Source of the DNA: a virus
Lineage: Duplodnaviria; Caudoviricetes
Virus record (IMG/VR): IMGVR_UViG_3300023284_000540
Coordinates: 1 to 55,083 of that record
Reading direction: 5' to 3' (one strand)
Length of the DNA: 55,083 bases
Shown: positions 1 to 55,083 of the stretch, piece by piece
Layout of the letters: each line of letters starts with the position of its first letter
Numbering within the stretch: the first letter of the stretch is position 1
The notes under the pieces: generated by a model
Seen by the model: the letters and a program-made list of their open reading frames with translations, nothing else
What the model was told of the DNA's origin: nothing
Database searches by the model: none
Position numbers and translations under genes: made by a program

Positions 1-144
1 TCCGGCACCCCTGCGCGGCGGCCTGTCATCCAACGGCGCACATAAACCTGACGTGGATCAGTCTTGCCTCCCGTAAGCACGTTAGGGATGACTTCGAGCA
101 GAGCATGAGCGGCAAAATCTCGATGGTAATCCATGTCACATTCT
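1..144. repeat. Terminal direct repeat (144 bp), identical to 54940-55083; most likely the assembly overlap of a circular or circularly permuted genome
   Basis: tccggcacccctgcgcggcgg...catgtcacattct occurs at both ends, and an ORF continues in frame across the junction. Confidence 0.95.
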
Positions 145-899
145 ACCTTGATACATTTTGCTCCACCAATAATTTTAGTGTCTCTTTCGTGGAATGTAAG
201 TTGTACATTTGCTTCACCAAATCGCACCTCCTTGTAACTCTTTGTGGCTCCGGGATGAAATATGGCACTGCCAATCTCGGATCGGAATAAGCCCTCAGCC
301 GTAGCCATCTCCACTTGTTCAATTAATTCTGGGGTAGTATATGCAAAGAAGCGATCTTGTGATAATGGCCATATTATCTCCCCCATATAATCCAGAGGCG
401 TACCTGAAGGCAATTGAATAGATTCCATTGCCGTTGCGATGTTAAAGAATGCCGCCCAGAGAGCAGGTCCGGTCCTCATAGACTTCTCATAACTGTACTT
501 TGGCCCAGGCCCACTGTAGAGCAATAGTTTTAGTATTTCTGGGTGAGTGGATTCGACCGCTTTCCGAGCCTCTGCAAAATCAAATATTCCATCATTGGGC
601 AGCAGCATTAGATTAGCATGTTGCCAAGTATTTCTTGACAGTTTAACTGGCGTGATCCCAACCTGAACATGGTTCTTTGCGGACACTATGATCGTATAGT
701 TATCCCCAAAGTTATCAAATACTTGCAACCCTGATAAAGCTATGTTCGGTCCCTTTTTGTGTATTGGCTTCAACTGACGTTGATTCCCGTCAATGATGCG
801 TATCACGAGCGGAACCTTTGATGATATCCACTCACGGGCACCATTAAACACGCTTATCATGATGTTGCCGGTATCAGGACGACTTCTCTTGGGTTTCAT
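1..899 (-). CDS. Hypothetical protein, 5' part of a junction-spanning ~320 aa ORF (join 899->1, 54939->54876); this part is missing from the ORF track
   Basis: Manual translation MKPKRSRPDTGNIMISVFNG...QDRFFAY...FHPGATKSYKEVRFGEANVQLTFHE...DMDYHRD has no stops; GGAGG RBS upstream of the ATG at 899; 963 nt in total. Confidence 0.85.
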   Translation of the reverse strand, partial: MKPKRSRPDTGNIMISVFNGAREWISSKVPLVIRIIDGNQRQLKPIHKKGPNIALSGLQVFDNFGDNYTIIVSAKNHVQVGITPVKLSRNTWQHANLMLLPNDGIFDFAEARKAVESTHPEILKLLLYSGPGPKYSYEKSMRTGPALWAAFFNIATAMESIQLPSGTPLDYMGEIIWPLSQDRFFAYTTPELIEQVEMATAEGLFRSEIGSAIFHPGATKSYKEVRFGEANVQLTFHERDTKIIGGAKCIKVECDMDYHRDFAAHALLEVIPNVLTGGKTDPRQVYVRRWMTGRRAGVP

Positions 900-928
900 G
901 GGTCCTCCAATATGTAATCATTACACTT

Positions 929-2323
929 TCACTTTGGTAAATCCCCCCACGTATCCGCTACAGCTACCCCTGCCCTGATTGGCACGGCCAAGGGTACTCC
1001 TGTCTCGAACCTATCCACCACCAGTTGCCCTAGGTCTTCTACTATATCTTCTCTAGCTTCGAATAGAAGCTCATCATGTAATTGCAATAGAGGATGTATA
1101 ACCTCCATCAAATGACCATTCTCCAAGTCATCCTGTGTGGTAGCCATACCGAGTTTTATGCAACCCTGCGCCCCAGATTGGATGGGGAAGTTACCGGCTT
1201 CCCTCAAGGATGCGCTAACCACCCACTTCAGCACACTACGGATAGCCGCAACATGCAGAACGCGGCCCCACATGTCCCACAGGTATCCTTTCTGCCTGAC
1301 TCTGCGATGATCCTCTGCCCTCATGTCCAGGACGCCAGGATATTTGAGGTAGAAAGAGTTAATTAGGTCCTGGCACTTGTTCTCGTTCCACAGTGACCTG
1401 AACCTGCCACAGTCATGCTTATCTGCTACCTTGTTACAATTGGCGCAGACTACCGGCATCTGTTCCAATAAACCCTTGGCAGTGACATCGTAGAAAGTAG
1501 CCAGCACACAGGTCTTAGCCGGATATCTGTGAGCCATCTTCTCCACTCCGGGGTACTGCCATTTGCCTGAGTGATCTTGATAACGCTGATCTTTTATTTT
1601 AAAGGCGGCGATGGCAAAGTCACTATAGATGTCTTCTCCATTTTGGTACACTTTAAGCAACCCATTGTCTAGACTGCGATGTGCTGTGACACGGGGCTCT
1701 ATCTGAGAGTAGTCAATGGATACTATTTTCCATCCTGGCTTAGTTATGAACCCGCGGCGTACATCCCTGCCACGCTCCGTCCTGGTCGGCATAGCCAGCA
1801 GATTAGGGTCCTTGCAATTTAGTCTGCCACTAGGTACCCTGGTCTGGGTCAAATGCTGGAACATACGATACTCATCCTTCGCCACACGCACGGCCAGGGC
1901 AGGCATGGGAGACACATAAGTACCCTTGAGCTTGCTTAACTCCTTATATTGCTGTATCTTGGGCACTACCGGATGATCGTGTTGGATAGCAGTAAGGACC
2001 TCATCTTCCACACTCTCCCTGGAGCCTGTTGCGGTAAGTTTGAATCGGGCTTGTTGGAGGCCCAGCTTCTTGAACAGCAAATCAGCCACCTGGTCCCCGC
2101 TGTTCAGATTGCAGTAGTAGCCCGTATCAGATTTAATCTCCTCCGTGATCCGGTCCATATCCAGGATAAGTTCCTTCTCCATCTTGGCGAAATGATCCAG
2201 GTCCACCTGCATACCGTTGGACATCATGGAGAGAATCATGGGAACTGCGCCATGATCTATCCGGGCTACGTTGGGGAGACAGGGGCCGTCAACTAGACGA
2301 ACTCCGTTATATAGTCTGGGCAT
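929..2323 (-). CDS. polA: DNA polymerase family A, polymerase domain only (split PolA)
   Basis: Motif A DYSQIEPR, motif B RYPAKTCVLATFY, motif C LQLHDELL; also SGRLNCKDPNL and NFPIQSGA. Confidence 0.95.
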   Translation of the reverse strand: MPRLYNGVRLVDGPCLPNVARIDHGAVPMILSMMSNGMQVDLDHFAKMEKELILDMDRITEEIKSDTGYYCNLNSGDQVADLLFKKLGLQQARFKLTATGSRESVEDEVLTAIQHDHPVVPKIQQYKELSKLKGTYVSPMPALAVRVAKDEYRMFQHLTQTRVPSGRLNCKDPNLLAMPTRTERGRDVRRGFITKPGWKIVSIDYSQIEPRVTAHRSLDNGLLKVYQNGEDIYSDFAIAAFKIKDQRYQDHSGKWQYPGVEKMAHRYPAKTCVLATFYDVTAKGLLEQMPVVCANCNKVADKHDCGRFRSLWNENKCQDLINSFYLKYPGVLDMRAEDHRRVRQKGYLWDMWGRVLHVAAIRSVLKWVVSASLREAGNFPIQSGAQGCIKLGMATTQDDLENGHLMEVIHPLLQLHDELLFEAREDIVEDLGQLVVDRFETGVPLAVPIRAGVAVADTWGDLPK

Positions 2324-2341
2324 TCACCTCCTTATTAATAA

Positions 2342-2551
2342 TTAACAAGACTGTCTACCAATTTCAAGTGGGTCCGAAGGATCAAGGTAACTCGTGACAT
2401 CGATCAACGGCAACCGGGGGAATCGGATGACTCTGGCCGGCGGCGGGATAAATATCTTCTTGGCCCCAGGAACCCATAGGAGCTGGTCAAGATCATAAGT
2501 CATGCCCACTGCTGAGGCGAGGGAACTAAGGATAAAGTCTCTGCGGTTCAT
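2342..2551 (-). CDS. Small protein with twin-arginine-like N-terminus (MNRRDF)
   Basis: RRxF followed by a hydrophobic stretch; GGAG RBS. Confidence 0.55.
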   Translation of the reverse strand: MNRRDFILSSLASAVGMTYDLDQLLWVPGAKKIFIPPPARVIRFPRLPLIDVTSYLDPSDPLEIGRQSC

Positions 2552-2843
2552 TCATCTCCTTCCAAAGTGTAATGATTACATCTCCATGACACGGCCCAGG
2601 CTTGCACCAGCAGCCTAGTATGGCATCAGCGGGCAATTCCCTGATCTCAATCAATATTTTTGGGTCATTAAGCGCGTCCAACTCGAACCCAGTTATGGCT
2701 TCCTCAACTGACCCCACCACTACAACAGGCTTACCTCTAACTGTGGAGAACTTGGTACTTTTATTGGTGTATCTATTGGCTAGGGATGAAGGCCTGCCTA
2801 TGTAGTGGGTGTACTCAGAGTATCTGCAATGTACAACTTTCAT
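2526..2843 (-). CDS. DUF4326-like protein
   Basis: VVHC...YIGRPS...LGCWCKPGPCHGDVI signature. Confidence 0.85.
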   Translation of the reverse strand: MKVVHCRYSEYTHYIGRPSSLANRYTNKSTKFSTVRGKPVVVVGSVEEAITGFELDALNDPKILIEIRELPADAILGCWCKPGPCHGDVIITLWKEMNEPQRLYP

Positions 2844-3160
2844 GATCTCATCAACTCCATGTGATCATGGCCGGGTTCCCAACCTAAAGGCTTGAAAGTT
2901 ACAATGACATTCTTTCCCATCTGTAGTTTGAACCCTTTCTCCTCAGCCGCTTCCTTTATAATTTCCCACTCATGGCGGCCCAGCCATTCCGTAAAAATAT
3001 AAGTATCCATATGTAGTCTGCATATGGCTTCCCCTATAAGGACGGTAGGTCTGTCAGTCTCTACCATTTCATCACTCATCCCCTTGGTTCTGACCGTGGG
3101 TATCTCTATGACAGGTATGAACTTCTGAGGATACCTACAGTTAGGATAGTTGCATAGCAT
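2840..3160 (-). CDS. Hypothetical protein with Cys/His motifs
   Basis: CxxxxC ... CRLH; start placed at MLCNYP after a GGGAG RBS. Confidence 0.55.
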   Translation of the reverse strand: MLCNYPNCRYPQKFIPVIEIPTVRTKGMSDEMVETDRPTVLIGEAICRLHMDTYIFTEWLGRHEWEIIKEAAEEKGFKLQMGKNVIVTFKPLGWEPGHDHMELMRS

Positions 3161-3425
3161 CTTTCTCCCTCTTGGCTGCCTGCTCATACTGTACCTTCTC
3201 TGCAACATGCTTGAGATGGTTCACAGCGGATATGATTTGCTTTATTTGGTCCCCTTGACCGCCTCCTTTATATAAGTATTTGCGGTAAAGGGTAGGGTCC
3301 ACGATAGGGCCTACCGTCTCGGCCATATTAACGGCATTCAACATTTCCTCTGTGGGGACCAAACAAGCCACTCTAGCTATCATCAGAACCATGTCCAAGG
3401 CGACTGCGTACTCTGTTGATTTCAT
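3141..3425 (-). CDS. Hypothetical protein
   Basis: ATGA-coupled to the upstream ORF. Confidence 0.6.
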   Translation of the reverse strand: MKSTEYAVALDMVLMIARVACLVPTEEMLNAVNMAETVGPIVDPTLYRKYLYKGGGQGDQIKQIISAVNHLKHVAEKVQYEQAAKREKDAMQLS

Positions 3426-3607
3426 GGCACCTTCTCTGTATATATTCTCTCCAGGATATCGATCTGCTTATCTGACAAGTGACCAGACCTCTCCAATTGA
3501 TCGAACACACTAGGCAGAAACTCATTCTTCTCCCAATGAGTCAGATTGCGGCCCTGCTCAAGGCAGTCATCTATCCATCGTGTGAGGGTGTCTTGGTTGT
3601 ATCGCAT
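3422..3607 (-). CDS. Hypothetical phage protein (LTxWE..FL...LSxKQ..L family)
   Basis: Motif typical of small phage proteins; operon packing. Confidence 0.7.
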   Translation of the reverse strand: MRYNQDTLTRWIDDCLEQGRNLTHWEKNEFLPSVFDQLERSGHLSDKQIDILERIYTEKVP

Positions 3608-3792
3608 GTGTTCATCATTAGTGAGATGCCTAATGGGTATCCTGGCATGTCTTCAATAGAGCCGAAACCCCCACCTGTAGGATAACTCCCATCTCTGGTC
3701 AATGTTACTGCACAGGCTGATGATTCAAGCATATCTTTAACCATTTTAAGTATCTGATCCTTCTCAAACTGTGTCATCTCAAACTGTGTCAT
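3571..3792 (-). CDS. Hypothetical protein
   Basis: ATGA overlap with the stop of 3789..5153; starts with a 15-bp tandem duplication encoding MTQFE-MTQFE. Confidence 0.45.
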   Translation of the reverse strand: MTQFEMTQFEKDQILKMVKDMLESSACAVTLTRDGSYPTGGGFGSIEDMPGYPLGISLMMNTCDTTKTPSHDG

Positions 3793-5153
3793 GTATCCCC
3801 CCATCTCTCTTGCGGAACCTTCCTTACCTTGGATATCATTCTCTTGAGTAAAGGATACAACCTCAATGTAGAGTCAGAGTCACGGCAGGCGTAGTTGATA
3901 ACCTTGTCGAATGGTACATGGGTTATACACTTGCCAGGATATAGCCCGGCCACTTCCTCTATTGAATCATGCTGCATCTCCCAGTTACCCCAGGATTTGA
4001 ATACATCCTTTTCAGGGTTGTTATCGTAGTCAGTAAAGAATCTTTTTAACTTAGTCTTCATAGACTGAGGTCTGTACGACTTCCACTTCCCTTGTTCATC
4101 TCTTACTAGCTCTTCATCAGGTCTAGGCCAGTCCAATCTATAGGCATCCCTGAAGTACTCCAGGACCTTGGGCAATGAGTAAGGAGTAACTAGGTCGTCA
4201 AAGTCCAGCATGTCCATCCCTAACTCTCTGTAAGCTAAGGCTTTAAGCCCCTGTGGCAGGTTGCCTAGATGGTAGGCCATGACCATAGTATCGACTACTT
4301 TTTTGTGACGAATGTGGAGTCCCATTTTAGAAATAGGAAAGTAGTCATACATCCAATTATGGAATATTATGGGACCCTCCCATTTATTCAAGGAGTCCTG
4401 GAATGCGGCTAGAAGATCAGGTCTGTTGGAGCGTATCAGCCTACCCTCACCTGGATGGTTGGAAAAGGTCAGGCAAAATGGTTCTCTCTTTCTAGTGCTC
4501 TCAGTATCTATAGATAAAGGTTTGTCATACTCCATGAAGAAAGTACCTAGCTCTACCTGATCTTTAATCTCTGAGTAGTCAGGTTCAGGGTATTCGTCCT
4601 GCGGCACTGCTAGCCTATCAGTCAAGAATCTCTTGAGCCTGTACCAGTCTGTCCTGATCTGTAACATCTTCTTGGGCTCATGAATGCCTCTCGCCGGATG
4701 GTACATAGGGAATAGCCAGCCAAATGCCGAGCGCCGTGGTATGCCGTGATGCAGGTCTAAATCTATACTCGGATCAATGGCCCTGCAAGCGAATGCTCCC
4801 ATAGGAATAACAAGCCTATGATCCCTTTCTAGTTCTTTGCTGAGGTGGAATTGAGAGCAGGACTCTAGCAATTCTATGTCCCTCGGCTTACCAGAATCTA
4901 GCTTACCTCCGCGTCCAGGAGGGAGGCATCTAATGGCATTATCGAACCGGCAGTTGGCTCTGCGTAGTCCAGCCAAAGGGAGATAGTGGGCGTTCACTTC
5001 CCATCCTGTCTTGCCAGTAAATGGATGACCGCTCCTATCCTCATCCTTGCCAGGACCCTCTCCAAGGAACAATAAGTCACTATCTTCCGGCCCATCTGGG
5101 GGAACAACGTTATTGATTCCGGGACACTCAGGGCACCGCTCTATTAAAGACAT
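3789..5153 (-). CDS. Family 4 uracil-DNA glycosylase domain fused to a PolA-type 3'-5' exonuclease (N-terminal half of an SPO1-like DNA polymerase)
   Basis: UDG4: CPEC, GEGPGKDED..GHPF.G..G, NAIRC, YHPA. Exonuclease: ExoI IDTE, ExoII HNWMYD, DTM, ExoIII YACRD. Confidence 0.9.
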   Translation of the reverse strand: MSLIERCPECPGINNVVPPDGPEDSDLLFLGEGPGKDEDRSGHPFTGKTGWEVNAHYLPLAGLRRANCRFDNAIRCLPPGRGGKLDSGKPRDIELLESCSQFHLSKELERDHRLVIPMGAFACRAIDPSIDLDLHHGIPRRSAFGWLFPMYHPARGIHEPKKMLQIRTDWYRLKRFLTDRLAVPQDEYPEPDYSEIKDQVELGTFFMEYDKPLSIDTESTRKREPFCLTFSNHPGEGRLIRSNRPDLLAAFQDSLNKWEGPIIFHNWMYDYFPISKMGLHIRHKKVVDTMVMAYHLGNLPQGLKALAYRELGMDMLDFDDLVTPYSLPKVLEYFRDAYRLDWPRPDEELVRDEQGKWKSYRPQSMKTKLKRFFTDYDNNPEKDVFKSWGNWEMQHDSIEEVAGLYPGKCITHVPFDKVINYACRDSDSTLRLYPLLKRMISKVRKVPQERWGDT

Positions 5154-5319
5154 CCTTTTGTCGTCTCTTGTCTAAGGCTAATGCAAGATTCTTGATATTG
5201 AACACACCATCCAGGGTGAATGTGCCGTCACTCTCCTTATACACATAAGGACTAAATACCTCTTGGTCCTTAGACTGGGAGATGAGCCATTCAGCTATGA
5301 ACTGCTCTGTGCCTTTCAT
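5128..5319 (-). CDS. Hypothetical protein
   Basis: AGGAG RBS; operon context. Confidence 0.55.
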   Translation of the reverse strand: MKGTEQFIAEWLISQSKDQEVFSPYVYKESDGTFTLDGVFNIKNLALALDKRRQKDVFNRAVP

Positions 5320-5349
5320 GATTGACTCCTAGACATACTACTTGGAAAT

Positions 5350-5598
5350 CTACGTTTTGGCTAAATTGGAATCCCATTGAACCAAAACTGCACTCATAGC
5401 CATAGAAAGTCGGTCTCTTTGCTGGAGATCTGTGAACCAGAATGTGACGGCTGATCTGTCATCCTCCCCAGGAGTATTATGAAGCTCTGGGGGGGATAGC
5501 AGAAATATTCTGGTTCCGTAGAAATATGTGCCATCGATGTTGTGCATCACATTTACGATTTGCTTGCTGAGTTCTTCAGCGTATACATTGACTCTCAT
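5350..5598 (-). CDS. Conserved small phage protein (MRVNVYAEE...DDRSAVTFW)
   Basis: Recognisable motif; ATGA coupling. Confidence 0.7.
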   Translation of the reverse strand: MRVNVYAEELSKQIVNVMHNIDGTYFYGTRIFLLSPPELHNTPGEDDRSAVTFWFTDLQQRDRLSMAMSAVLVQWDSNLAKT

Positions 5599-5777
5599 TG
5601 TGTCTCCTTGTCTTCCTCATCAGGATTTATGGGTTTCATATTTATGCTACCTAAGAATTCTAGTTCACTGTCACAGTCAATATCAGTCATACTGTGGAAA
5701 TGCCTAGCTACGAGATCAAGAGCCTCGTCTATATCGTCTGCCTCAAAAGAGACATCCACGGTAAGGTGAAATCTCAC
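5595..5777 (-). CDS. Hypothetical acidic protein
   Basis: GTGA coupling; RBS. Confidence 0.6.
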   Translation of the reverse strand: MRFHLTVDVSFEADDIDEALDLVARHFHSMTDIDCDSELEFLGSINMKPINPDEEDKETQ

Positions 5778-5998
5778 TTTGTCTCCTTATCCCTTTCCCC
5801 CCACACAGATATTGACCCATCGCAGTGGCCAGCATCTTCATTGGAATATTCAAATCTCCATTGTGATTTGCGCTTACCGTCCTCTAATGGAAAGTGGTCC
5901 ATGCCAAAAATGTCACCTATGCCCCCTAGCAAGTTCTGTAGAGCAACAGCCATATCCTTAGTCGTAATACTAACCTCAATTCTCATCCATATCTTCAT
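5774..5998 (-). CDS. Hypothetical protein
   Basis: Start MKIWMR overlaps the ERCC4 gene stop (ATGA). Confidence 0.5.
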   Translation of the reverse strand: MKIWMRIEVSITTKDMAVALQNLLGGIGDIFGMDHFPLEDGKRKSQWRFEYSNEDAGHCDGSISVWGERDKETK

Positions 5999-6726
5999 TT
6001 GCTGTTTATCTCCTTCACGATATTCTGGGCCGTCTTGACTCCTATTCCTGGCACCCTCAACCAATCTAACTCATCTGCTTGCGCCAAACTGCTGGCCTTC
6101 TTGAATAGTCTCTCAGCATCTATGCTGTGCTTGACACCCACTCCTGTCAGCTGAGCCGCCCATCTCCTGACTAGACTAGGCTTGCCTCTCATGTCAGGTA
6201 TAGCTAACTTCTGTGTTTCCAACAAGCTAGTATGATTTTCCCACTTCTTCTGGAAGTAGTGATAGCAGTTGCAGATGTTAACTGCTGTATGCTCCAGAGT
6301 CATACTATATGTAATGATTACACCTGAAAGTGATACGCTGAGGAGGTAGCGATAGAGCTTGGAGTACATAACTCTCTGGCTACGATAAACTAGGGGGAAC
6401 CAGCCAGCACCTTTGTTGGTTATTAGCAGACCCTCCCAATTAGGGCCGGAGCCAGCGGCCCAGACACCCTCTATGACTAGGAGACTCTTGTCATACATAT
6501 TCATCATACCTGGCCTCTGGTGAGCAACGTAACGGGCATCGTCAATGCAGTTGAGCATGTCATGTATAGTCTTGCGCTCTATTCCTATAGAAATAATACC
6601 TTTAGGTCCCTTGCCTTCGAAACATACATCACCGAACTCTAGCTGTGTTAGCTCAGCATGGACGCCTAGTCTTTTGATTGGGGGGAGCAGTTCCGCGCTA
6701 CCCACGCGAGAATCGATGAAGATCAT
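5995..6726 (-). CDS. ERCC4/XPF-family structure-specific nuclease with C-terminal helix-hairpin-helix
   Basis: IDSR, GD, IERKTIHD, IEG; HhH motifs LTGVG and VPGIGVKTA; ATGA-coupled start. Confidence 0.88.
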   Translation of the reverse strand: MIFIDSRVGSAELLPPIKRLGVHAELTQLEFGDVCFEGKGPKGIISIGIERKTIHDMLNCIDDARYVAHQRPGMMNMYDKSLLVIEGVWAAGSGPNWEGLLITNKGAGWFPLVYRSQRVMYSKLYRYLLSVSLSGVIITYSMTLEHTAVNICNCYHYFQKKWENHTSLLETQKLAIPDMRGKPSLVRRWAAQLTGVGVKHSIDAERLFKKASSLAQADELDWLRVPGIGVKTAQNIVKEINSK

Positions 6727-7238
6727 TTGCCGGATTGCCTCCATGCGAATCCCTTCTTTGTCAGCAGCCACCACGTAAACTCCTTATCCTTCGGGTTTGG
6801 GTTTGGTTGGGCTTCTACATAACCATTATTAACTAGTTCATCAAGGGCTATGTATTTGTCCCCAGCAGTATCAGTAAGCGTTCCACAGGGCCATATTCCC
6901 TTCAGCAGATGCTTGGCTGCTTCAGATAGTTTATCCTTCGGATTGGGTTGGGCCTTATGGATGGCTGGTGTCGAAAGGTCTGCCCATGTAGACCTATCCG
7001 AAGCCACCTTCTCGGTGCTGACTATAGGGGATTTAACCAGCGCCATCTTTAGCCTTTCCAGTTTGATCCACTCCACCAAGGACCAGCCACACACATCCAC
7101 CAATTCTGACTGAATCTCGGCTATTCCGTCTATATGGCTGATATTAAACGACTTGTCTCCATAGGTGCTGTGACCTGTTTCCATCTTGGAGTAGAGTTGC
7201 TGCATGAAGTCCATGAAGTAAGGCTTGAATGTTGACAT
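6723..7238 (-). CDS. MazG-like/all-alpha NTP-pyrophosphatase-like N-terminus fused to a small winged-helix-like C-terminal domain
   Basis: G..TYG...EIQSELVD pattern; C-terminal LVNNGYV...WLLTKKG. Confidence 0.5.
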   Translation of the reverse strand: MSTFKPYFMDFMQQLYSKMETGHSTYGDKSFNISHIDGIAEIQSELVDVCGWSLVEWIKLERLKMALVKSPIVSTEKVASDRSTWADLSTPAIHKAQPNPKDKLSEAAKHLLKGIWPCGTLTDTAGDKYIALDELVNNGYVEAQPNPNPKDKEFTWWLLTKKGFAWRQSGK

Positions 7239-7460
7239 CTACAACTCCTGACTTGTGTAGGCGGTATTCCATGCAACACCTACGGCAGTGAGTACCCATT
7301 GATACTTGTACGGCTCCGACATTGAGCTTATGTCCACATGGCGTATGTACCCTTGGTGATACAATTTCTCCATCGCTTCCATTTCTGTAACATGAAAGCG
7401 ATCACGGGGCCACTTGCCCCTGAGCAGGCTTAACATTTTCTGTTCCATTAGAGCCCCCAT
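7239..7460 (-). CDS. Small winged-helix-like protein, paralogous to the C-terminus of 6723..7238
   Basis: LLRGKWP...L...GYI...WVLTAVG.AW versus LLKGIWP...L...GYV...WLLTKKG.AW. Confidence 0.6.
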   Translation of the reverse strand: MGALMEQKMLSLLRGKWPRDRFHVTEMEAMEKLYHQGYIRHVDISSMSEPYKYQWVLTAVGVAWNTAYTSQEL

Positions 7461-8281
7461 TCTTTTAGACTAACATTAGGGTAGATAGTCTGAACCAGCC
7501 CCGCAAAGTTGCAGTCATCTCCCCATAGTTCTAATCCTTCTTTAGTTGTATCTGACTTACAAGTAAGGATACGAAGACCCCATTGAGGGGAGATTTCCTT
7601 CTTGCGGACCTTACTGTATCGTGCTGGCCGGTAGAGGTGTCCTATCTGAATGTGCCAGAGGTAAGTCTGATCCTTAAACCCTTGACGCTCCATTTTACCC
7701 GTAGGTATGCCAATCTCCTCACCTTTGTTATTCAGTTTGGTTTCATAGGCTTCCTTCATCTTGTTGGTGGCTATGATAATCTTCTTGGAGTCCCATGCTC
7801 TTGCTACCATAGCTCTCCTGGCGGAGTTTATATTGCCGTATCTAAAAGGGGGGACGTGATCCAACCTACCAAACGCAGCCAGACGCTGTAGCTCCCAGGA
7901 GTCGCTGTCACCATCTAATCCTATGGTGAGGGCGTCAGGGTTATTTAATGCTTGCATATAGACAGAGTAGAAGGCATTCCAATACTCCCCAAATTGTTCT
8001 TGGGATGCCTGTGTGGCCAAAGGAGCGGCAATCACTTTCACGGCGAAGTCATCTCTTCTGGCCCGAGGAGGATTAGGATTGTCCAAAGTGGAATCTATGC
8101 CCCTGTCGAGACAGATCACGATACCAGGGCCGGGGGCGGACAGTATGAACTCTGTCTTACCTGTATTAGTCAGTCCTTCAGTACCTATCATCAATCTGCG
8201 GGTGTTACGAAAGGTATCGAGGGGCTGGAATCCATCTCGCCCAAATGACTTAGGCAGGGGCATTAGTATCCCCCTGTGCAT
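7448..8281 (-). CDS. P-loop ATPase (AAA_24/Sak4-like recombination protein)
   Basis: Walker A GLTNTGKT, IGLDG as Walker B-like; next to an exonuclease gene. Confidence 0.75.
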   Translation of the reverse strand: MHRGILMPLPKSFGRDGFQPLDTFRNTRRLMIGTEGLTNTGKTEFILSAPGPGIVICLDRGIDSTLDNPNPPRARRDDFAVKVIAAPLATQASQEQFGEYWNAFYSVYMQALNNPDALTIGLDGDSDSWELQRLAAFGRLDHVPPFRYGNINSARRAMVARAWDSKKIIIATNKMKEAYETKLNNKGEEIGIPTGKMERQGFKDQTYLWHIQIGHLYRPARYSKVRKKEISPQWGLRILTCKSDTTKEGLELWGDDCNFAGLVQTIYPNVSLKEWGL

Positions 8282-8317
8282 ACGTGAGAGTATAGCATGT
8301 TAAGTTAATATTGTCAA
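8281..8317 (-). promoter_or_regulatory. Sigma70-type promoter TTGACA-N17-TATACT with extended -10 and CTCACGTA downstream
   Basis: -35 at 8317-8312, -10 at 8294-8289. Confidence 0.75.
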
Positions 8318-8321
8318 GCAT

Positions 8322-8594
8322 TTATCTATTATTCCTTCCCTGTGGCGTTTGCTTATGCAATCTCTTCTTCATTGAAGATAACTCGCTGCCAATTTTCCAT
8401 ATCAGGGTCAACTTTGCCAGTTCCTCTTTCTTCAATCTATCTATGTCGTTCCTTAATCTGGTATTGACACTGGTCAGCACCTCTATGCTGATTGTCACCA
8501 ACACCAGACACAGAACAAGTGACCAATGATAGTAACTAGCTATAATAAGTAGTAACACCCCAGTCAGGGATAACCGAACGAGCCATACAATCAT
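8322..8594 (-). CDS. Small membrane protein (2 TM)
   Basis: Two hydrophobic segments; ATGA coupling. Confidence 0.55.
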   Translation of the reverse strand: MIVWLVRLSLTGVLLLIIASYYHWSLVLCLVLVTISIEVLTSVNTRLRNDIDRLKKEELAKLTLIWKIGSELSSMKKRLHKQTPQGRNNR

Positions 8595-9220
8595 TTCCCC
8601 TCCTTCTGATCTCTGTGCTCTGTCAGCAGCGCCCAGTTGTCATCTATCTCCTTCTGGGTGAACTCAATAGCCCAGCAACGTAGCTGGGGTCTTATCGGAT
8701 ATGAATAATCTCCACACAGAAATAATATGTGCATCCTTGCCCACCTGGTATTCTTACCCTTACAGTATGCTTTAACCTGGGACATCCACATCCATTCATT
8801 ACTCAGGTCTCCTACGGTCTTGGTACTTTTGTATGTGACCTTACACTCGTGGACAATGAGGGTATGGTTCCTGTACTTGCCCTGAGAACGTGTAATGATT
8901 ACATCCACAGACTCTCCATCTGGGGTCATATAAACCCCGTCAACTTGAATTTGACCAGGATGATCTACGACACCCAGCTCACCCAGGAAGGTAGGGATAT
9001 AGTATTCCTCCCAAGCCAGACCTATATTCATCCTGAGTACAGCCACGGGATCAGTTACTTGCCTCCCATCTACCAGAGACAACTCCTCTGCCCATTCAGG
9101 CTTCAGGATGCCTACCTCTGTGGCTATAGACCTGATAATATTGGAGATATGCACTCCCTCCGATCTGGGTACCCTAGACTTTGGCAGGGTCAGATTCACC
9201 GGGATTTCATTGACTATCAT
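8591..9220 (-). CDS. PD-(D/E)xK nuclease (Cas4/RecB-like exonuclease)
   Basis: TPDG...HECK...QVKAY. Confidence 0.8.
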   Translation of the reverse strand: MIVNEIPVNLTLPKSRVPRSEGVHISNIIRSIATEVGILKPEWAEELSLVDGRQVTDPVAVLRMNIGLAWEEYYIPTFLGELGVVDHPGQIQVDGVYMTPDGESVDVIITRSQGKYRNHTLIVHECKVTYKSTKTVGDLSNEWMWMSQVKAYCKGKNTRWARMHILFLCGDYSYPIRPQLRCWAIEFTQKEIDDNWALLTEHRDQKEGK

Positions 9221-9226
9221 TTGTCT

Positions 9227-9454
9227 TTATCTGCTCCGCTCATTGGCGGCGCGAAGGGCTTCTCTGCTTTCCCCCCGCATGGGACGTGCCTTAATAATCT
9301 CTTCTATATCCGCCCGCAGATTGGTGAGCTTCTCTTCCAGATCGCGCGTCTTCATATCGACTTGTTGGTACACCTCTAAATCAAATCGCTGCTCCAACTC
9401 CGTGATGCGCTTGCGTAACAAATCTGTCCCAGAGTGGTTAGTTATTTCCGTCAC
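9227..9454 (-). CDS. Coiled-coil hypothetical protein
   Basis: GTGA coupling; heptad pattern. Confidence 0.55.
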   Translation of the reverse strand: MTEITNHSGTDLLRKRITELEQRFDLEVYQQVDMKTRDLEEKLTNLRADIEEIIKARPMRGESREALRAANERSR

Positions 9455-9681
9455 ACAAATTTCTCCGTTTCCGTTAAGATGGCTTGGACTTGATCCTCCA
9501 ATTTAGATGGGCCGCCTGGATATTGTTGGCCCAATCTCTCCAATAACAGGTGCGTCTGAGAGAGCAACACCCGCAATCGTCGGATCGCTTCCAGAGCATC
9601 CGGGTAGAGGCAGGCATGGCTATCGACACCATAAACACGCTCCCCGCAAACATATTCCTTACACCCACAGTGTTCGCTCAT
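9451..9681 (-). CDS. Hypothetical Cys-rich protein
   Basis: GAGG RBS; operon context. Confidence 0.55.
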   Translation of the reverse strand: MSEHCGCKEYVCGERVYGVDSHACLYPDALEAIRRLRVLLSQTHLLLERLGQQYPGGPSKLEDQVQAILTETEKFV

Positions 9682-9693
9682 GGCTTCCTCATT

Positions 9694-10047
9694 TTAAATT
9701 TTCCAGATGGGTAAACATAATATTTGATCCGCCCTAAGCCCTCGCACACCCTCAACCTCAATTCTCTCCTGAGATTCCCCGTCAATTTGCTTGCTGATGT
9801 AGAGGACCAAGCCACTTTCCGTTTCTTTGCCAAGCACCGTCAGAAGGAGGTCCTTCTTTCCTTTAGCGGAGATGCGTTTTATTTCTGTATCTTTAGACAG
9901 CCCCAACACAAGTAGAGCCATCACAACCTCCTTTCCATCTACTTCTCCTTTGTTCAATCGAATGAAAGCCTGTCCTGTAATATCTGATTTGCCCTCTTCA
10001 CAAATAAGCATATCTAGCGTGTCCATAGCTATATCACCTCCAACCAT
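9694..10047 (-). CDS. Hypothetical protein
   Basis: ORF in the operon; start uncertain (GGAGG precedes the internal MDTLD). Confidence 0.55.
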   Translation of the reverse strand: MVGGDIAMDTLDMLICEEGKSDITGQAFIRLNKGEVDGKEVVMALLVLGLSKDTEIKRISAKGKKDLLLTVLGKETESGLVLYISKQIDGESQERIEVEGVRGLRADQILCLPIWKI

Positions 10048-10076
10048 GACTTCCTCGACTTCCTCATTTCAAAAAG

Positions 10077-10261
10077 TGGCTGCTGGTCGGACTTGAAACC
10101 GGCTTTCTGGCTATCTGTAGGCTTATTGGCCTGAGTTCACCCCGCCCAGATCGCGGGTAACGCTTCTTGGTGTTTAGTCGGAACCACGGGCGCGACCCGT
10201 CTATTTCCGCACCGTCCCTCACCTACAGCATGTAGCATGTCCCTTCCACGCTGCAGCAGCC
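10077..10261 (-). ncRNA. tRNA-like structured RNA with an oversized central arm
   Basis: Acceptor-like stem GGCTGCTG/CAGCAGCC-A, D-like arm GCGTG-GAAGGGA-CATGC, T-like arm GCCGG-TTTCAAGT-CCGAC; central arm closed by CTGTAGG/CCTACAG. Confidence 0.55.
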
Positions 10262-10329
10262 TCTCAGCAGGCCGTACTCCCACCCCCTATGGAAATTGGA
10301 GGCGATGTTGTTTCCGGCCTGCCAAGCTC

Positions 10330-10557
10330 ATTGCCAGTGACCCGCATGACGTTGCTTGTGTTTGAAGGCGCATATTATAGGCGTCTCCGCACACAGGGCC
10401 TTGGCCGATTCCACCAAGGAAGGCCACTGGCAATCTTTAGGGGCCACGCATCGCTTGCCTGTGATCCGGCTTCCGGCTTGAGGGGCTACCCCAAGTTGCC
10501 TATCTCGTGCGGCCTCAGCGTCGCGTGCGATGCACCGTCCTCTCGGACTATGGCCCC
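10330..10557 (-). ncRNA. Two adjacent structured RNA domains (putative ncRNA)
   Basis: Domain A: GGGGCCAT/GTGGCCCC, GCATCGC/GCGATGC and a GTCC-GAGA-GGAC hairpin (10440-10557). Domain B: ATTGCCAGTGGCC/GGTCACTGGCAAT enclosing CCTTGG/CCAAGG (10330-10434). Confidence 0.4.
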
Positions 10558-10560
10558 GTC

Positions 10561-11508
10561 TCAATCTCCAGGCACTATCCTGCCGGAATCAGACAGAGAG
10601 AACCCTATCTCACCAAGCAGTCCAGACAAATCATCATCCGTCGTGAAGTACGAATCAATAACTGCCTGAGCCATCTCGGTTCCATCTGCATCATTGACAG
10701 CTTTGAAGACTCCTGTCTTGAGTATCAATTTGGCGCAACCTTTAGGACTCTTGGCTAGAACAACGGATGCCCCACTCTTGGCAGATTCAAGAATGGCTTC
10801 ATCCCCTGCCAACTCATCAGGCGCGGGCTGTGGAGCTGCTTTGGCTCTCGATAGCGCGGCAGTCCTACTTGCCGTCACACCTGTTGATCTGGTGGAAGCC
10901 TTGGGGGGTGACCCGCCTGGTATCCCTCCACCTTCTTCCCAAGGCTTACCATCTTCCTTTATCTCTGAAACCACGGCTATGGTCCCTGGCCTGCGGATTT
11001 CAGCAGCAGCCTCACCCGTTTGCGCCGATGAAGCAAACCCTTTCCTTTCTTCAGGTTCCGGCACATTTGATATATGGACCCAGGTGCCTTCCAAAACGGA
11101 AATGTCATTCGTGAATATCCCCTTCGGTAACCCACAATCGGTCAGGGATTTAAGGAAGTACATCCAATTAGTCTGGTTGCTGAGAGTCATGCCCAAACCA
11201 CCAGGGATAGCAACGATACCCTTACCATTCTCAGGGTTCGGTGTAAATGACTTGTGAGCACTGGTCCCCATCGAATAGAACTGTTTCCTTTCCTTCTCAT
11301 CAAGATCAGTGAGAGATTGAAATGTAATCATTACACCAAGCCTGGACGGTCCCTTGAGTTCCCCCCTCTCGTTCTGTGCCTGGTACATCTCAACACCTAA
11401 CTCCATCATGCAATAGTCACCCTCTGGTAGACCACCACCAGCGACATACATATCAGTGTCGCCAAAGTTCACTGTGTCTACTACAGCCTTCCTCCTTTGT
11501 AATGCCAT
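10561..11508 (-). CDS. Putative single-stranded DNA-binding/replication protein
   Basis: LPEGDY motif, beta-rich N-terminus, low-complexity linker; lies between the helicase and exonuclease genes. Confidence 0.5.
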   Translation of the reverse strand: MALQRRKAVVDTVNFGDTDMYVAGGGLPEGDYCMMELGVEMYQAQNERGELKGPSRLGVMITFQSLTDLDEKERKQFYSMGTSAHKSFTPNPENGKGIVAIPGGLGMTLSNQTNWMYFLKSLTDCGLPKGIFTNDISVLEGTWVHISNVPEPEERKGFASSAQTGEAAAEIRRPGTIAVVSEIKEDGKPWEEGGGIPGGSPPKASTRSTGVTASRTAALSRAKAAPQPAPDELAGDEAILESAKSGASVVLAKSPKGCAKLILKTGVFKAVNDADGTEMAQAVIDSYFTTDDDLSGLLGEIGFSLSDSGRIVPGD

Positions 11509-11529
11509 ACAGTTTTTCTCCTTTGTAGT

Positions 11530-11718
11530 TTATTGTTTTCTTTCTCGAATCCAACGCTTAGCAGCGTTTATAGCTTCATCCTCCATATCCTCCTGGCCAC
11601 AGTTTCCCAGTGAGGACCAAAACCATCTGTAACCTTTCTTCCACCAGTAGTACATGCCTTTCCTGCGGCGACTTCTATATAGAGCCTTGAAGGCATCAAT
11701 CGGGATATTGTTTTTCAT
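11530..11718 (-). CDS. Hypothetical basic protein
   Basis: ATGA coupling. Confidence 0.5.
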   Translation of the reverse strand: MKNNIPIDAFKALYRSRRRKGMYYWWKKGYRWFWSSLGNCGQEDMEDEAINAAKRWIRERKQ

Positions 11719-11894
11719 TGAGATAACTTTGTTTCACCTTTCGCAGCTTCCTTTTCCATTAAATCCTTGTCAAAGTTGTCATGCAGCTCACCAAAAAGAG
11801 CCCTCCATACCTCTGATCCTGTAGTGTTTTCAGCTATTTTAATGAGGTAAGTAAGAATATCTATCTTGGCTTTGAGTTCAGCAATGTTGTTCAT
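11715..11894 (-). CDS. Hypothetical 59 aa protein (not in ORF track)
   Basis: MNNIAELKAKIDILTYLIK...; ATGA overlaps at both ends fill the gap exactly. Confidence 0.55.
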   Translation of the reverse strand: MNNIAELKAKIDILTYLIKIAENTTGSEVWRALFGELHDNFDKDLMEKEAAKGETKLSQ

Positions 11895-13459
11895 AGTTTC
11901 CTTAACGGTTGTGGCATGTTGTCCAGCATACGAAAGAACTTATGAAACGACCTTGGCGCAAGATGCCCATAGCGTGGCAGGAACCAATCCATATGACTAT
12001 CCACCATGATACTCTCACACATATCATCCCTGCTTCGCATACCTCTGCCGAATGCCTGAACCATATATTGCATAGCCAGGTAAGGCCCATACTCATTATC
12101 ATCTGATTGTCTCGCCTTGATGATCTTAGCCCTGCCATCAGGGAACGGAATCTTACACATAAACTGCCACTCACAGGTATCCATAGGAAAGTCGTAACCA
12201 GTGCCTACAGAAGGGCTTACGAGAGTAGTGCCTGGGGGGGAATCCTTGAATTTCCTAATAGTATCACTCATGGACCTTCCTCTCTGGTTTAGTATCATAG
12301 AGCTGGCGTATCTGCTGGATTCCAAGACCTCCTGCTGGCGGGCATAGCTGATAGTGTGGATGATGCCTTTTCTATCTCTCCGCCTGGCCATGAACTGATC
12401 TAGCCTGACCCACAGTGGTCTCAAATCTCTGGTTCGTGCATCCACCCGCACAGGAGGATTGGCAGGAACATAGTAAATAGGACAACGATCAGGATCAAAT
12501 CCGCTTGGAAACTCCTTGAAATCAGAGTCCTTCTGGGTTACACCTATCATGTAAAGTGTTTTGGGTCTTAGGGTTGCGCTAACTACAACGATCTTAGGCA
12601 TCTTCAAGAGCAGGGCCGCCTCTGCATACTGCGTCGGTCGGATAGGATCGAACTGATATCCTCCATCAATCTCATCCACTATCCAATTATTAGCCGTGCA
12701 TGTGGCCAGTATGGTCAACCTTGCGCAAAGCAGTCTCATATGGCTGAGATGTTTTACTAGACTTAGTGGAGGATCAGGGGAATACTTTATCTTCTTCGCG
12801 GATTCAACTCTTTCTTCCTCGGCTATGTACCGAACACGATCAGACCAGTGCTTCCACTCATTCATATTACTTCTGAACCTATCAGCAGGAAATGGAACCT
12901 TTAAGGTTTCCTCAATTTCCTTATGATTAAGGACTACTTGCATAGCTCTAGCTAAAGCGTCAGGGGCATCATGTCCTTCATCAAAGATAACCTGCTGGAA
13001 ATGCTCCATGCCCAGACCATATCTGCGGCAAGATGTCCATTTGTCGTAGTTTGTGACCACCAGCTTAGACGCTGCGGCTCTCATTTGAGCTTTGCTATAC
13101 GGACAGAGGACGGTCCCCTGAGATTCACACCGGGAAATATGACCGTCTTCGCAACTATAGCTCGGCCTAAGTTCACAGTTATAGTTATTGCGGCCTCTGA
13201 TGTCCACCAGACCTATACTGCTATAGTCTTGGATCAATTGATCTTGTAGACCTTTGGAGCTGGTGACGATACAGGTAGGTAACTTACTTAGTAAGGCGGC
13301 GGCCACATAAGCGGGAGATTTGCCAAATCCGGTAGGGGCTGACAGGGCTATCACTCTCTTCTGAGATGTAATCATTACATCCACGGCCTCCTCCTGACCG
13401 GTTCGCCAGCTATCAAACTTCTCAGGCAGGCCGCATTCGTGTGGGGCGGGTGTTTTCAT
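11891..13459 (-). CDS. dinG: DinG/XPD-family SF2 helicase with Fe-S cysteines
   Basis: Q motif RTGQ, APTGFGKS, RGRNNYNC..C..C..CPY, DEGH, SAT, GYDF, KIPFP, QAFGRGMRSRDD. Confidence 0.9.
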   Translation of the reverse strand: MKTPAPHECGLPEKFDSWRTGQEEAVDVMITSQKRVIALSAPTGFGKSPAYVAAALLSKLPTCIVTSSKGLQDQLIQDYSSIGLVDIRGRNNYNCELRPSYSCEDGHISRCESQGTVLCPYSKAQMRAAASKLVVTNYDKWTSCRRYGLGMEHFQQVIFDEGHDAPDALARAMQVVLNHKEIEETLKVPFPADRFRSNMNEWKHWSDRVRYIAEEERVESAKKIKYSPDPPLSLVKHLSHMRLLCARLTILATCTANNWIVDEIDGGYQFDPIRPTQYAEAALLLKMPKIVVVSATLRPKTLYMIGVTQKDSDFKEFPSGFDPDRCPIYYVPANPPVRVDARTRDLRPLWVRLDQFMARRRDRKGIIHTISYARQQEVLESSRYASSMILNQRGRSMSDTIRKFKDSPPGTTLVSPSVGTGYDFPMDTCEWQFMCKIPFPDGRAKIIKARQSDDNEYGPYLAMQYMVQAFGRGMRSRDDMCESIMVDSHMDWFLPRYGHLAPRSFHKFFRMLDNMPQPLRKL

Positions 13460-13471
13460 ACAGCCAATAAT

Positions 13472-13690
13472 CTAACGTATATGAAGCTCGAAATTAACAT
13501 CATCAAATCCGGCCTCAGAACCACAATGAGGGCATCTCCATGTGGCGTCGGGTCTATTCATCTGATTTATGTACTCTTGTTTTGTCAGGAACACTTGGCC
13601 GCAGCCTGCCACATCAGGCATATCCCACGGCCCTTCACAGGTAACAGCGTAAGGTGTAGGCTCAGTAGATGCCCCTGCGTGATTGCTCAT
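13472..13690 (-). CDS. Small Zn-ribbon protein
   Basis: C...C and WRCPHCG. Confidence 0.65.
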   Translation of the reverse strand: MSNHAGASTEPTPYAVTCEGPWDMPDVAGCGQVFLTKQEYINQMNRPDATWRCPHCGSEAGFDDVNFELHIR

Positions 13691-13691
13691 G

Positions 13692-13901
13692 TCAGACTCC
13701 TTCTTTTACAGAGGGCATACCTAATGATTTTACATAGGCAATAAGGTCATCACGCCTGTACCTGACTGAGACTCCCTGCTTGACCCACTTCGGACCCCTG
13801 CCATCTCTCCTCCATAACCTAACTGTCCAAATAGACTGTTCCAGCAGTCCAGCCACATCAATCTCAGTAGAAAACAGCTTAATTTCATTAAAATCAGTCA
13901 T
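13692..13901 (-). CDS. AlpA/excisionase-like HTH DNA-binding protein
   Basis: VAGLL..S..TVRLWRRDGRGPKWVK.G.SVRYRRDDL. Confidence 0.85.
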   Translation of the reverse strand: MTDFNEIKLFSTEIDVAGLLEQSIWTVRLWRRDGRGPKWVKQGVSVRYRRDDLIAYVKSLGMPSVKEGV

Positions 13902-13931
13902 ATCCAGCCCTCAGTTGGTACTGATTAGCAT

Positions 13932-13960
13932 ACATTAGGGTATGTCTGGTGGGATGTCAA
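13932..13960 (-). promoter_or_regulatory. Sigma70-type promoter TTGACA-N17-TAATGT for the replication operon
   Basis: -35 at 13960-13955, -10 at 13937-13932. Confidence 0.7.
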
Positions 13961-13974
13961 GCGAAATGTTTGAT

Positions 13975-14343
13975 TTAGACTATCTTTTTTAGGAGAGGTA
14001 TCCTAGGAATCCTGGGCCTGCCTGCTTTGAGTCTAGCATCATCCTCGGCTTTTTCACGCTTGAGCCGGGTGTCGTACTGAGAAATAATTCTCTTGTTCCT
14101 AGCTCTCAAGCCAGCCGTTCTCTGATCCAGGGTATCCAGGAACGCCTCCAAACCCATGCCAAGGGCAGCGGATACCTTCCTTGCGTATGCGAGACTAGGC
14201 TGCCTCTCGCCAGAGAATATCCTTGAGAGCCAGGATTGGTCGAGACCTTGAGTCCTAGCTAAACCCAACAAAGAGATATACTTACCATCAAATAATATGC
14301 TCTGGCGGGTAGGCTTCAGCTCCCAAGGTCCGCTCTGTGCCAT
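13975..14343 (-). CDS. XRE-family HTH transcriptional regulator
   Basis: LARTQGLDQSWLSRIFSGERQPSL..ARKVSAALG. Confidence 0.88.
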   Translation of the reverse strand: MAQSGPWELKPTRQSILFDGKYISLLGLARTQGLDQSWLSRIFSGERQPSLAYARKVSAALGMGLEAFLDTLDQRTAGLRARNKRIISQYDTRLKREKAEDDARLKAGRPRIPRIPLLKKIV

Positions 14344-14364
14344 AACTGCTGCCCCCTGCTAGGA

Positions 14365-14405
14365 TGTAATGATTACACTTTAGCATGACCAAGTATGTCT
14401 GTCAA
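14365..14405 (-). promoter_or_regulatory. Promoter TTGACA-N17-TAAAGT (extended -10) with a palindrome covering the predicted start site
   Basis: -35 at 14405-14400, -10 at 14382-14377, palindrome at 14365-14377. Confidence 0.8.
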
Positions 14406-14411
14406 GCAAGC

Positions 14412-14741
14412 CTACTCTGGCGATCCTGAGATTGTCCCGGCGGGAAGTTTACCGTCAGCCAGCAGCTTTTCCAAGATGCGAGTGTGTAAGCTCTTTGTAC
14501 TGAAATTACCGGTGTTCATCTGCTGGGCTAAAGTCTTAGCCTCGGCACCCTCCAGGGTGATACTATGAATCCAGCCAGTTTCGGGATGTTCCAACGTAAT
14601 TCCTAGTGTCACTCTGTTTTCAGCTTCTTGTAAGGCTGTTCTGGTAAAAGATATACCTACTACTCTAAAACGATCAACCATTACGGTTCTTTCAAAGCCC
14701 CCAATGTCCTTCTGAACGTCAAATACAATTTCTTCAGCCAT
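14412..14741 (-). CDS. Small tail-associated protein
   Basis: Start MAEEI overlaps the tail-tip stop (TGATG); C-terminal LLADGKLPAGTISGSP. Confidence 0.65.
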   Translation of the reverse strand: MAEEIVFDVQKDIGGFERTVMVDRFRVVGISFTRTALQEAENRVTLGITLEHPETGWIHSITLEGAEAKTLAQQMNTGNFSTKSLHTRILEKLLADGKLPAGTISGSPE

Positions 14742-17700
14742 CAAATAATATCCTCCACCTGGAAGTTGCGCCTTTTTAGGTTGGACCTTATAGTTCCAGA
14801 CCCGCCCGCACGCCTCCAACGAAAATCAAAAACATAAGAGGTTCCTGGAGTCAGTCCAGTTTTTAGAAAGCTGAGAGATATCAAAACTTCATCAGTACTA
14901 GTCAGCTTATATATTCTCTCGGTTGCGTCCCCCATATTTACACTGTCCTGGAAAAACGAGAATTGTGGAAGGGGCGTTCCACTCTGAGCATGTACATTCA
15001 TGTTATACAGCAAGAGGACTTTGGTAGTCTTAGGTGTGTAGGTAATCGTCATTTGTGGGACAACGGCGTAGGTTGTGCTGCTAGTTTCTGGACTACTGTC
15101 CGATGCAGTTGCCGAATTCTCATTACTACGCCCCGCCCGCAATACCCAGTCCGTGTCCCCGCTGTTGCGCTGCCACAGCTCGTCGGTGTCGGTCTTGTAG
15201 AAGAACTGGTTGGCCGAGGTTGGACTCGGAAACGAGGTGCCCTGTTCCAGGCGCTTGAAGGCGCTGGTATCTGCGATGTTGACCAGGGTTTTGTTGGTGA
15301 CTTCTCCGGTTGCCAGATTGACACTAGCCTTCGTAGCCAGTGCACCTTGGCCTGTAATGTTCGCGGCTGTGTTGTTCAGTGTCTTGTCCGCTCCAGCCTC
15401 GACTGCTGCGAACCTGGTGGCGGAGTTTATAATATCATCCAAATCTGCCGGTGAAGCTATCACCCAGATGGCCCCATTGTGCCGTTTCAACACATAAGGG
15501 ACTACATTTATATCCAACCACAGTTGACTGGTATCCCCAGGTGCGGACGTACTCCGGTGGATTGTAATCTCAGCATTGACGTTGGCGGCGGTGCGATCTG
15601 TCAGGACAGTGAGGCTCTTTCCAGCGGTTGCATCGGCACCAGCCTCGGCGGGCTGTAGGGATTCAACTGTAGTGTCATCAGCAAACCTGAGTTCTTTAGC
15701 TTGAGCCACGCGGATTGCAAACATATCATCGACCCAACCAGTCTGCCCATTATCTGCACTTCCAGCGTGCGCCCCCACCCGGCACCAAACTGCGTTTACT
15801 GGAACGGTTCCCTCAGCCTCGATGACTACAAACGATGTGCTAGTAGTTCCTATTTGTATCGTATTTACAAATCCACCGTCTTTGTCCGCAAACCAGAGTT
15901 GAATAGTACAAGTATCTCCACTCGTTACCTTTGCGGCTCCACGGATCAGCATTCTCTCGCCTTCTATGACCGCGAAGTGCTGTATGGACTCTATGCCATC
16001 AAATCCACCTCCTACATTCGTGAACTTCAAGCTCCGCTTTCCTCTATATGGAGCGGCAGTTTCATAAGCTAAAGTGGCGTTGCCAGATGCCTTCCATCCA
16101 AGTGGCGGTAGTTCAGTGCCAGCCTCAAAGTTGGGATTGGTTGCAAGGTTATAGGAACTAAGCAGGGGGATTTTGACGTGTACCCCATCAACCAGTACAT
16201 CTATGCTTTTACCAGCAGTCTGGTCCGCTCCAGCCTCTACTGCCGCGAATCGAGTAGCGGAATCACCAACATCATCTAAATCCTGCGGGAAGAAGGTTGC
16301 CTGGAATCCATCGTAGAAGGCGGTTTGGGAAACTGTTGGGGCACCTGGTCCACCTTCTATTGTTGCGAAAAATGTTGACGCGGGGGCAGTGCCCAACACA
16401 CGCGAGGGCGCGTAGGTGCTGGAAGTAATACCGTTTCCGACCGCTACTCCAATATTGGCCTTGCTGGAATCTTTCCATCTTATATTCACTTTCGGGGAAC
16501 CATCGCCAGCTGTCCTCTTTATCATGCAACTGGCCATCAACCTATCGCCGGGCTGTATGGGGATAAAAACATCATTTATCAGGGGTGAATTTGAAGTACC
16601 GACGGATTTAGCCACCCATGAACCATCATAAGCATTGGGTGCATCATTTACGATTGTGAAATCCGGACCCTTCGTCCAATCCCGGTCCCCACCCTCAAAG
16701 GTGGGGTTTCTAACCAACTCAATAGCTCCAGATGCATTGGTGAGATTGAGGGCGTTGATGTCCAGTTCAGCCGGGATGATCGAAACATGAACGTTGTCGA
16801 AGAACCAGTGGCCAGAGCCGGGGTTGGTGCCAATCTCAATGCGGAAGAACTCAGTGTCAGAATCAATGATGTCAATAATTTTTCTCAAGTATTGATACGT
16901 TGATATAGCTTCATCCGCGTTAGCTGTAGCACTGGTAGTTCCTAGAACTTTAGAACCGTCATACTCCTTTATACGAATAGCTGCAATATCGCCTGGCAGG
17001 GATGCTGGATCACGTTTCGCCCATGCGCTGATGAGCACACGGTCACCAGTTGAAATTGGAATATAAGAAGAAAAGACACTTGCTCCATCGGATTCCGGTT
17101 TTCTCAAAGCATAAGTTCCATCATGCGGCGCACCGGCGGTATCAACTATTGCTGCGCTGCTTGACGTGGTGGTCCAACCCTCCGTATCCCCTGTCTCAAA
17201 GCTCCCGTTTATGAGCATGTTGGGGAATCTATCCTGAGTAGCTAGGACTACAGCCTCTAGCGCAGCACCTATGTATTGAGTCTTTTTACCTGTCCATCCT
17301 GATCCAGAACGCTCTACTTGGAATATGATGATGTCGGTATCAACGGGAGTGAAGCTGACCCAGAAACCATTCTGATCGTACTCCCATCCCCCCTGTATAT
17401 GCCTCACCACCAGAATATGAGAATCCTGGAAAGCCGCCAATCCCCGGACGCTATTGACCAAGGCCTTGGAAAAGATGATGAACACCCGGCCCGTATAGGA
17501 CTCCAGAGCAAACTGGCTTATACGACTTCGGTTGGCTATGGGTATGGTAATAACAGTCCCGTCTGGATGGAAGATAGTGTAATCCTCACCAGCATTTATA
17601 GGGTCAAAGTCAATTTCCCCAACATTAGGCGCTCCATTTGCCTGGTCTGGAACATACTTACCACGGAGAAAGAAGGTAGCCCCGCCTCCACTTAGCGTCA

Positions 17701-20700
17701 GACCTATATCTCCATAGATATAAATCTCCCTGTAAGGAGCCCTGGTGAAGTCCGGCTCCTTGTTATTAGCATTGCGAGTGAATACCTCCACCAACCACTG
17801 ATCCTTGACCAGATTACCTACATTGACCCGCATCAGGGTGAATGTATCTTTGCCAGCTACGGAGAATTCCCCAGTAATATCCTCGGTCCTGTGATGTAAC
17901 TGATGCACGATGTATACGGATGTGGTATCAGGCGTAGTTATCCAGTCACCGTCAATGTAAATCTTGTCCCCAATATTATCCTTGATGATGTAGCTCTCAT
18001 CTACACCTGTGCCGCCAATGAACCGCAGTACGAATCCCTTCAAGCCACCATCGCCGCCCTCATCATCCCCTAGGGACTGGCCACCCTGTCCGAAACCTGT
18101 ATCTTCAATGAATTCACCAGTTGCATCACTTCCTACAGAGGTAGCCTTGGTGCGGATCGCAACAATCGCACCTCCTCCATAATCGAAGGAACCTGGATTG
18201 GCCTGACCCGCAGAGAGGGTTAGCACGGTCCCTGTATTAGACGCAATCAGGAACTCAGCCTGTGCCATGCCACCCCCTTCTGACAGTGGCAGGGCAGGGT
18301 CAACTATGCCTATCAGACTGACATATCTCCCGGCCAGCACATTGGTAGTGAAGCCGGGACTGACGGTCAGGGTTATCGTGGTAGCTGTGGTACTGGCTAC
18401 CTCTCCCTTCCAGATTCCAGAGTGGCTGATCTGTTTGAGGCGGACTACAAGACTCTTCGCCCATTGATCCGGCGCCCCCTTATAGTGTGCGTAGTAACCT
18501 TCTGGGAAGTTGGTGGCGTCATTGAATCCCTCGAAGGAGATATCGGTCGGCCTAGCGTTCGGACCCGTTACTGTGATAGGAGGAGAGGTAGGAGCAGTGC
18601 CGTCATATTCCACCTGCCAGGATAATCTGTGCGGATCAGTGCCGAAGAACAGCTCCCAAAACGGATTAGTGGAGTCCCACGTAAGGCCTGAAATCTTGAC
18701 TGTATTGGTGTTGGTCCCCGCTGGCACGGCAACCGCCGCTATCTCAGAGAGTGTGGTACGAAGGTCACCGGAGTCCACGCCACAGACAGCAATGAAATAT
18801 GTCCTGCCTCCTTTTAAGAACCCTCCGGTGCTGGCCGTGGTAGCTATGAAGCTGGCATGAGGTGGGCGCAGAGCCGCCGAGAACTTGTTGATGGGCATCC
18901 TTCCAGCTACCATGATCTGCGGTATCTTGGTCCCATCCTGACTCTGTACGTATCTCTGTGCAATACCGAAACTATAATCCTTGACCGGTTTGAGAGTAGC
19001 CGCCGTAGAGCCCGGATGCTGCACCATCGCGGGGCTCCATCCGAATGGTATTGTCCTGCTAGATAGCAGTACCAAGTCCCTAGGTACGGGAGTTCCGTAC
19101 TCGCCTACAGCAAAGCCATATACATTTACATCACTCTCTCTCAGGAATGGCTTTGTAACCATCGCCAACCCGCCAGACTTATCCTTTACCTGCCCTAGAG
19201 AGAAGTTATTGACCTCAAAGGTCTTACCTGACCAGCTAAATCGAGAGTGAGTCCATGCTACAACATCCCCAGGTTGAGTCTTATACAGAGCCAAGCTGCA
19301 TGTAAGCTCCACACTGACCTGGCGACGGTTTCTTTCAAGCTCTATCTTAGCCAGCCTTTGAGCCATCCAGGGACTATTGGTGAAGGGCAGGGATATGTCA
19401 TTGTATATTCTGTCCCCGCCGTCCTCTGCCTCATAGACGGTCGAGGTAACAGGGGGGAAGTCGGTCTCTTTGTGATCGTTATCCGGGTCAATGAATACAC
19501 CCTTCACAGCATTAAACAGATCACGAGTACTTCTCTTAGACTCAATAGTGACGGGAGCGACAACATCTTTGTCCTCGATGGTTATCACTGTTGGTGTCCT
19601 GAATGCACCGGGGAGTATGACCCATTTACCGGATATGGGCAGTATTGCACCAGCCATAGCACCCGCCAGCCTGGGTATGATGGTCCTGGGCCTGCCCCAT
19701 TCAAATACTCCATTGACGGTGTACCTTTTCTCTGACCCTTCTCCCGCAGGTAGAGTAATGACCTCATCGCAAATATTAGCCGCCGCTATTAAGGCGGTCT
19801 CGTCTATCTCCGAGTAGGGCGCCCCGAATCCTCCTCTGATCTTGGAAGTGACTAAATAATCCGCAGCACAAAGGGCGGCGTTGTCTGAGTAATTCAGCTC
19901 GAATGATTCCCCCCCGGATGTGTAAGCCCCACTGCCAGCACTGCCGTCCAACTCGTAAGTAGTTGAGGTTAATACAGTTATGCCCCACTCACCATTAGCG
20001 GCCTTGTTCCCCCCTACGTCCCGTACCCTGACAACTTCACCCGTAGCATAGTCATGGGCCGTTGATGTGGTTATGACAATTGGAGTGGCATTGGTGGCAT
20101 TAGTGATAGTCTTTCTGGTGGCTGGCGTTGCCCTAGGATCATACATGAGCTTTCCAGCCACATCGAAGGAGATTCTAGGAGGGCCGCTCTGGAACGCCTC
20201 CTTCGTGAAGTTGAGACGGATATAGGCATTAGCCACTCCCCTCTGCCTGTGACTCGAAGTCCAGATTCCCAACGAATCGGATATAAGAGTGGTGTCCGCC
20301 GCCTGCCCATCTTCTCCTCTACCTACATTAATCAATACCCTTCCAAGGTACTGTCCCGATCCCAAAGCCTTCACCCTGACTACAGGAGGACCCGGCAGGG
20401 AAGTTACTATAGATAAGGGTACAGGTGTAGCATCTCCCTGGAAGTTTAGATCAACAATTCCGTGTATGACATGCCCAGCCAGGCTGACCAGGACTAACAT
20501 ATCTACATTGTTGGCCCCTACTGGTCTTTGGAATGTTATGATACCGCCCACTCTAGCCGTACCATATATAGTTCTGCGGACTGCCGCCGCCTGCCTCACC
20601 GTGACTTGGAGACCTCTGATCTTCTCAGTGGGCTTCTTCCTGAGAGCTTCAGAAATACCTGCTAAAGTCAGAGAGAAACCTATGGCAGCGACACCAATAA

Positions 20701-20812
20701 GTAGCTTTGCACCTAGGAACGCCAACGGCTGAAACCCAGGTATGACGGATAACCCTATAAGGGCTGCCCCGGCTACTACTTTAACTACAGCTCCCACTAC
20801 CCAATCCTCCAA
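14741..20812 (-). CDS. Tail tip/host-specificity protein (gpJ-like hub) with three carbohydrate-binding-module-like domains
   Basis: IYGTARVGG, SDNAALCAADYL, FNAVKGVFIDP, AQRLAKIELER; repeats LINGSFE/LVRNPTFE/LATNPNFE; true start probably near 20797. Confidence 0.88.
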   Translation of the reverse strand: MEDWVVGAVVKVVAGAALIGLSVIPGFQPLAFLGAKLLIGVAAIGFSLTLAGISEALRKKPTEKIRGLQVTVRQAAAVRRTIYGTARVGGIITFQRPVGANNVDMLVLVSLAGHVIHGIVDLNFQGDATPVPLSIVTSLPGPPVVRVKALGSGQYLGRVLINVGRGEDGQAADTTLISDSLGIWTSSHRQRGVANAYIRLNFTKEAFQSGPPRISFDVAGKLMYDPRATPATRKTITNATNATPIVITTSTAHDYATGEVVRVRDVGGNKAANGEWGITVLTSTTYELDGSAGSGAYTSGGESFELNYSDNAALCAADYLVTSKIRGGFGAPYSEIDETALIAAANICDEVITLPAGEGSEKRYTVNGVFEWGRPRTIIPRLAGAMAGAILPISGKWVILPGAFRTPTVITIEDKDVVAPVTIESKRSTRDLFNAVKGVFIDPDNDHKETDFPPVTSTVYEAEDGGDRIYNDISLPFTNSPWMAQRLAKIELERNRRQVSVELTCSLALYKTQPGDVVAWTHSRFSWSGKTFEVNNFSLGQVKDKSGGLAMVTKPFLRESDVNVYGFAVGEYGTPVPRDLVLLSSRTIPFGWSPAMVQHPGSTAATLKPVKDYSFGIAQRYVQSQDGTKIPQIMVAGRMPINKFSAALRPPHASFIATTASTGGFLKGGRTYFIAVCGVDSGDLRTTLSEIAAVAVPAGTNTNTVKISGLTWDSTNPFWELFFGTDPHRLSWQVEYDGTAPTSPPITVTGPNARPTDISFEGFNDATNFPEGYYAHYKGAPDQWAKSLVVRLKQISHSGIWKGEVASTTATTITLTVSPGFTTNVLAGRYVSLIGIVDPALPLSEGGGMAQAEFLIASNTGTVLTLSAGQANPGSFDYGGGAIVAIRTKATSVGSDATGEFIEDTGFGQGGQSLGDDEGGDGGLKGFVLRFIGGTGVDESYIIKDNIGDKIYIDGDWITTPDTTSVYIVHQLHHRTEDITGEFSVAGKDTFTLMRVNVGNLVKDQWLVEVFTRNANNKEPDFTRAPYREIYIYGDIGLTLSGGGATFFLRGKYVPDQANGAPNVGEIDFDPINAGEDYTIFHPDGTVITIPIANRSRISQFALESYTGRVFIIFSKALVNSVRGLAAFQDSHILVVRHIQGGWEYDQNGFWVSFTPVDTDIIIFQVERSGSGWTGKKTQYIGAALEAVVLATQDRFPNMLINGSFETGDTEGWTTTSSSAAIVDTAGAPHDGTYALRKPESDGASVFSSYIPISTGDRVLISAWAKRDPASLPGDIAAIRIKEYDGSKVLGTTSATANADEAISTYQYLRKIIDIIDSDTEFFRIEIGTNPGSGHWFFDNVHVSIIPAELDINALNLTNASGAIELVRNPTFEGGDRDWTKGPDFTIVNDAPNAYDGSWVAKSVGTSNSPLINDVFIPIQPGDRLMASCMIKRTAGDGSPKVNIRWKDSSKANIGVAVGNGITSSTYAPSRVLGTAPASTFFATIEGGPGAPTVSQTAFYDGFQATFFPQDLDDVGDSATRFAAVEAGADQTAGKSIDVLVDGVHVKIPLLSSYNLATNPNFEAGTELPPLGWKASGNATLAYETAAPYRGKRSLKFTNVGGGFDGIESIQHFAVIEGERMLIRGAAKVTSGDTCTIQLWFADKDGGFVNTIQIGTTSTSFVVIEAEGTVPVNAVWCRVGAHAGSADNGQTGWVDDMFAIRVAQAKELRFADDTTVESLQPAEAGADATAGKSLTVLTDRTAANVNAEITIHRSTSAPGDTSQLWLDINVVPYVLKRHNGAIWVIASPADLDDIINSATRFAAVEAGADKTLNNTAANITGQGALATKASVNLATGEVTNKTLVNIADTSAFKRLEQGTSFPSPTSANQFFYKTDTDELWQRNSGDTDWVLRAGRSNENSATASDSSPETSSTTYAVVPQMTITYTPKTTKVLLLYNMNVHAQSGTPLPQFSFFQDSVNMGDATERIYKLTSTDEVLISLSFLKTGLTPGTSYVFDFRWRRAGGSGTIRSNLKRRNFQVEDII

Positions 20813-21240
20813 GCCTTAGAGCATTCTCTAGTTAGCACTCTTTCCAACCCGTCCGGACCAGCAAAGCAAGCCCACACCCCATCCATGCCGACTATACCCA
20901 GAGCCATGCCGGATTCGAGTGTAATCATTACACAATCTCCCCTGCGGGCGAACAGGATAGGGACCTCCCGAATACCATGTTCCTCCGCGACCATGCTATA
21001 GAAGGCCACGGGTCCACTATCTCCAACTGCTTCATTTATAAGGACATGGCCCTCCTCCTGCGTGGAATACAAGCCTCGCACAGACAGTGCTAGATCGACC
21101 CCGGTGATAGCTAATACAGCATCACATGCGAACAAGGCACAATCATTCACACCTATCTGAAATGGGATGTGCATTTTATCCGAGAAGAATTGAACCAGGC
21201 GGCTCTCCCAGTCAGGGAAACGAATGAGGGAATTAGGCAC
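20797..21240 (-). CDS. DUF6950/NlpC-like tail assembly protein
   Basis: RFPDWESRL, NDCALFACDAV..ITGVD, ARRGD; GTG start after AGGAGG. Confidence 0.8.
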   Translation of the reverse strand: MPNSLIRFPDWESRLVQFFSDKMHIPFQIGVNDCALFACDAVLAITGVDLALSVRGLYSTQEEGHVLINEAVGDSGPVAFYSMVAEEHGIREVPILFARRGDCVMITLESGMALGIVGMDGVWACFAGPDGLERVLTRECSKAWRIG

Positions 21241-21255
21241 TATCCCTCCTGTGCT

Positions 21256-21292
21256 TACGTGAGATTGTAGCATGAGAATTTTAGTCTGTCAA
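21256..21292 (-). promoter_or_regulatory. Internal promoter TTGACA-N17-TACAAT with extended -10 and CTCACGTA
   Basis: -35 at 21292-21287, -10 at 21269-21264. Confidence 0.7.
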
Positions 21293-21300
21293 GTGTTATT

Positions 21301-21954
21301 TTAGTCATCATCGTCATCATCATCATCATCATCGTCTCTCTCAATACGGGTACTACCTCCCGAAGTGGCCGCAAATTGAGAGGGTCCCGGTTCACCCCAA
21401 GGCATACGGGCACCTTCTATTTCCTCCACGAACTCAAATCCCTTATCATTAGGGAACTCGGAAACTTGATCCTCCTCTGTATATCTTCTTTCCCTAGTTC
21501 TATTTAGCTCGATCAACCTACTTTCACAGGATATTCTGAGAGAGGATGTATCTGATTCCTTTGCTCCTTCTATCAGCTTCACGGAATCAGTTCTGCCAGA
21601 GAAAGATAAGTAAGGGTCAACTACGATGACATCGCTAGAGTCAAGCAACCCAAAGTAGACCTTGACGGGTTTGAATGGCCGGGAATCTGTCAAGGCTAGA
21701 GTCACCATGCCACTGGGTATGCCTGACAGGGTTAGGATTAAACCCACAGCGTTAACACCTGAAGTCTCAGGAATGGCTGATATTGATCCGAAGTCACCTA
21801 CCCCCAGCCAGGTTTGCGAGTTCCAGGTCCTCGAGCCTAAGCCAGTCCATAGGCGCTGAGTGGCAGATGCCGTCTCGATCTCCACGAAGTATGCAGGGCG
21901 CACCACCTTCTGCCCGATCTCGGTCAACATGCCGGAGGTTAATCCTCTAGCCAT
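21301..21954 (-). CDS. Minor tail protein (gpL/hub-like) with poly-Asp C-terminus
   Basis: LWTGLG..TW...TWLGVGDFG, ERRYT.EDQ...FP.DKGFEFV; TAATG-coupled start. Confidence 0.8.
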   Translation of the reverse strand: MARGLTSGMLTEIGQKVVRPAYFVEIETASATQRLWTGLGSRTWNSQTWLGVGDFGSISAIPETSGVNAVGLILTLSGIPSGMVTLALTDSRPFKPVKVYFGLLDSSDVIVVDPYLSFSGRTDSVKLIEGAKESDTSSLRISCESRLIELNRTRERRYTEEDQVSEFPNDKGFEFVEEIEGARMPWGEPGPSQFAATSGGSTRIERDDDDDDDDDDD

Positions 21955-22568
21955 TATATTGACTCCATAACTTTGAAGGACAGGCCATATATCTGGGCTT
22001 GGTCTATATCCCACTCGCGCACATTGCCGACTAACCTGAACAAACCAACGGGGTTAACAAAGGAACAAGCTGCTGAGTCGGCAGGGGAGGTGATCCTTAG
22101 TTGAGGCCGTATAGCTATAGATGCAGGGCCAGTAGTATCAGCCACTACCATGTATAGTCTCTTGACCGAACTGGGGTGGAGGACTTGTATAAAGTCCCCC
22201 CTTAGTAGTTGTCCGGTCCAGCCTTTTAGCAGAATAGTCGTACCTGTTTGGGAGGCGCCATCCACCAGGGGCGTACCTGTCGCCGTACCCCTAGGATTCT
22301 TCTCAGCCCCATCAGGTCCTAGGTAAAACTCGTTTGATCCCCCATCATTCTCCATCAGGAATGCTAGCCAGTCGGCAGCCTCGGCCCTCTCCATAGGAGG
22401 CAATTGTACATCCGCCTCCAGAGCGTCTCCAGGCCACACAGTAACTTGCTGCTGTTTGGTGAACTCAGACTCAGTGATGCCAATGAGCTTGATGTACCTC
22501 CACTTGGTCTTCATGTACCCGGTACCGCTGCCAGGTTTGGTTATGGTGGGTAATGTGATAATAGCCAT
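21954..22568 (-). CDS. Distal tail protein (Dit-like)
   Basis: Directly follows the tape measure gene; LPPMERAEA..W.AFL, P.GLFRL motifs. Confidence 0.75.
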   Translation of the reverse strand: MAIITLPTITKPGSGTGYMKTKWRYIKLIGITESEFTKQQQVTVWPGDALEADVQLPPMERAEAADWLAFLMENDGGSNEFYLGPDGAEKNPRGTATGTPLVDGASQTGTTILLKGWTGQLLRGDFIQVLHPSSVKRLYMVVADTTGPASIAIRPQLRITSPADSAACSFVNPVGLFRLVGNVREWDIDQAQIYGLSFKVMESI

Positions 22569-22585
22569 GATGTAATCATTACACC

Positions 22586-25500
22586 TTAGAATCCTCTTAG
22601 AGCCATCTCCTTTGTAGTAATAACGGCGTTCTCTACAGACTGATTTTGCATTTCCTCAAGGGCATTGGTTATACGTTGCACCACTGACACATCTGCTCCT
22701 CTGGCATCAATGAAGTTGTTGACAGTATTGCCACTTATCCTGTCAAGTGGTACAGCACTGCCGGATGTACCGGGTAGTATCAATTCAGGTACCCCGCTTA
22801 TGAATGCTTGATTGGCTCTGAACAGACCACCTGTATCGAACACGGGAAGGGTGAGTCCCTTCAGGATATCCGTGTTTAGAAAGTCTTTGCTTACGGCTGC
22901 CGTAGGTGCTGATGCCGCCGCTCCTGCGCCGGGAGCAAAGCCTCCAAATATAGCTTTGGTTATGAGACCAAAGAGTCCTCCAAACCCACCAGATTGCTTG
23001 GAGGCGGTTACCATATCGGACTGGCCGGTGAGCCAGGCGGCAACCATGTCAAATACGGCCCCCTCAAAGGATCGGGCCAGCTCGTCAAAGATGTTGGCCA
23101 TAGCATCCTGGAAAGACTCAGCGGATCGTATGTTGCGATTAAACATAGATTGTAAATCGTCCCCAATCCTGTTTATTACCTGCCGCCTTCGCTGTCCTCC
23201 GATCTCCTCCAAAAGAGTCTTGGCTTCTTGTAGTGCAGCAAAATTCTTCTCATCGTCTCCGTAGAATATTCTTTGCCTTTCAATCTGTTTGGCTGTACGA
23301 GCATCAATCCGAGCCATAACCAGGGTGAATTTATTAGCTCGGCCCTCTAGTGATTGTTCTCGGAGAATATCTACCTGATTCAGTAAGTCCTCATGCCTCA
23401 GTGCTTTGGCCTCCTCCACTCTGGCCTCAATGGCAGCCTGGGTGTTGTCTCTCTTTAGCTGTGCCCTGAATATGGCATCATCAGCCTTATTCATGGCAAG
23501 GATTCTGGCCTGCTCAGCCTTGGCGGTCTTTGCTGCTGCGGCATCTCGTAAGGCTTGCTTCTTCAGCTCAGTATTGGCCAGAATGATCAGCTCATTAGCG
23601 GCTAGGGACTCTTGGCTAGCTGAATCATTACTGAAGTTTCTTCTTTCCCTCTCTATATCCCTCTGGGCCGCCGCATCCAAGGAAGCCTGCTTTTGATCGA
23701 GAGTTCTCTTCTGTAGGGATTCGTTCTCCAGTATCAGAGCCACCCGCCTTTGCGCTATCCGTTCCTCGACACTAAGCTGATCCTTAGCCAGCTTGGTTTC
23801 ATTGGCCTTTTGTGCTTCTACTAGGTCAGCCCTGATCCGGTCTAGTCTTATTTGGTTGAAGCTGCCCCTCTCTTCTATTTTGTTTAACTCTTCAAGTTGG
23901 TCAATCAAGCTAGCTTGCTTGAGTCGTTTGGCACTGAAGTCCTTCTCGAATAAGTCTAACCTTCTAGCATCTGCGGCTCTTTGTGCAGCTTCCGCATCCT
24001 TAGCTCCTAATGTCGGGTCCTCGCCACCTTCTATCTTTGCCCTTGTCTTCTCCGCTTCCGCTAGAGCGTTGGTCACAGCTATTAACCTAAGCTCCGCATC
24101 CACCTGTTCAATAACCCCTCGAATGAGTTCGTCCTGGTTTAAGCGGAGAACGGCTAATCTCCCGCCCTCTCTCCTAATTATTTCTTTACGCCTCTCTAGA
24201 GCCTCCTGTATTCTGTTCTCTCTATCCAGAGCCTTGAACTCTCTCTCCTGGAGTTCATCTAACCCCTTATTAGTTATTTCTATGGCCTCAAGTGCACTCT
24301 TCAGCCCACCCACAAGTGCAGCACCGAACGTCACCCTGGCGGCATTTGCTATCCTCTGACCCAATATCGTCATTTGGTCAGATAGATTGCTTGCCCTCTC
24401 GGCAGCTAAGTCCTCTATACTGGTAAGGTTACCGAAAGAGGCCACCACCTCCTCTATAGTGGCACCCTCTTTCAGCAAGACGGCTATGAACTTGGATGTT
24501 CTGGCCTCTAAACCCAGTTGGACCGAGTTGAAAGCATTAGTGGCCTCATCCGTTGTGCCTATAGCTTTGGCTAACTCTTTCATTACATCGGAGAATTCCT
24601 TGCCTGTGTTCCCAGCCTTACCCAAGGAAGGAACCAGGTCATCCCATGCCTTCTGGTTCTGTACAGCCTCATCCCGCAACCTCTGCATGATCTGGCCCAG
24701 AATTTCTCCAGAGCGGGAGGCATCTATGTTCTTCAGCCCCATAACTGTAAGGGCAGCCACAACTTGCTGGAAACTGTTACTTGTCTTGTCCGCAGCGGAC
24801 GCAGCGGCAGCCAATCCTTGCAACAACTCCAAAGGAGCTTGGCCACCTTCTCTGGAGGCAGTGACTATTGTTTTGGCTATGAGTTCCAGGTTCTTGAGCC
24901 TATCCTCTTCAGTCCTGATATTGAACTCTGTCTTGAAACCCCTCTGGATAGCCACAAGGAGCTTTATGGATTCCCCTAGGTCCGCGTTGGCAGCCACGCT
25001 GAACGCCACAAAGGCAGGCCATGAAGCTATGGCTTGTTGAGCAGATAATCCAGCTTCCCTGATTTGCTCCATAGACTCCACGATCTTTGCAGCCGAGACC
25101 GGGAACTGGTTGGACAGGGATGTGGCCGCTGCGGACAATCCCTCCCGCAAGGCGGCGGTCATGCCCTTTATGTTGGCCGTGGATTGTATCAGGGCCTTGT
25201 CAAAATCAGCAGACTTCTTGATGACGGCGCCCAGCCCTAGCACAGTAGCCGCAACTGCAACTGTAGTAGTACCAGCTACACCAATCAACCCTGTTACCAA
25301 GCCTGCTCTACCAGCGACTAGGAAGGAAGAAAGGACTAAGCCTCTAATTGCTTGTCTTTGTATACTCACAGACTCCAAGGTAGCTGCCGTGTCACTGGCT
25401 GCTCTAGCCTTGGTGGCAGCCGCCATATTGACTTGGCTCTGCCTGTGGGCTACGGCTAGTACTTGTTGCAGCGCCAACTGCTGATTGGCAGCCCCCTTCG

Positions 25501-26209
25501 TAAATCCTATCTGAGCTGCCACTGACGCCTGAGTAGCCCCAGCCATGCTGCTAAGCATTAGCTTATGATGTGCGGCCTCACCAGATATGAGAGACCTGGA
25601 GATGGCACTTCTTTCCTTCTCCTGGGCTATTCTCCTGAGTTCCTGCTGCCTCCTTTGCTCGTTCTGAATCTTATTGGCTGCCGTTACCCTTCTATCTATA
25701 TCCAGCTCTCTAGCAGCGGCTTCTTGCCTGAGCTTCTGAAGGATCAACGTAGAGGCAACAGCTTGGTTCTCCTTAACGGAACCTTGAATCGTTAATTCAG
25801 ATGCCTGCTGCTTTAACGCCGCCGCCTGTAAAGCTAGCTCCCCACTTTCTTTCATACCTGCCGAAGTTAGTTTGCCCTGAAGCAAAGCCTTGGATTGGGC
25901 TTGGAGTACAGCCGCTTCATTCCTAAGCCGCTGTCTGGCAGCAGTTACACCCGCCACCGACTGTTTATTGAACTCAGCGGTTAGCTGAGCCACCATAACT
26001 TGTGCTTTCTTGGTAGCAGCCGGAAGGTCTCCGCCAATAAGAGCGGCTATTTCAGCCATCCTCTGCCTTTGATTAGCCAGATCAACGCCAATACCCTTGG
26101 CGAACGCAGATAACTCCGCCTTAGCTGTTCTCAAGTTGGTACGGAACAGGGTAGTCTCCATACCCAGCGTGACGAACAGCTCAGCTATAGGTCCTGTGAA
26201 TCCAGCCAT
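22586..26209 (-). CDS. Tape measure protein
   Basis: 1207 aa, Ala/Gln-rich and helical, IAELFVTLG N-terminus, GVPELILP near the C-terminus; follows the chaperone genes. Confidence 0.92.
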   Translation of the reverse strand: MAGFTGPIAELFVTLGMETTLFRTNLRTAKAELSAFAKGIGVDLANQRQRMAEIAALIGGDLPAATKKAQVMVAQLTAEFNKQSVAGVTAARQRLRNEAAVLQAQSKALLQGKLTSAGMKESGELALQAAALKQQASELTIQGSVKENQAVASTLILQKLRQEAAARELDIDRRVTAANKIQNEQRRQQELRRIAQEKERSAISRSLISGEAAHHKLMLSSMAGATQASVAAQIGFTKGAANQQLALQQVLAVAHRQSQVNMAAATKARAASDTAATLESVSIQRQAIRGLVLSSFLVAGRAGLVTGLIGVAGTTTVAVAATVLGLGAVIKKSADFDKALIQSTANIKGMTAALREGLSAAATSLSNQFPVSAAKIVESMEQIREAGLSAQQAIASWPAFVAFSVAANADLGESIKLLVAIQRGFKTEFNIRTEEDRLKNLELIAKTIVTASREGGQAPLELLQGLAAAASAADKTSNSFQQVVAALTVMGLKNIDASRSGEILGQIMQRLRDEAVQNQKAWDDLVPSLGKAGNTGKEFSDVMKELAKAIGTTDEATNAFNSVQLGLEARTSKFIAVLLKEGATIEEVVASFGNLTSIEDLAAERASNLSDQMTILGQRIANAARVTFGAALVGGLKSALEAIEITNKGLDELQEREFKALDRENRIQEALERRKEIIRREGGRLAVLRLNQDELIRGVIEQVDAELRLIAVTNALAEAEKTRAKIEGGEDPTLGAKDAEAAQRAADARRLDLFEKDFSAKRLKQASLIDQLEELNKIEERGSFNQIRLDRIRADLVEAQKANETKLAKDQLSVEERIAQRRVALILENESLQKRTLDQKQASLDAAAQRDIERERRNFSNDSASQESLAANELIILANTELKKQALRDAAAAKTAKAEQARILAMNKADDAIFRAQLKRDNTQAAIEARVEEAKALRHEDLLNQVDILREQSLEGRANKFTLVMARIDARTAKQIERQRIFYGDDEKNFAALQEAKTLLEEIGGQRRRQVINRIGDDLQSMFNRNIRSAESFQDAMANIFDELARSFEGAVFDMVAAWLTGQSDMVTASKQSGGFGGLFGLITKAIFGGFAPGAGAAASAPTAAVSKDFLNTDILKGLTLPVFDTGGLFRANQAFISGVPELILPGTSGSAVPLDRISGNTVNNFIDARGADVSVVQRITNALEEMQNQSVENAVITTKEMALRGF

Positions 26210-26210
26210 A

Positions 26211-26618
26211 CTAACTCTTCTTCCTCGGGTTGAACGGCTTCAGCTTCCTTTTCTGCCTAGCTCTCTTCTCTGTCATAGCCTTCATACTAGCTTTCAGCTC
26301 CCGACCTCCACTAGCCCCCTTCTCGGAGCCTGATCTAGATGTAATGATTACACTTTCCTTCTTGCCGTCCGGGTACACCATTGACAAGAAGTCGTTTGGA
26401 TTCCACACTCTATCTGATTCTTTTGAACGGAGATACCGGTTGGCTTGGAAGGATGCGATCTGGGCCAGGAAATAGTCTCTAGTCTTGTCCCAATCCAGCC
26501 TCTTGACATCATAAAGGGCAACCACCTTGGCTAGAGTTGACCGCCAGAACTCGTCCTCAGTCATGCCGAGGGCGCGGGCAGTTGCCCAGTATTTCAGCCA
26601 GAAGGAACTGGCGGCTTT
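26211..26618 (-). CDS. Tail assembly chaperone gpT-like segment, probably expressed by -1 frameshift
   Basis: The -1 frame is open upstream of the annotated Met: KAASSFWLKYWATARALGMTEDEFW. Confidence 0.7.
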   Translation of the reverse strand, partial: KAASSFWLKYWATARALGMTEDEFWRSTLAKVVALYDVKRLDWDKTRDYFLAQIASFQANRYLRSKESDRVWNPNDFLSMVYPDGKKESVIITSRSGSEKGASGGRELKASMKAMTEKRARQKRKLKPFNPRKKS

Positions 26619-27040
26619 GTAGGGTCCTCAACCACCTCTGGAACCTTTTCAGAAGCCATAACCATTGCCTTTTCCTCTTCGGTCAGCTCTGGCATGAATA
26701 AGGTCACAGCTTTGGTTATCCTATCTAGGACGTACAGATAATGCTTCAGGCTGTACAGCTTGTCCGCCTCTTCCTGAGTCATCTCAGGGTGGTGGGTCTT
26801 CAACCCATAATACAAGAAAGCCCCGAAGATTTCAGGGCTATGCATGTAAGCAAGGCGGGGCTCCTTGGACATCAAGTTGTACCCCGTGTCCTTGAGAATA
26901 CCCTTCACAGCGTAGTTGTTGAATTCAAGCTGATATTCCTTGCCCTTGAGCATAATAGTGACAATAGGATCGAGCTTAAAGCTCTCCTCGATCCATTTCC
27001 GCCGATCATCACCATTGCTGGTAGTCTTGCTTATGTCCAT
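26594..27040 (-). CDS. Tail assembly chaperone gpG-like
   Basis: Lies between the tail tube and tape measure genes; ends EDPTK... Confidence 0.8.
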   Translation of the reverse strand: MDISKTTSNGDDRRKWIEESFKLDPIVTIMLKGKEYQLEFNNYAVKGILKDTGYNLMSKEPRLAYMHSPEIFGAFLYYGLKTHHPEMTQEEADKLYSLKHYLYVLDRITKAVTLFMPELTEEEKAMVMASEKVPEVVEDPTKPPVPSG

Positions 27041-27459
27041 ACGGGCTGACCTGTTACTTTCATGGTGACTGAAGCGACCAGCACAGTCCCAATATCAGCG
27101 TTGGGCTCGATGTTGGTAATGTAGGCCGCCACATCCACGGTGTCATCCGAGCCCGCTGGAGGGAAGATTATCTTGAAATTCCTCTTGGTACGGGCATAGC
27201 TGTCCACTCTGACGCCTTTGTGGACGACGTTGGCGGGCACCCAGTTGATACTGGCTTGGACGTTGTCCCCATCAGCCAAGCCTGGGATGAACTCTCTGAA
27301 GAAGCCTGTGGAGTCGTGACTGGTCACATCCAATAGATCAAACTTCACAGCAGGCCCTGACAGCTTGGTGACTTCAGGGACAGTGGTAAACACTTCAGGA
27401 CTAGCCGCATCTCCAATCTTGAGGAGAGTGCCGTCCGCAACCTTTGCTATGGTGGGCAT
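27031..27459 (-). CDS. Major tail (tube) protein
   Basis: GTLLKIGD..SPEVFT, DVTSHDS..FREFIPGLADG, KVTGQP. Confidence 0.9.
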   Translation of the reverse strand: MPTIAKVADGTLLKIGDAASPEVFTTVPEVTKLSGPAVKFDLLDVTSHDSTGFFREFIPGLADGDNVQASINWVPANVVHKGVRVDSYARTKRNFKIIFPPAGSDDTVDVAAYITNIEPNADIGTVLVASVTMKVTGQPVWT

Positions 27460-27472
27460 TCTAAATTACCTC

Positions 27473-27706
27473 CTAAGAATACGGTGGATCAGTTGTGTCA
27501 ATGTCATTGGACTCCGGGTCATCATACTGCCCAGGATAGGGCCAAGGATGAACGCCGTCATCCAAGTGCTCTTCCATTTTTACTCTCCAGAGTGTCGCAT
27601 ACTGACAATAAATGCACTCGTAGTTGTTGTATTCATGCCACTTAGTTATCCTGTAGCCCCTAGTCTGGTCCTCACTGTCAGTTATGATAATGCGGGGCTC
27701 TGCCAT
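27473..27706 (-). CDS. Small C2H2-like Zn-finger protein
   Basis: YECIYCQYAT....MEEH....H. Confidence 0.55.
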   Translation of the reverse strand: MAEPRIIITDSEDQTRGYRITKWHEYNNYECIYCQYATLWRVKMEEHLDDGVHPWPYPGQYDDPESNDIDTTDPPYS

Positions 27707-27804
27707 AAATACATCCAGGTCAGTATAACAATGCAGTCTTTTGAATTACTATGCTTATTAGACATAGGCTCATACCTAATTTAGAACACAGCAAAGTGTA
27801 ATGA

Positions 27805-28611
27805 TTACATCACAGTTCTAAGCGTCTCCCAGGCTGTGCCATTCTCGATTTCAGAAAGTTTCCATTGGCACCATGCTAACTTGTTGACCCAGTAGTACCT
27901 ATCAGGACGGACCAGGAAATCATTCAGGGAATGGCTGGCAACGGGCCAGGGTGTGGCACCAGCATCCAGGGTTACTGTAGGCACCCCAGCCAACACAGCA
28001 TCTACACCAGAATTGGAGTTGAATGTGACACAGAACTCAGCCCCAGCCAAGTCCTGCTCCAGGGGAGCATCCACAGATAGCTCAGCGCCAACCGGACAAA
28101 CCTCTTTATCACTAGCCCAGGGATGAGGTCTAAACCTGACCCTCTTACCCTGTTGCTTGACCAGTATGTTAGTCACCCCCTGTGCCCACTCCTTCAGGTT
28201 GAGACCATTCAGGGCAGCATCACCAGGAAGCTGTCCGCATATTAGAGCATAACAGCCATCCTCCTTCCAAGGCTTTAGGATGCCGGGCCAGTTGGATTCC
28301 AATCTCTGACCCTGATCCTGGCACTCTGGGAGCTTGCCACGATTGTTCAATCTATCCCAACTTAACGCGGTCCATTTCATACGGTCGGGGAAGAAGCCTC
28401 TCTCCATCAGAAGTAAACGGGCACCGAGGGATTCCATGCCGCCCACAAACTCTTTCGGCTTGTAACCCCAGATAATGGCAATGTCACACTTCGACAAAAC
28501 ACCTCGCGGAACAATTTGTCCTTCAATCCCATGCCGCTTCAGGCCAGCGGCCATAGCATTTGCATGGGCCTTCTGATGCTCACGCTCATTAGTATAAATA
28601 ACGATCTTCAT
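27805..28611 (-). CDS. Capsule-modification KpsS/KpsC-like glycosyltransferase
   Basis: ERGF, GQLPGDA, FRPHP, VTFNSNSGVDAVLAGVP; ATGA-coupled start MKIVIY. Confidence 0.75.
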   Translation of the reverse strand: MKIVIYTNEREHQKAHANAMAAGLKRHGIEGQIVPRGVLSKCDIAIIWGYKPKEFVGGMESLGARLLLMERGFFPDRMKWTALSWDRLNNRGKLPECQDQGQRLESNWPGILKPWKEDGCYALICGQLPGDAALNGLNLKEWAQGVTNILVKQQGKRVRFRPHPWASDKEVCPVGAELSVDAPLEQDLAGAEFCVTFNSNSGVDAVLAGVPTVTLDAGATPWPVASHSLNDFLVRPDRYYWVNKLAWCQWKLSEIENGTAWETLRTVM

Positions 28612-29198
28612 AGGTCTATTCTCCAACCTTCGGAGACATAGTGATGACCGCTCAACCAAGCCACCTTAGCCCCCTCAAACCACTCCCGGAACAGAGAATC
28701 CCATTCCTCATAAGGTCGTTTGTTTATATGGAGTTGCGTGCCATCTGGTAGTTTGGAGTCTCTATTATTTGCCGTGATAAGAACATGCTTCCTGGTTACT
28801 CTCCTTAACTCCTGACAAGCCAGGAAGTCATCCCCAGGAACCAAGTGCTCTATAACGTCAAAAAGTGTAGCCACATCAATGGATCGTTCTGGCAGTGGCA
28901 GCTTATGCGCCTCTCCATATACTACCCTATGACCGTCAATCAAATAATTGACAACCTCTGTGCCGAAATATGCAGAGAATCCTATAGATTTAGCATAGTC
29001 TATCATTTCCCCACGACCACACCCGACATCCAGATAGGTACCTCTGCAAGGTACATCCAACAGGTCCCTCTTAGCATCCCTCGTTCTACACAGCCCCATA
29101 GCATACTTCAGGTCCCGGTATGCCTCATCGTACTTCCTATATTCACGTTGGCGCACTTCATAAGCGATGAGTTTCATTTCGGAGGTTTCAGATGACAT
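28608..29198 (-). CDS. Class I SAM-dependent methyltransferase
   Basis: LDVGCGRG, D...LFDVIEHL. Confidence 0.9.
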   Translation of the reverse strand: MSSETSEMKLIAYEVRQREYRKYDEAYRDLKYAMGLCRTRDAKRDLLDVPCRGTYLDVGCGRGEMIDYAKSIGFSAYFGTEVVNYLIDGHRVVYGEAHKLPLPERSIDVATLFDVIEHLVPGDDFLACQELRRVTRKHVLITANNRDSKLPDGTQLHINKRPYEEWDSLFREWFEGAKVAWLSGHHYVSEGWRIDL

Positions 29199-29802
29199 TT
29201 GCGATTATCTCCTTCCTGAAACACAGAAGCTTGGAGGCTCTGCTACAGTTGATGACGTTTATACCAGCCTTGTGCAGATCATAGAAGGCACTGTCAAAAG
29301 CGGCAATAAACTCTGCATAGTTAGATGCTTTGTCTAGCAAGCCTGGATGACCATCATGCCAATGTGTCTTGTGAGGCTGCGTGCCCATGTCAAAGCCTAA
29401 CAGGAGAATTCTCTTGGCTCCGAACAGCACGGCCAAGTTCAAGGCTTGAAACCCTGAGTTGCCCCCCGGGCCATTGGTCCCTCCCAGATGGATCAGCCCA
29501 GGTGTAAAAGAAACACTAGAAGCGTAATTATACCCAATTAGGTTCAGGCCGTATTTATCACTAGCGTCCTTGCTGCATGTCCACTTTTGACCAGAGAATG
29601 CATTGGTGCGAATGTGATGAAGCGCCCACCAGTCAAAGTCGCAGGCATATAACAGATCAGCCCACGGAGCCAGCAAGTAAGCATTATTAACAGCTACAAC
29701 TTTAGCCTTGCCCTTGCAGTAGTCCACGTCCTGCCTAGTAAGAGATGGACCCCCACCCAGGATAACGACGGTCTCTCCTTCCCATATCCTGGATGTAATC
29801 AT
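29188..29802 (-). CDS. MptE/Maf(DUF115)-like, sialyltransferase-fold putative glycosyltransferase
   Basis: ILGGGPSL, AVNNA, NSGFQALNLA...GAKRILLLGFDM, VINCS. Confidence 0.7.
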   Translation of the reverse strand: MITSRIWEGETVVILGGGPSLTRQDVDYCKGKAKVVAVNNAYLLAPWADLLYACDFDWWALHHIRTNAFSGQKWTCSKDASDKYGLNLIGYNYASSVSFTPGLIHLGGTNGPGGNSGFQALNLAVLFGAKRILLLGFDMGTQPHKTHWHDGHPGLLDKASNYAEFIAAFDSAFYDLHKAGINVINCSRASKLLCFRKEIIANVI

Positions 29803-29806
29803 TACA

Positions 29807-30211
29807 CTATACCTTCTGCCACCAAATCAGGAACCGGGCTATCACCTGATGACGCTCCACCTCGCCATTGAACAGTTCCCAATCCATCATGTGCCTGACT
29901 ATTTGCACATGAGCCTCAGTAACAGAGGCTATCACCACGTTGCCGGTGAACCCGAACAGGTAGTTCTTGATGGAGGTCCGCAGAGTGTCGGCAGCCTCAT
30001 AGTCCTTATCCCATATATTGACCTGAACGATTGACCTGGCTAAGTCACTAGCCCCGGTCATCGACTCTAACTCCTTAGATTGTATTTCCTGTACTGTAAC
30101 GTAAGGGTCTCCGGCGTCATTGGGCAATGGAGGGGGACTAATCCCAGCTATAGTGGGACTGGGGAACTGAGTATTGAGCAAGGATACGACTGCCGCTGTA
30201 TGGCTAACCAC
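29807..30211 (-). CDS. Tail terminator/completion protein (DUF3168-like)
   Basis: PYVTVQ, VQVNIW...Y..A; gene position. Confidence 0.7.
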   Translation of the reverse strand: MVSHTAAVVSLLNTQFPSPTIAGISPPPLPNDAGDPYVTVQEIQSKELESMTGASDLARSIVQVNIWDKDYEAADTLRTSIKNYLFGFTGNVVIASVTEAHVQIVRHMMDWELFNGEVERHQVIARFLIWWQKV

Positions 30212-30662
30212 CAGACACCAAACCTCTCACAAGTTCGGTTACACCTGAATGAACCTCATCCCTAATCTCTGCATCCCGGCCAAAGACAGAATTGAGCAAG
30301 ATACCAGGAGGGGCAGTGGCTGTCCCATTGAACTCAATGAACGGGGCATAGTCTTTGTGAGACACATTCCTGGAATCATTGATCAACTTCTCCCCCCCAG
30401 CCTGCAAAACCACCCTGGCTCTCACTGCGGCTGCCTCAACCACATCCAAGGATATAGAGTCCCTACTGGCTCCAGTCTGCACAGGCCACTCTGACACAGC
30501 CTGGTCAAAACTAGGTCCCATTGCCTTGAGCAGAATATCAACTATAGCCTCCCCAGTGACTCCAGCCTCCAACCTACTCATTCCAAAGGTATTTAGCTGG
30601 ACCCCTACCTGTGTCCCAGGGAGCCTGGACCTTGTACCTGTTGTTACTCTGACATCGGCCAT
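30204..30662 (-). CDS. HK97 gp10-like neck protein
   Basis: PVQTGASRDSI, YAPFIEFNG. Confidence 0.75.
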   Translation of the reverse strand: MADVRVTTGTRSRLPGTQVGVQLNTFGMSRLEAGVTGEAIVDILLKAMGPSFDQAVSEWPVQTGASRDSISLDVVEAAAVRARVVLQAGGEKLINDSRNVSHKDYAPFIEFNGTATAPPGILLNSVFGRDAEIRDEVHSGVTELVRGLVSGG

Positions 30663-31045
30663 TACGGTGTTATTATCTCCAAACGTAACCTGGTGCTATG
30701 TAAGTTACCGTCATGCTCCACCCCCACGATAGGGTAAGAGACTCCGTCTACCTGAGCGACCATAGCATTGGCCTTTATCGTGGAGAAGTACCCGTTCAGT
30801 TTACATTGCCTAGCCGTTACAAGAATATTGGCATCCGAACTACGCCTCTCCTTGTCCGTGGGCCGAAGCTCAATAAGAGGTCCTATACGGCAGGATATGT
30901 TGACTAGACCAGCCACGGCAGTCTCCCCACTAGGCACCTTCTGATTAGCCTTGTTCGTGGTGAAGGTCTGGGTTGCAACGGTGCAACGAGACGGGTACAT
31001 GCCGTCCAGAGTCGCCCTCATTCTGTTGTCTATTAGAGGTCTCAT
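30662..31045 (-). CDS. Head-closure/head-tail joining protein
   Basis: Size and position; VDGVSYPIVGVEHD..TRLRL. Confidence 0.7.
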   Translation of the reverse strand: MRPLIDNRMRATLDGMYPSRCTVATQTFTTNKANQKVPSGETAVAGLVNISCRIGPLIELRPTDKERRSSDANILVTARQCKLNGYFSTIKANAMVAQVDGVSYPIVGVEHDGNLHSTRLRLEIITP

Positions 31046-31593
31046 CCTTCTCTCATGTTATCTTTAATGACTTTCTCACGGAACCCGGCAGCATCATTGA
31101 TCTGCTCCGCAAGGTCAAATACAGGTTCCAGATAAGCCTGCTTACGGAGGCTTTCAGCCTGGTCCCTCAGAGATTTGGCCAGGGCTGGGCCGTCAGTCTG
31201 AAGGTCCAACACCTTTATTTTCTTCTGGATAAGAGCCTGAGTAGCCGCAATAGAGTCAAGAGCAGCAGCAGCGGCCAACTTGAGATCATCACCCTCTATG
31301 GAAAAGAAATCAGTCAGTTGGGCGTCTGACAGCAGACTATGCTCATAGGTTATGACCACTTCCTTGTCAGTGGCGGGGGCCGTCAGGAAAGTAACCAAGC
31401 CTAGAGCATCATTCAAAGTATAGTCTGTAACCTCCACTTTAGCCGACCCATCAACAGTCACGGTCTGAGTGTCCGGCCTGACCGGGGTGTTTGGTATTGC
31501 ATATTCTAAGGTGGTGCCGTCTCCTGTAGCAGTGGCCCTGTCATACAGGAAAGGATCACCGATCAGGTTTCTCATCTGGGACTCAGTACTCAT
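31042..31593 (-). CDS. Head-tail adaptor with an inserted beta domain
   Basis: RNLIGD...LSDAQL..F...AAAAALD.IA, TDGPALAKSLR; insert GDGTT...VTFLTAP. Confidence 0.75.
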   Translation of the reverse strand: MSTESQMRNLIGDPFLYDRATATGDGTTLEYAIPNTPVRPDTQTVTVDGSAKVEVTDYTLNDALGLVTFLTAPATDKEVVITYEHSLLSDAQLTDFFSIEGDDLKLAAAAALDSIAATQALIQKKIKVLDLQTDGPALAKSLRDQAESLRKQAYLEPVFDLAEQINDAAGFREKVIKDNMREG

Positions 31594-31629
31594 AGGATTC
31601 CCCCCCTAGAGTGTAATCATTACACTTTT

Positions 31630-32574
31630 TTACTTGGACTCCGGCTTCATTTCTGAATCGGATTTGAATGCTGTGGATTTGCCTCCCAACAATGTGGACT
31701 TACCCCCCATAAGACGTATTAGATTGGGTATAACCCCTACAATACCACCTGCCAGTATAGCAGAAAATGTACTCATACTGGAAGTCAACACCTTGCTCAC
31801 CAACCTACTGATGGACCCTGAGAAAGTGGACATGGATGCGGGTAAAGCCTTTAGAGTCAACCGGGTAACGGACCCTGAGAAAGTAGACATGGAAGCCGCA
31901 AATGCTATAAGAGCTACCTTTACCCCCGTAAGGACTGCACTGAATGTAGACATGCTGGCGGTCAGAATCTTGTCCGTGAGCTTGGTGACTGACCCAGAGA
32001 AAGTTGACATGGAGGAGGTTAGACTTTTCAAGGTCTCTTTTGTAAGTGACCCTGAGAATGTAGACATAGAAGCTGTGAGAAGTTTGATGGCCACCTTCAC
32101 GCCAGTTAGTACCGCACTGAATGTAGACATGGAAGCCGCCAGTACCTTGTCCGCCCGTTTGACTAGCGTACCTGCAAAAGTGGACATGGATGAGGCTAGA
32201 ACCTTCAGGGTCAGCTTGGTAGTGGCGCCGGAGAAAGTAGACATGCTCGCCACCAGAACCTTAGCCGGTATCTTAATCAGGGTACCGGCAAAAGTAGACA
32301 TGGAGGCTGTGAGAGAGTGTAGGGTGACACGAGTTAGGGCACCAGCGAAAGTGGACATCCCACTAGTCAAAACCTTGTCTGCTCTCTTGATTATAGTAGC
32401 GGCAAATGTTGACATAGAAGAGGTTAGGCTCTTCAGAGTCTCCCTGGCAAGCGCCCCTGAGAAGGTAGTCATAGAGGCAGTGAGAGTCTTGAAGGATAAG
32501 ACTCCACCCTTGCTCAGCGTCCCCAGAGGATTAGGGCGCGGATAATGCCTGAATGGTTGGCGAAATATCCCCAA
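31630..32574 (-). CDS. Ser/Thr-rich tandem-repeat virion protein (13 repeats of ~19 aa)
   Basis: Repeats of K-x-L-x-[AS]-S-M-S-T-F-[SA]-G. Confidence 0.75.
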   Translation of the reverse strand: MGIFRQPFRHYPRPNPLGTLSKGGVLSFKTLTASMTTFSGALARETLKSLTSSMSTFAATIIKRADKVLTSGMSTFAGALTRVTLHSLTASMSTFAGTLIKIPAKVLVASMSTFSGATTKLTLKVLASSMSTFAGTLVKRADKVLAASMSTFSAVLTGVKVAIKLLTASMSTFSGSLTKETLKSLTSSMSTFSGSVTKLTDKILTASMSTFSAVLTGVKVALIAFAASMSTFSGSVTRLTLKALPASMSTFSGSISRLVSKVLTSSMSTFSAILAGGIVGVIPNLIRLMGGKSTLLGGKSTAFKSDSEMKPESK

Positions 32575-32577
32575 CTA

Positions 32578-33048
32578 TTATCCTCCAATTTCCTCAATCG
32601 TGATGGTGCCACTCGCCGTAATCGAGTCGGCAGGAGTTGTAGCTAACTCAACCGTTAAACGGGCACTGGGAGATATTACCGGACGGGTCTCAGGGGTCCA
32701 TATCTTTTGCAGCATGATACGAACATTCCAGTGCCATGCGTACTTCGTAACAATCGACCCCGTTATAGCCTTCGTTGTATTGTTCACCTCAACCGTTCCA
32801 CCAAAGGCCGCATCGTTCAGTAACCTGGGGATAGCCGTTGGAGCCGTGCCGCCGGAGCCAGAGGTAGTCTGCCCAGACTTCAGAAGGATAGTCAGCATTT
32901 CTTCCTCTGCATCCTTAACCTCAGTCTCTTGAGATATTTCAAGCTCATGGACCAGCACTATGGAATCTGCGGGCGCGACTATCTCAAACAAGTCCTGCTG
33001 AGCTGTCATCGCAACCCCATCAAATGTGACCGTATAGATTCTTCCCAT
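32578..33048 (-). CDS. Putative virion structural protein
   Basis: Beta-rich; GGAGG RBS; in the head-neck region. Confidence 0.7.
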   Translation of the reverse strand: MGRIYTVTFDGVAMTAQQDLFEIVAPADSIVLVHELEISQETEVKDAEEEMLTILLKSGQTTSGSGGTAPTAIPRLLNDAAFGGTVEVNNTTKAITGSIVTKYAWHWNVRIMLQKIWTPETRPVISPSARLTVELATTPADSITASGTITIEEIGG

Positions 33049-33065
33049 ATTATGCCTCCTTTTAC

Positions 33066-33764
33066 TTACCTTCCCATCAATTGTCGCATTGGGTTCGCCC
33101 CTACAATCAAGCTACCTGCCGCCGCAGCCGCTGGCCGAACCGCTGTTATATTTGCAACCCAACCCTCTAAGTTGTTCATGGTAAATGTTCCAGGGTTATC
33201 ACTGGTAGCATTTAGGTCTCGCCGCGCTGAACCGCCCAAGCAAGAAGAGGAAAAATCGTTTGCCCGTGCATCTAGCTCATTAGTATAGCTTGTGGGTATG
33301 GCGTCAACAGTTCCGTTCCCACTGGGGTCATCACCCCCAAAGTGCGCGATCCAAAGAGTATCTTCTGCGCCCCAACTCGGTATCAGATTGGGCGGATCAG
33401 GACTTACACTCGCGCCTTCTGCTGCTGTACCCACTTCTGGTGGAGTAGTCCCATGCCAGCTTGTGATGCGGTACACCGCCGCCACTGCGGTTTCGGTTCC
33501 GCTGGTGACAAAATCAACTGTGGTTCCACCTTCAGTTCCATCAGCGATCTTATAATAGCCACTGTGGCGCACACTGGGTGAACGAGTCTCAGAAAAAAGC
33601 TGGGTCCAACCAGTCGGGGTCGCTACAGTATCAGCGGCATCGTTGGTGAACATAACCAACAATAAATCACCGGAATTGACGGTGGTTGGCATGTCCACAA
33701 GATGTTCAGTGGTGTTGCTCGCAAATGCTTCAATCGTCTCATCTGATACAATAGGAAAAGCCAT
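33066..33764 (-). CDS. Putative virion decoration/adhesin-like protein
   Basis: GDLLL...TPTGWT...YYKIADGTE pattern, Thr-rich. Confidence 0.7.
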   Translation of the reverse strand: MAFPIVSDETIEAFASNTTEHLVDMPTTVNSGDLLLVMFTNDAADTVATPTGWTQLFSETRSPSVRHSGYYKIADGTEGGTTVDFVTSGTETAVAAVYRITSWHGTTPPEVGTAAEGASVSPDPPNLIPSWGAEDTLWIAHFGGDDPSGNGTVDAIPTSYTNELDARANDFSSSCLGGSARRDLNATSDNPGTFTMNNLEGWVANITAVRPAAAAAGSLIVGANPMRQLMGR

Positions 33765-33765
33765 T

Positions 33766-34140
33766 TTACGAACCTGTTGACTGCGCCCCAGCTATCAGTC
33801 CCAGTGATATTAGACCCGACTCCAAAGAATCTTGAGCGTCAGTTATGATAAGTAGAAGGGCCGTCTTCTGAGCAGAAGTGAGTGTGATTTTACGGTAGAA
33901 GTCTAGTTGTGGAACTGATGTTTCCAGAATGGAGTTACCAGTGGCAGGAATAGTTACAACTAAAGTTCCAATCAATGGCTGCATAGCCGGATTCGCAGTA
34001 GAAGTCAATACAAGACTTCCTCGAACCGTTCTGGCTATTGCATCCAAAACGAACGGAGAGATCACCATCTTGTCATAAGAAACCGTAGCTGTTCCACCTA
34101 AGACACTTTTGATACTAATGGGCGTTGTCAAACTAATCAT
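33766..34140 (-). CDS. Hypothetical structural protein
   Basis: GAGGAG RBS; operon context. Confidence 0.65.
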   Translation of the reverse strand: MISLTTPISIKSVLGGTATVSYDKMVISPFVLDAIARTVRGSLVLTSTANPAMQPLIGTLVVTIPATGNSILETSVPQLDFYRKITLTSAQKTALLLIITDAQDSLESGLISLGLIAGAQSTGS

Positions 34141-34178
34141 TGTAAACTCCTCTCATTTGTAATGATTACGTTACTAAC

Positions 34179-34207
34179 AAAAATGGGCCACCCGAAGGCG
34201 GCCCGTT
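34179..34207 (-). terminator. Rho-independent terminator
   Basis: AACGGGCCGCC-TTCG-GGTGGCCCATT followed by a T run. Confidence 0.8.
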
Positions 34208-34232
34208 AGCGGCAAGGAGAACGGCTCTACCC

Positions 34233-34862
34233 CTAAGAGCCACCATTATTGACCGTTAAAGTATAAGTAAACTGGATACTGTCACCACTCACCACATTGA
34301 TTGCAAGGAATACCCGACGATCCCAAAGAGAACCAGCAGTCAAAGCACTGAAGAGACCCCATTCAGTGATCGCCTTGGTGGTAGAGTAGGACCTCGTCGC
34401 TACAGAACGATATTGATTGGCAGCCGGATTGGAGGCGGTACCAGATACTCTAGCCTCACCATCCGTAGTCTCAATATCCGTGTCGCCCACGGCTGCCGCT
34501 GTGGTGCCGATGCCAGCATCATGGAACTTGAATCCACTGATAGTGGGTGTGACTCCATCGGAAGCGAAGTCCGTGGCCATATAGTTGACCCCGGCTGTAG
34601 TGACGAGACCAAACATCACCAAAGCCGTAGGATCATACAAGGACCACAACAGGAAGCCGAGAGAGGACATGCCCAAGGGAGCTTTTCCTGTGGCTATCTT
34701 CTTCCTAAACAACCACTTCCAGCACATCAGCATGGATATGATACGGGTTCGTAGAGACCTCCCTCCACCGGAGATGAGGCCATAGTCAACCCTGGTTCCA
34801 TCCTTACGGATCAGGACAGCTCCAAGCTCCCCCTTGCAGTCTATTCTGCCACCCATCTCCAT
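34233..34862 (-). CDS. Virion structural protein (tail-collar/fibre N-terminal-like domain)
   Basis: VTTAG, GIGTTAA..GDT, AITEWGLF, F..INV..GDSIQFTYTLT. Confidence 0.7.
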   Translation of the reverse strand: MEMGGRIDCKGELGAVLIRKDGTRVDYGLISGGGRSLRTRIISMLMCWKWLFRKKIATGKAPLGMSSLGFLLWSLYDPTALVMFGLVTTAGVNYMATDFASDGVTPTISGFKFHDAGIGTTAAAVGDTDIETTDGEARVSGTASNPAANQYRSVATRSYSTTKAITEWGLFSALTAGSLWDRRVFLAINVVSGDSIQFTYTLTVNNGGS

Positions 34863-34863
34863 A

Positions 34864-35043
34864 TCAATTCTCCCCTCGTTCGGGCCTCCGCTTCGGCAGT
34901 GATTCCTTCACACTGTAAACCGGCCCATTCTTCTTGGGCTTTGATCCCATCAACTGGCTCTGAACCAGCAGCTCATCCAGGATCGCCTTCAGATAAAGCT
35001 CTACCGTAGTGGATGCCAGAGGAAGATCGTAAGGCCACCCCAT
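34864..35043 (-). CDS. Hypothetical 59 aa protein after the MCP gene (not in ORF track)
   Basis: AAGGAG RBS; MGWPYDLP...ELYLKAILDEL. Confidence 0.55.
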   Translation of the reverse strand: MGWPYDLPLASTTVELYLKAILDELLVQSQLMGSKPKKNGPVYSVKESLPKRRPERGEN

Positions 35044-35052
35044 CTCAACTCC

Positions 35053-36264
35053 TTACGAGAGTGAACTGTCAGACGACACTGCCATCTTCACATCCCCTTG
35101 GGATGCTCCAAAGATGTGACGGAGCTTGTAGTCAATCGCATCCGTATCGAAGTCACCCTCGGTGGGATCAACCGCCCCACCACCCAATTGCCTCTGGTCA
35201 GAATCCTTCACGAACAACTGCGGGTCTCTCCGGCCACGAAGGAATCCGAAGTGGAAAGCGGGCCGCTGTGTCGCATCATTCGGGTCAGCAATCAGGAACC
35301 AGGGGTCCGTGGACAGGGAGGTTGCAATGATCTCGATATAGGGATTCACAACCAAGGTCAATTTGGATTTCATCCAGTTAGCAACCTGAAGGAACTGCTC
35401 AGTGGTACCCCCACCCGTGGGTCCACGAATTTCGAGGGTCAGAGCATTGAGGATATTCTGGGCAGTGACAGACAGATTGGGGCTGACCACAAGAGTCACA
35501 GCATCGATCAGGATAGGCTCACTATCCTCATCCAATTGAGCCGCAAGGACTTTGAAGGCCGTCTGCAAGCCAAGGATAGTCAGGGCGGGATTGGCAGTAA
35601 CGATGTTTTTGTTGCCAGCCGTGAAGAACGAGGCATGGGGACCGTTCGCATCCACCAACTGCTGAGTGGCCAGTTTCTCCTCTGACCTCCGAGCAGCTAC
35701 GGCCATCATCTGCGGCCTGTTCTTGAAAGCATTCAGGTCATCGTTAATCAGCATCTCAAAGGAGATGCCATAACGCTGACCATACTTCTCCACGAGGAGG
35801 GTTTTCTTACCTTCCTTGAAAGCGAACTCTTTGTAGGGTTCCCTCTCAGCCACTTTAGGCAGCTGCCCCTGACCCCCATCAATGGTGTACATGTTCATGG
35901 TCCTGAAATCCTTCAGATCATGCACCCTCATCCATTTCTGGTAGCTCACAGGCCACGCCCGATAGTTGCCAAGTAGCTGACGATAAAGCAGATCGCCAAA
36001 CAGATCGGGGAAATCAGCTATGGTCATGGCTTCCTGCAAGTGGTAAGATGGTCTACTACCATCCATTACCCCTGCGAACAAATCAGCACACTCGGCCACG
36101 GCTGCCTTCCACCTGGGATCATTGCGCCGACGGATCAGCCTTTCTCCGCTGGTCAGTCTATAGGAGGGATCAAACCCCTCCTTACGAGGGTCAAACACGG
36201 TCAGAGACTCCTTAACTGCTGTAGCCTCAGCCGCAATCTTCTTCAACTTAGCTGCAATACTCAT
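35053..36264 (-). CDS. Major capsid protein (HK97 fold, Mu gpT-like)
   Basis: EAMTIADFP.L, DFR, KYG....ISFEMLINDDL, LVV.P.L, DFDTDAIDYKLRH.FG. Confidence 0.9.
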   Translation of the reverse strand: MSIAAKLKKIAAEATAVKESLTVFDPRKEGFDPSYRLTSGERLIRRRNDPRWKAAVAECADLFAGVMDGSRPSYHLQEAMTIADFPDLFGDLLYRQLLGNYRAWPVSYQKWMRVHDLKDFRTMNMYTIDGGQGQLPKVAEREPYKEFAFKEGKKTLLVEKYGQRYGISFEMLINDDLNAFKNRPQMMAVAARRSEEKLATQQLVDANGPHASFFTAGNKNIVTANPALTILGLQTAFKVLAAQLDEDSEPILIDAVTLVVSPNLSVTAQNILNALTLEIRGPTGGGTTEQFLQVANWMKSKLTLVVNPYIEIIATSLSTDPWFLIADPNDATQRPAFHFGFLRGRRDPQLFVKDSDQRQLGGGAVDPTEGDFDTDAIDYKLRHIFGASQGDVKMAVSSDSSLS

Positions 36265-36317
36265 TTGGTCCTCCTAATAGACCGGGAATACAGTGTAATG
36301 ATTACACTATTAATAGG

Positions 36318-36737
36318 CTAGGGTAGTGCTCCAACCTTGACCTGAATCTTGGTGGTGAGGACACCAGATGCCACCAGGGTTGCGCCATCATCCCCAAAGG
36401 CAACACCGAACGGAACCCCGTCCGCTCTCTTGCTCAACGGGGGACCATCACCCTTGTCGAAGTAAATCTTATCTCCGCCGAGAACCGTCACATTGGCATC
36501 GCTCCCGGCGGAGCCACTGTTGTCAACACCCCCCACCAGCAACTCAAAAACACCGTCAGTCTGGATGACAGTCTGGGCGCTGGAATTCACACCGGACAGA
36601 GCCACACCGGGTAGCTTGCCCACAACACAAGGATCACCGGCGATAGGCTGATTGGTTGTCCTTGATGCAGTCTGAGCAATCGCCTTAATCAGCTTGGTTG
36701 TGGTATTTGTCTCCGCATACTTTCTGTTTGTTGCCAT
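36318..36737 (-). CDS. Capsid decoration/cement protein (DUF2190-like)
   Basis: GDPCVVGKLPGVAL, GVFEL.V, GDKIY, PFGVA. Confidence 0.75.
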   Translation of the reverse strand: MATNRKYAETNTTTKLIKAIAQTASRTTNQPIAGDPCVVGKLPGVALSGVNSSAQTVIQTDGVFELLVGGVDNSGSAGSDANVTVLGGDKIYFDKGDGPPLSKRADGVPFGVAFGDDGATLVASGVLTTKIQVKVGALP

Positions 36738-36785
36738 TTCAACTAGCCTCCCTTTTTAATCAAGTTCACTTTCGCAAGCGAGGAC

Positions 36786-38258
36786 TTACCGACCTGCTAC
36801 AGCCGCATCCAGTCCGGCTTCTGGTATACCGAGTTCTGCTAAAGACCCTCGGAGCCGCTTATCTACCTCGTCCATCTTGGGTTCGCCGCCGGACTCCATG
36901 ACGTGCTCTGCTCCCATACCCTCCACCTTACCAGGGGCCTCTGGAGAGAAATCCTCCACGATGCCCTTGATCCACTCCGGGTCAACTTTACCTTCCTTGA
37001 TGACCGGGCTGGCACAGGCCCGTGCAACCAAATTGGCCCTGAACGGTATCTCCCCTTCTTCCAAGACTTTACAGACCTCATGGATGGCGAACGACCTGAA
37101 GTCCGCAGTAGCCCGATTAGCCAACTGCTCCTTAAAGATGGAGTTCTCCATCCTCAAAGAATCCCGCTCCTTCTTAGTCTCCTCAGCGGCTTTAATTTCC
37201 TCCGTATTCATTGTAGACTCCCTTCCTTGCGGGTTAGGTTCCCGCTGAGATTCCAATACAGGAGCACCCCCTGCCCCAGCCTTGGTCACGAAATCTGCTG
37301 AAAAACCATGCACGAACTCGTCAGCGATAAGACCAGATTTACCCTCAGCCTCCCCCGCGTGTCCTTTGAGAGCAGCATTAATGGAAACACCAATATGGGG
37401 ACCTTTCTCCCCAAGCTGAGTAGCATGGTCAGAGAACACCTTGGTTAAAGCATACAAACCAGAGCCTTTAGGTCCATTCTTATCATAGTAGGCGTCCTCA
37501 GTAGTGATAGCAGTCAATTCATTCAGGTCTCTTATACCCTCCGGCCTATCAGCCTCCTCAGAGGCGGTAGCATGATTCCAATACATGTGAGTTCCCTTAC
37601 GGAACGCCACAGGCCCAGAGTTCTTTATCATTGATTCAGAATAGTAAGCCATCGAACCCCAACCAGGACCGATGATCTTGACGAGTACCCTCTCTACCGC
37701 CGCTTCCTTTATGGGGGTGAACTCCTCAAAAGATACGGACTCCTGCACAACCTGAGCCGACCCATCCAGTGTAATCATTACATCCTGGCCAAGAGGCAAG
37801 GATTCCACGAACGTATCTCCATCATAGTATACCCTATCTGACTCAGTGCTTTTGCTATCCACATAAGCTACATGGACTCTCTTGGACTCACCGAGTTTGA
37901 TCTTGGGGTCCGATCCCTCAGAGCCATAAGAGACGGAATAGGATCGCTTGTAGGAAATTCCCTGGAACTCATAGATCACGAAACCAGGGAAAATGTCGGC
38001 CACATAAGGGCCTGATTCATAATACTGACCTGAAGCCAGACCATGAACCTCCTCCAGAGACCGCCTCAAGTGCTTCCGTAGAGCATCATGGGACGCATTC
38101 ATGGCAAGATGAGCAGCTTCTTGAGCGGATTCTTTAGATTTGGAGATGCACACAGCTATTCTTTGAGCCTTCTTAGGGAACTCCTTCGTCATACCGGCAT
38201 CCCCTATACAGCGGCTCACAAAAGCCGAGTCAGTCTCTCCCTTTTTACGACTGGGCAT
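36786..38258 (-). CDS. Prohead protease/scaffold protein
   Basis: IIGPGWGS..YYS, MYWNH, IGVSI, SADFVTKAGAGG, coiled-coil C-terminus. Confidence 0.8.
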   Translation of the reverse strand: MPSRKKGETDSAFVSRCIGDAGMTKEFPKKAQRIAVCISKSKESAQEAAHLAMNASHDALRKHLRRSLEEVHGLASGQYYESGPYVADIFPGFVIYEFQGISYKRSYSVSYGSEGSDPKIKLGESKRVHVAYVDSKSTESDRVYYDGDTFVESLPLGQDVMITLDGSAQVVQESVSFEEFTPIKEAAVERVLVKIIGPGWGSMAYYSESMIKNSGPVAFRKGTHMYWNHATASEEADRPEGIRDLNELTAITTEDAYYDKNGPKGSGLYALTKVFSDHATQLGEKGPHIGVSINAALKGHAGEAEGKSGLIADEFVHGFSADFVTKAGAGGAPVLESQREPNPQGRESTMNTEEIKAAEETKKERDSLRMENSIFKEQLANRATADFRSFAIHEVCKVLEEGEIPFRANLVARACASPVIKEGKVDPEWIKGIVEDFSPEAPGKVEGMGAEHVMESGGEPKMDEVDKRLRGSLAELGIPEAGLDAAVAGR

Positions 38259-38321
38259 AGCTCAACCTAACATATAATCAACTCTGTCCATAATAAATCA
38301 GGGTAACTAATTGAAAACAGA

Positions 38322-40034
38322 TTAGCGATTACTAGCGCCAGGTAGTGGGGAACCTGAAGGTTTAGGTTTGTTTAAAGCGGCCTTCCTAGCTGCATCCGCC
38401 TGATCCAGTGCTGCCTGACCTAGATCAGCCTTACCCTGAGCAGCCTTTTTATCATCTTTAGCCACATCCTTGGGATCGATAAATCCTTGTCTCACGGGCT
38501 CAGGATAAAACTCCTCTACTAAGCCCTCAATATTTCTCTCTCCCATAGCAGTCACCAGTAGCTTGAATAGGTATCTCCTATCGGGGATTATGCCCTCAGC
38601 CTGGCTACCTCCCAGAGTAGCCGCTTGCACCACAGCCCGGACTCGATCTACGACATCCCTCTCTAAAATGTTCGGGAAGTCGATAACTACGCCCAAGGAT
38701 TTGCCGTTTGGAGATGTAATGATTACATTCGTACCGCTGCCAAAATCATCCCTGGAAACGGCTGCTCTGAAGCCAGCCTTATGCAGCTTGCCGAGCGGGG
38801 CCGCAGCAGACCATTCTTTCAACTTCTCACACATATGAAGAATCACACACAGCCACATATTCTGCCTGGCGACCATCTTTAGCTCTGTGGGCCGATCCAG
38901 GGTAGAGGATGTAGCAAAGTTGCCAAGATTGGAGTCTCCAAAGAAGTGTTCGGGCAAATCCGACCCAGCAGCAAGCATTGAACGAAGTGCCCTAGCTTCA
39001 TCCGGCCCTGTGGTGTGTCCAGCAGTTTTGATAGCAGATATTTTAGTATCACCTGCCAGCGTAGCCCAAGCAGCCGTGTTAGCAGGAGGATTGGTGTCCA
39101 ACGCATTGCCTGTGGAGATGGCCGTATTCAGCTTACTCTTGGCAGCAGCTACTCCTTTTTTACCAGCTAAGCCGGATATCTGCATAGCCAGTCTGGAGTA
39201 AGCCTTCAAGATCGTGGCGAAGTTCTCAAGGATACCTTTATAGGCCGTGGCCCAAGGCATGGCGGAAAATAGCTCAGGAATACCAAACTGCATCTGCGAC
39301 AGGCCGCCCGTGGATACATGAAGCACTGGAGAATCCCAGAGAATACGGATACCCTTGAAACTGGAGGGTTTAGCCCTAGTGCGGGGGTTATAGTCAACAT
39401 CAGGATACAGTACCCTGCTAGCCTCTACACCATTCTTGGAAGGGATATGACGCTCGTAAAACCAAGGCTCCTGAGCATCATCAGGATTGCTGATAATACT
39501 TTGTATTTGATCGAATGGCAGAAGTCTGACCCTGGCACTCCCATTAGACTTATTACGGAAGAACACAAAGAAAGTATTACCATCCAACCTCTGATCCTTC
39601 TCCCTCTCCGGCCATCCCTTATCCCCATTGCCTATGATCCTTTGATTCTTACGGTCTGTGAAGAAGTCCCGAATGATTTCATCCACATCCTCATCATCAG
39701 CCTTGATCTTAACCCCGCCCCCCCAGACATAGAGTTCTTGCACAGTGACAGCTCTCTTGATAAGGGGGTTCACAAGGTACATAATCCTGGATAAAGCAAC
39801 CATCTTGCGGACGGTATCCCGGTCAAGATTCCAGCTACCAAGAGCAGTAGTCAGATCGGTCCAGCCCATAGCATCCACGGACAGCTGAATATCAGCTAAG
39901 CTGGCGGTCTCCTGGATGGGGGCTTCCTGAGATTTGACCATAGCCTCTTCAGCATTATTTGCTGATTCCATTAGACTTCTGGCACCCATCCAGAAGCCAG
40001 CCAGAGCCCCGACAAATTTGTCACGAATGCCCAT
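38322..40034 (-). CDS. Portal protein
   Basis: NPLIKRAV, DGNTFF, DLPEHFFGD...N.AT...LDRPT; position upstream of the protease and MCP genes. Confidence 0.85.
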   Translation of the reverse strand: MGIRDKFVGALAGFWMGARSLMESANNAEEAMVKSQEAPIQETASLADIQLSVDAMGWTDLTTALGSWNLDRDTVRKMVALSRIMYLVNPLIKRAVTVQELYVWGGGVKIKADDEDVDEIIRDFFTDRKNQRIIGNGDKGWPEREKDQRLDGNTFFVFFRNKSNGSARVRLLPFDQIQSIISNPDDAQEPWFYERHIPSKNGVEASRVLYPDVDYNPRTRAKPSSFKGIRILWDSPVLHVSTGGLSQMQFGIPELFSAMPWATAYKGILENFATILKAYSRLAMQISGLAGKKGVAAAKSKLNTAISTGNALDTNPPANTAAWATLAGDTKISAIKTAGHTTGPDEARALRSMLAAGSDLPEHFFGDSNLGNFATSSTLDRPTELKMVARQNMWLCVILHMCEKLKEWSAAAPLGKLHKAGFRAAVSRDDFGSGTNVIITSPNGKSLGVVIDFPNILERDVVDRVRAVVQAATLGGSQAEGIIPDRRYLFKLLVTAMGERNIEGLVEEFYPEPVRQGFIDPKDVAKDDKKAAQGKADLGQAALDQADAARKAALNKPKPSGSPLPGASNR

Positions 40035-40049
40035 GTAATGATTACACTC

Positions 40050-40433
40050 CTAACGGGCTCCAACAGCCGCATCTCTCTGCGCCAAACTGGACCGCAGCAA
40101 AGTCCGTACTGTGTATATCATAGTAGCTGAGCCAACACCAAGGTAAATCCATTTCCACACTGATCCATCTCTATCCCCAGCCAGCTCTCTTATCATTATT
40201 CTATTGTTCTCTACAAGAGCACTCTGGTATCCTTGATTGATGGAAAAACGGGTCTGGAAATCCTCAATAGCTTGCTCCTGCTGCCTGATTTGCTCCTCTA
40301 AGTTGTTTATTATCACCCTATACGAAGAGAAAATCTCCTCAACCTCAGCGTGGGTATAGGTTTGCTGGATGCCCTGCTGTGCAGATACCGGCAAACTACA
40401 CAATACAATGAGGATAAGACCCAGCAGCTTCAT
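40050..40433 (-). CDS. Signal-peptide, coiled-coil, C-terminal TM protein (spanin-like candidate)
   Basis: MKLLGLILIVLCSLPVSA, coiled coil, WIYLGVG TM segment. Confidence 0.55.
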   Translation of the reverse strand: MKLLGLILIVLCSLPVSAQQGIQQTYTHAEVEEIFSSYRVIINNLEEQIRQQEQAIEDFQTRFSINQGYQSALVENNRIMIRELAGDRDGSVWKWIYLGVGSATMIYTVRTLLRSSLAQRDAAVGAR

Positions 40434-40443
40434 GCTATATCCC

Positions 40444-40632
40444 CTACTTCTTGGCAGCCGCCTTCTCGATCTTGTGGCCAATTCCGATCATGCCCAGACC
40501 TCCACCTACCATAGTGATACCGCTCTGAATCTCCCCAAAGCTGAATTCACCAGACGCTATGACACTAGCTATCTGAGCCAAACCCCCAAAAATCAAGGTA
40601 ACACCAGCAGCCCATGTTTTAATCCCTGACAT
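40444..40632 (-). CDS. Putative holin (2 TM)
   Basis: G.KT motif, two TM segments, basic C-terminus. Confidence 0.6.
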   Translation of the reverse strand: MSGIKTWAAGVTLIFGGLAQIASVIASGEFSFGEIQSGITMVGGGLGMIGIGHKIEKAAAKK

Positions 40633-40650
40633 CCACCCACCTCCCTATTC

Positions 40651-41226
40651 TCAGTTTATGGTCATGACCAAGGCTTCTCTAACACCATCATCCTTGGACA
40701 TTAACAGTTTATACGCGCAGGCACCACCAGATAGTTCCATGAGCCCATCCAGAAACGATCTTTGAATAACAGCCGTATCCGGGAGGTCGGTTTCAAGCTC
40801 TCTGCCCACACTATCAAAAGTCTGCACACTCAGAGGCAGGATACCACGGACAGTATCACTAAGGTTGACGGCATCAGTGCCGGACAGGATCGCCGCCGTT
40901 AGAGAACCCCATTTAGCTGCCCTCACAAATATCCTGATCCAATTCCTGCTCTCCGCCCGCCTTATCACTGAAGAAATAAGAAGAGGGGAAATAGTGGGGA
41001 TATCATTCTTATGAGCGGCTATGTAAATTTTCCCGGCATGAACAGTAGTGGTCTCAGCCGACAAGTTGCAAATGTCCGCTTGCCACAGGATGTATCCATT
41101 GCCACTGGAGCCAAATACGGTCTTGAAGATATCCGGTGGCTGTGGGAATAGAGACATCTCGATCTGGGCTGATGCTGTACCACCAATAAGACACATGCAA
41201 AGGATAAGTGTAGTACATTTAAGCAT
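40651..41226 (-). CDS. Secreted hypothetical protein
   Basis: Signal peptide ending ASA; GAGGTG RBS. Confidence 0.65.
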   Translation of the reverse strand: MLKCTTLILCMCLIGGTASAQIEMSLFPQPPDIFKTVFGSSGNGYILWQADICNLSAETTTVHAGKIYIAAHKNDIPTISPLLISSVIRRAESRNWIRIFVRAAKWGSLTAAILSGTDAVNLSDTVRGILPLSVQTFDSVGRELETDLPDTAVIQRSFLDGLMELSGGACAYKLLMSKDDGVREALVMTIN

Positions 41227-41239
41227 TTACCACCTCTCT

Positions 41240-41425
41240 TTAGTCATCAAGCCGCTCCCACAGATGCCAGAAGTTACTCTCGATAATAGCTTTCAACTCA
41301 ACAATCTCCTGTTGCAGAATCTCAACCCTGGCAGTGACCTGACCATATCCATACACGGTACCAATGAAATAAGCTGAGAGTACGACAGCAAGACTGGCTA
41401 TTGCTAACTTGATACCGCTAGTCAC
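41240..41425 (-). CDS. Small TM plus coiled-coil protein
   Basis: N-terminal TM; GTGA coupling. Confidence 0.55.
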   Translation of the reverse strand: MTSGIKLAIASLAVVLSAYFIGTVYGYGQVTARVEILQQEIVELKAIIESNFWHLWERLDD

Positions 41426-41838
41426 TGCTTCCTCTCTCTCAGAGCCCCTTCACAGATACCAAGCCGATAACTGATACTGACCTGCTCCTTGATGGCATCA
41501 TCACCTTTCTTCTCAACAAACTTTATCCACTCACGAGCATCTTCAAACCTCTGATCCGTACTCTTCATCCTCTCAGCGAGCAGGCCTTTCAAACCTTGTA
41601 TGTCTGATTGTCTCGCAATATCCTTAAGGATACTCTCTATCCTCTTTATATCCGAGCACATCGCAACCTCGTCCTTCAGACAACCCTCTATCCTGTCTAC
41701 GTCCTTCTGCTTTGCGTAGTTGTTCCCATTGCGCCGCTGAAACCACCAGCGTACTCCGAGTCCTCCCAACACTCCTGGACCCAGCAAGAAAGTGATTAAG
41801 TGAACCAGAGAATCATCAACAGGAATAGGTACCTGCAT
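41422..41838 (-). CDS. TM plus coiled-coil protein (lysis accessory-like)
   Basis: One N-terminal TM segment, heptad repeats. Confidence 0.6.
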   Translation of the reverse strand: MQVPIPVDDSLVHLITFLLGPGVLGGLGVRWWFQRRNGNNYAKQKDVDRIEGCLKDEVAMCSDIKRIESILKDIARQSDIQGLKGLLAERMKSTDQRFEDAREWIKFVEKKGDDAIKEQVSISYRLGICEGALRERKQ

Positions 41839-42073
41839 AGTGAGAAGTCTCCTGTATCCCTATTCGATCCTTAAATTTAACCGCTACCTCTACACGGTTA
41901 CGGGACTTCGTCTTCTCCATGATAATACTGATGGTGTTCTTTACTGTCTGGACGCTGAGGTTCATAGCTGTGGCTATCTCCTCATTAGTCCGCGCATCAA
42001 CTATAAGAGAGACAAAATCCATCTGACGAGGGGTCAACGGTCTGTCAGCAAACATTATCGTGTCCCGTCGCAT
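41816..42073 (-). CDS. Stand-alone LuxR/GerE-type HTH regulator
   Basis: LTPRQ....LI....TNEEIA..MNLSVQTVKN.I..I.EK....NRVE. Confidence 0.9.
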   Translation of the reverse strand: MRRDTIMFADRPLTPRQMDFVSLIVDARTNEEIATAMNLSVQTVKNTISIIMEKTKSRNRVEVAVKFKDRIGIQETSHYAGTYSC

Positions 42074-42486
42074 TATGGATTCACAGTGACAGTCACAGTG
42101 ACAGTAAGGCCCGTAGGAGGAGCAGGAGCAGCGCCAAACGACACCGGAGCAGATACAGTACTCAACAACTCTCCCCCACCACCCTCTATCCCAATTGTTT
42201 GTGCCACTACAGCACCAGTAGGAACAGCGATGGGGCCGTTCCCCAGGGCACTTATAGTCCCGGAGAAGCCTGAAGTAGGTGCAGCAATATCAAACAATGC
42301 ACCGCTGGATATTTCTGAAATCCTCCAGCCTGCAATACAATTTGTCAGAACAGAGGTAGAACAGGGTGTTTGCCAGGGGGAAGTTACAGTGTAATTGAGA
42401 GAAACAGCGATAGTCCCTTGAGCGAACAGTGACGCCGGGACTAGGGAAAGGACCAAAGCAGTGAAAAGTAAAGCAAATCTCTTCAT
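42073..42486 (-). CDS. Secreted beta-rich (Fn3-like) protein
   Basis: Signal peptide; C-terminal APAPPTGLTVTVTV. Confidence 0.65.
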   Translation of the reverse strand: MKRFALLFTALVLSLVPASLFAQGTIAVSLNYTVTSPWQTPCSTSVLTNCIAGWRISEISSGALFDIAAPTSGFSGTISALGNGPIAVPTGAVVAQTIGIEGGGGELLSTVSAPVSFGAAPAPPTGLTVTVTVTVNP

Positions 42487-42527
42487 TTCTGTCTCCTTTT
42501 ATCCAAAATAAAGTGTAATGATTACAC

Positions 42528-43931
42528 TCAATAAGGGCTGATCGTGACCTCCTCATCGTACACTATTATAGATTCCTGATCCTGTGGGTCAATAGCCAAG
42601 TCATCCACGAATGCCGTCATGTACCGAACGTCATCCATGCCATGATTGTCCTTATCTATAGGAAGCTCATCTCTTTTGCTATTAGCCCTCTCATTATGGC
42701 TTAAATCCCATACATATCCGTCCCATTCATCCTCTGTTTTGACAGGTTTCCCTTCAGCTTTCAATGTTTCGTCCTCGTGTACGAGGGAGTCCCTTATTAT
42801 AAACAGTCCCGGTTTCCCATCCCAGTCCTTCCGCAATCTAGCTTTCACACCTTCCACACCTGGTTGGATAGACTTATATGCAGGCAGAGTGATGTACCCT
42901 GTATGCCTCTCCAGGGTAGCCCTGCCCTCGGCGTCATGGTCACAGATGATGGCTCTGGGGATCACACCATCTGATATTTCCATAATATCAGCAGCGTGGT
43001 CCTCGACTAATCGCTGCGTTCTGTAGATTTGGTGCAACAAATACATGCGCCCACGGGGGTCCTGAATCCAGTCCTGCCATACAAAAGGATGAGTAAACCC
43101 AAAATCTATGACCCAGTAATGGGGCCAGTTCCCCCAATCAGCGGGTAATTCAGATAAGTTCAACATATGAATGTCAGGGTCCCAGCCCTCATATATCAGA
43201 CCCTCAGCAGCAGCCCACAGGCCCAGATACAGCCTAGCTCTCCGGGGTCCACTCAATCTCTCCAACTTGGCTAAGTATGCCTGACCCTCAGAGGTCCACT
43301 TCTTATGAATGTGGTCCCACAGACGAGGGTTGTCTTTATGCACGGATACCAGCATTTTGGTCAGGCCGTTATCACATCGTTTCTTGATCCAATGAGTAGG
43401 CTTGTCCGGGTTACAGTCCATGATAATCTGCTGGTAGGGTATCTCCCAATTACGGAGTCGGGTGGTGCATATTTCCATATCGTTTTCCGTACACTCCGTA
43501 GCTTCCTGGATAAACCCCACATCCCAATCCGTGGACTTGATACGCTCCGGGTCATCCAGTCCGATGATGGCCAGTATGGAACCATTAGGATAGTTGAAAA
43601 CCTGATCCTGCTTGTGGAGATGCACGTTATCATATGGTTTTAGGACCTGTCTCCTGAAGGTATGCAGGCATGAATTGGTCATGCTAACCCTGGTCTTACG
43701 GGCCATAAACCCTTTAGAATTAGGGTACTTGCTGAGCATCAAGTGTATTTTTTGTAGGGCTGAGAGGGACTTCCCAGTACCGGCTGGACCAGCTAAAAGG
43801 ATTTCATCGTCGTGGCAATGGAACAGGTCGCGGGACGCCCCATATGGATGATATCTGATGCTGTGTTTCGTGGTCTCAACCAGGGCAGCATTGTCTTCAG
43901 CAGAACCTTTCACCCTGATTCTGTCCTTCAT
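42528..43931 (-). CDS. terL: Terminase large subunit (PBSX-like)
   Basis: GPAGTGKS, IQEA, DCNP, IDFGFTHP, DNHGMDDVRY. Confidence 0.95.
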   Translation of the reverse strand: MKDRIRVKGSAEDNAALVETTKHSIRYHPYGASRDLFHCHDDEILLAGPAGTGKSLSALQKIHLMLSKYPNSKGFMARKTRVSMTNSCLHTFRRQVLKPYDNVHLHKQDQVFNYPNGSILAIIGLDDPERIKSTDWDVGFIQEATECTENDMEICTTRLRNWEIPYQQIIMDCNPDKPTHWIKKRCDNGLTKMLVSVHKDNPRLWDHIHKKWTSEGQAYLAKLERLSGPRRARLYLGLWAAAEGLIYEGWDPDIHMLNLSELPADWGNWPHYWVIDFGFTHPFVWQDWIQDPRGRMYLLHQIYRTQRLVEDHAADIMEISDGVIPRAIICDHDAEGRATLERHTGYITLPAYKSIQPGVEGVKARLRKDWDGKPGLFIIRDSLVHEDETLKAEGKPVKTEDEWDGYVWDLSHNERANSKRDELPIDKDNHGMDDVRYMTAFVDDLAIDPQDQESIIVYDEEVTISPY

Positions 43932-44488
43932 ACTTTATCCACATCCACGCCTACGTACTCTCTGACGGAGGATTCAGCCGCTCCCTTGGTTTCCGGCTCA
44001 TCCAGGGCCAACAATTTGGCTCTACGTGACTCTATCTGAAGCACTAACTGGGCGGCTGCCATACTGGATGGCACAATTTGTCCATCGTCAGTCACCAAAA
44101 CTTCAGTGGCGATTTCGTAGTAGGCTTTGAGTAGTCCATCGAGCCTGTCAGTAGCGAGCTGCCGATTCTCAGTCTTAGTCTCCGAGCTATCTCCAACAGT
44201 GTGAAATAGCACAGCCTTCAAGTCCGCATAGGCCGTTGCCTCACTTATATTCAACTCCTGGGCTATCTCTCTAAATAGGGTCCCGGATGTGCGGAGTTTG
44301 ACCACTTGGTATCTCCGCTCGATTATGGCTATATTTGCGGGTGTCAGTAGACCCGTCCTCCTCGGCTTCCTAGACCCGTTATCTACTCCCTTCCTGAAGT
44401 TCTTCAGGGGTCTAGGTGGCTTGGGAGTATACACCTCCACCGCTATTTCTTCAGCAGTTTGAGCAGCTTGTTTCCTCTTATTCCTCAT
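43928..44488 (-). CDS. terS: Terminase small subunit (HTH)
   Basis: FREIAQELNISEATAY HTH, RRAKLLALD; ATGA-coupled to terL; start after GGAG. Confidence 0.8.
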   Translation of the reverse strand: MRNKRKQAAQTAEEIAVEVYTPKPPRPLKNFRKGVDNGSRKPRRTGLLTPANIAIIERRYQVVKLRTSGTLFREIAQELNISEATAYADLKAVLFHTVGDSSETKTENRQLATDRLDGLLKAYYEIATEVLVTDDGQIVPSSMAAAQLVLQIESRRAKLLALDEPETKGAAESSVREYVGVDVDKV

Positions 44489-44639
44489 AATCACTCCACG
44501 AGACTCGACTTTTGCATTTATTGCACACGCCCACGTTGGCATTCCATGTAGGGCATACTTCCCCAGTGCATCCCTTCTTCAAACAGGGTTTGGGCTTATC
44601 ATTATAGCCCTTCAAGGTAAAAGCACTCTCTGTAGCCAT
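44478..44639 (-). CDS. Small Zn-binding protein
   Basis: CLKKGC...CNKC; GGAGG-rich RBS before MATES. Confidence 0.5.
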   Translation of the reverse strand: MATESAFTLKGYNDKPKPCLKKGCTGEVCPTWNANVGVCNKCKSRVSWSDYEE

Positions 44640-44667
44640 AGACCCCCCTCCTCCGCTATCCCCCAAA

Positions 44668-44697
44668 AGTGTAATCATTACATATTCCCCCTGTCAA
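44668..44697 (-). promoter_or_regulatory. Leftward packaging/late promoter TTGACA-N18-TACACT whose -10 lies in a palindrome
   Basis: -35 at 44697-44692, palindrome at 44670-44682, -10 at 44673-44668. Confidence 0.6.
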
Positions 44698-44711
44698 CCC
44701 CGAAATTAAAC

Positions 44712-44740
44712 TTGACATACATCCTTATTATCGTTATTTT
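44712..44740 (+). promoter_or_regulatory. Rightward promoter TTGACA-N17-TATTTT; probably a leaderless mRNA for the regulator
   Basis: ATG at 44747 sits at the expected +1; no RBS. Confidence 0.6.
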
Positions 44741-44746
44741 AGCTCC

Positions 44747-45358
44747 ATGAACGGCTCAAATGGCCAAAATAGTGAAAATAGAGAGGTTATACGTTGCAAA
44801 AAGTGCAATTTGAACCAATTTATCACTATAAGTAGTCTCTGCCGCCGTTGCAGATACTCACTATCCCCTGTAAAAGAAATACCTGAGAAAACCCCCCAAG
44901 AAGCTATACCAAAGCCTATCCCCCTCCGATCACACTTCTTCCCGGAGCCGGGATCAAGGCCATTCTGTCCTAAGCCCCCTAACTTCGGCTCCGTTCTAAG
45001 AGCACTCCGGGAAGATATCGGCTACAATCAAGTCCAGATGTCCCACATTATGGGCATCAAGCGCCCTTACTTGAACAGGGTAGAGGGCGGGTTCATCAAC
45101 CCTGGTCCCTCTACCCTAACTAGGCTGTGTAGCGCCCTTCGCACTACTCTGTCCGATCTACTTTACTGCTATCAAAACTGGCCAGGCTCCTCTAAATCGG
45201 CTCAATTCCACGCTCAGACTTTGCAGATATTGGGCACATTTCGGGATTTGGGTACAGATCAGAAGCAGCGGGTCTTGCGTATGGTCAAAGATGCTCTCAA
45301 CTCGCCGCAGGAATCACCTAGAGTACTAGAAGAATCTATACCGTCTGGGGACAACTAG
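44747..45358 (+). CDS. Zn-finger plus XRE HTH regulator
   Basis: REVIRCKKC.L.QF.T..SLCRRC followed by LRALRE..G.NQ.QM..IMGIKRPYLNRVEGG..NP. Confidence 0.88.
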   Translation: MNGSNGQNSENREVIRCKKCNLNQFITISSLCRRCRYSLSPVKEIPEKTPQEAIPKPIPLRSHFFPEPGSRPFCPKPPNFGSVLRALREDIGYNQVQMSHIMGIKRPYLNRVEGGFINPGPSTLTRLCSALRTTLSDLLYCYQNWPGSSKSAQFHAQTLQILGTFRDLGTDQKQRVLRMVKDALNSPQESPRVLEESIPSGDN

Positions 45359-45509
45359 ATGTATACTTACAGAGCAATCAGCATTCTGGGCCACTTTCTC
45401 TCCCTCCTGGACCACACAGACCCCAAGAATGGCTGGGCTAGAGTCAAGCTGGAACACGCCATATGGCATTTAGTCAGGGGAATGTAATCATTACACATAG
45501 GAGACTACA

Positions 45510-45734
45510 ATGAAAAGTACAGGCTACCAACCCTGGGAGATTACAACGGAAGTTAAAGGCTATCAACCCAAAGGCCCCGTACCTGACAATCCTAAGCCCC
45601 CTAATGCCGGACCGTCCGCCGTGTACCCTACAGAAGATCGAAACGCATGGATGCTCAAGCGCAAGGTTTGCACCTGCCCCACGCCTGATTGTGGTTGCAT
45701 GGAATGCTGCATTCTACGAGACGGCACCCTGTAA
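45510..45734 (+). CDS. Hypothetical Pro/Cys-rich protein
   Basis: AGGAG RBS; GYQP repeats; Cys-rich C-terminus. Confidence 0.55.
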   Translation: MKSTGYQPWEITTEVKGYQPKGPVPDNPKPPNAGPSAVYPTEDRNAWMLKRKVCTCPTPDCGCMECCILRDGTL

Positions 45735-46160
45735 CACGGTTACCATTTAGATGTTAGAGTCAATAAACCTCCCCCCCCCCCGGCCTGGCAGTACTGGGAG
45801 TCCCATCGCTCGACTGTGACTCCCAGCCCGCCTATTACGACTAGGACCACCAGTACCATGACACGCCGACCGGCACGCTGACGTATACCTAATGTATATA
45901 CAACGTATATGCAACGTATAGACTCAGTATATACAATGATACAATGTATACACGACCAGGTCCTAACAGTACCAGGGACCACAGCACGTAGCCTGCCAAA
46001 CTGAGTACTATGGGGGTCCTAGTCCAATAATTAGGACCACTAGTACCACCAACACCAGAATGTAATCATTACACATTGGGACCTATCCATACTAGTCGGC
46101 CTACTGGTCTCAAAAACAAATCAGGGCTTCCAGTACTAGGTATGCCTAATATACAATCTC
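45735..46160. other. Non-coding repeat-rich region (C11 run, GTATA/TATAC repeats, GGACCA/AGTAC repeats); candidate origin or packaging site
   Basis: C11 at 45771-45781, AT-rich repeats at 45882-45953, palindrome at 46061. Confidence 0.45.
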
Positions 46161-46380
46161 TCCATGGACGCGACTCACAGTGAACGACGCGGCCCTGATA
46201 GTGGCTGCTATCATGCATCGGATGGTATTGGCAAGGTCCCGATGGCCTATCCGCATATACTAAGAGAGGCATTTATCCCTCTTCGTGCAAAACGGTTGGA
46301 CCGTGAGCAACGGTGGGCGGTAGCACTGATAACCGTCTCTCTGCTAATGATACCATTGGCTGGAATGCTGATGCTGTACC

Positions 46381-46626
46381 TTGCACCTAAAGTTTAATGG
46401 AGGGGAAGTGAAAAGACACAATCATCAAATGATATTCGGGCAGCTGGAAACCGGTTGCCCTAGGTGCGATGAACTAAAGGCGGGGGCTCCCATACGACAG
46501 GCTCCTTGGTTCAAGCGAGCACGCCAACGCAAGGCTGCCTTGGCGCATGAACTACAAGCCATCCAGGAGCATGACTTTGTGGCCTGCTCCAAAAAGCACA
46601 TCGCCTGCACACACTTTGACTGGTAG
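46381..46626 (+). CDS. Small Cys/His-rich phage protein
   Basis: HNH..FG....CPRCDEL..G...EHD...C.....CT.FDW; likely GTG start at 46408 after GGAGG. Confidence 0.65.
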   Translation: MHLKFNGGEVKRHNHQMIFGQLETGCPRCDELKAGAPIRQAPWFKRARQRKAALAHELQAIQEHDFVACSKKHIACTHFDW

Positions 46627-46672
46627 ATAACCCCTGCTACACACAGCAGAGAAAGGATAACAACTAAAAATT

Positions 46673-46930
46673 ATGGGACGCAATGAGATTTTAGCAGAAT
46701 ACGAAATTGACAAAAATGGGAGAATTTCAAATCCTGGAAAATTTGAGGGGGAGATGCTTTATGTTCCCTTCTATTGGGACGCGTTTCTGAATGGTGGCGC
46801 CGATAGGGATGATGGAACAACACTTGGATTCAACATAACAAAGGAAGATAAAGACGAATTCCCGGATTTAAAGCATAGACGCACAGTAAACCTCGTTGAA
46901 GATAGTCAAGGATTTGTGCGTGAAGTCTAA
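46673..46930 (+). CDS. Conserved small phage protein (PGKFEGE motif)
   Basis: SNPGKFEGE..YVP.Y...EDSQGFV. Confidence 0.75.
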   Translation: MGRNEILAEYEIDKNGRISNPGKFEGEMLYVPFYWDAFLNGGADRDDGTTLGFNITKEDKDEFPDLKHRRTVNLVEDSQGFVREV

Positions 46931-47028
46931 CACCCTTTATTGAAACCCCGATAGAGGCATTGCGCGGGTGTACAACTGGGAACTGTGCGCCTAGCGGAAT
47001 GTAATCGTTACACAAAAGGGCAATCTAA

Positions 47029-48129
47029 ATGGCTTCGTGGAACATAAGAGAGGTTTTTCGTTTCCGCAACGGCACTTACCAAACCTTTCCGCAAGAGGTA
47101 TGGACTAAGTTGAACCAGCATAATGTGATGCTTTGCTGGGAGCATTATATACACCTTTCCACGCAACGCCCTGACATGGTGGCGTACACTCAATCGGACG
47201 CGCACGGTGAAGAGGACAGGCAAACATTAATGCGATTCGGGCGATATCTAAAGCGATACCATCCTCTGCTCTCTGACAAACAAGTTGAGGAACTAGCAGG
47301 ATTGCTTAGGACGCGCAAAGATGATAGCAAGCAGAACGGTGGCGGGTTGCACTTGGCAACGGACAGGGAAACCATTAAGGAAATATTTGAGACTCCCCTA
47401 CACGCCGGCGAGAGTGCTCCGGTCTCCTGTATGTGTGAATTTGATACCTGGACAAACCCACCCTACATGGTATACGCGGGATCGCCGGATGTAGCTATTG
47501 CGTATCTGCGCGAATCATCCGGCATTATAGCCCGAACGGTAGTGTCAACAAAGTATAAATGGTGGGTGAGGATGTATACAACGGGCGGCGATGATCACGA
47601 GTACCTCTGTAGCAGACTACGTGAGGCACTTCACAAAGCAGGTTACGAGAGGAGAGGGTCATTAAAAGATTGCAGATTATCGGTGCTGGAAGAGGAAGGA
47701 CATTACGCACTTCCCTATATTGACGGGAGTGCTTGGTACGTATATCAGAACGGCGATTATTGGGTTGTAACGGATAATGATGAAGAGGGGGAGTACTCCT
47801 GTCAAGAAACGTCGGGCAGGGGTGATGAGGTAGAACGGACTCACTGCGCCAATTGTGAGGAAATAATCTCGCAAGGGGATGAAGAGTACCCCACAGTCGA
47901 TGGCACCGTTTGTTCAGATTGCATCGAAAACTACATCCGCATAAATGACTATAATAGGGATGGCTATTTTCCCGCAGATGACTGTTCCGAAGGTTGCGAT
48001 GGCGAGTACCATCTAAGCAGAGATTTAGAGAGAGATTGCCACGTAACAGATTGCACCTGCTTCGAAGACCAGCAAGAGCTAGACCTAGAATCCAACACAG
48101 ATGGGGGAACGGAAAGTGAAACGGTATAA
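47029..48129 (+). CDS. Hypothetical protein with C-terminal CxxC repeats
   Basis: FGRYL, SCM, LPYIDG, CANC...CSDC, acidic tail. Confidence 0.75.
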   Translation: MASWNIREVFRFRNGTYQTFPQEVWTKLNQHNVMLCWEHYIHLSTQRPDMVAYTQSDAHGEEDRQTLMRFGRYLKRYHPLLSDKQVEELAGLLRTRKDDSKQNGGGLHLATDRETIKEIFETPLHAGESAPVSCMCEFDTWTNPPYMVYAGSPDVAIAYLRESSGIIARTVVSTKYKWWVRMYTTGGDDHEYLCSRLREALHKAGYERRGSLKDCRLSVLEEEGHYALPYIDGSAWYVYQNGDYWVVTDNDEEGEYSCQETSGRGDEVERTHCANCEEIISQGDEEYPTVDGTVCSDCIENYIRINDYNRDGYFPADDCSEGCDGEYHLSRDLERDCHVTDCTCFEDQQELDLESNTDGGTESETV

Positions 48130-48988
48130 TTCCTTATTATTGAACATCTTAGAGAGAAAGCGCCGCTCTAATAGCAGGACGGAAAAGCGATTCCTACGGG
48201 CGGTCCTTGATCCAGTACCGGGAATGCAAAGGGACGGATTCGGCAACCGTTGGCTCCGAATAGGTGAATCAGAGACCATGATAGCCTGCCACACAGATAC
48301 GGTCCACATAACTGGCGGGTTGCAAAAGTTAGCAGCTTGGCGTGGTGAATTGATGCTACTGGAGAATGATGGGGATTGCCTCGGTGCCGATGACGGAGCA
48401 GGAGTCTATGCGGCGCTTCGCATGATAGCAGAGCAAGTCCCTGCCCTCTATGTGTTCCATCGACAAGAGGAAATTGGCGGTCATGGCTCGGAGTGGATCG
48501 CTTCCAGTGAACCGGAGCTAACAAAAGGAATCAAGCGATGCATTTCCCTCGACAGGCGCGGGACTCAGGATATCATCACGCATCAATTCGCGGGGCGCTG
48601 TGCAAGTGACGAGTTTGCCGACGCCCTTGCTCAATTGTTAGATATGGGTCACAGTGCTAGCGATAGGGGATCGTTCACTGATTCCGCCAATTATACGGAC
48701 CTAATACCCGAATGCACTAACCTGTCCATAGGCTATGAAATGGAGCATAGTCTCATGGAGACTCTGGACGTCGACTACCTGGAGAATCTAATAGCTAGGT
48801 TGTGCGGAGCGGACTTAGAATCCCTGCCTACTGTGCGCGATCCTTCAGAGTGCGCGAGCTGGCCTCGGCATGATACCTCTTTTGTTCCTTTCTATCAAAG
48901 AGAATTTGCATGGAAGAATGGCGCGGAGCTGTATAACAGGGAAATGACTCCAGCAGACAAGGTGCTGCTCGATTATGAGGGAAAGTGA
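48101..48988 (+). CDS. M28/M20-family metallopeptidase
   Basis: HTDTVH, GADDGAG, EEIGG.GS, DRRG, FTD, NLSIGY..EH. Confidence 0.85.
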   Translation: MGERKVKRYNSLLLNILERKRRSNSRTEKRFLRAVLDPVPGMQRDGFGNRWLRIGESETMIACHTDTVHITGGLQKLAAWRGELMLLENDGDCLGADDGAGVYAALRMIAEQVPALYVFHRQEEIGGHGSEWIASSEPELTKGIKRCISLDRRGTQDIITHQFAGRCASDEFADALAQLLDMGHSASDRGSFTDSANYTDLIPECTNLSIGYEMEHSLMETLDVDYLENLIARLCGADLESLPTVRDPSECASWPRHDTSFVPFYQREFAWKNGAELYNREMTPADKVLLDYEGK

Positions 48989-49191
48989 CTAAAACTCGTC
49001 CTGACATACAGTTAGCAGCATTTCAGAACTATGCCGAGTATGTCTACATGAATGAGCGGCGGGAGATGCAGAAGAGTGCGGCTGATGCGACGGAGCAGAC
49101 TAAGGTTAGGCTACTGGAGAAATGCTTGCCCTCGATGCGTCGGCATGTACAGAGTGCCGTACTGAAAGCTAGGAAACGATTTGGGGATTAG
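48985..49191 (+). CDS. Hypothetical protein
   Basis: GTGA coupling. Confidence 0.5.
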   Translation: MTKTRPDIQLAAFQNYAEYVYMNERREMQKSAADATEQTKVRLLEKCLPSMRRHVQSAVLKARKRFGD

Positions 49192-49217
49192 ACTGTAATC
49201 ATTACAAGAGGGGCTAT

Positions 49218-49409
49218 ATGAGCCTAGTAGATGAAAATCCCGAATGGTTCAACAATTGGATTGAACTGCAAGCTATCCTAGGCAGGTTTGGCGTGAGTGC
49301 CCAGGAGCAGGTTGTGGCAGGAGAGATAACCGGGAGCGACTTATGGGAAGAGCACCCGGACTTGTACACTGAGGCAGAGACTACTTTCTTAGAAAGACTC
49401 GTGATGTAA
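49218..49409 (+). CDS. Hypothetical acidic protein flanked by two palindromes
   Basis: GAGG RBS; its stop codon lies inside the palindrome at 49405. Confidence 0.55.
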   Translation: MSLVDENPEWFNNWIELQAILGRFGVSAQEQVVAGEITGSDLWEEHPDLYTEAETTFLERLVM

Positions 49410-49435
49410 TCATTACAAGATAAGGGGAGGGAATA

Positions 49436-49648
49436 ATGTTTTTTTTGAGAGAGATATCGAAAAGGGATGTAAACAAAGCAATTTTCTGGGCCAATGGTCG
49501 GCCTTATCTCACGGCTGATTTCATAGGTCGGATAATACCTCAAGATGTAGGCAAACGGGTTCACCTTGTAGGGGAGAATGTGCTGCAAGTTGAAAACGCA
49601 GAACAATTCGCTGCTCGAATGGGAAATAAAAGCAATAAAAAGACTTGA
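49436..49648 (+). CDS. Conserved small phage protein
   Basis: GRI.PQDVGKRV.....LQVEN.EQ; GGAGG RBS. Confidence 0.65.
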   Translation: MFFLREISKRDVNKAIFWANGRPYLTADFIGRIIPQDVGKRVHLVGENVLQVENAEQFAARMGNKSNKKT

Positions 49649-49681
49649 CAAGGTTTTACAATCATGCTAAAATCTCACGTA
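49645..49681 (+). promoter_or_regulatory. Promoter TTGACA-N17-TAAAAT with extended -10 and CTCACGTA
   Basis: -35 at 49645-49650, -10 at 49668-49673. Confidence 0.75.
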
Positions 49682-49713
49682 GTTACACAGAAGGACCCAC
49701 ACACACCAGCCAG

Positions 49714-49939
49714 TATGATTCCAGTGACTCAGCCAAGCCGCTCTGAGTGTCGCATTTGCGGCTGCAAACGGGTTGCTTACGCTGTAAATAATTTGGGCTA
49801 TTGTGTCAGCCACAAGCGAAAAGCAGTCAGAGCCATGAAAATCCGGCTGAGTGTCAAGTTTCGGGTTACAAAATCAAATCGGTTTAATGACCCTACTGAC
49901 CCGGATAATCCTAACAACAATCCTGATATGAGAGGATAG
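49714..49939 (+). CDS. Small Zn-finger protein
   Basis: CRICG...YCVSH; start approximate (MIPVTQ, downstream of the promoter). Confidence 0.5.
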
Positions 49940-50266
49940 ATGATGGTGGAATTCAAGCAGCATCCTAGGTTTCCCAATATAGTATGCTCATCTGACGGGC
50001 GCGTTTTCATCCATAAGAAAGGATGGAGGAGAGGCGGACCAGACGGCATCACTTACCTAGCTATAGATTGGTGGGTGGGTCCGCGCTCGGACAAAGTTAA
50101 CAGGATTGTTCAGTACATACACAGACTGGTCGCTGAGACTTTTGGAGAAAGTATCATGAGCATGGATGTGGATCACCTGGATTTTAACAAACAAAATAAC
50201 AATTGTCATAATCTGAAAGCTAGCCATGCCTCCGATAACAGAGGCAGAAGTAGTAAAGGCAAATAG
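49940..50266 (+). CDS. HNH endonuclease (NUMOD4/HNH_3-like)
   Basis: SSDGRV, YIHRLVAETF, VDHLDFNKQNN...NL...N. Confidence 0.85.
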   Translation: MMVEFKQHPRFPNIVCSSDGRVFIHKKGWRRGGPDGITYLAIDWWVGPRSDKVNRIVQYIHRLVAETFGESIMSMDVDHLDFNKQNNNCHNLKASHASDNRGRSSKGK

Positions 50267-50306
50267 TTGTTAACTCGTTTACTTTCTATAGTTTAAGGAG
50301 GTCAAG

Positions 50307-50579
50307 ATGAATCAGGGTGTTGCGATAAAGGTGCATCTTTCAGAGGAGGACCTAATTGCTCTCCGAAGTATACAGAGGCGGATCGGGGGCAGCCGATTGG
50401 TCCCAGGGCCGTCAATACATTCTCTGATCCTCAAAGCCATACGGCTATATTATACCGAGTGCCTTGAGGGGGTTGATGGGGTTGGTGCCGAGAAGGCGCT
50501 GGGAGATAGCTGGGAAGAGGGTTGGCGCAATGACATTGACAGAAAGCACCGATACCCAGGAGAGGAGCCTACGCAATGA
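50307..50579 (+). CDS. Putative ribbon-helix-helix DNA-binding protein
   Basis: Beta-alpha-alpha pattern IKVHLSEE...SLILKAIRLY; AGGAGG RBS. Confidence 0.55.
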   Translation: MNQGVAIKVHLSEEDLIALRSIQRRIGGSRLVPGPSIHSLILKAIRLYYTECLEGVDGVGAEKALGDSWEEGWRNDIDRKHRYPGEEPTQ

Positions 50580-50797
50580 ATATACCCATAGATCAGGCCC
50601 TATTATGCGTCAATTGTGAGTGCATAGTTGACATTGACCCTGAGTCCAAGGGTACGCGCTGCATTCATTACGGGAGCAGAGGTGTAGTTCTCTTGGCCAT
50701 TCTCCTGTCAGAGAGCAAGGCATGGCCCCATGATGTAATCATTACACCCTTAAGCGAGACTTTAGCTGTTAAAACTGACAGGGAAAAGGAGAAATAA
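50576..50797 (+). CDS. Small Zn-ribbon-like protein
   Basis: LCVNCE...RC..YGS; ATGA coupling. Confidence 0.55.
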   Translation: MNIPIDQALLCVNCECIVDIDPESKGTRCIHYGSRGVVLLAILLSESKAWPHDVIITPLSETLAVKTDREKEK

Positions 50798-50920
50798 CAA
50801 TGATCTTTATATGGGCCATTGTATTCGGCTCGTTCGTCTCAGGCTTCCTTTGTGGGTATATTTATAGTACCAGCCGCAGGTCCTAGTGTAAATTGAGACC
50901 GATAGTACCCTATTATTTGA

Positions 50921-50949
50921 TTGACAACCAGACAGACCTTTGATAGATT
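50921..50949 (+). promoter_or_regulatory. Promoter TTGACA-N17-TAGATT (extended -10) for the ParB-like gene
   Basis: Consensus spacing; AAGGAG RBS follows. Confidence 0.7.
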
Positions 50950-50990
50950 CGGCCTAGTAGTTAAATCTAACCTAGCAAGGAGAACAAAAC

Positions 50991-52265
50991 ATGGCAAAGA
51001 AGAGAGCAATGGTTTCTCAAAAGGAGGGGACCCTTGCATACCTGGAACCAGAAAGTATCGAGATGAGCGAGAATACCCGATTCGGCCTGAAGCAGAGCAG
51101 GGTTGACTCGATAGCTCAGAGCATCATGGAAATGGGGGGAGTCATGGTCCCTGGAGAGGTGGATGAGTTGGACCATCCGATTGGCGACTACCGCTACCGG
51201 CTCACGGCTGGGGCCTACCGCTTAGTAGCCATATTGCAGGTGAACAGGGAAGGGGCCGGACTGTTATTTCCAGCGATGATAGTTTCCCCCGCTAATGCAG
51301 AGGAGAGGCTGAGGCGGCAACTGACGGAAAACATGGAGCGGGAGAACCAGACCCCGATGGATCAGGCGACGGCCATCCGGCAACTGCTTGACAATGGGGT
51401 GGCTAAGATGGAAATTCGCAACATCTTCTCCCGCCCTGGAGGGCGCAAGGGCGTGAGAACTCAGCCTGCATCCAACTCGTTCATCAATATGACCTTATCG
51501 TTCCTCGACCTTCCCAAAGACACCCAGCGCAAGATTCATGAAGGTGCCGTGGGCGTGGCCGCTGCCTACCAGCTTACGAGGGTTCCACCAGACAAGAGAG
51601 AGGAAGTCCTGGAGAAGGCAGAGAAGGAGCGCGAAGCCGAGGTGAAAAAGGCGGAGAAGGAAGAGGAAAAGTTCCTGGCTAGCGAGAAAAAGGGCCAGGG
51701 CGCCATCGAGAAACAACAGGATATGGAAAGGGACCTTGAGGTGGCCAAGGAAACACTTGCCAAGGCAGAAAAGAATCTTGCCGACAGGACTGAACTGGAG
51801 GTTGCGGCCTATAAGGAGAAGGCTTCTCTAAAACCCAGCTCCGCCCCCAAGAAGACCCTGGAGAAGCTGAACGAGCAGTTTCGAGCCGCTGAGGCCGAAG
51901 CCAAAACGGCACGCCGGGCAGTGGAGGTTGCCCGCAATGCCGTAGTCAAGCGAGAGGACAAAACCGCCAAGGCTACTGAGGTTGCAGAGGCCAAGCCTGA
52001 GAAGGACAAGAAGGCCAAGGTCGTCAAACTAGGACCTGAGCACATCAAGAAAGCGGCCAAGCAGACTGGGGCATCAACTGGGCTCGTTGCTCCGAGTTCC
52101 AAGAACATAAGGGATACGTTCAGGACTCTGGCCCTACCGCCTGACTGCAAGACGAGGCGGATAGGCAAGGCACTTGTTCGGTTCGGAGCCGGTACGACAA
52201 CCGAGAACCAGCTCATTGAGGAAATCCAGGCAGTCGTGGGTGAGGTTCCCAAGAGCAAGAAATAG
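50991..52265 (+). CDS. parB: ParB/Spo0J/KorB-family protein with a long Lys/Glu/Ala-rich coiled-coil C-terminus
   Basis: ENTR, IAQSI...G...P, LTAGAYRL.A (arginine-patch position), ENMERENQTPMDQA, HTH region ...LSFLDLP. Confidence 0.85.
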   Translation: MAKKRAMVSQKEGTLAYLEPESIEMSENTRFGLKQSRVDSIAQSIMEMGGVMVPGEVDELDHPIGDYRYRLTAGAYRLVAILQVNREGAGLLFPAMIVSPANAEERLRRQLTENMERENQTPMDQATAIRQLLDNGVAKMEIRNIFSRPGGRKGVRTQPASNSFINMTLSFLDLPKDTQRKIHEGAVGVAAAYQLTRVPPDKREEVLEKAEKEREAEVKKAEKEEEKFLASEKKGQGAIEKQQDMERDLEVAKETLAKAEKNLADRTELEVAAYKEKASLKPSSAPKKTLEKLNEQFRAAEAEAKTARRAVEVARNAVVKREDKTAKATEVAEAKPEKDKKAKVVKLGPEHIKKAAKQTGASTGLVAPSSKNIRDTFRTLALPPDCKTRRIGKALVRFGAGTTTENQLIEEIQAVVGEVPKSKK

Positions 52266-52382
52266 TCTTTGCTGGCTCCTGGAGAGGAGCAACAATGGAG
52301 CAGGATATAATGCTAGTATTAGGTGTCATAGTCTGTTTCATACTTTTTTGTGCATTTATCTTGGATATGCGGAGATGAACCC

Positions 52383-52592
52383 ATGACAAAAGTAGAAATA
52401 TATTTCTTTGATCGCAGGGGAATAGTTCAGCGTTACGTCACAATGTCTAATAGATCGGCACCCTCGTTGATCCGAAGCATCCTAAAGTATGGGTTTGCGG
52501 ACTGTAGTGACTTCAGGGAAAGGACTATAGCCCCAGGTGCGATTCTGGAGCTAGGGGAGATAAAGGATACTAGGAAGGCGGGAGGACCATGA
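52383..52592 (+). CDS. Hypothetical protein
   Basis: GGAG RBS; ATGA-coupled to the lysin gene. Confidence 0.5.
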   Translation: MTKVEIYFFDRRGIVQRYVTMSNRSAPSLIRSILKYGFADCSDFRERTIAPGAILELGEIKDTRKAGGP

Positions 52593-53035
52593 CAGAGCAT
52601 TTCACGAGGAAAGAGTTCGAGAAGGGCGGGGCTATACCACTGAAAGCACTGGACTTACTGGCTGACTTTAGCCAGACCATCCTGGAGCCCATCAGGTCCA
52701 AGTTCGGCAAGCCTGTGCATATCACTAGTGGCCATAGGAGCGTAAAGTACAATAGGAAAGTAGGCGGGGCCTCTAACAGCCAGCATGTCTACACTAGGGA
52801 AATGTGCGCTGCTGATATTACGATCCCAGGTGTTCTGCTACAAGAGGTATTCGATTGGATCAGACTGAAATCAAAGCTGCCATTCGATCAGGTTATCCTT
52901 GAGAGGGGAAAGCAGGCTAGGCATGAGGCTGATGATTGTATTCATATCTCATATGTCAGGGGACCGCGTAGGGTGGCGTTGGAAGGATCGACTCACGGGA
53001 CAGGGGGTTACAAGAAGGTGGAAGTTAAAACCTAG
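52589..53035 (+). CDS. Peptidase M15A-family endolysin (D-Ala-D-Ala carboxypeptidase-like)
   Basis: HFT..EF, ITSGHRS..YN..VGGASNSQH, AAD, IHISY. Confidence 0.88.
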   Translation: MTEHFTRKEFEKGGAIPLKALDLLADFSQTILEPIRSKFGKPVHITSGHRSVKYNRKVGGASNSQHVYTREMCAADITIPGVLLQEVFDWIRLKSKLPFDQVILERGKQARHEADDCIHISYVRGPRRVALEGSTHGTGGYKKVEVKT

Positions 53036-53173
53036 TCCCTAAAGTTTCCTCTAGAGTCTTTATTTCATTCTTCAGCTTGACAATCTCTAGCTCAGACTCA
53101 GTACAACCAGGGCAATGCTGATTATCCCTGATTCTGCCATCAGCCTCAACAAACATCAATCCTTCACAGTCCA

Positions 53174-53407
53174 TTAGTTCCTCCCGGTCCATCCCATACT
53201 ATATTTAGTATGCAAGTATGCTAATTCTAGTATGTCCTCTTTATCCGGCATATCGTACCTACAGGCCAGGTCCGATATTCTCCAATTGGTCTCAATACCA
53301 AAACAGTCCATGATTTGTATCCTGAACCCGCTCACACCTCTGGTCAGGGCTATAAGTAGTACTGACTTGGGTGTATTGGGATGTGAGAATACCTTTGCAA
53401 TGAACAT
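53174..53407 (-). CDS. Hypothetical protein
   Basis: ORF in the minus-strand operon. Confidence 0.5.
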   Translation of the reverse strand: MFIAKVFSHPNTPKSVLLIALTRGVSGFRIQIMDCFGIETNWRISDLACRYDMPDKEDILELAYLHTKYSMGWTGRN

Positions 53408-53425
53408 GATAGAGATATGTAATGA

Positions 53426-53746
53426 TTACACTGCCCACAGGAGGCTGATGACCTCGCCCTTATTGACCCTGACTCTGTGGTTGGACAAGTTGAATACATA
53501 GGTCACAACAGGGCCGTCTGATAAGAGCCCTTGATCTACTATAAAGTTTTTGGTAATAAACACTCCAGGGGATCGTAACAGTATAACTCTATCCTCGTTA
53601 CATTTCAGCTCGCATCCATGCTGTACAGTACCGTAACACATACCTGGGACTTCTATACTTGTGGATGCCATGAGTTCTAACATAGCACCCTTTGGCAAGT
53701 CAATTCTAATCTCGTCTCCTCTATCAGGCCGCAGAATAAGGGCCAT
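53426..53746 (-). CDS. Degenerate trimeric dUTPase-fold protein
   Basis: IVD....GPV...VFNLS...VRVNKGEVISLL aligns by eye to dUTPase motifs 3-4, but motifs 1, 2 and 5 are not evident. Confidence 0.5.
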   Translation of the reverse strand: MALILRPDRGDEIRIDLPKGAMLELMASTSIEVPGMCYGTVQHGCELKCNEDRVILLRSPGVFITKNFIVDQGLLSDGPVVTYVFNLSNHRVRVNKGEVISLLWAV

Positions 53747-53747
53747 G

Positions 53748-54116
53748 CTAACTCCTGGCTTTGCGGGACAGCTTTACAGCTCTTTCCATAGGTAACTTAT
53801 GGGCTCTGAATAGGTGCATATGGAGACCTTTTGTCTGGTAGTGGATCTTGCATTTTGGACAAGGGATCCTTAATCGTGCCTCATCTCGTGCGCTGCCAGC
53901 CACCGCCACTTCCGATAGCTGCTTAGCTCCTGCGGGGGAGCCAGGTGGCAATATGGGCAAGCGATCCACAGTCCTCTTCCCCGTACCGAGAAGTAGTTGT
54001 GCCATCCTCTCGGTAAGTATTGATTGAGATATGCCATTGTCTCTCGCATAGTCTTCGAGTTTCGCGAGGTGGTATCCATAGTTGAACGCGACGTGGTTGT
54101 TTTCTTCATGATTCAT
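53748..54116 (-). CDS. C2H2 Zn-finger protein
   Basis: CPKC......GLHMHLFRAH; AGGAGG RBS. Confidence 0.7.
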   Translation of the reverse strand: MNHEENNHVAFNYGYHLAKLEDYARDNGISQSILTERMAQLLLGTGKRTVDRLPILPPGSPAGAKQLSEVAVAGSARDEARLRIPCPKCKIHYQTKGLHMHLFRAHKLPMERAVKLSRKARS

Positions 54117-54166
54117 TCACTCCTCCTTTGTCAATCTTAGCTAGACTATCCCTGGCAGAGTCCTGC

Positions 54167-54355
54167 TCAATCTGGACCCATCAGTTTGCCCAAAATAACT
54201 CTAGCAGAATCCCGCTCAGTCTGGACGATCCTCTTCAGTCTGTCCATTTTCTCTATAATATTCTCCAGATGGACTATCCCATCTGAAACTATTTCTATAA
54301 ACCTCTCCTGGTGTTCGAGTTCTTTTCTCAGCCTGACGATATCTTGGGCGTCCAC
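54167..54355 (-). CDS. Coiled-coil hypothetical protein
   Basis: GGAG RBS; heptad repeats. Confidence 0.55.
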   Translation of the reverse strand: MDAQDIVRLRKELEHQERFIEIVSDGIVHLENIIEKMDRLKRIVQTERDSARVILGKLMGPD

Positions 54356-54358
54356 GGG

Positions 54359-54823
54359 CTACTCCTCCTTCGGCGGTGTGATCCGCAGAGTGTAAACAGG
54401 CGTGACCTGGGTGGAAGCCTCGATGACCCCAGGGCTAACTCCATGAGATAGAAGGAGTTCCGCCTTTATAGTAGACCGTGGAGCATTGAAATAATTGACT
54501 AGATTATCAGCCACCATGACCTTGCTAATCCCATAGGAGCCCACGATCTTCTTCATGGCGTCAGATATCTCCTTCTTCTTCCCCGTAGCCTCTTTCTCCT
54601 GGACGCTCCATTCCAGGTATTCACCGACCATCTGCTTCATCTGCCGCTGCTCTGCTCTGTCCTCGATCAATTCCTTCAATTCAGGGACGCGCTCCTCCTC
54701 TTTAGGTGGAGGTGGGGGAGTCTTGTCCTTAGGTACCATGCTGGCCCCAGAGCCCACGGCCTGCCTGAGTTTGGACTTCATCTCCTTGACCTTCGCTGTG
54801 CTCGTAAGTGCTCTAACTGCCAT
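54359..54823 (-). CDS. Hypothetical protein (Gam-like coiled coil possible)
   Basis: GGAGG RBS; helical N-terminal half, beta C-terminal end. Confidence 0.65.
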   Translation of the reverse strand: MAVRALTSTAKVKEMKSKLRQAVGSGASMVPKDKTPPPPPKEEERVPELKELIEDRAEQRQMKQMVGEYLEWSVQEKEATGKKKEISDAMKKIVGSYGISKVMVADNLVNYFNAPRSTIKAELLLSHGVSPGVIEASTQVTPVYTLRITPPKEE

Positions 54824-54850
54824 AGTTTAACCTCCTCTGTGTACAGTATG

Positions 54851-54879
54851 AGTATGACACACAAGCATACCATTGTCAA
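54851..54879 (-). promoter_or_regulatory. Promoter TTGACA-N17-CATACT
   Basis: -35 at 54879-54874, -10 at 54856-54851. Confidence 0.6.
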
Positions 54880-55083
54880 GCCTTATTTTTAACAGATCGT
54901 GATTTCTTTGCGCTCAGGATGACATAAGGTGGATTAAACTCCGGCACCCCTGCGCGGCGGCCTGTCATCCAACGGCGCACATAAACCTGACGTGGATCAG
55001 TCTTGCCTCCCGTAAGCACGTTAGGGATGACTTCGAGCAGAGCATGAGCGGCAAAATCTCGATGGTAATCCATGTCACATTCT
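54876..55083 (-). CDS. 3' part of the junction-spanning hypothetical protein
   Basis: ORF-track 54876..55073 is the C-terminus (...DPRQVYVRRW...PEFNPPY) of the ORF starting at 899. Confidence 0.8.
   Translation of the reverse strand, partial: ECDMDYHRDFAAHALLEVIPNVLTGGKTDPRQVYVRRWMTGRRAGVPEFNPPYVILSAKKSRSVKNKA
54940..55083. repeat. Terminal direct repeat, second copy
   Basis: Exact match to 1-144. Confidence 0.95.

What the first reader, a model, noticed from the sequence alone, without database searches (positions are those of the whole stretch)
913..53430. Genome-wide lattice of a 13-bp palindrome TGTAAT(G/C)ATTACA (27 sites, about one per 2 kb) paired with an orphan ParB: candidate KorB/OB-like system in a phage
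Seen: 25 exact and 2 one-mismatch copies around the whole circle, often extended to (A)GTGTAATSATTACAC(T). The chance expectation for the exact 13-mer is about 2x55,000/4^13, roughly 0.002. Sites fall on promoters (14365, 44670), at gene junctions (913, 22571, 27797, 29794, 31612, 36294, 40034, 42514, 49194, 49405, 53418) and inside CDSs. Known: plasmid RK2 KorB, a ParB-family CTP clamp, binds a 13-bp palindrome with a central G/C (TTTAGCSGCTAAA) at about a dozen promoter-proximal, distal and intragenic sites. Noc/NBS and MatP/matS are other dispersed-palindrome systems, and mycobacteriophage L5 stoperators are the repressor analogue. Inference: a phage protein, most attractively the ParB-like 50991..52265, loads at these sites to coat, compact, protect or globally silence the genome.
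Basis: partly seen in the sequence, partly recalled or inferred. Interest (0 to 1): 0.92.

Follow-up and report, generated by a model that had tools for sequence, protein, structure and literature searches.

The report
Phage-wide palindrome sites, orphan ParB reader
An uncultured tailed phage and its relatives write one short DNA palindrome about every 2 kb through their whole genomes, even into their own genes, most likely as docking sites for the phage's own partner-less ParB-type DNA-binding protein.

Summary
In detail: 25 exact and 2 one-mismatch copies of TGTAATSATTACA, with none expected by chance. The lattice is a family trait. Eleven further viral records or contigs carry it at one site per 1.2-3.1 kb.

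Selection acts on the DNA:
- Sites keep their positions in orthologous genes and junctions.
- One lineage switched every site to TGTAACSGTTACA. This changed its portal protein from VIIT to VTVT at the same column.

The orphan ParB-family gene is present in every relative large enough to judge. Of 40 ParB columns invariant in 27 canonical-motif sequences, only Q158 changes in all three variant-motif lineages. Q158 lies at the entry of the recognition helix.

The rival XRE protein does not follow the switch. No binding was measured, so I put ParB as reader at about 0.6.

I infer that it loads at the sites and spreads, as KorB and Noc do. I found no ParA and no tyrosine integrase.

My literature searches found no description of this. 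Cluster O mycobacteriophage repeats are an unexplained parallel (PMC4351075). This scan has noted similar orphan-ParB lattices on other phage DNA.

The parts
913..925 (.). site, exact; junction between the stop of the polymerase gene 929..2323 and the RBS/start of 3..899
2568..2580 (.). site, exact; inside 2526..2843 (read VIIT), 17 nt upstream of the start of 2342..2551
6310..6322 (.). site, exact; inside the ERCC4-HhH nuclease gene 5995..6774 (VIIT); a site at the same place in 8 of 10 orthologue rows
8891..8903 (.). site, exact; inside 8591..9220 (VIIT)
11323..11335 (.). site, exact; inside 10561..11508 (VMIT); same column in G003
13367..13379 (.). site, exact; inside the helicase gene 11891..13459 (VMIT); same alignment column in 7 of the 9 rows that cover it
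14365..14377 (.). site, exact; intergenic, abuts the -10 of sigma-70-like promoter 14405..14377 upstream of XRE gene 13975..14343
20920..20932 (.). site, exact; inside 20797..21273 (VMIT)
22571..22583 (.). site, exact; 17-bp gap between the tape-measure gene stop (22586) and the start of 21954..22568
26340..26352 (.). site, exact; inside 26211..26564 (VIIT)
27797..27809 (.). site, exact; junction, contains the TAA stop of 27805..28659
29794..29806 (.). site, exact; junction, contains the ATG of 29188..29802; a site at the orthologous junction in G009
31612..31624 (.). site, exact; junction between 31630..32574 and 31042..31593
34158..34170 (.). site with one mismatch (TGTAATGATTACG); junction between 34233..34862 and 33766..34140, next to terminator-like hairpin 34204..34185
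36294..36306 (.). site, exact; junction between 36318..36737 and 35053..36264; a site at the orthologous junction in G009
37770..37782 (.). site, exact; inside 36786..38258 (VMIT); G009 has a VTVT-coded site two alignment columns away
38715..38727 (.). site, exact; inside the portal gene 38322..40034 (VIIT); G009 has its variant site, coding VTVT, at the same column
40034..40046 (.). site, exact; directly upstream of the portal start codon; a site at the orthologous place in G009
42514..42526 (.). site, exact; just after the large-terminase stop (42528); a site at the orthologous place in G009
44670..44682 (.). site, exact; divergent intergenic region; the -10 of leftward promoter 44697..44668 lies inside it
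45483..45495 (.). site, exact; 14 nt upstream of the start of 45510..45734, just before its RBS
46061..46073 (.). site, exact; between 45740..45982 and 46164..46397; gene context uncertain
47000..47012 (.). site with one mismatch (TGTAATCGTTACA); 16 nt upstream of the start of 47029..48129
49194..49206 (.). site, exact; junction between 48985..49191 and 49218..49409
49405..49417 (.). site, exact; contains the TAA stop of 49218..49409, upstream of 49436..49648
50734..50746 (.). site, exact; inside 50576..50797 (VIIT), about 245 bp upstream of the ParB start
53418..53430 (.). site, exact; junction between 53426..53746 and 53174..53407; a site at the orthologous place in G009
50991..52265 (+). 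orphan ParB-family gene (424 aa) and proposed reader. It has a ParB/Srx N-domain (GAYR, ENMERE) and an HTH with a beta-hairpin in its turn. The recognition helix spans 162-173 and Q158 lies at its entry. A long coiled-coil hairpin (200-333) and a helical C-terminal domain follow.
13975..14343 (-). conserved small XRE-type HTH gene (122 aa), the rival reader; its promoter carries site 14365

Best explanation
The 27 palindromes are double-stranded DNA binding sites for a dimeric protein that the phage itself encodes. The most likely reader is the orphan ParB-family protein at 50991..52265.

Shown here:
- The sites are real and evenly spread.
- They are kept in place by selection on the DNA across a family of uncultured siphophages.
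- They have changed sequence in concert in some lineages.

Each HTH of a dimer would read one RTGTAAT half-site, and residue 158 at the entry of the recognition helix would help set the base read at positions 5-6.

Inferred from the family (KorB, Noc, chromosomal ParB): after docking, the protein closes as a nucleotide-gated clamp and spreads from each site. With one site per 1.5-2.7 kb, the whole genome would then be covered by a ParB nucleoprotein layer.

The purpose of that layer is the weakest step. My preferred reading is that it marks, organises or shields the replicating phage DNA. The few promoter-proximal sites (14365, 44670) could add KorB-like repression as a side effect. Partition is unlikely, because I found no ParA and no integrase.
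For: 1. Reality and sharpness. There are 25 exact, 2 one-mismatch and 0 two-mismatch copies, with 0 expected.

2. Family trait.
- G001 has 25 exact 13-mers in 48.7 kb, G002 19 in 34.5 kb and G004 5 in 7.4 kb.
- G005 has 33 in 49.5 kb and G006 has 17 in 25 kb.
- G008 has 25 cores in 66.9 kb and G010 has 38 in 63.2 kb.
- Contig C89 of G011 has 19 in 45.3 kb.
- Variant lattices occur in G009 (17 GTAACSGTTAC), G007 (18 GTAGTSACTAC) and G003 (23 GTAAYSRTTAC).
- The structural modules of most of these phages share no blastp-detectable homology with the window, yet they carry the sites. The lattice is therefore genome-wide rather than tied to particular genes.

3. Selection acts on the DNA.
- 131 of 248 cores lie outside ORF interiors, against about 32 expected.
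- The helicase site sits in the same alignment column in 7 of 9 rows, and the ERCC4 site in 8 of 10 rows.
- G009 shares structural genes with the window at 56-70% amino-acid identity and has sites at 8 or more orthologous places, all in the switched form. The portal reads VIIT in the window and VTVT in G009 at the same column.

4. Recognition is symmetric, as expected for duplex DNA. The central base is always G or C. Read in the sense strand it is G 115 and C 109, P = 0.74, with 24 sites set aside as ambiguous.

5. ParB family membership.
- PF17762 HTH_ParB scores 23.5 bits against a cut-off of 22.6, and phrog_1033 matches at 8.5e-13.
- A profile of the family hits Spo0J 1vz0 at 4.6e-8, and also Noc and Myxococcus ParB.
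- The AF2 model has pLDDT 93.6. Foldseek finds Noc 7ng0 at 3.1e-8, ParB 7bnk and 6sdk, and KorB 8qa9 with TMt 0.56.

6. Co-occurrence. A ParB homologue is found in 10 of the 10 lattice-bearing relatives of 25 kb or more (G001-G003, G005-G010 and G011:C89).

7. Co-variation.
- Of 29 ParB rows with Q158, 27 have GTAATSATTAC as the main or only motif. The other two are 2-kb contigs: one has no site and one has only a hybrid site.
- The 3 non-Q rows with a readable lattice all have variant motifs: G003 has E with AAY, G009 has E with AAC, and G007 has A with AGT.
- On a quick tree each variant sits next to Q/AAT lineages: G007 with L185 (support 97), G003 with G010 (85), and G009 with G000, G008 and L168.
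- Of 40 columns invariant in the 27 canonical rows, only residue 158 differs in all three variants.
- In the model it is the last residue of strand 156-158, just before helix 162-173.
- In ParB and Noc, specificity is set by a few residues in and near this helix (PMC7383237, passages read).

8. The rival XRE does not track the motif. L209 has an AAC-type lattice (4 GTAACSGTTAC, 3 hybrids, 0 canonical), but its XRE helix looks like the canonical ones.
Against: - No binding was measured, and no protein-DNA model could be made with these tools.
- There are only three motif-switch events. All three lie on long ParB branches (1.06-1.8 changes per column), where many residues change. Three other long branches (L205, G008, G010) kept both Q158 and the motif, so the contrast among long branches is 3 against 3.
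- Inside the recognition helix, residues 164-170 vary among phages that share the identical motif: T, M, Y, S, V or K at 168.
- L185 and G007 share the helix SNAWVNIV but differ in motif. Everything then rests on residue 158 and the loop before it.
- The CTP-pocket arginine patch is degenerate (GAYR or GFYR for GERR). Pfam's ParB N-domain model did not reach E 0.01, so clamp chemistry is uncertain.
- No site lies inside any ParB gene, unlike many parS-parB arrangements.
- The ParB of the second AAC-type phage (L209) is not on its 14-kb record.
- Two other proteins, the small XRE and a 154-aa protein of unknown fold, are also conserved in the lattice-bearing relatives.
Confidence: 0.6

Rival explanations
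1. The conserved small XRE-type HTH protein (13975..14343) is the reader. The lattice would then be a stoperator-like set of repressor sites, and ParB would be unrelated to it.
For: - A profile of the family finds homologues in G001, G007, G008 and G010. hmmsearch finds them in all nine records that include the replication module.
- The window's own XRE promoter carries a site over its start region.
- In the first nine sequences, two of seven invariant columns (L39, R47) differed in both variant-motif phages.
- As I recall, repressors of Cluster A mycobacteriophages bind about 30 dispersed sites.
Against: - L209 has an AAC-type lattice (4 switched sites, 3 hybrids, 0 canonical). Yet it keeps L39, R47 and a helix (LSHLSRIFSGQR) like those of canonical phages.
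- The first residues of the presumed recognition helix vary widely among phages with the identical 15-bp motif: DQSW, SISH, SKSY, STSH, DNTY, YPNH.
- Sites show no orientation relative to transcription.
- Only 2 of 27 sites touch predicted promoters.
- No tyrosine integrase was found in 5 near-complete genomes.
Confidence: 0.1
2. Another phage protein of the shared module reads the sites. Candidates are the 154-aa protein 54359..54823, which lies near ParB in several relatives, or a replication protein. The sites would then serve replication, recombination or packaging.
For: - The 154-aa family is present in all 10 relatives compared and is often next to ParB.
- One of its 11 invariant columns (I53 to V) differs in all three variants.
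- The site spacing of 1.5-2.7 kb co-inherits with the polymerase-helicase module.
Against: - The 154-aa protein has no Pfam family and no PDB fold match at E 0.001.
- Its only phrog match is weak, to a RecE-like family (6 of 10 members, best 4.3e-7).
- It is only 27-47% identical among phages that share an identical motif.
- The I-to-V change is conservative.
- Polymerase, helicase and ERCC4 are not known to read 13-bp palindromes (my own knowledge).
Confidence: 0.1
3. A host DNA-binding protein reads the sites, and the phages have adopted a host motif.
For: The host is unknown, so this cannot be excluded. Related phages with different motifs could infect different hosts.
Against: - In the only cellular bin that holds a relative (G011, 1.4 Mb, labelled Patescibacteria), 19 of 19 sites lie on the one 45-kb phage-like contig and none elsewhere. 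The bin may not be the host.
- The motif changes follow a change in a phage protein.
- The control pattern and the shuffles give 0.
Confidence: 0.07
4. The element acts in RNA, as a small hairpin at gene junctions that affects mRNA processing or stability.
For: More than half of the sites lie at gene junctions. The 15-19-nt palindrome can fold into a stem of 6-8 pairs at -5.1 to -8.6 kcal/mol in 3 of 4 contexts tested. The AGT/ACT variant keeps the pairing.
Against: - The sequence is invariant where a stem would tolerate compensated changes.
- The central base is G or C with no strand preference, 115 to 109.
- Hybrid half-sites occur in G003 and L209.
- 117 of 248 sites lie in ORF interiors.
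- One of 4 contexts does not fold the hairpin at all.
- There was no Rfam match.
Confidence: 0.04

Closest known systems
KorB and its OB operators on IncP-1 plasmid RK2 (PMC11790492, passages read; the count of 12 OB sites is recalled, not seen)
   Same: Both have a ParB-family protein with an HTH. Both have a 13-bp palindrome with a central G/C (the OB core in the paper's oligo is TTTAGCGGCTAAA). In both, the sites are scattered over the replicon, some at promoters and most not. KorB is a CTP-gated sliding clamp that acts at a distance. The KorB structure 8qa9 is among the best fold matches (TMt 0.56).
   Different: - KorB has a ParA partner (IncC) and the clamp-locking partners KorA and TrbA. 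Here I found no ParA and no partner is shown.
- The site density is higher here, 27 in 55 kb.
- The replicon here is a tailed phage in which no integrase was found.
- The protein carries a degenerate arginine patch, a beta-hairpin in the HTH turn and a long coiled-coil hairpin.
- Pfam reported no KorB-specific family.
Noc and its NBS sites on the Bacillus subtilis chromosome (PMC7383237 passages read; PMC8429893 abstract from the search listing)
   Same: Noc is an orphan ParB paralogue without ParA. It reads a palindrome scattered over a whole replicon and spreads from it under CTP control. Noc structures are the top fold and sequence matches. Its specificity differs from ParB through a few residues at the HTH, the same kind of change as proposed here.
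   Different: Noc ties DNA to the membrane to block division, and it is cellular. I did not test for a membrane-targeting helix here. The site sequence is unrelated.
17-bp dyad repeats of Cluster O mycobacteriophages such as Corndog (PMC4351075, passages read)
   Same: These are siphophages with more than 30 copies of an invariant palindrome (TGTTCGGNNNCCGAACA) throughout the genome. The copies lie between genes, near gene starts and inside genes, mostly away from promoters and without orientation. [quoted passage not shown] Their function is unexplained.
   Different: The sequence and spacer differ (7-3-7 against 6-1-6). The authors did not link the repeats to the ParB-like protein. Apart from Burkholderia phage KS9, no cultured phage, and so no Cluster O phage, matched the window's ParB at E 0.001. 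Homology between the two systems is therefore not shown.
Stoperators of Cluster A mycobacteriophages (as described in PMC4351075 and recalled)
   Same: Dozens of 13-bp sites for one phage protein are spread through the genome.
   Different: Stoperators are asymmetric, oriented with transcription and bound by an immunity repressor of temperate phages. Here the sites are symmetric and unoriented, and no integrase was found.
BisD, the ParB-like CTP clamp of ICEclc (PMC12409273, abstract from the search listing)
   Same: BisD is an orphan ParB-like clamp on a mobile element that is used for something other than partition.
   Different: BisD activates specific distant promoters from a few sites. 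No genome-wide lattice is reported for it.

Membership tests
ParB/Noc/KorB superfamily (protein 50991..52265) | N-terminal ParB/Srx (ParB-CTPase) fold followed by an HTH DNA-binding domain | tested here: met
   A profile of the family hits Spo0J 1vz0 at 4.6e-8 over both domains. Foldseek finds Noc 7ng0 at 3.1e-8, plus ParB 7bnk, ParB 6sdk and KorB 8qa9. PF17762 scores 23.5 bits against a cut-off of 22.6.
ParB/Noc/KorB superfamily (protein 50991..52265) | Nucleotide-pocket motifs: Box II GERRxRA and Box III ENLQRE (motif names recalled) | tested here: inconclusive
   Box III is kept as ENMERE. Box II is reduced to G-x-x-R (GAYR or GFYR). G74 and R77 are invariant and N114 and R117 nearly invariant across 143 family members. 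PF02195 did not reach E 0.01.
ParB/Noc/KorB superfamily (protein 50991..52265) | CTP binding and hydrolysis, with clamp closure and sliding | not testable with these tools
   This needs biochemistry. The survey PMC12704722 (passages read) reports that ParB-fold proteins may bind CTP, ATP or GTP.
Canonical ParABS partition system | A ParA ATPase partner, and parS sites clustered at or near parB | tested here: not met
   PF13614 gave no match in 5 of 5 near-complete genomes, while the control rang in 14 of 14 genomes. The sites are dispersed, and none lies in any ParB gene.
KorB-OB regulatory system | A short palindrome with a central G/C at many dispersed sites on one replicon | tested here: met
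   This is a likeness in how the system works, not in sequence.
KorB-OB regulatory system | KorB-specific domain and clamp-locking partners (KorA, TrbA) | tested here: not met
   Pfam listed only PF17762 and a weak Phage_Gp23 match. No partner was shown.
Stoperator-type repressor network | Asymmetric sites oriented with transcription, in a temperate phage with an immunity repressor | tested here: not met
   The sites are symmetric. The sense-strand centre base is G 115 and C 109. PF00589 gave no match in 5 of 5 genomes. Serine recombinases were not searched.
Cluster O mycobacteriophage dyad repeats | Invariant dyad repeat, more than 30 per genome, mostly not at promoters, with a ParB-like domain gene present | tested here: met
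   for this family, and PMC4351075 for Cluster O. The likeness is one of pattern. Homology of the proteins was not found.

The most novel reading that the evidence does not exclude
Orphan ParB-type clamps with a private, genome-wide palindrome code form a widespread 'phage chromatin' system in virulent tailed phages. The clamp would load about every 2 kb and coat the whole replicating genome. This would mark the DNA as self and gather or shield it from host nucleases, silencers or competing phages. The code would diversify by single changes at the mouth of the recognition helix (Q158 to E or A, AAT to AAC or AGT), followed by concerted rewriting of every site, even inside essential genes. Co-infecting relatives would thereby be kept apart, much as incompatibility groups keep plasmids apart.
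Probability: 0.25. Interest if true: 0.88.

Novelty: new variant of a known kind. Interest (0 to 1): 0.75.

Why it matters
ParB-family CTP switches are known from partition (ParB), division control (Noc), plasmid gene silencing (KorB) and ICE activation (BisD). Orphan ParB genes are common in phages, but their role is open (PMC12704722, passages read). Cluster O mycobacteriophages have carried an unexplained genome-wide palindrome since 2015 (PMC4351075).

This family links the two observations and offers a ready test bed:
- A 13-15-bp site.
- A soluble-looking protein that models with high confidence.
- A natural series of specificity switches (AAT, AAY, AAC, AGT), with one candidate residue to swap.
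- Site positions so strongly selected that a portal protein changed sequence to keep its site.

The protein family is large. A profile search returned 229 cluster representatives at E 1e-30 or better, with at least 11 different residues at position 158. A recognition code could therefore be read out by comparison alone once the contigs can be fetched.

If the reading is right, it adds a new job for ParB clamps, coating a whole viral genome. It would also explain a recurrent feature of phage genomes.

Tried and rejected
- Close DNA relatives among cultured phages: none (megablast).
- The ParB protein against cultured phages found only a 25%-identity match in Burkholderia phage KS9. The polymerase found nothing above about 30% identity. 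The host therefore stays unknown.
- The genome-contig scan found a single relative, in a bin labelled Patescibacteria. I do not treat that label as the host.
- The XRE at 44747..45358 and the HTH protein at 43928..44542 were dropped as readers. They have homologues only in G009 among the relatives.
- My first blastp table wrongly showed the XRE 13975..14343 as absent from G007 and G008. A profile search corrected this.
- An RNA hairpin or terminator role is judged unlikely.
- Restriction or methylation target: the XamI-like match (8591..9220, E 2.9e-4, below the cut-off) has no orthologue in the relatives.
- Complex prediction on ParB 1-215 with the XRE protein, to test a KorB-KorA-like pair, returned 'no answer' (score 0.00). 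It is evidence neither way.
- The 154-aa conserved neighbour gave a moderate model (pLDDT 76.1) with no PDB fold match at E 0.001.
- The careful tree did not finish in the time allowed, so the tree I cite is the quick one, with SH-aLRT support only.
- I could not obtain DNA for the non-Q158 family representatives. This was the decisive comparison I had planned.
- I opened no supplementary files. The supplements of PMC12704722 (its phage ParB lists) and PMC4351075 might bear on novelty.
- The statement that no paper describes this rests on searches only.

Full report
**The observation**

The window is a complete IMG/VR virus record of 55,083 bp with a 144-bp terminal repeat. No dinucleotide-preserving shuffle produced a single copy. 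Allowing two mismatches adds only two one-mismatch copies (34158, 47000) and no two-mismatch copy. The family of sites is therefore unusually sharp.

The flanks make it a 15-bp palindrome, RTGTAATSATTACAY. Relatives show a weaker 19-21-bp consensus.

**What the phage is**

Genes run leftward from about 44.6 kb to 1 and rightward from 44.7 to 53 kb. They include:
- a split family-A DNA polymerase, a helicase and an ERCC4-HhH nuclease;
- terminase, portal, a capsid protease-like protein, a tape measure and a 2,023-aa tail protein;
- an M15 peptidase and two XRE-type HTH proteins;
- a 424-aa ParB-like protein.

I found no tyrosine integrase and no ParA-type ATPase in the window or in four other near-complete relatives. 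Both searches rang in 14 of 14 control genomes. No cultured phage is close, so the host is unknown.

**The lattice is a family trait**

A scan of IMG/VR for a 14-base version of the motif turned up records with several hits. Whole-record counts are as follows:

| Record | Size | Count |
|---|---|---|
| G001 | 48.7 kb | 25 exact 13-mers |
| G002 | 34.5 kb | 19 |
| G004 | 7.4 kb | 5 |
| G003 | 30.8 kb | 6 |
| G005 | 49.5 kb | 33 |
| G006 | 25 kb | 17, plus 2 near copies |
| G008 | 66.9 kb | 25 cores |
| G010 | 63.2 kb | 38 cores |
| G011 contig C89 | 45.3 kb | 19 |

At DNA level these phages share only patches of 64-82% identity with the window. At protein level they share mainly the replication module, ParB, a small XRE and a 154-aa protein. 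Their structural modules are mostly unrelated. The sites nevertheless run through the whole of each genome.

**The motif varies**

Three lineages carry a changed lattice:
- G007 has 18 copies of GTAGTSACTAC.
- G009 has 17 copies of GTAACSGTTAC.
- G003 mixes AAT and AAC half-sites, giving 23 GTAAYSRTTAC.
- A fourth record, L209, is AAC-type with hybrids.

**Selection acts on the DNA**

- Across 11 records, 131 of 248 cores lie outside ORF interiors, where about 32 are expected (binomial P 8.5e-51). My ORF calls are naive.
- Gaps are more even than random. The CV is 0.55-0.74 against about 0.95, and P is 0.012 or less in 4 of the 8 records tested.
- In the window, all 10 intragenic sites are read V-[I/M]-I-T. 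One frame of the palindrome has a stop on both strands and the other codes C-N-[D/H]-Y, so this is the frame that coding tolerates.
- Sites keep their positions over deep divergence. The helicase site is in the same alignment column in 7 of 9 rows, and the ERCC4 site in 8 of 10 rows.
- G009 shares the window's structural genes at 56-70% identity. It has sites at 8 or more orthologous places. These are after the terminase stop, before the portal start, inside the portal, inside the next gene, at two further junctions, after the 53426..53746 orthologue, and in the divergent control region. Every one is in the switched form.
- At the portal site the window codes VIIT and G009 codes VTVT in the same column. 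The protein changed in order to keep a site of the new sequence.

This pattern is what one expects if a trans-acting reader changed specificity and the sites followed.

**DNA or RNA**

The centre is always G or C. Read in the sense strand it is G 115 and C 109 (P 0.74, with 24 sites ambiguous). Hybrid half-sites exist. The RNA hairpins are weak to moderate, and one of four contexts does not form the hairpin at all. There was no Rfam match. I read the element as a duplex-DNA site for a symmetric dimer.

**Who reads it**

The 424-aa protein belongs to the ParB/Noc/KorB superfamily.
- PF17762 is just above its cut-off and phrog_1033 matches at 8.5e-13.
- A profile of the family hits Spo0J, Noc and Myxococcus ParB.
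- A confident model (pLDDT 93.6) matches Noc, ParB and KorB structures.
- The model shows a ParB N-domain and an HTH whose turn holds a beta-hairpin (strands 148-150 and 156-158). It also shows a recognition helix at 162-173, a coiled-coil hairpin of about 130 residues, and a helical C-terminal domain.
- Box III of the nucleotide pocket is kept (ENMERE). Box II is reduced to GxxR.

A homologue is present in all 10 lattice-bearing relatives of 25 kb or more.

Metagenome contigs added further members. In 33 rows with a ParB segment, 29 have Q at the position aligned with window residue 158. Of these, 27 carry GTAATSATTAC as the main or only motif. The two exceptions are 2-kb contigs, one with no site and one with a single hybrid site.

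The four non-Q rows are G003 (E, AAY), G009 (E, AAC), G007 (A, AGT) and L192 (S, no such motif found in 6 kb). On a quick tree each of the three variants sits beside Q/AAT lineages, so they are separate events.

Of 40 columns invariant in the 27 canonical rows, only residue 158 differs in all three variants. It is the last residue of the strand that leads into the recognition helix. In ParB and Noc, specificity rests on a few residues in and next to that helix (PMC7383237, passages read).

The caveats are real. There are only three events, all on long branches. Residues inside the helix vary among phages with the same motif. L185 shares G007's helix but not its motif.

**Rivals**

- *The small XRE (13975..14343).* It is also conserved, and its promoter carries a site. 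Two of its seven invariant columns at first looked discriminating. But L209, with an AAC-type lattice, keeps both residues and a canonical-looking helix. The helix start also varies widely among same-motif phages.
- *The 154-aa neighbour.* It has no recognisable DNA-binding fold.
- *A host factor.* This cannot be excluded without the host. In the one cellular bin that holds a relative, all 19 sites lie on the phage-like contig and none lies in the other roughly 1.35 Mb.

**How it likely works**

*Shown:* a selected, evenly spread, symmetric DNA site that co-evolves with the phage.

*Supported by comparison:* ParB reads it.

*Inferred from the family:* docking at the site, nucleotide-gated closure and spreading. 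At one site per 1.5-2.7 kb this would cover the genome. KorB clamps slide from OB sites and repress at a distance (PMC11790492, passages read). Noc spreads from scattered NBS sites (PMC8429893, abstract only).

Only 2 of 27 sites touch predicted promoters, and the sites fill operons that have no internal promoters. The main role is therefore probably physical, that is marking, gathering or shielding phage DNA, rather than promoter-by-promoter control. This last step is a guess.

**Comparison and novelty**

The closest working models are KorB-OB and Noc-NBS. The closest phage parallel is the unexplained 17-bp repeat of Cluster O mycobacteriophages. Those phages also encode a ParB-like domain protein, but their authors drew no link to it (PMC4351075, passages read). 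A 2025 survey lists many orphan phage ParB-fold proteins without assigning them sites (PMC12704722, passages read).

My searches found no paper that describes a genome-wide ParB lattice in a phage. I did not see any supplements.

Earlier notes of this scan report similar orphan-ParB lattices with other palindromes in other phage lineages. Those notes are unchecked AI notes and I did not use them as evidence.

I class this as a new variant of a known kind. The family is large, with 229 cluster representatives at E 1e-30 or better and at least 11 different residues at position 158.

Noticed in passing
window 929-5153: The family-A DNA polymerase is split into two genes: 3789..5153 (matches phrog_17 positions 565-830) and 929..2323 (positions 841-1233). 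About 1.4 kb of small ORFs lies between them. The split is conserved in the relatives.
   Followed up: partly
window 14741-20812: The 2,023-aa tail protein gene (Phage-tail_3, CBM_4_9) holds no site. It makes the largest gap in the lattice, 6,555 bp.
   Followed up: no
window 27805-29802: Three genes lie inside the tail module and are bracketed by two sites. One is unassigned, one is a Methyltransf_11 protein, and one has a weak MptE-like match. One site supplies a TAA stop and the other an ATG.
   Followed up: no
window 54359-54823: A 154-aa protein is conserved in all 10 relatives compared and often lies next to ParB. It has no Pfam family, a weak match to a RecE-like phrog in 6 of 10 members, and no PDB fold match at E 0.001. 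Insignificant HU/IHF-like rows top the fold list.
   Followed up: partly
G007 (locus L144-L146), whole record: The variant lattice of G007 has asymmetric flanks. One side is usually GT (GTGTAGT) and the other CC (CCGTAGT), so many sites read AGTGTAGTSACTACGGT.
   Followed up: no
G003 (L130-L131) and L209: These lattices have hybrid sites, with one AAT and one AAC half-site. They look like a relaxed or intermediate specificity between the AAT and AAC codes.
   Followed up: partly
L198 / G011 contig C89: A 45-kb phage-like contig with 19 canonical sites sits in a 1.4-Mb bin labelled Patescibacteria. No site lies elsewhere in the bin. It may be a binning artefact or a host hint.
   Followed up: partly
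ARAGORN found no tRNA or tmRNA in the window, and Rfam gave no match at gathering scores.
   Followed up: partly
window 8591-9220: A 209-aa protein has a weak, below-cut-off match to the XamI restriction endonuclease family (E 2.9e-4). It has no orthologue in the relatives.
   Followed up: no
window 34185-34204: A strong terminator-like hairpin (8 pairs, 7 of them G-C, followed by a T-run) lies about 15 bp from the one-mismatch site at 34158, after the gene 34233..34862.
   Followed up: no

Follow-up and report, generated by a model that had tools for sequence, protein, structure and literature searches.

The stretch analyzed here (the window, 55,083 nt) is a complete phage genome of 55 kb, and the short palindrome repeated along it probably provides specific sites onto which the orphan ParB-family protein that the phage itself encodes (50991-52265, plus strand) would load as a dimer, acting as a clamp resembling KorB and Noc. 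The repetition, noticed in a preliminary description of this DNA, was confirmed: the 11-mer core GTAATSATTAC was found 26 times against 0.03 expected, and at most one copy appeared in 100 dinucleotide shuffles. The full unit is a 13-mer, TGTAATSATTACA, present in 25 exact copies and two copies with one mismatch (34158 and 47000), giving 27 copies. Copies with two mismatches were not found, the expectation at up to two mismatches being 0.97. The flanks widen the unit to roughly aaaR-TGTAAT-S-ATTACA-Yttt, and the sites show no orientation rule.

Ten copies had been assigned to protein-coding genes, and all ten lie in the named open reading frames in the frame GTA-ATS-ATT-ACA, which is translated as V-[I/M]-I-T. 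On the minus strand these are a DUF4326 gene (2526-2843; site 2568-2580, codons 89-92, DVIITL, with the start of the next gene 16 nt downstream), an ERCC4 nuclease gene (5995-6774; 6310-6322, amino acids 152-155, GVIITY, a position common to relatives), a 209-aa nuclease-like gene (8591-9220; 8891-8903, amino acids 107-110, DVIITR, where relatives have their own motif at the orthologous site), a 315-aa gene (10561-11508; 11323-11335, amino acids 59-62, GVMITF), the helicase gene (11891-13459; 13367-13379, amino acids 28-31, DVMITS, the same position being used in 8 of 14 aligned helicase orthologues), a DUF6950 gene (20797-21273; 20920-20932, amino acids 115-118, CVMITL), a 117-aa gene (26211-26564; 26340-26352, amino acids 72-75, SVIITS), the head protease/scaffold gene (36786-38258; 37770-37782, amino acids 160-163, DVMITL) and the portal gene (38322-40034; 38715-38727, amino acids 437-440, NVIITS). 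The tenth copy (50734-50746, amino acids 54-57, DVIITP) lies in a 73-aa ORF on the plus strand (50576-50797), about 175 bp 5' of a promoter-like element (50921-50949) that precedes parB. Of the gene names proposed previously, DUF4326, ERCC4, helicase, DUF6950, portal and head protease/scaffold were retained, whereas no family matched significantly for 'exonuclease', 'SSB-like' or 'gpT'; for the 'exonuclease' (8591-9220), a restriction-endonuclease family matched weakly and below threshold.

V[IM]IT occurs ten times in the proteome, compared with 0.38 expected. The fixed codons emphasized in the preliminary description are tautological for a fixed DNA word, but none of the V[IM]IT peptides of the proteome uses other codons (10/10). 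The peptide is V-x-I-T because the other frames of the palindrome yield a TAA stop or C-N-[H/D]-Y, a rare peptide that composition makes about 24-fold less likely. Relatives do use this last frame, with CNDY at the orthologous site of the UDG-exonuclease gene, and the statement that the peptide is always V-[IM]-I-T holds for the 10/10 copies of this genome but not for all relatives. That selection acts at the DNA level is strongly supported; it had been described as overriding codon choice, to which it has to be added that amino-acid choice is overridden too. A recruitment of beta-strand positions was not borne out, as the one model that places VIIT in a strand does so with a pLDDT below 50.

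The two sequence comparisons suggested in the preliminary description both favour its interpretation. The peptide is lineage-specific at three positions, in the helicase, the nuclease and the ERCC4 gene, where homologues without the site have other peptides (LCLE, VLLT, KMLH, KCLM, SLLN, FLRT; TVIS, TVII, RVLL; VVVI, VIVI). Relatives with a variant palindrome at the same position encode VTVT from GTAACSGTTAC, VMVT or VIVT from GTAAYSRTTAC, VIFT from an AT/TT hybrid and VNFT from GTAAASTTTAC. Close relatives by helicase (49-62% identity) in which the exact word is missing likewise have their own variant palindrome, namely GTAACSGTTAC, GTAGTSACTAC, GTAAASTTTAC, GTA[TC]TWAATAC, GTAATWATTAC or TGTAATGCATTACA. 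The V, I and T codons do not vary among the six helicase orthologues that have the ATSAT motif, whereas over the rest of these genes the same codon is found at only 46% of identical residues. Orthologous genes keep their site positions although codons otherwise agree at only 40-46% of identical residues. Only the replication/regulation module is common to the motif-dense phages, their structural modules being unrelated by blastp.

Sites that are not wholly intragenic make up 16 of 26, although non-coding DNA amounts to just 6.5% of the genome (P = 3e-13). As had been described, copies at 27797-27809, 49405-49417 and 53418-53430 give the stop codons of 27805-28659 (minus), 49218-49409 (plus) and 53426-53746 (minus; next start 10 nt away) via an xTG-TAA frame, and the central ATG of the copy at 29794-29806, which adjoins the stop of the upstream gene, starts 29188-29802 (minus; MITS). 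Others fit into gaps between genes: 913-925 lies 3 nt past the PolA stop and 13 nt ahead of the next ATG, 22571-22583 occupies the gap from the tape-measure stop to the next start with 2 nt to each, 31612-31624 has a stop 5 nt before and a start 18 nt after it, 49194-49206 a stop 2 nt before and a start 11 nt after it, and 42514-42526 lies 1 nt past the large-terminase stop with the next start 27 nt on. Further copies are found in the gap 5' of the major head protein gene (36294-36306; gene 35053-36264), in the space that separates the portal ATG from the Shine-Dalgarno sequence (40034-40046, the final base being the A of this ATG), 14 nt 5' of the start of 45510-45734 (45483-45495; gene on the plus strand) and in an intergenic position of the plus-strand block (46061-46073). 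Of the one-mismatch copies, 34158-34170 (G as last base) is intergenic and adjoins a terminator-like hairpin (34204-34185), and 47000-47012, TGTAATCGTTACA, is located 16 nt 5' of 47029-48129, one of its half-sites being the AC variant of relatives.

Strong promoter-like elements are overlapped by only two of 26 sites. One (14365-14377) adjoins the -10 of TTGACA-17-TAAAGT (14405-14377, minus), 5' of an Xre-type HTH gene, an operator-like placement, and the other (44670-44682), in the divergent control region, covers the spacer and -10 of TTGACA-18-TACACT (44697-44668, minus). The sites are spaced more evenly than by chance (CV 0.59 versus 0.95-0.97 in two null models, P = 0.004 and 0.002), and spacing is similarly even in the related genomes G001 and G008. 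Together with the rarity of promoter overlap, this supports the earlier proposal that site density matters beyond promoter position.

The putative reader, a 424-aa protein, consists of a ParB/Srx N-domain (GxxRxxA and ENxxRE boxes), an HTH, a long coiled coil and a C-terminal helical domain, with the predicted recognition helix S161-N-S-F164-I-N. In profile searches it matched Spo0J (E 1.5e-5) and Noc; against Pfam, HTH_ParB scored above the cut-off and the ParB N-domain model gave no match at E 0.01. Foldseek returned Noc, ParB and KorB (E 4e-8 to 8e-7; KorB 8qa9, E 7.9e-7), and Noc was the top match both by structure and by profile. The spreading clamp considered in the preliminary description thereby gains a concrete candidate. 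Physical binding and CTP-dependent sliding are inferred; CTP binding and sliding are uncertain because Box II reads G-x-[YVH]-R and not GERR. In each of the 15 records of at least 13 kb that encode a full-length ParB homologue, the dominant word is a GTA-N5-TAC palindrome (GTA-N6-TAC in one). No ParB was found on the contig in six motif-dense fragments (G012, G016, G018, G019, G023, G029), which would fit their incompleteness (26-59% complete). A conserved 154-aa protein (54359-54823, minus) typically has its gene close to parB in relatives.

In the predicted recognition helix, SN[SA]-X-x-N is almost invariant, and X (residue 164) tracks the inner bases of the palindrome. F, I, L or M occurs with AT, H with AA (G017, G020) and W with GT or YT (G015, G021), a covariation based on four variant genomes in which the ParB tree does not establish the H and W pairs as independent. 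When 10 shared protein families were compared, three alignment columns separated the three motif classes, and among these only ParB residue 164 both lies in a DNA-binding element and shows coherent residues. Residue 164 alone is insufficient, as L/M-type helices occur with several variants (central W, central GC, relaxed outer bases). As judged from these sequences, the palindrome is most likely read by a phage-encoded protein, with ParB as candidate, whose recognition helix changes together with the site among relatives.

Alternatively, the palindromes could be operators of a conventional transcription factor, for which the best candidate would be the Xre-type HTH protein (122 aa, 13975-14343, minus), whose dimer would bind promoters and operon interiors and block transcription, ParB being a bystander in the module. 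The HTH gene is conserved with the module and kept in most motif-bearing relatives, and a site adjoins its promoter-like element, as autoregulation would predict. A precedent for dispersed repressor sites co-evolving with their repressor is given by the Cluster A mycobacteriophages (L5, Bxb1), with 20-30 sites genome-wide, most of them off promoters, where motif and repressor diverge jointly across subclusters into private specificities (PMC6550527). These stoperators lack symmetry, follow the direction of transcription and are recognized by the monomeric immunity repressor of temperate phages (PMC9283540). The sites described here resemble them in being numerous throughout a phage genome, mostly off promoters and diverging with the candidate reader, but they are palindromic and without orientation rule, the candidate is ParB and not a repressor of another fold, and neither integrase nor ParA was found in the phage genome. 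The HTH recognition helix differs among phages with the same palindrome (QSWLSR, ISHLSM, KSYLSY, NTYLSR) and is nearly identical in G013 (ATSAT) and G017 (AA/AT hybrid), no column of the HTH alignment separates the motif classes, and G020 (41 sites; 78% complete) yielded no Xre-type HTH homologue, which makes this reading unlikely.

Even less probable is an enzyme target, that is, a site of phage nicking, methylation or base hypermodification for which ParB would at most be a targeting or activating subunit. Exact copies (25 perfect, none with two mismatches) are less usual for operators than for enzyme sites, several nucleases and an HNH protein are encoded in the genome, and in other phages ParB-like proteins activate DNA-modifying enzymes such as thymine dioxygenases (bioRxiv 10.1101/2025.08.14.668559). 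However, those ParBs are described there as lacking a DNA-binding domain, whereas 50991-52265 has an HTH with a residue that covaries with the site; no methyltransferase or dioxygenase was found among the proteins scanned (a subset of ORFs), and nicking both strands of a palindrome would break the genome. Bacteria do have evenly spaced self-marking words such as Chi and uptake sequences, but a signal read by a host global regulator, ParB/Noc-like protein, defence or repair system that the phage exploits or evades is very improbable, as close phage relatives have different variants tracking a phage-encoded protein and, more weakly, as in the one cellular genome bin with a relative (a 1.4-Mb metagenome-assembled genome whose binning may be wrong) 21/21 copies lie on a single 45-kb phage-like contig that encodes a ParB homologue and none lies off it.

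The proposed ParB loading sites can be compared with several known systems. Canonical partition systems, prophage P1 included, have few parS sites, which cluster near parB, and they require the ParA ATPase. Here, too, a ParB N-domain and an HTH would read an inverted repeat, but the sites are genome-wide and ParA is absent. About 12 OB operators are present on RK2, compared with 27 evenly spaced sites here, ten in coding sequence. KorB of RK2, through a ParB-family HTH, reads the 13-bp palindrome TTTAGC-G-GCTAAA, in which a central G/C separates two 6-bp arms. From operators dispersed over this IncP plasmid, partly at promoters and partly far off, it slides as a CTP-gated clamp and silences promoters at distances of up to 1.5 kb (PMC11790492). 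Common to both are a ParB-family HTH protein (putative reader here), a 13-bp palindrome and dispersal over the replicon. In contrast to KorB, the protein belongs to a phage, ParA/IncC was found in none of five genomes and no KorA-like or TrbA partner was recognized, Box II is G-x-Y-R, and site specificity diversifies among close relatives; a profile search gave no direct sequence match to KorB.

As a host protein, Noc blocks division by tethering DNA to the membrane, and we know of no co-diversification of its sites among close relatives. In Bacillus, this ParB paralogue without a partition role loads at many scattered palindromic NBS and spreads with CTP (PMC8429893). Many palindromic sites scattered chromosome-wide and a ParB-type reader, putative here, are shared with Noc, whereas the candidate reader is phage-encoded and the sites co-diversify. 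In Cluster O mycobacteriophages (Corndog), more than 30 copies of the 17-bp dyad-symmetric TGTTCGGNNNCCGAACA occur genome-wide, about one third in coding regions and most off promoters; the account of these repeats gives their function as unknown, draws no link to the ParB-like protein and reports no covariation or coding-frame analysis (PMC4351075). The present repeat is likewise dyad-symmetric, present throughout a phage genome, partly coding and mostly off promoters, but the word is different and the Cluster O repeat has a 3-bp spacer. By tblastn, the Cluster O ParB-like protein had no detectable similarity to the ParB here (only Burkholderia phage KS9 matched).

With about one site per 2 kb, evenly spread, ParB could cover the phage chromosome from end to end, probably by CTP-gated clamps that would be loaded at every site and then slide away from it, like KorB and Noc. 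Selection would maintain the number and spacing of sites, which would therefore be packed into every tiny intercistronic gap; without an available gap, a site would go into a gene, in the only comfortable frame and at positions tolerant of a short hydrophobic peptide. The two promoter sites (divergent control region and Xre gene) probably act as operators, and the remaining sites may serve coverage, whether for silencing, as roadblock or for genome organisation. Protein and sites appear to co-diversify across related phages, and each lineage would therefore have its private site.

The 11-mer core GTAATSATTAC was found 26 times in the window, where 0.03 copies were expected, and the 13-mer unit TGTAATSATTACA was present in 25 exact copies, two copies with one mismatch and none with two (0.97 expected). 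The flanks (purine/pyrimidine, A/T-rich) widen the unit to approximately 19-21 bp. Its centre is C or G in every copy; read along the direction of transcription, this base is C in 16/26 and G in 10/26. One of the one-mismatch copies (47000-47012, TGTAATCGTTACA) carries an AC-type half-site, as used by three related phage records (G003, G011 and G013), and may represent a naturally occurring step between two specificities. A reading of the palindrome as a hairpin or terminator was rejected, as a 6-bp AT-rich stem closed by a 1-nt loop would not be expected to be stable. NtcA/CRP-type sites, which have an N8 spacing, were likewise dropped, since the palindrome is spaced GTA-N5-TAC.

It was previously proposed that selection at the DNA level placed the palindrome in ten protein-coding genes, always as V-[I/M]-I-T. 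The excess of this peptide agrees with the proposal: V[IM]IT occurs 10 times compared to 0.38 expected, and 10/10 occurrences use the codons of the motif, for which codon usage gives a probability of 0.005-0.015 per peptide. ATA, the commonest isoleucine codon (40%), is never found at the palindrome centre. Furthermore, 16/26 copies are not fully intragenic in a genome that is 6.5% non-coding (binomial P 3e-13), and 13 of these 16 overlap the next start codon or lie at most 30 nt away from it, and thereby occupy the gaps between cistrons within operons.

All ten copies inside ORFs read GTA-ATS-ATT-ACA, with exactly the peptides listed in the preliminary description; the three copies supplying a stop codon and the one supplying an ATG start were also recovered, and the A of the portal ATG comes from one further copy. 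Because both strands read alike, the palindrome has just three frames. The frame xTG-TAA holds a stop and is usable at a gene end only (three cases), TGT-AAT-SAT-TAC encodes C-N-[H/D]-Y and GTA-ATS-ATT-ACA encodes V-[I/M]-I-T. The composition of the proteome (17,248 residues) makes V[IM]IT 24 times likelier than CN[HD]Y, so that 10/10 copies in the former frame need no extra explanation. The word "always" thus applies to the window but describes a frame effect, and relatives do use the other frame: CNDY is encoded at one orthologous site in the UDG-exonuclease gene of G001, G002, G005 and G006. Across nine genomes with the ATSAT core, greedily called ORFs of 150 aa or more contained 43 V.IT-frame and 13 CN.Y-frame sites, a ratio that is approximate because such calls in relatives include errors (of the 13 CN.Y cases, one at 8892 of the window is a known miscall and several near ORF 5' ends are doubtful). 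With regard to the suggested placement in beta-strands, residues 105-110 of the nuclease model lie in a strand, in a segment with pLDDT below 50.

Sites at the same codons were kept in the helicase, nuclease, ERCC4 and UDG-exonuclease genes of relatives with approximately 50-64% protein identity; elsewhere, identical residues share their codon in only 40-59% of cases. Homologues lacking a site show other, mostly hydrophobic, peptides (LCLE, VLLT, KMLH, TVIS, VVVI and others), which supports the lineage specificity of V-[I/M]-I-T. Neither the same peptide and codons in motif-free homologues nor freely varying synonymous positions were seen, and relatives with a variant palindrome carry the peptide of their own palindrome at the same positions. 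The helicase site encodes VMIT or VIIT in phages with the ATSAT core, VIVT in G003 and VTVT in G011. At the nuclease site VIIT, VMVT (G003), VTVT (G011) and VIFT (G017) were found, as well as VIIT encoded by GTA-ATA-ATT in G022, and the ERCC4 site of G020 encodes VNFT. Since the peptides follow each relative's own palindrome, selection on the DNA overrides the choice of amino acid as well as that of codon. DNA-level selection on the palindromes is real and strong, and a DNA-binding requirement reshapes conserved enzymes, in which two or three residues move with the site (VMIT, VTVT, VIFT, VNFT).

The 27 sites are distributed over 55 kb and lie 2.1 kb apart on average. Their spacing has a coefficient of variation of 0.59, compared to 0.95 under random placement (P 0.004) and to 0.97 when 16 random gene junctions and 10 random coding positions were used as the null (P 0.002). 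Even spacing was also detected in the relatives G001 (P 0.002) and G008 (P 0.0008), and was weaker or not significant in G002, G003 and shorter fragments. The earlier suggestion that site density matters is borne out by this even spacing and by the small number of copies (2/26) on strong promoter-like elements.

A reading of the palindromes as sigma-70 promoters was rejected on the same count, and promoter-like elements were not more numerous than in shuffles in two of three segments. The copy at 44670 covers the spacer and -10 element of TTGACA-18-TACACT in a divergent control region, and the copy at 14365 abuts the -10 element of TTGACA-17-TAAAGT before the gene of the 122-aa Xre-type protein (13975-14343, minus strand). 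Further copies lie 39 nt downstream of a promoter-like -10 element (42514) and approximately 175 bp upstream of the promoter-like element preceding parB (50734). As just two copies overlap strong sigma-70-like elements, the palindromes are not promoters and mostly not classical operators. In the divergent control region (44668-44747) the promoter-like elements are arranged back to back, with TTGACA-18-TACACT pointing leftward over the palindrome copy and TTGACA-17-TATTTT pointing rightward. The latter ends 7 nt ahead of the ATG of a second, 203-aa Xre-type HTH protein, for which no homologue was found in the relatives, and a leaderless mRNA would therefore result. Leaderless mRNAs occur for some phage repressors.

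The record is a complete virus genome of 55,083 bp with a terminal direct repeat of 144 bp, leaving a unique length of 54,939 bp, and the phage is siphovirus-like. Its structural genes encode the large terminase, portal, head protease/scaffold, major head protein, tape measure and central tail fibre, and its replication module comprises a split family-A DNA polymerase, an ERCC4 nuclease, a further nuclease-like protein and a helicase. The polymerase is encoded by two minus-strand genes, one for a UDG-like domain and the 3'-5' exonuclease part (929-2323) and one for the polymerase-domain part (3789-5153). Several small ORFs, including a DUF4326 gene, occupy the approximately 1.5 kb between them, and the two-gene split is kept in all relatives examined. 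An endolysin, an HNH protein and the two Xre-type HTH proteins are also encoded. Minus-strand genes run from approximately 44.7 kb down through the record origin to 53.2 kb and plus-strand genes from 44.7 to 53.0 kb; a small HNH endonuclease gene (49940-50266; HNH_3, E 3e-6) is among the plus-strand genes, at a distance of 725 bp upstream of parB. A tRNA scan of the window returned no genes. In the window and four relatives, all at least 92% complete, neither a tyrosine integrase (PF00589) nor a serine recombinase (PF00239) was detected (0/5 each), and ParA, searched as PF13614 (AAA_31), was found in 0/5 genomes at this completeness, window included, and in 14/14 control genomes. No similar DNA was found among cultured phages, and a search for relatives via the portal returned none.

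The likely reader of the palindrome is an orphan ParB-like protein of 424 aa (50991-52265, plus strand). Its N-domain is of the ParB/Srx type, and the alignment showed box II (GxxRxxA) as GAYRLVA, in which the first Arg of GERR is replaced, and box III (ENxxRE) as ENMERE. Residues 35-140 matched the Spo0J profile 1vz0 (E 1.5e-5) as well as Noc, and the Pfam model of the ParB N-domain gave no match at E 0.01. The HTH_ParB model PF17762 scored 23.5 bits against a cut-off of 22.6; helices 139-145 and 162-173 of the structure model fall in this HTH, and the LxFLxLPKxxQ signature is conserved. A coiled coil of approximately 130 residues and a helical C-domain follow. Foldseek searches with the model (mean pLDDT 75) returned Noc, ParB and KorB structures (E 4e-8 to 8e-7). 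Thus, both the N-domain boxes and the central HTH of the ParB family are present. No ParA-interaction motif of the LG[KR]GL type was visible in the N-terminus, and among cultured phages the sole match was a protein of Burkholderia phage KS9 (25% identity).

Relatives were first found by scanning viral contigs for many copies of the exact word. By blastp, the palindrome-rich records share with the window just a replication/regulation module, which includes the 122-aa Xre-type protein, a 154-aa protein and the ParB-like protein; the structural genes are unrelated. The window and G001, G005 and G008, for example, have unrelated structural gene sets, the same palindrome and similar density. When modules are exchanged between such mosaic genomes, the sites must either be gained anew or come along with the module, from a donor phage whose specificity class is the same. 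The 154-aa protein (54359-54823, minus strand) was seen in every examined record that encodes a ParB homologue (e.g. 12132-12563 of L126). Its gene usually lies within a few kb of parB, and in G002 directly downstream in the same orientation.

When ParB was used as the query, all records with a full-length homologue were palindrome-dense (G005, 33 copies; G006, 18; G007, 6; G008, 38), and a record matching the N-domain only (28% identity) held none. In a 1.4-Mb metagenome-assembled genome (G010), 21/21 copies are located on one 45.3-kb phage-like contig (C89, locus L151) that encodes a ParB homologue. The record is titled as a Patescibacteria group bacterium and its binning may be wrong; C89 is probably not a prophage but a phage contig that was drawn into the bin. 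At least one ATSAT copy was present in 21/23 metagenome loci with ParB, the two others being L269 (2 kb, no copy) and L281, which has a variant site. Two records with only distant matches to the ParB N-domain (28-29% identity) have repeated palindromes of their own: CGAACGnCGTTCG three times in 32 kb of G009 (loci L149 and L150) and GTAGAnTCTAC three times in 17.5 kb of L256. The link between palindrome and ParB may extend beyond this ParB family.

The exact word was further counted in 30 records among the best 80 of 252 helicase relatives. It was present in 11/30 and in none with helicase identity of 38% or less. Four close relatives (49-62% identity) lacked it, namely G011, G015, G020 and G021, and de novo palindrome counts showed that each of these has its own GTA-N5-TAC variant: GTAAC-S-GTTAC in G011 (9 copies in 17 kb), GTAGT-S-ACTAC in G015 (18 copies), GTAAA-S-TTTAC in G020 (41 copies) and GTA[TC]T-W-AATAC in G021 (9 copies). 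Other relatives carry GTAAT-W-ATTAC (G022, 33 copies), the hybrid GTAAA-S-ATTAC (G017, 12 copies) and GTAAY-S-RTTAC (G003, 23 copies). On the 6,161-bp metagenome contig L281, a 14-bp site, TGTAAT-GC-ATTACA, occurs 6 times; it is of even length, its half-sites are spaced 1 bp further apart and the ParB helix reads PMSNAMLNIY.

ParB homologues were encoded in 6/30 of the helicase relatives (G013, G015, G017, G020, G021 and G022). The start of the predicted recognition helix, SN[SA]-X-x-N, shows almost no variation, and its residue X changes with the inner bases of the palindrome: F (approximately 20 sequences), I, L or M accompanies AT, H accompanies AA (G017, G020) and W accompanies GT or YT (G015, G021). 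L and M helices also accompany several variants of the centre and outer bases. A scan of all columns in ten shared protein families identified three columns that separate the three motif classes; among them, only ParB residue 164 lies in a DNA-binding element and has chemically coherent residues, the other two being located in hypervariable stretches. The H and W pairs may each represent a single event, because the ParB tree lacks resolution, and a count of independent specificity switches from this phylogeny was dropped for the same reason. The rival candidate reader, the 122-aa Xre-type protein, belongs to the shared module as well. However, its recognition helix differs among phages of one motif class, G013 and G017 have almost the same helix despite their different motifs, and no homologue was found in G020. 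We therefore regard ParB as the more probable reader.

The canonical ParABS system differs from the arrangement in the window in that it requires a ParA partner and has few parS sites near parB, whereas the window lacks ParA (PF13614) and its 27 sites are dispersed over 55 kb. The repressor-stoperator pairs of Cluster A mycobacteriophages show a similar private and diversifying specificity in the available text (PMC6550527). Stoperators, however, are asymmetric, oriented with transcription and bound by the immunity repressor of a temperate phage, whereas the sites of the window are palindromic, and PF00589, PF00239 and PF13614 (integrase, recombinase and ParA) were not found in the window and the four relatives (0/5 each). 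The nearest phage precedent, and a descriptive one, is Cluster O of the mycobacteriophages. As far as the accessible text goes, these phages contain a 17-bp palindrome in over 30 copies, of which a third are intragenic, and they encode a ParB-like protein and lack both an integrase and parAB; in that text the palindromes are without assigned function and the authors drew no link to the protein (PMC4351075). The consulted sections of other reports describe phage ParB-like activators of thymine dioxygenases that have no DNA-binding domain (bioRxiv 10.1101/2025.08.14.668559), and a 2025 survey of many orphan phage ParBs assigned them no role in reading DNA sites (PMC12704722). In the literature searched, to which subscription journals and supplements did not belong, no relevant paper was found on the exact word, nor any description of a phage ParB with dispersed sites.

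A probable functional parallel is the KorB-OB regulon. KorB is described, in the part of the article available, as a CTP-gated clamp that recognizes a 13-bp palindromic OB with a central G/C and silences from up to 1.5 kb away (PMC11790492). The predicted sites of the window are likewise 13 bp long with a central S, and 2/26 lie on strong promoter-like elements, the rest being remote. By analogy, the ParB-palindrome system probably works like KorB-OB or Noc-NBS, but is phage-borne, with sites inside genes and lineage-specific words.

The palindromes are exact, evenly spaced and positionally conserved, and they co-occur and co-vary with a phage ParB. We propose that a ParB dimer would bind every palindrome and, as for KorB and Noc, load there and then slide, so that one site per 1.5-2 kb would cover the whole genome. 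The two promoter-overlapping sites suggest that the divergent control region and the Xre gene are repressed directly. Coverage of the whole genome could serve global silencing, roadblocks, compaction or compartment formation, or self-marking. That the specificity is private and diversifying suggests that cross-talk between related phages is selected against. A more speculative possibility, which we consider rather unlikely, is that apparently non-temperate phages have, in the sites and the orphan ParB, a private system of genome identity. ParB clamps loaded at lineage-specific sites every 1.5-2 kb would then coat or gather only their own chromosome and set it apart from host DNA and co-infecting relatives, for example as a replication or packaging compartment or as a shield against nucleases of the phage itself and of the host. 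Competition between related phages would repeatedly drive all 20-40 sites of a genome to a new word, with one or a few residues of the recognition helix changing in step, even if altered enzyme and capsid protein sequences were the price, and the unexplained palindromes of Cluster O mycobacteriophages would be a system of the same kind.

The palindrome-ParB family provides a testable case with a defined site, a defined candidate reader and approximately 20 genomes for comparison, together with natural specificity variants in which one residue of the helix is F, H or W and the site has AT, AA or xT, respectively. The system may account for the palindromes of Cluster O mycobacteriophages, which have long lacked an explanation, and it would carry the idea of CTP clamps and long-range silencing from plasmids and chromosomes to virulent-looking phages.
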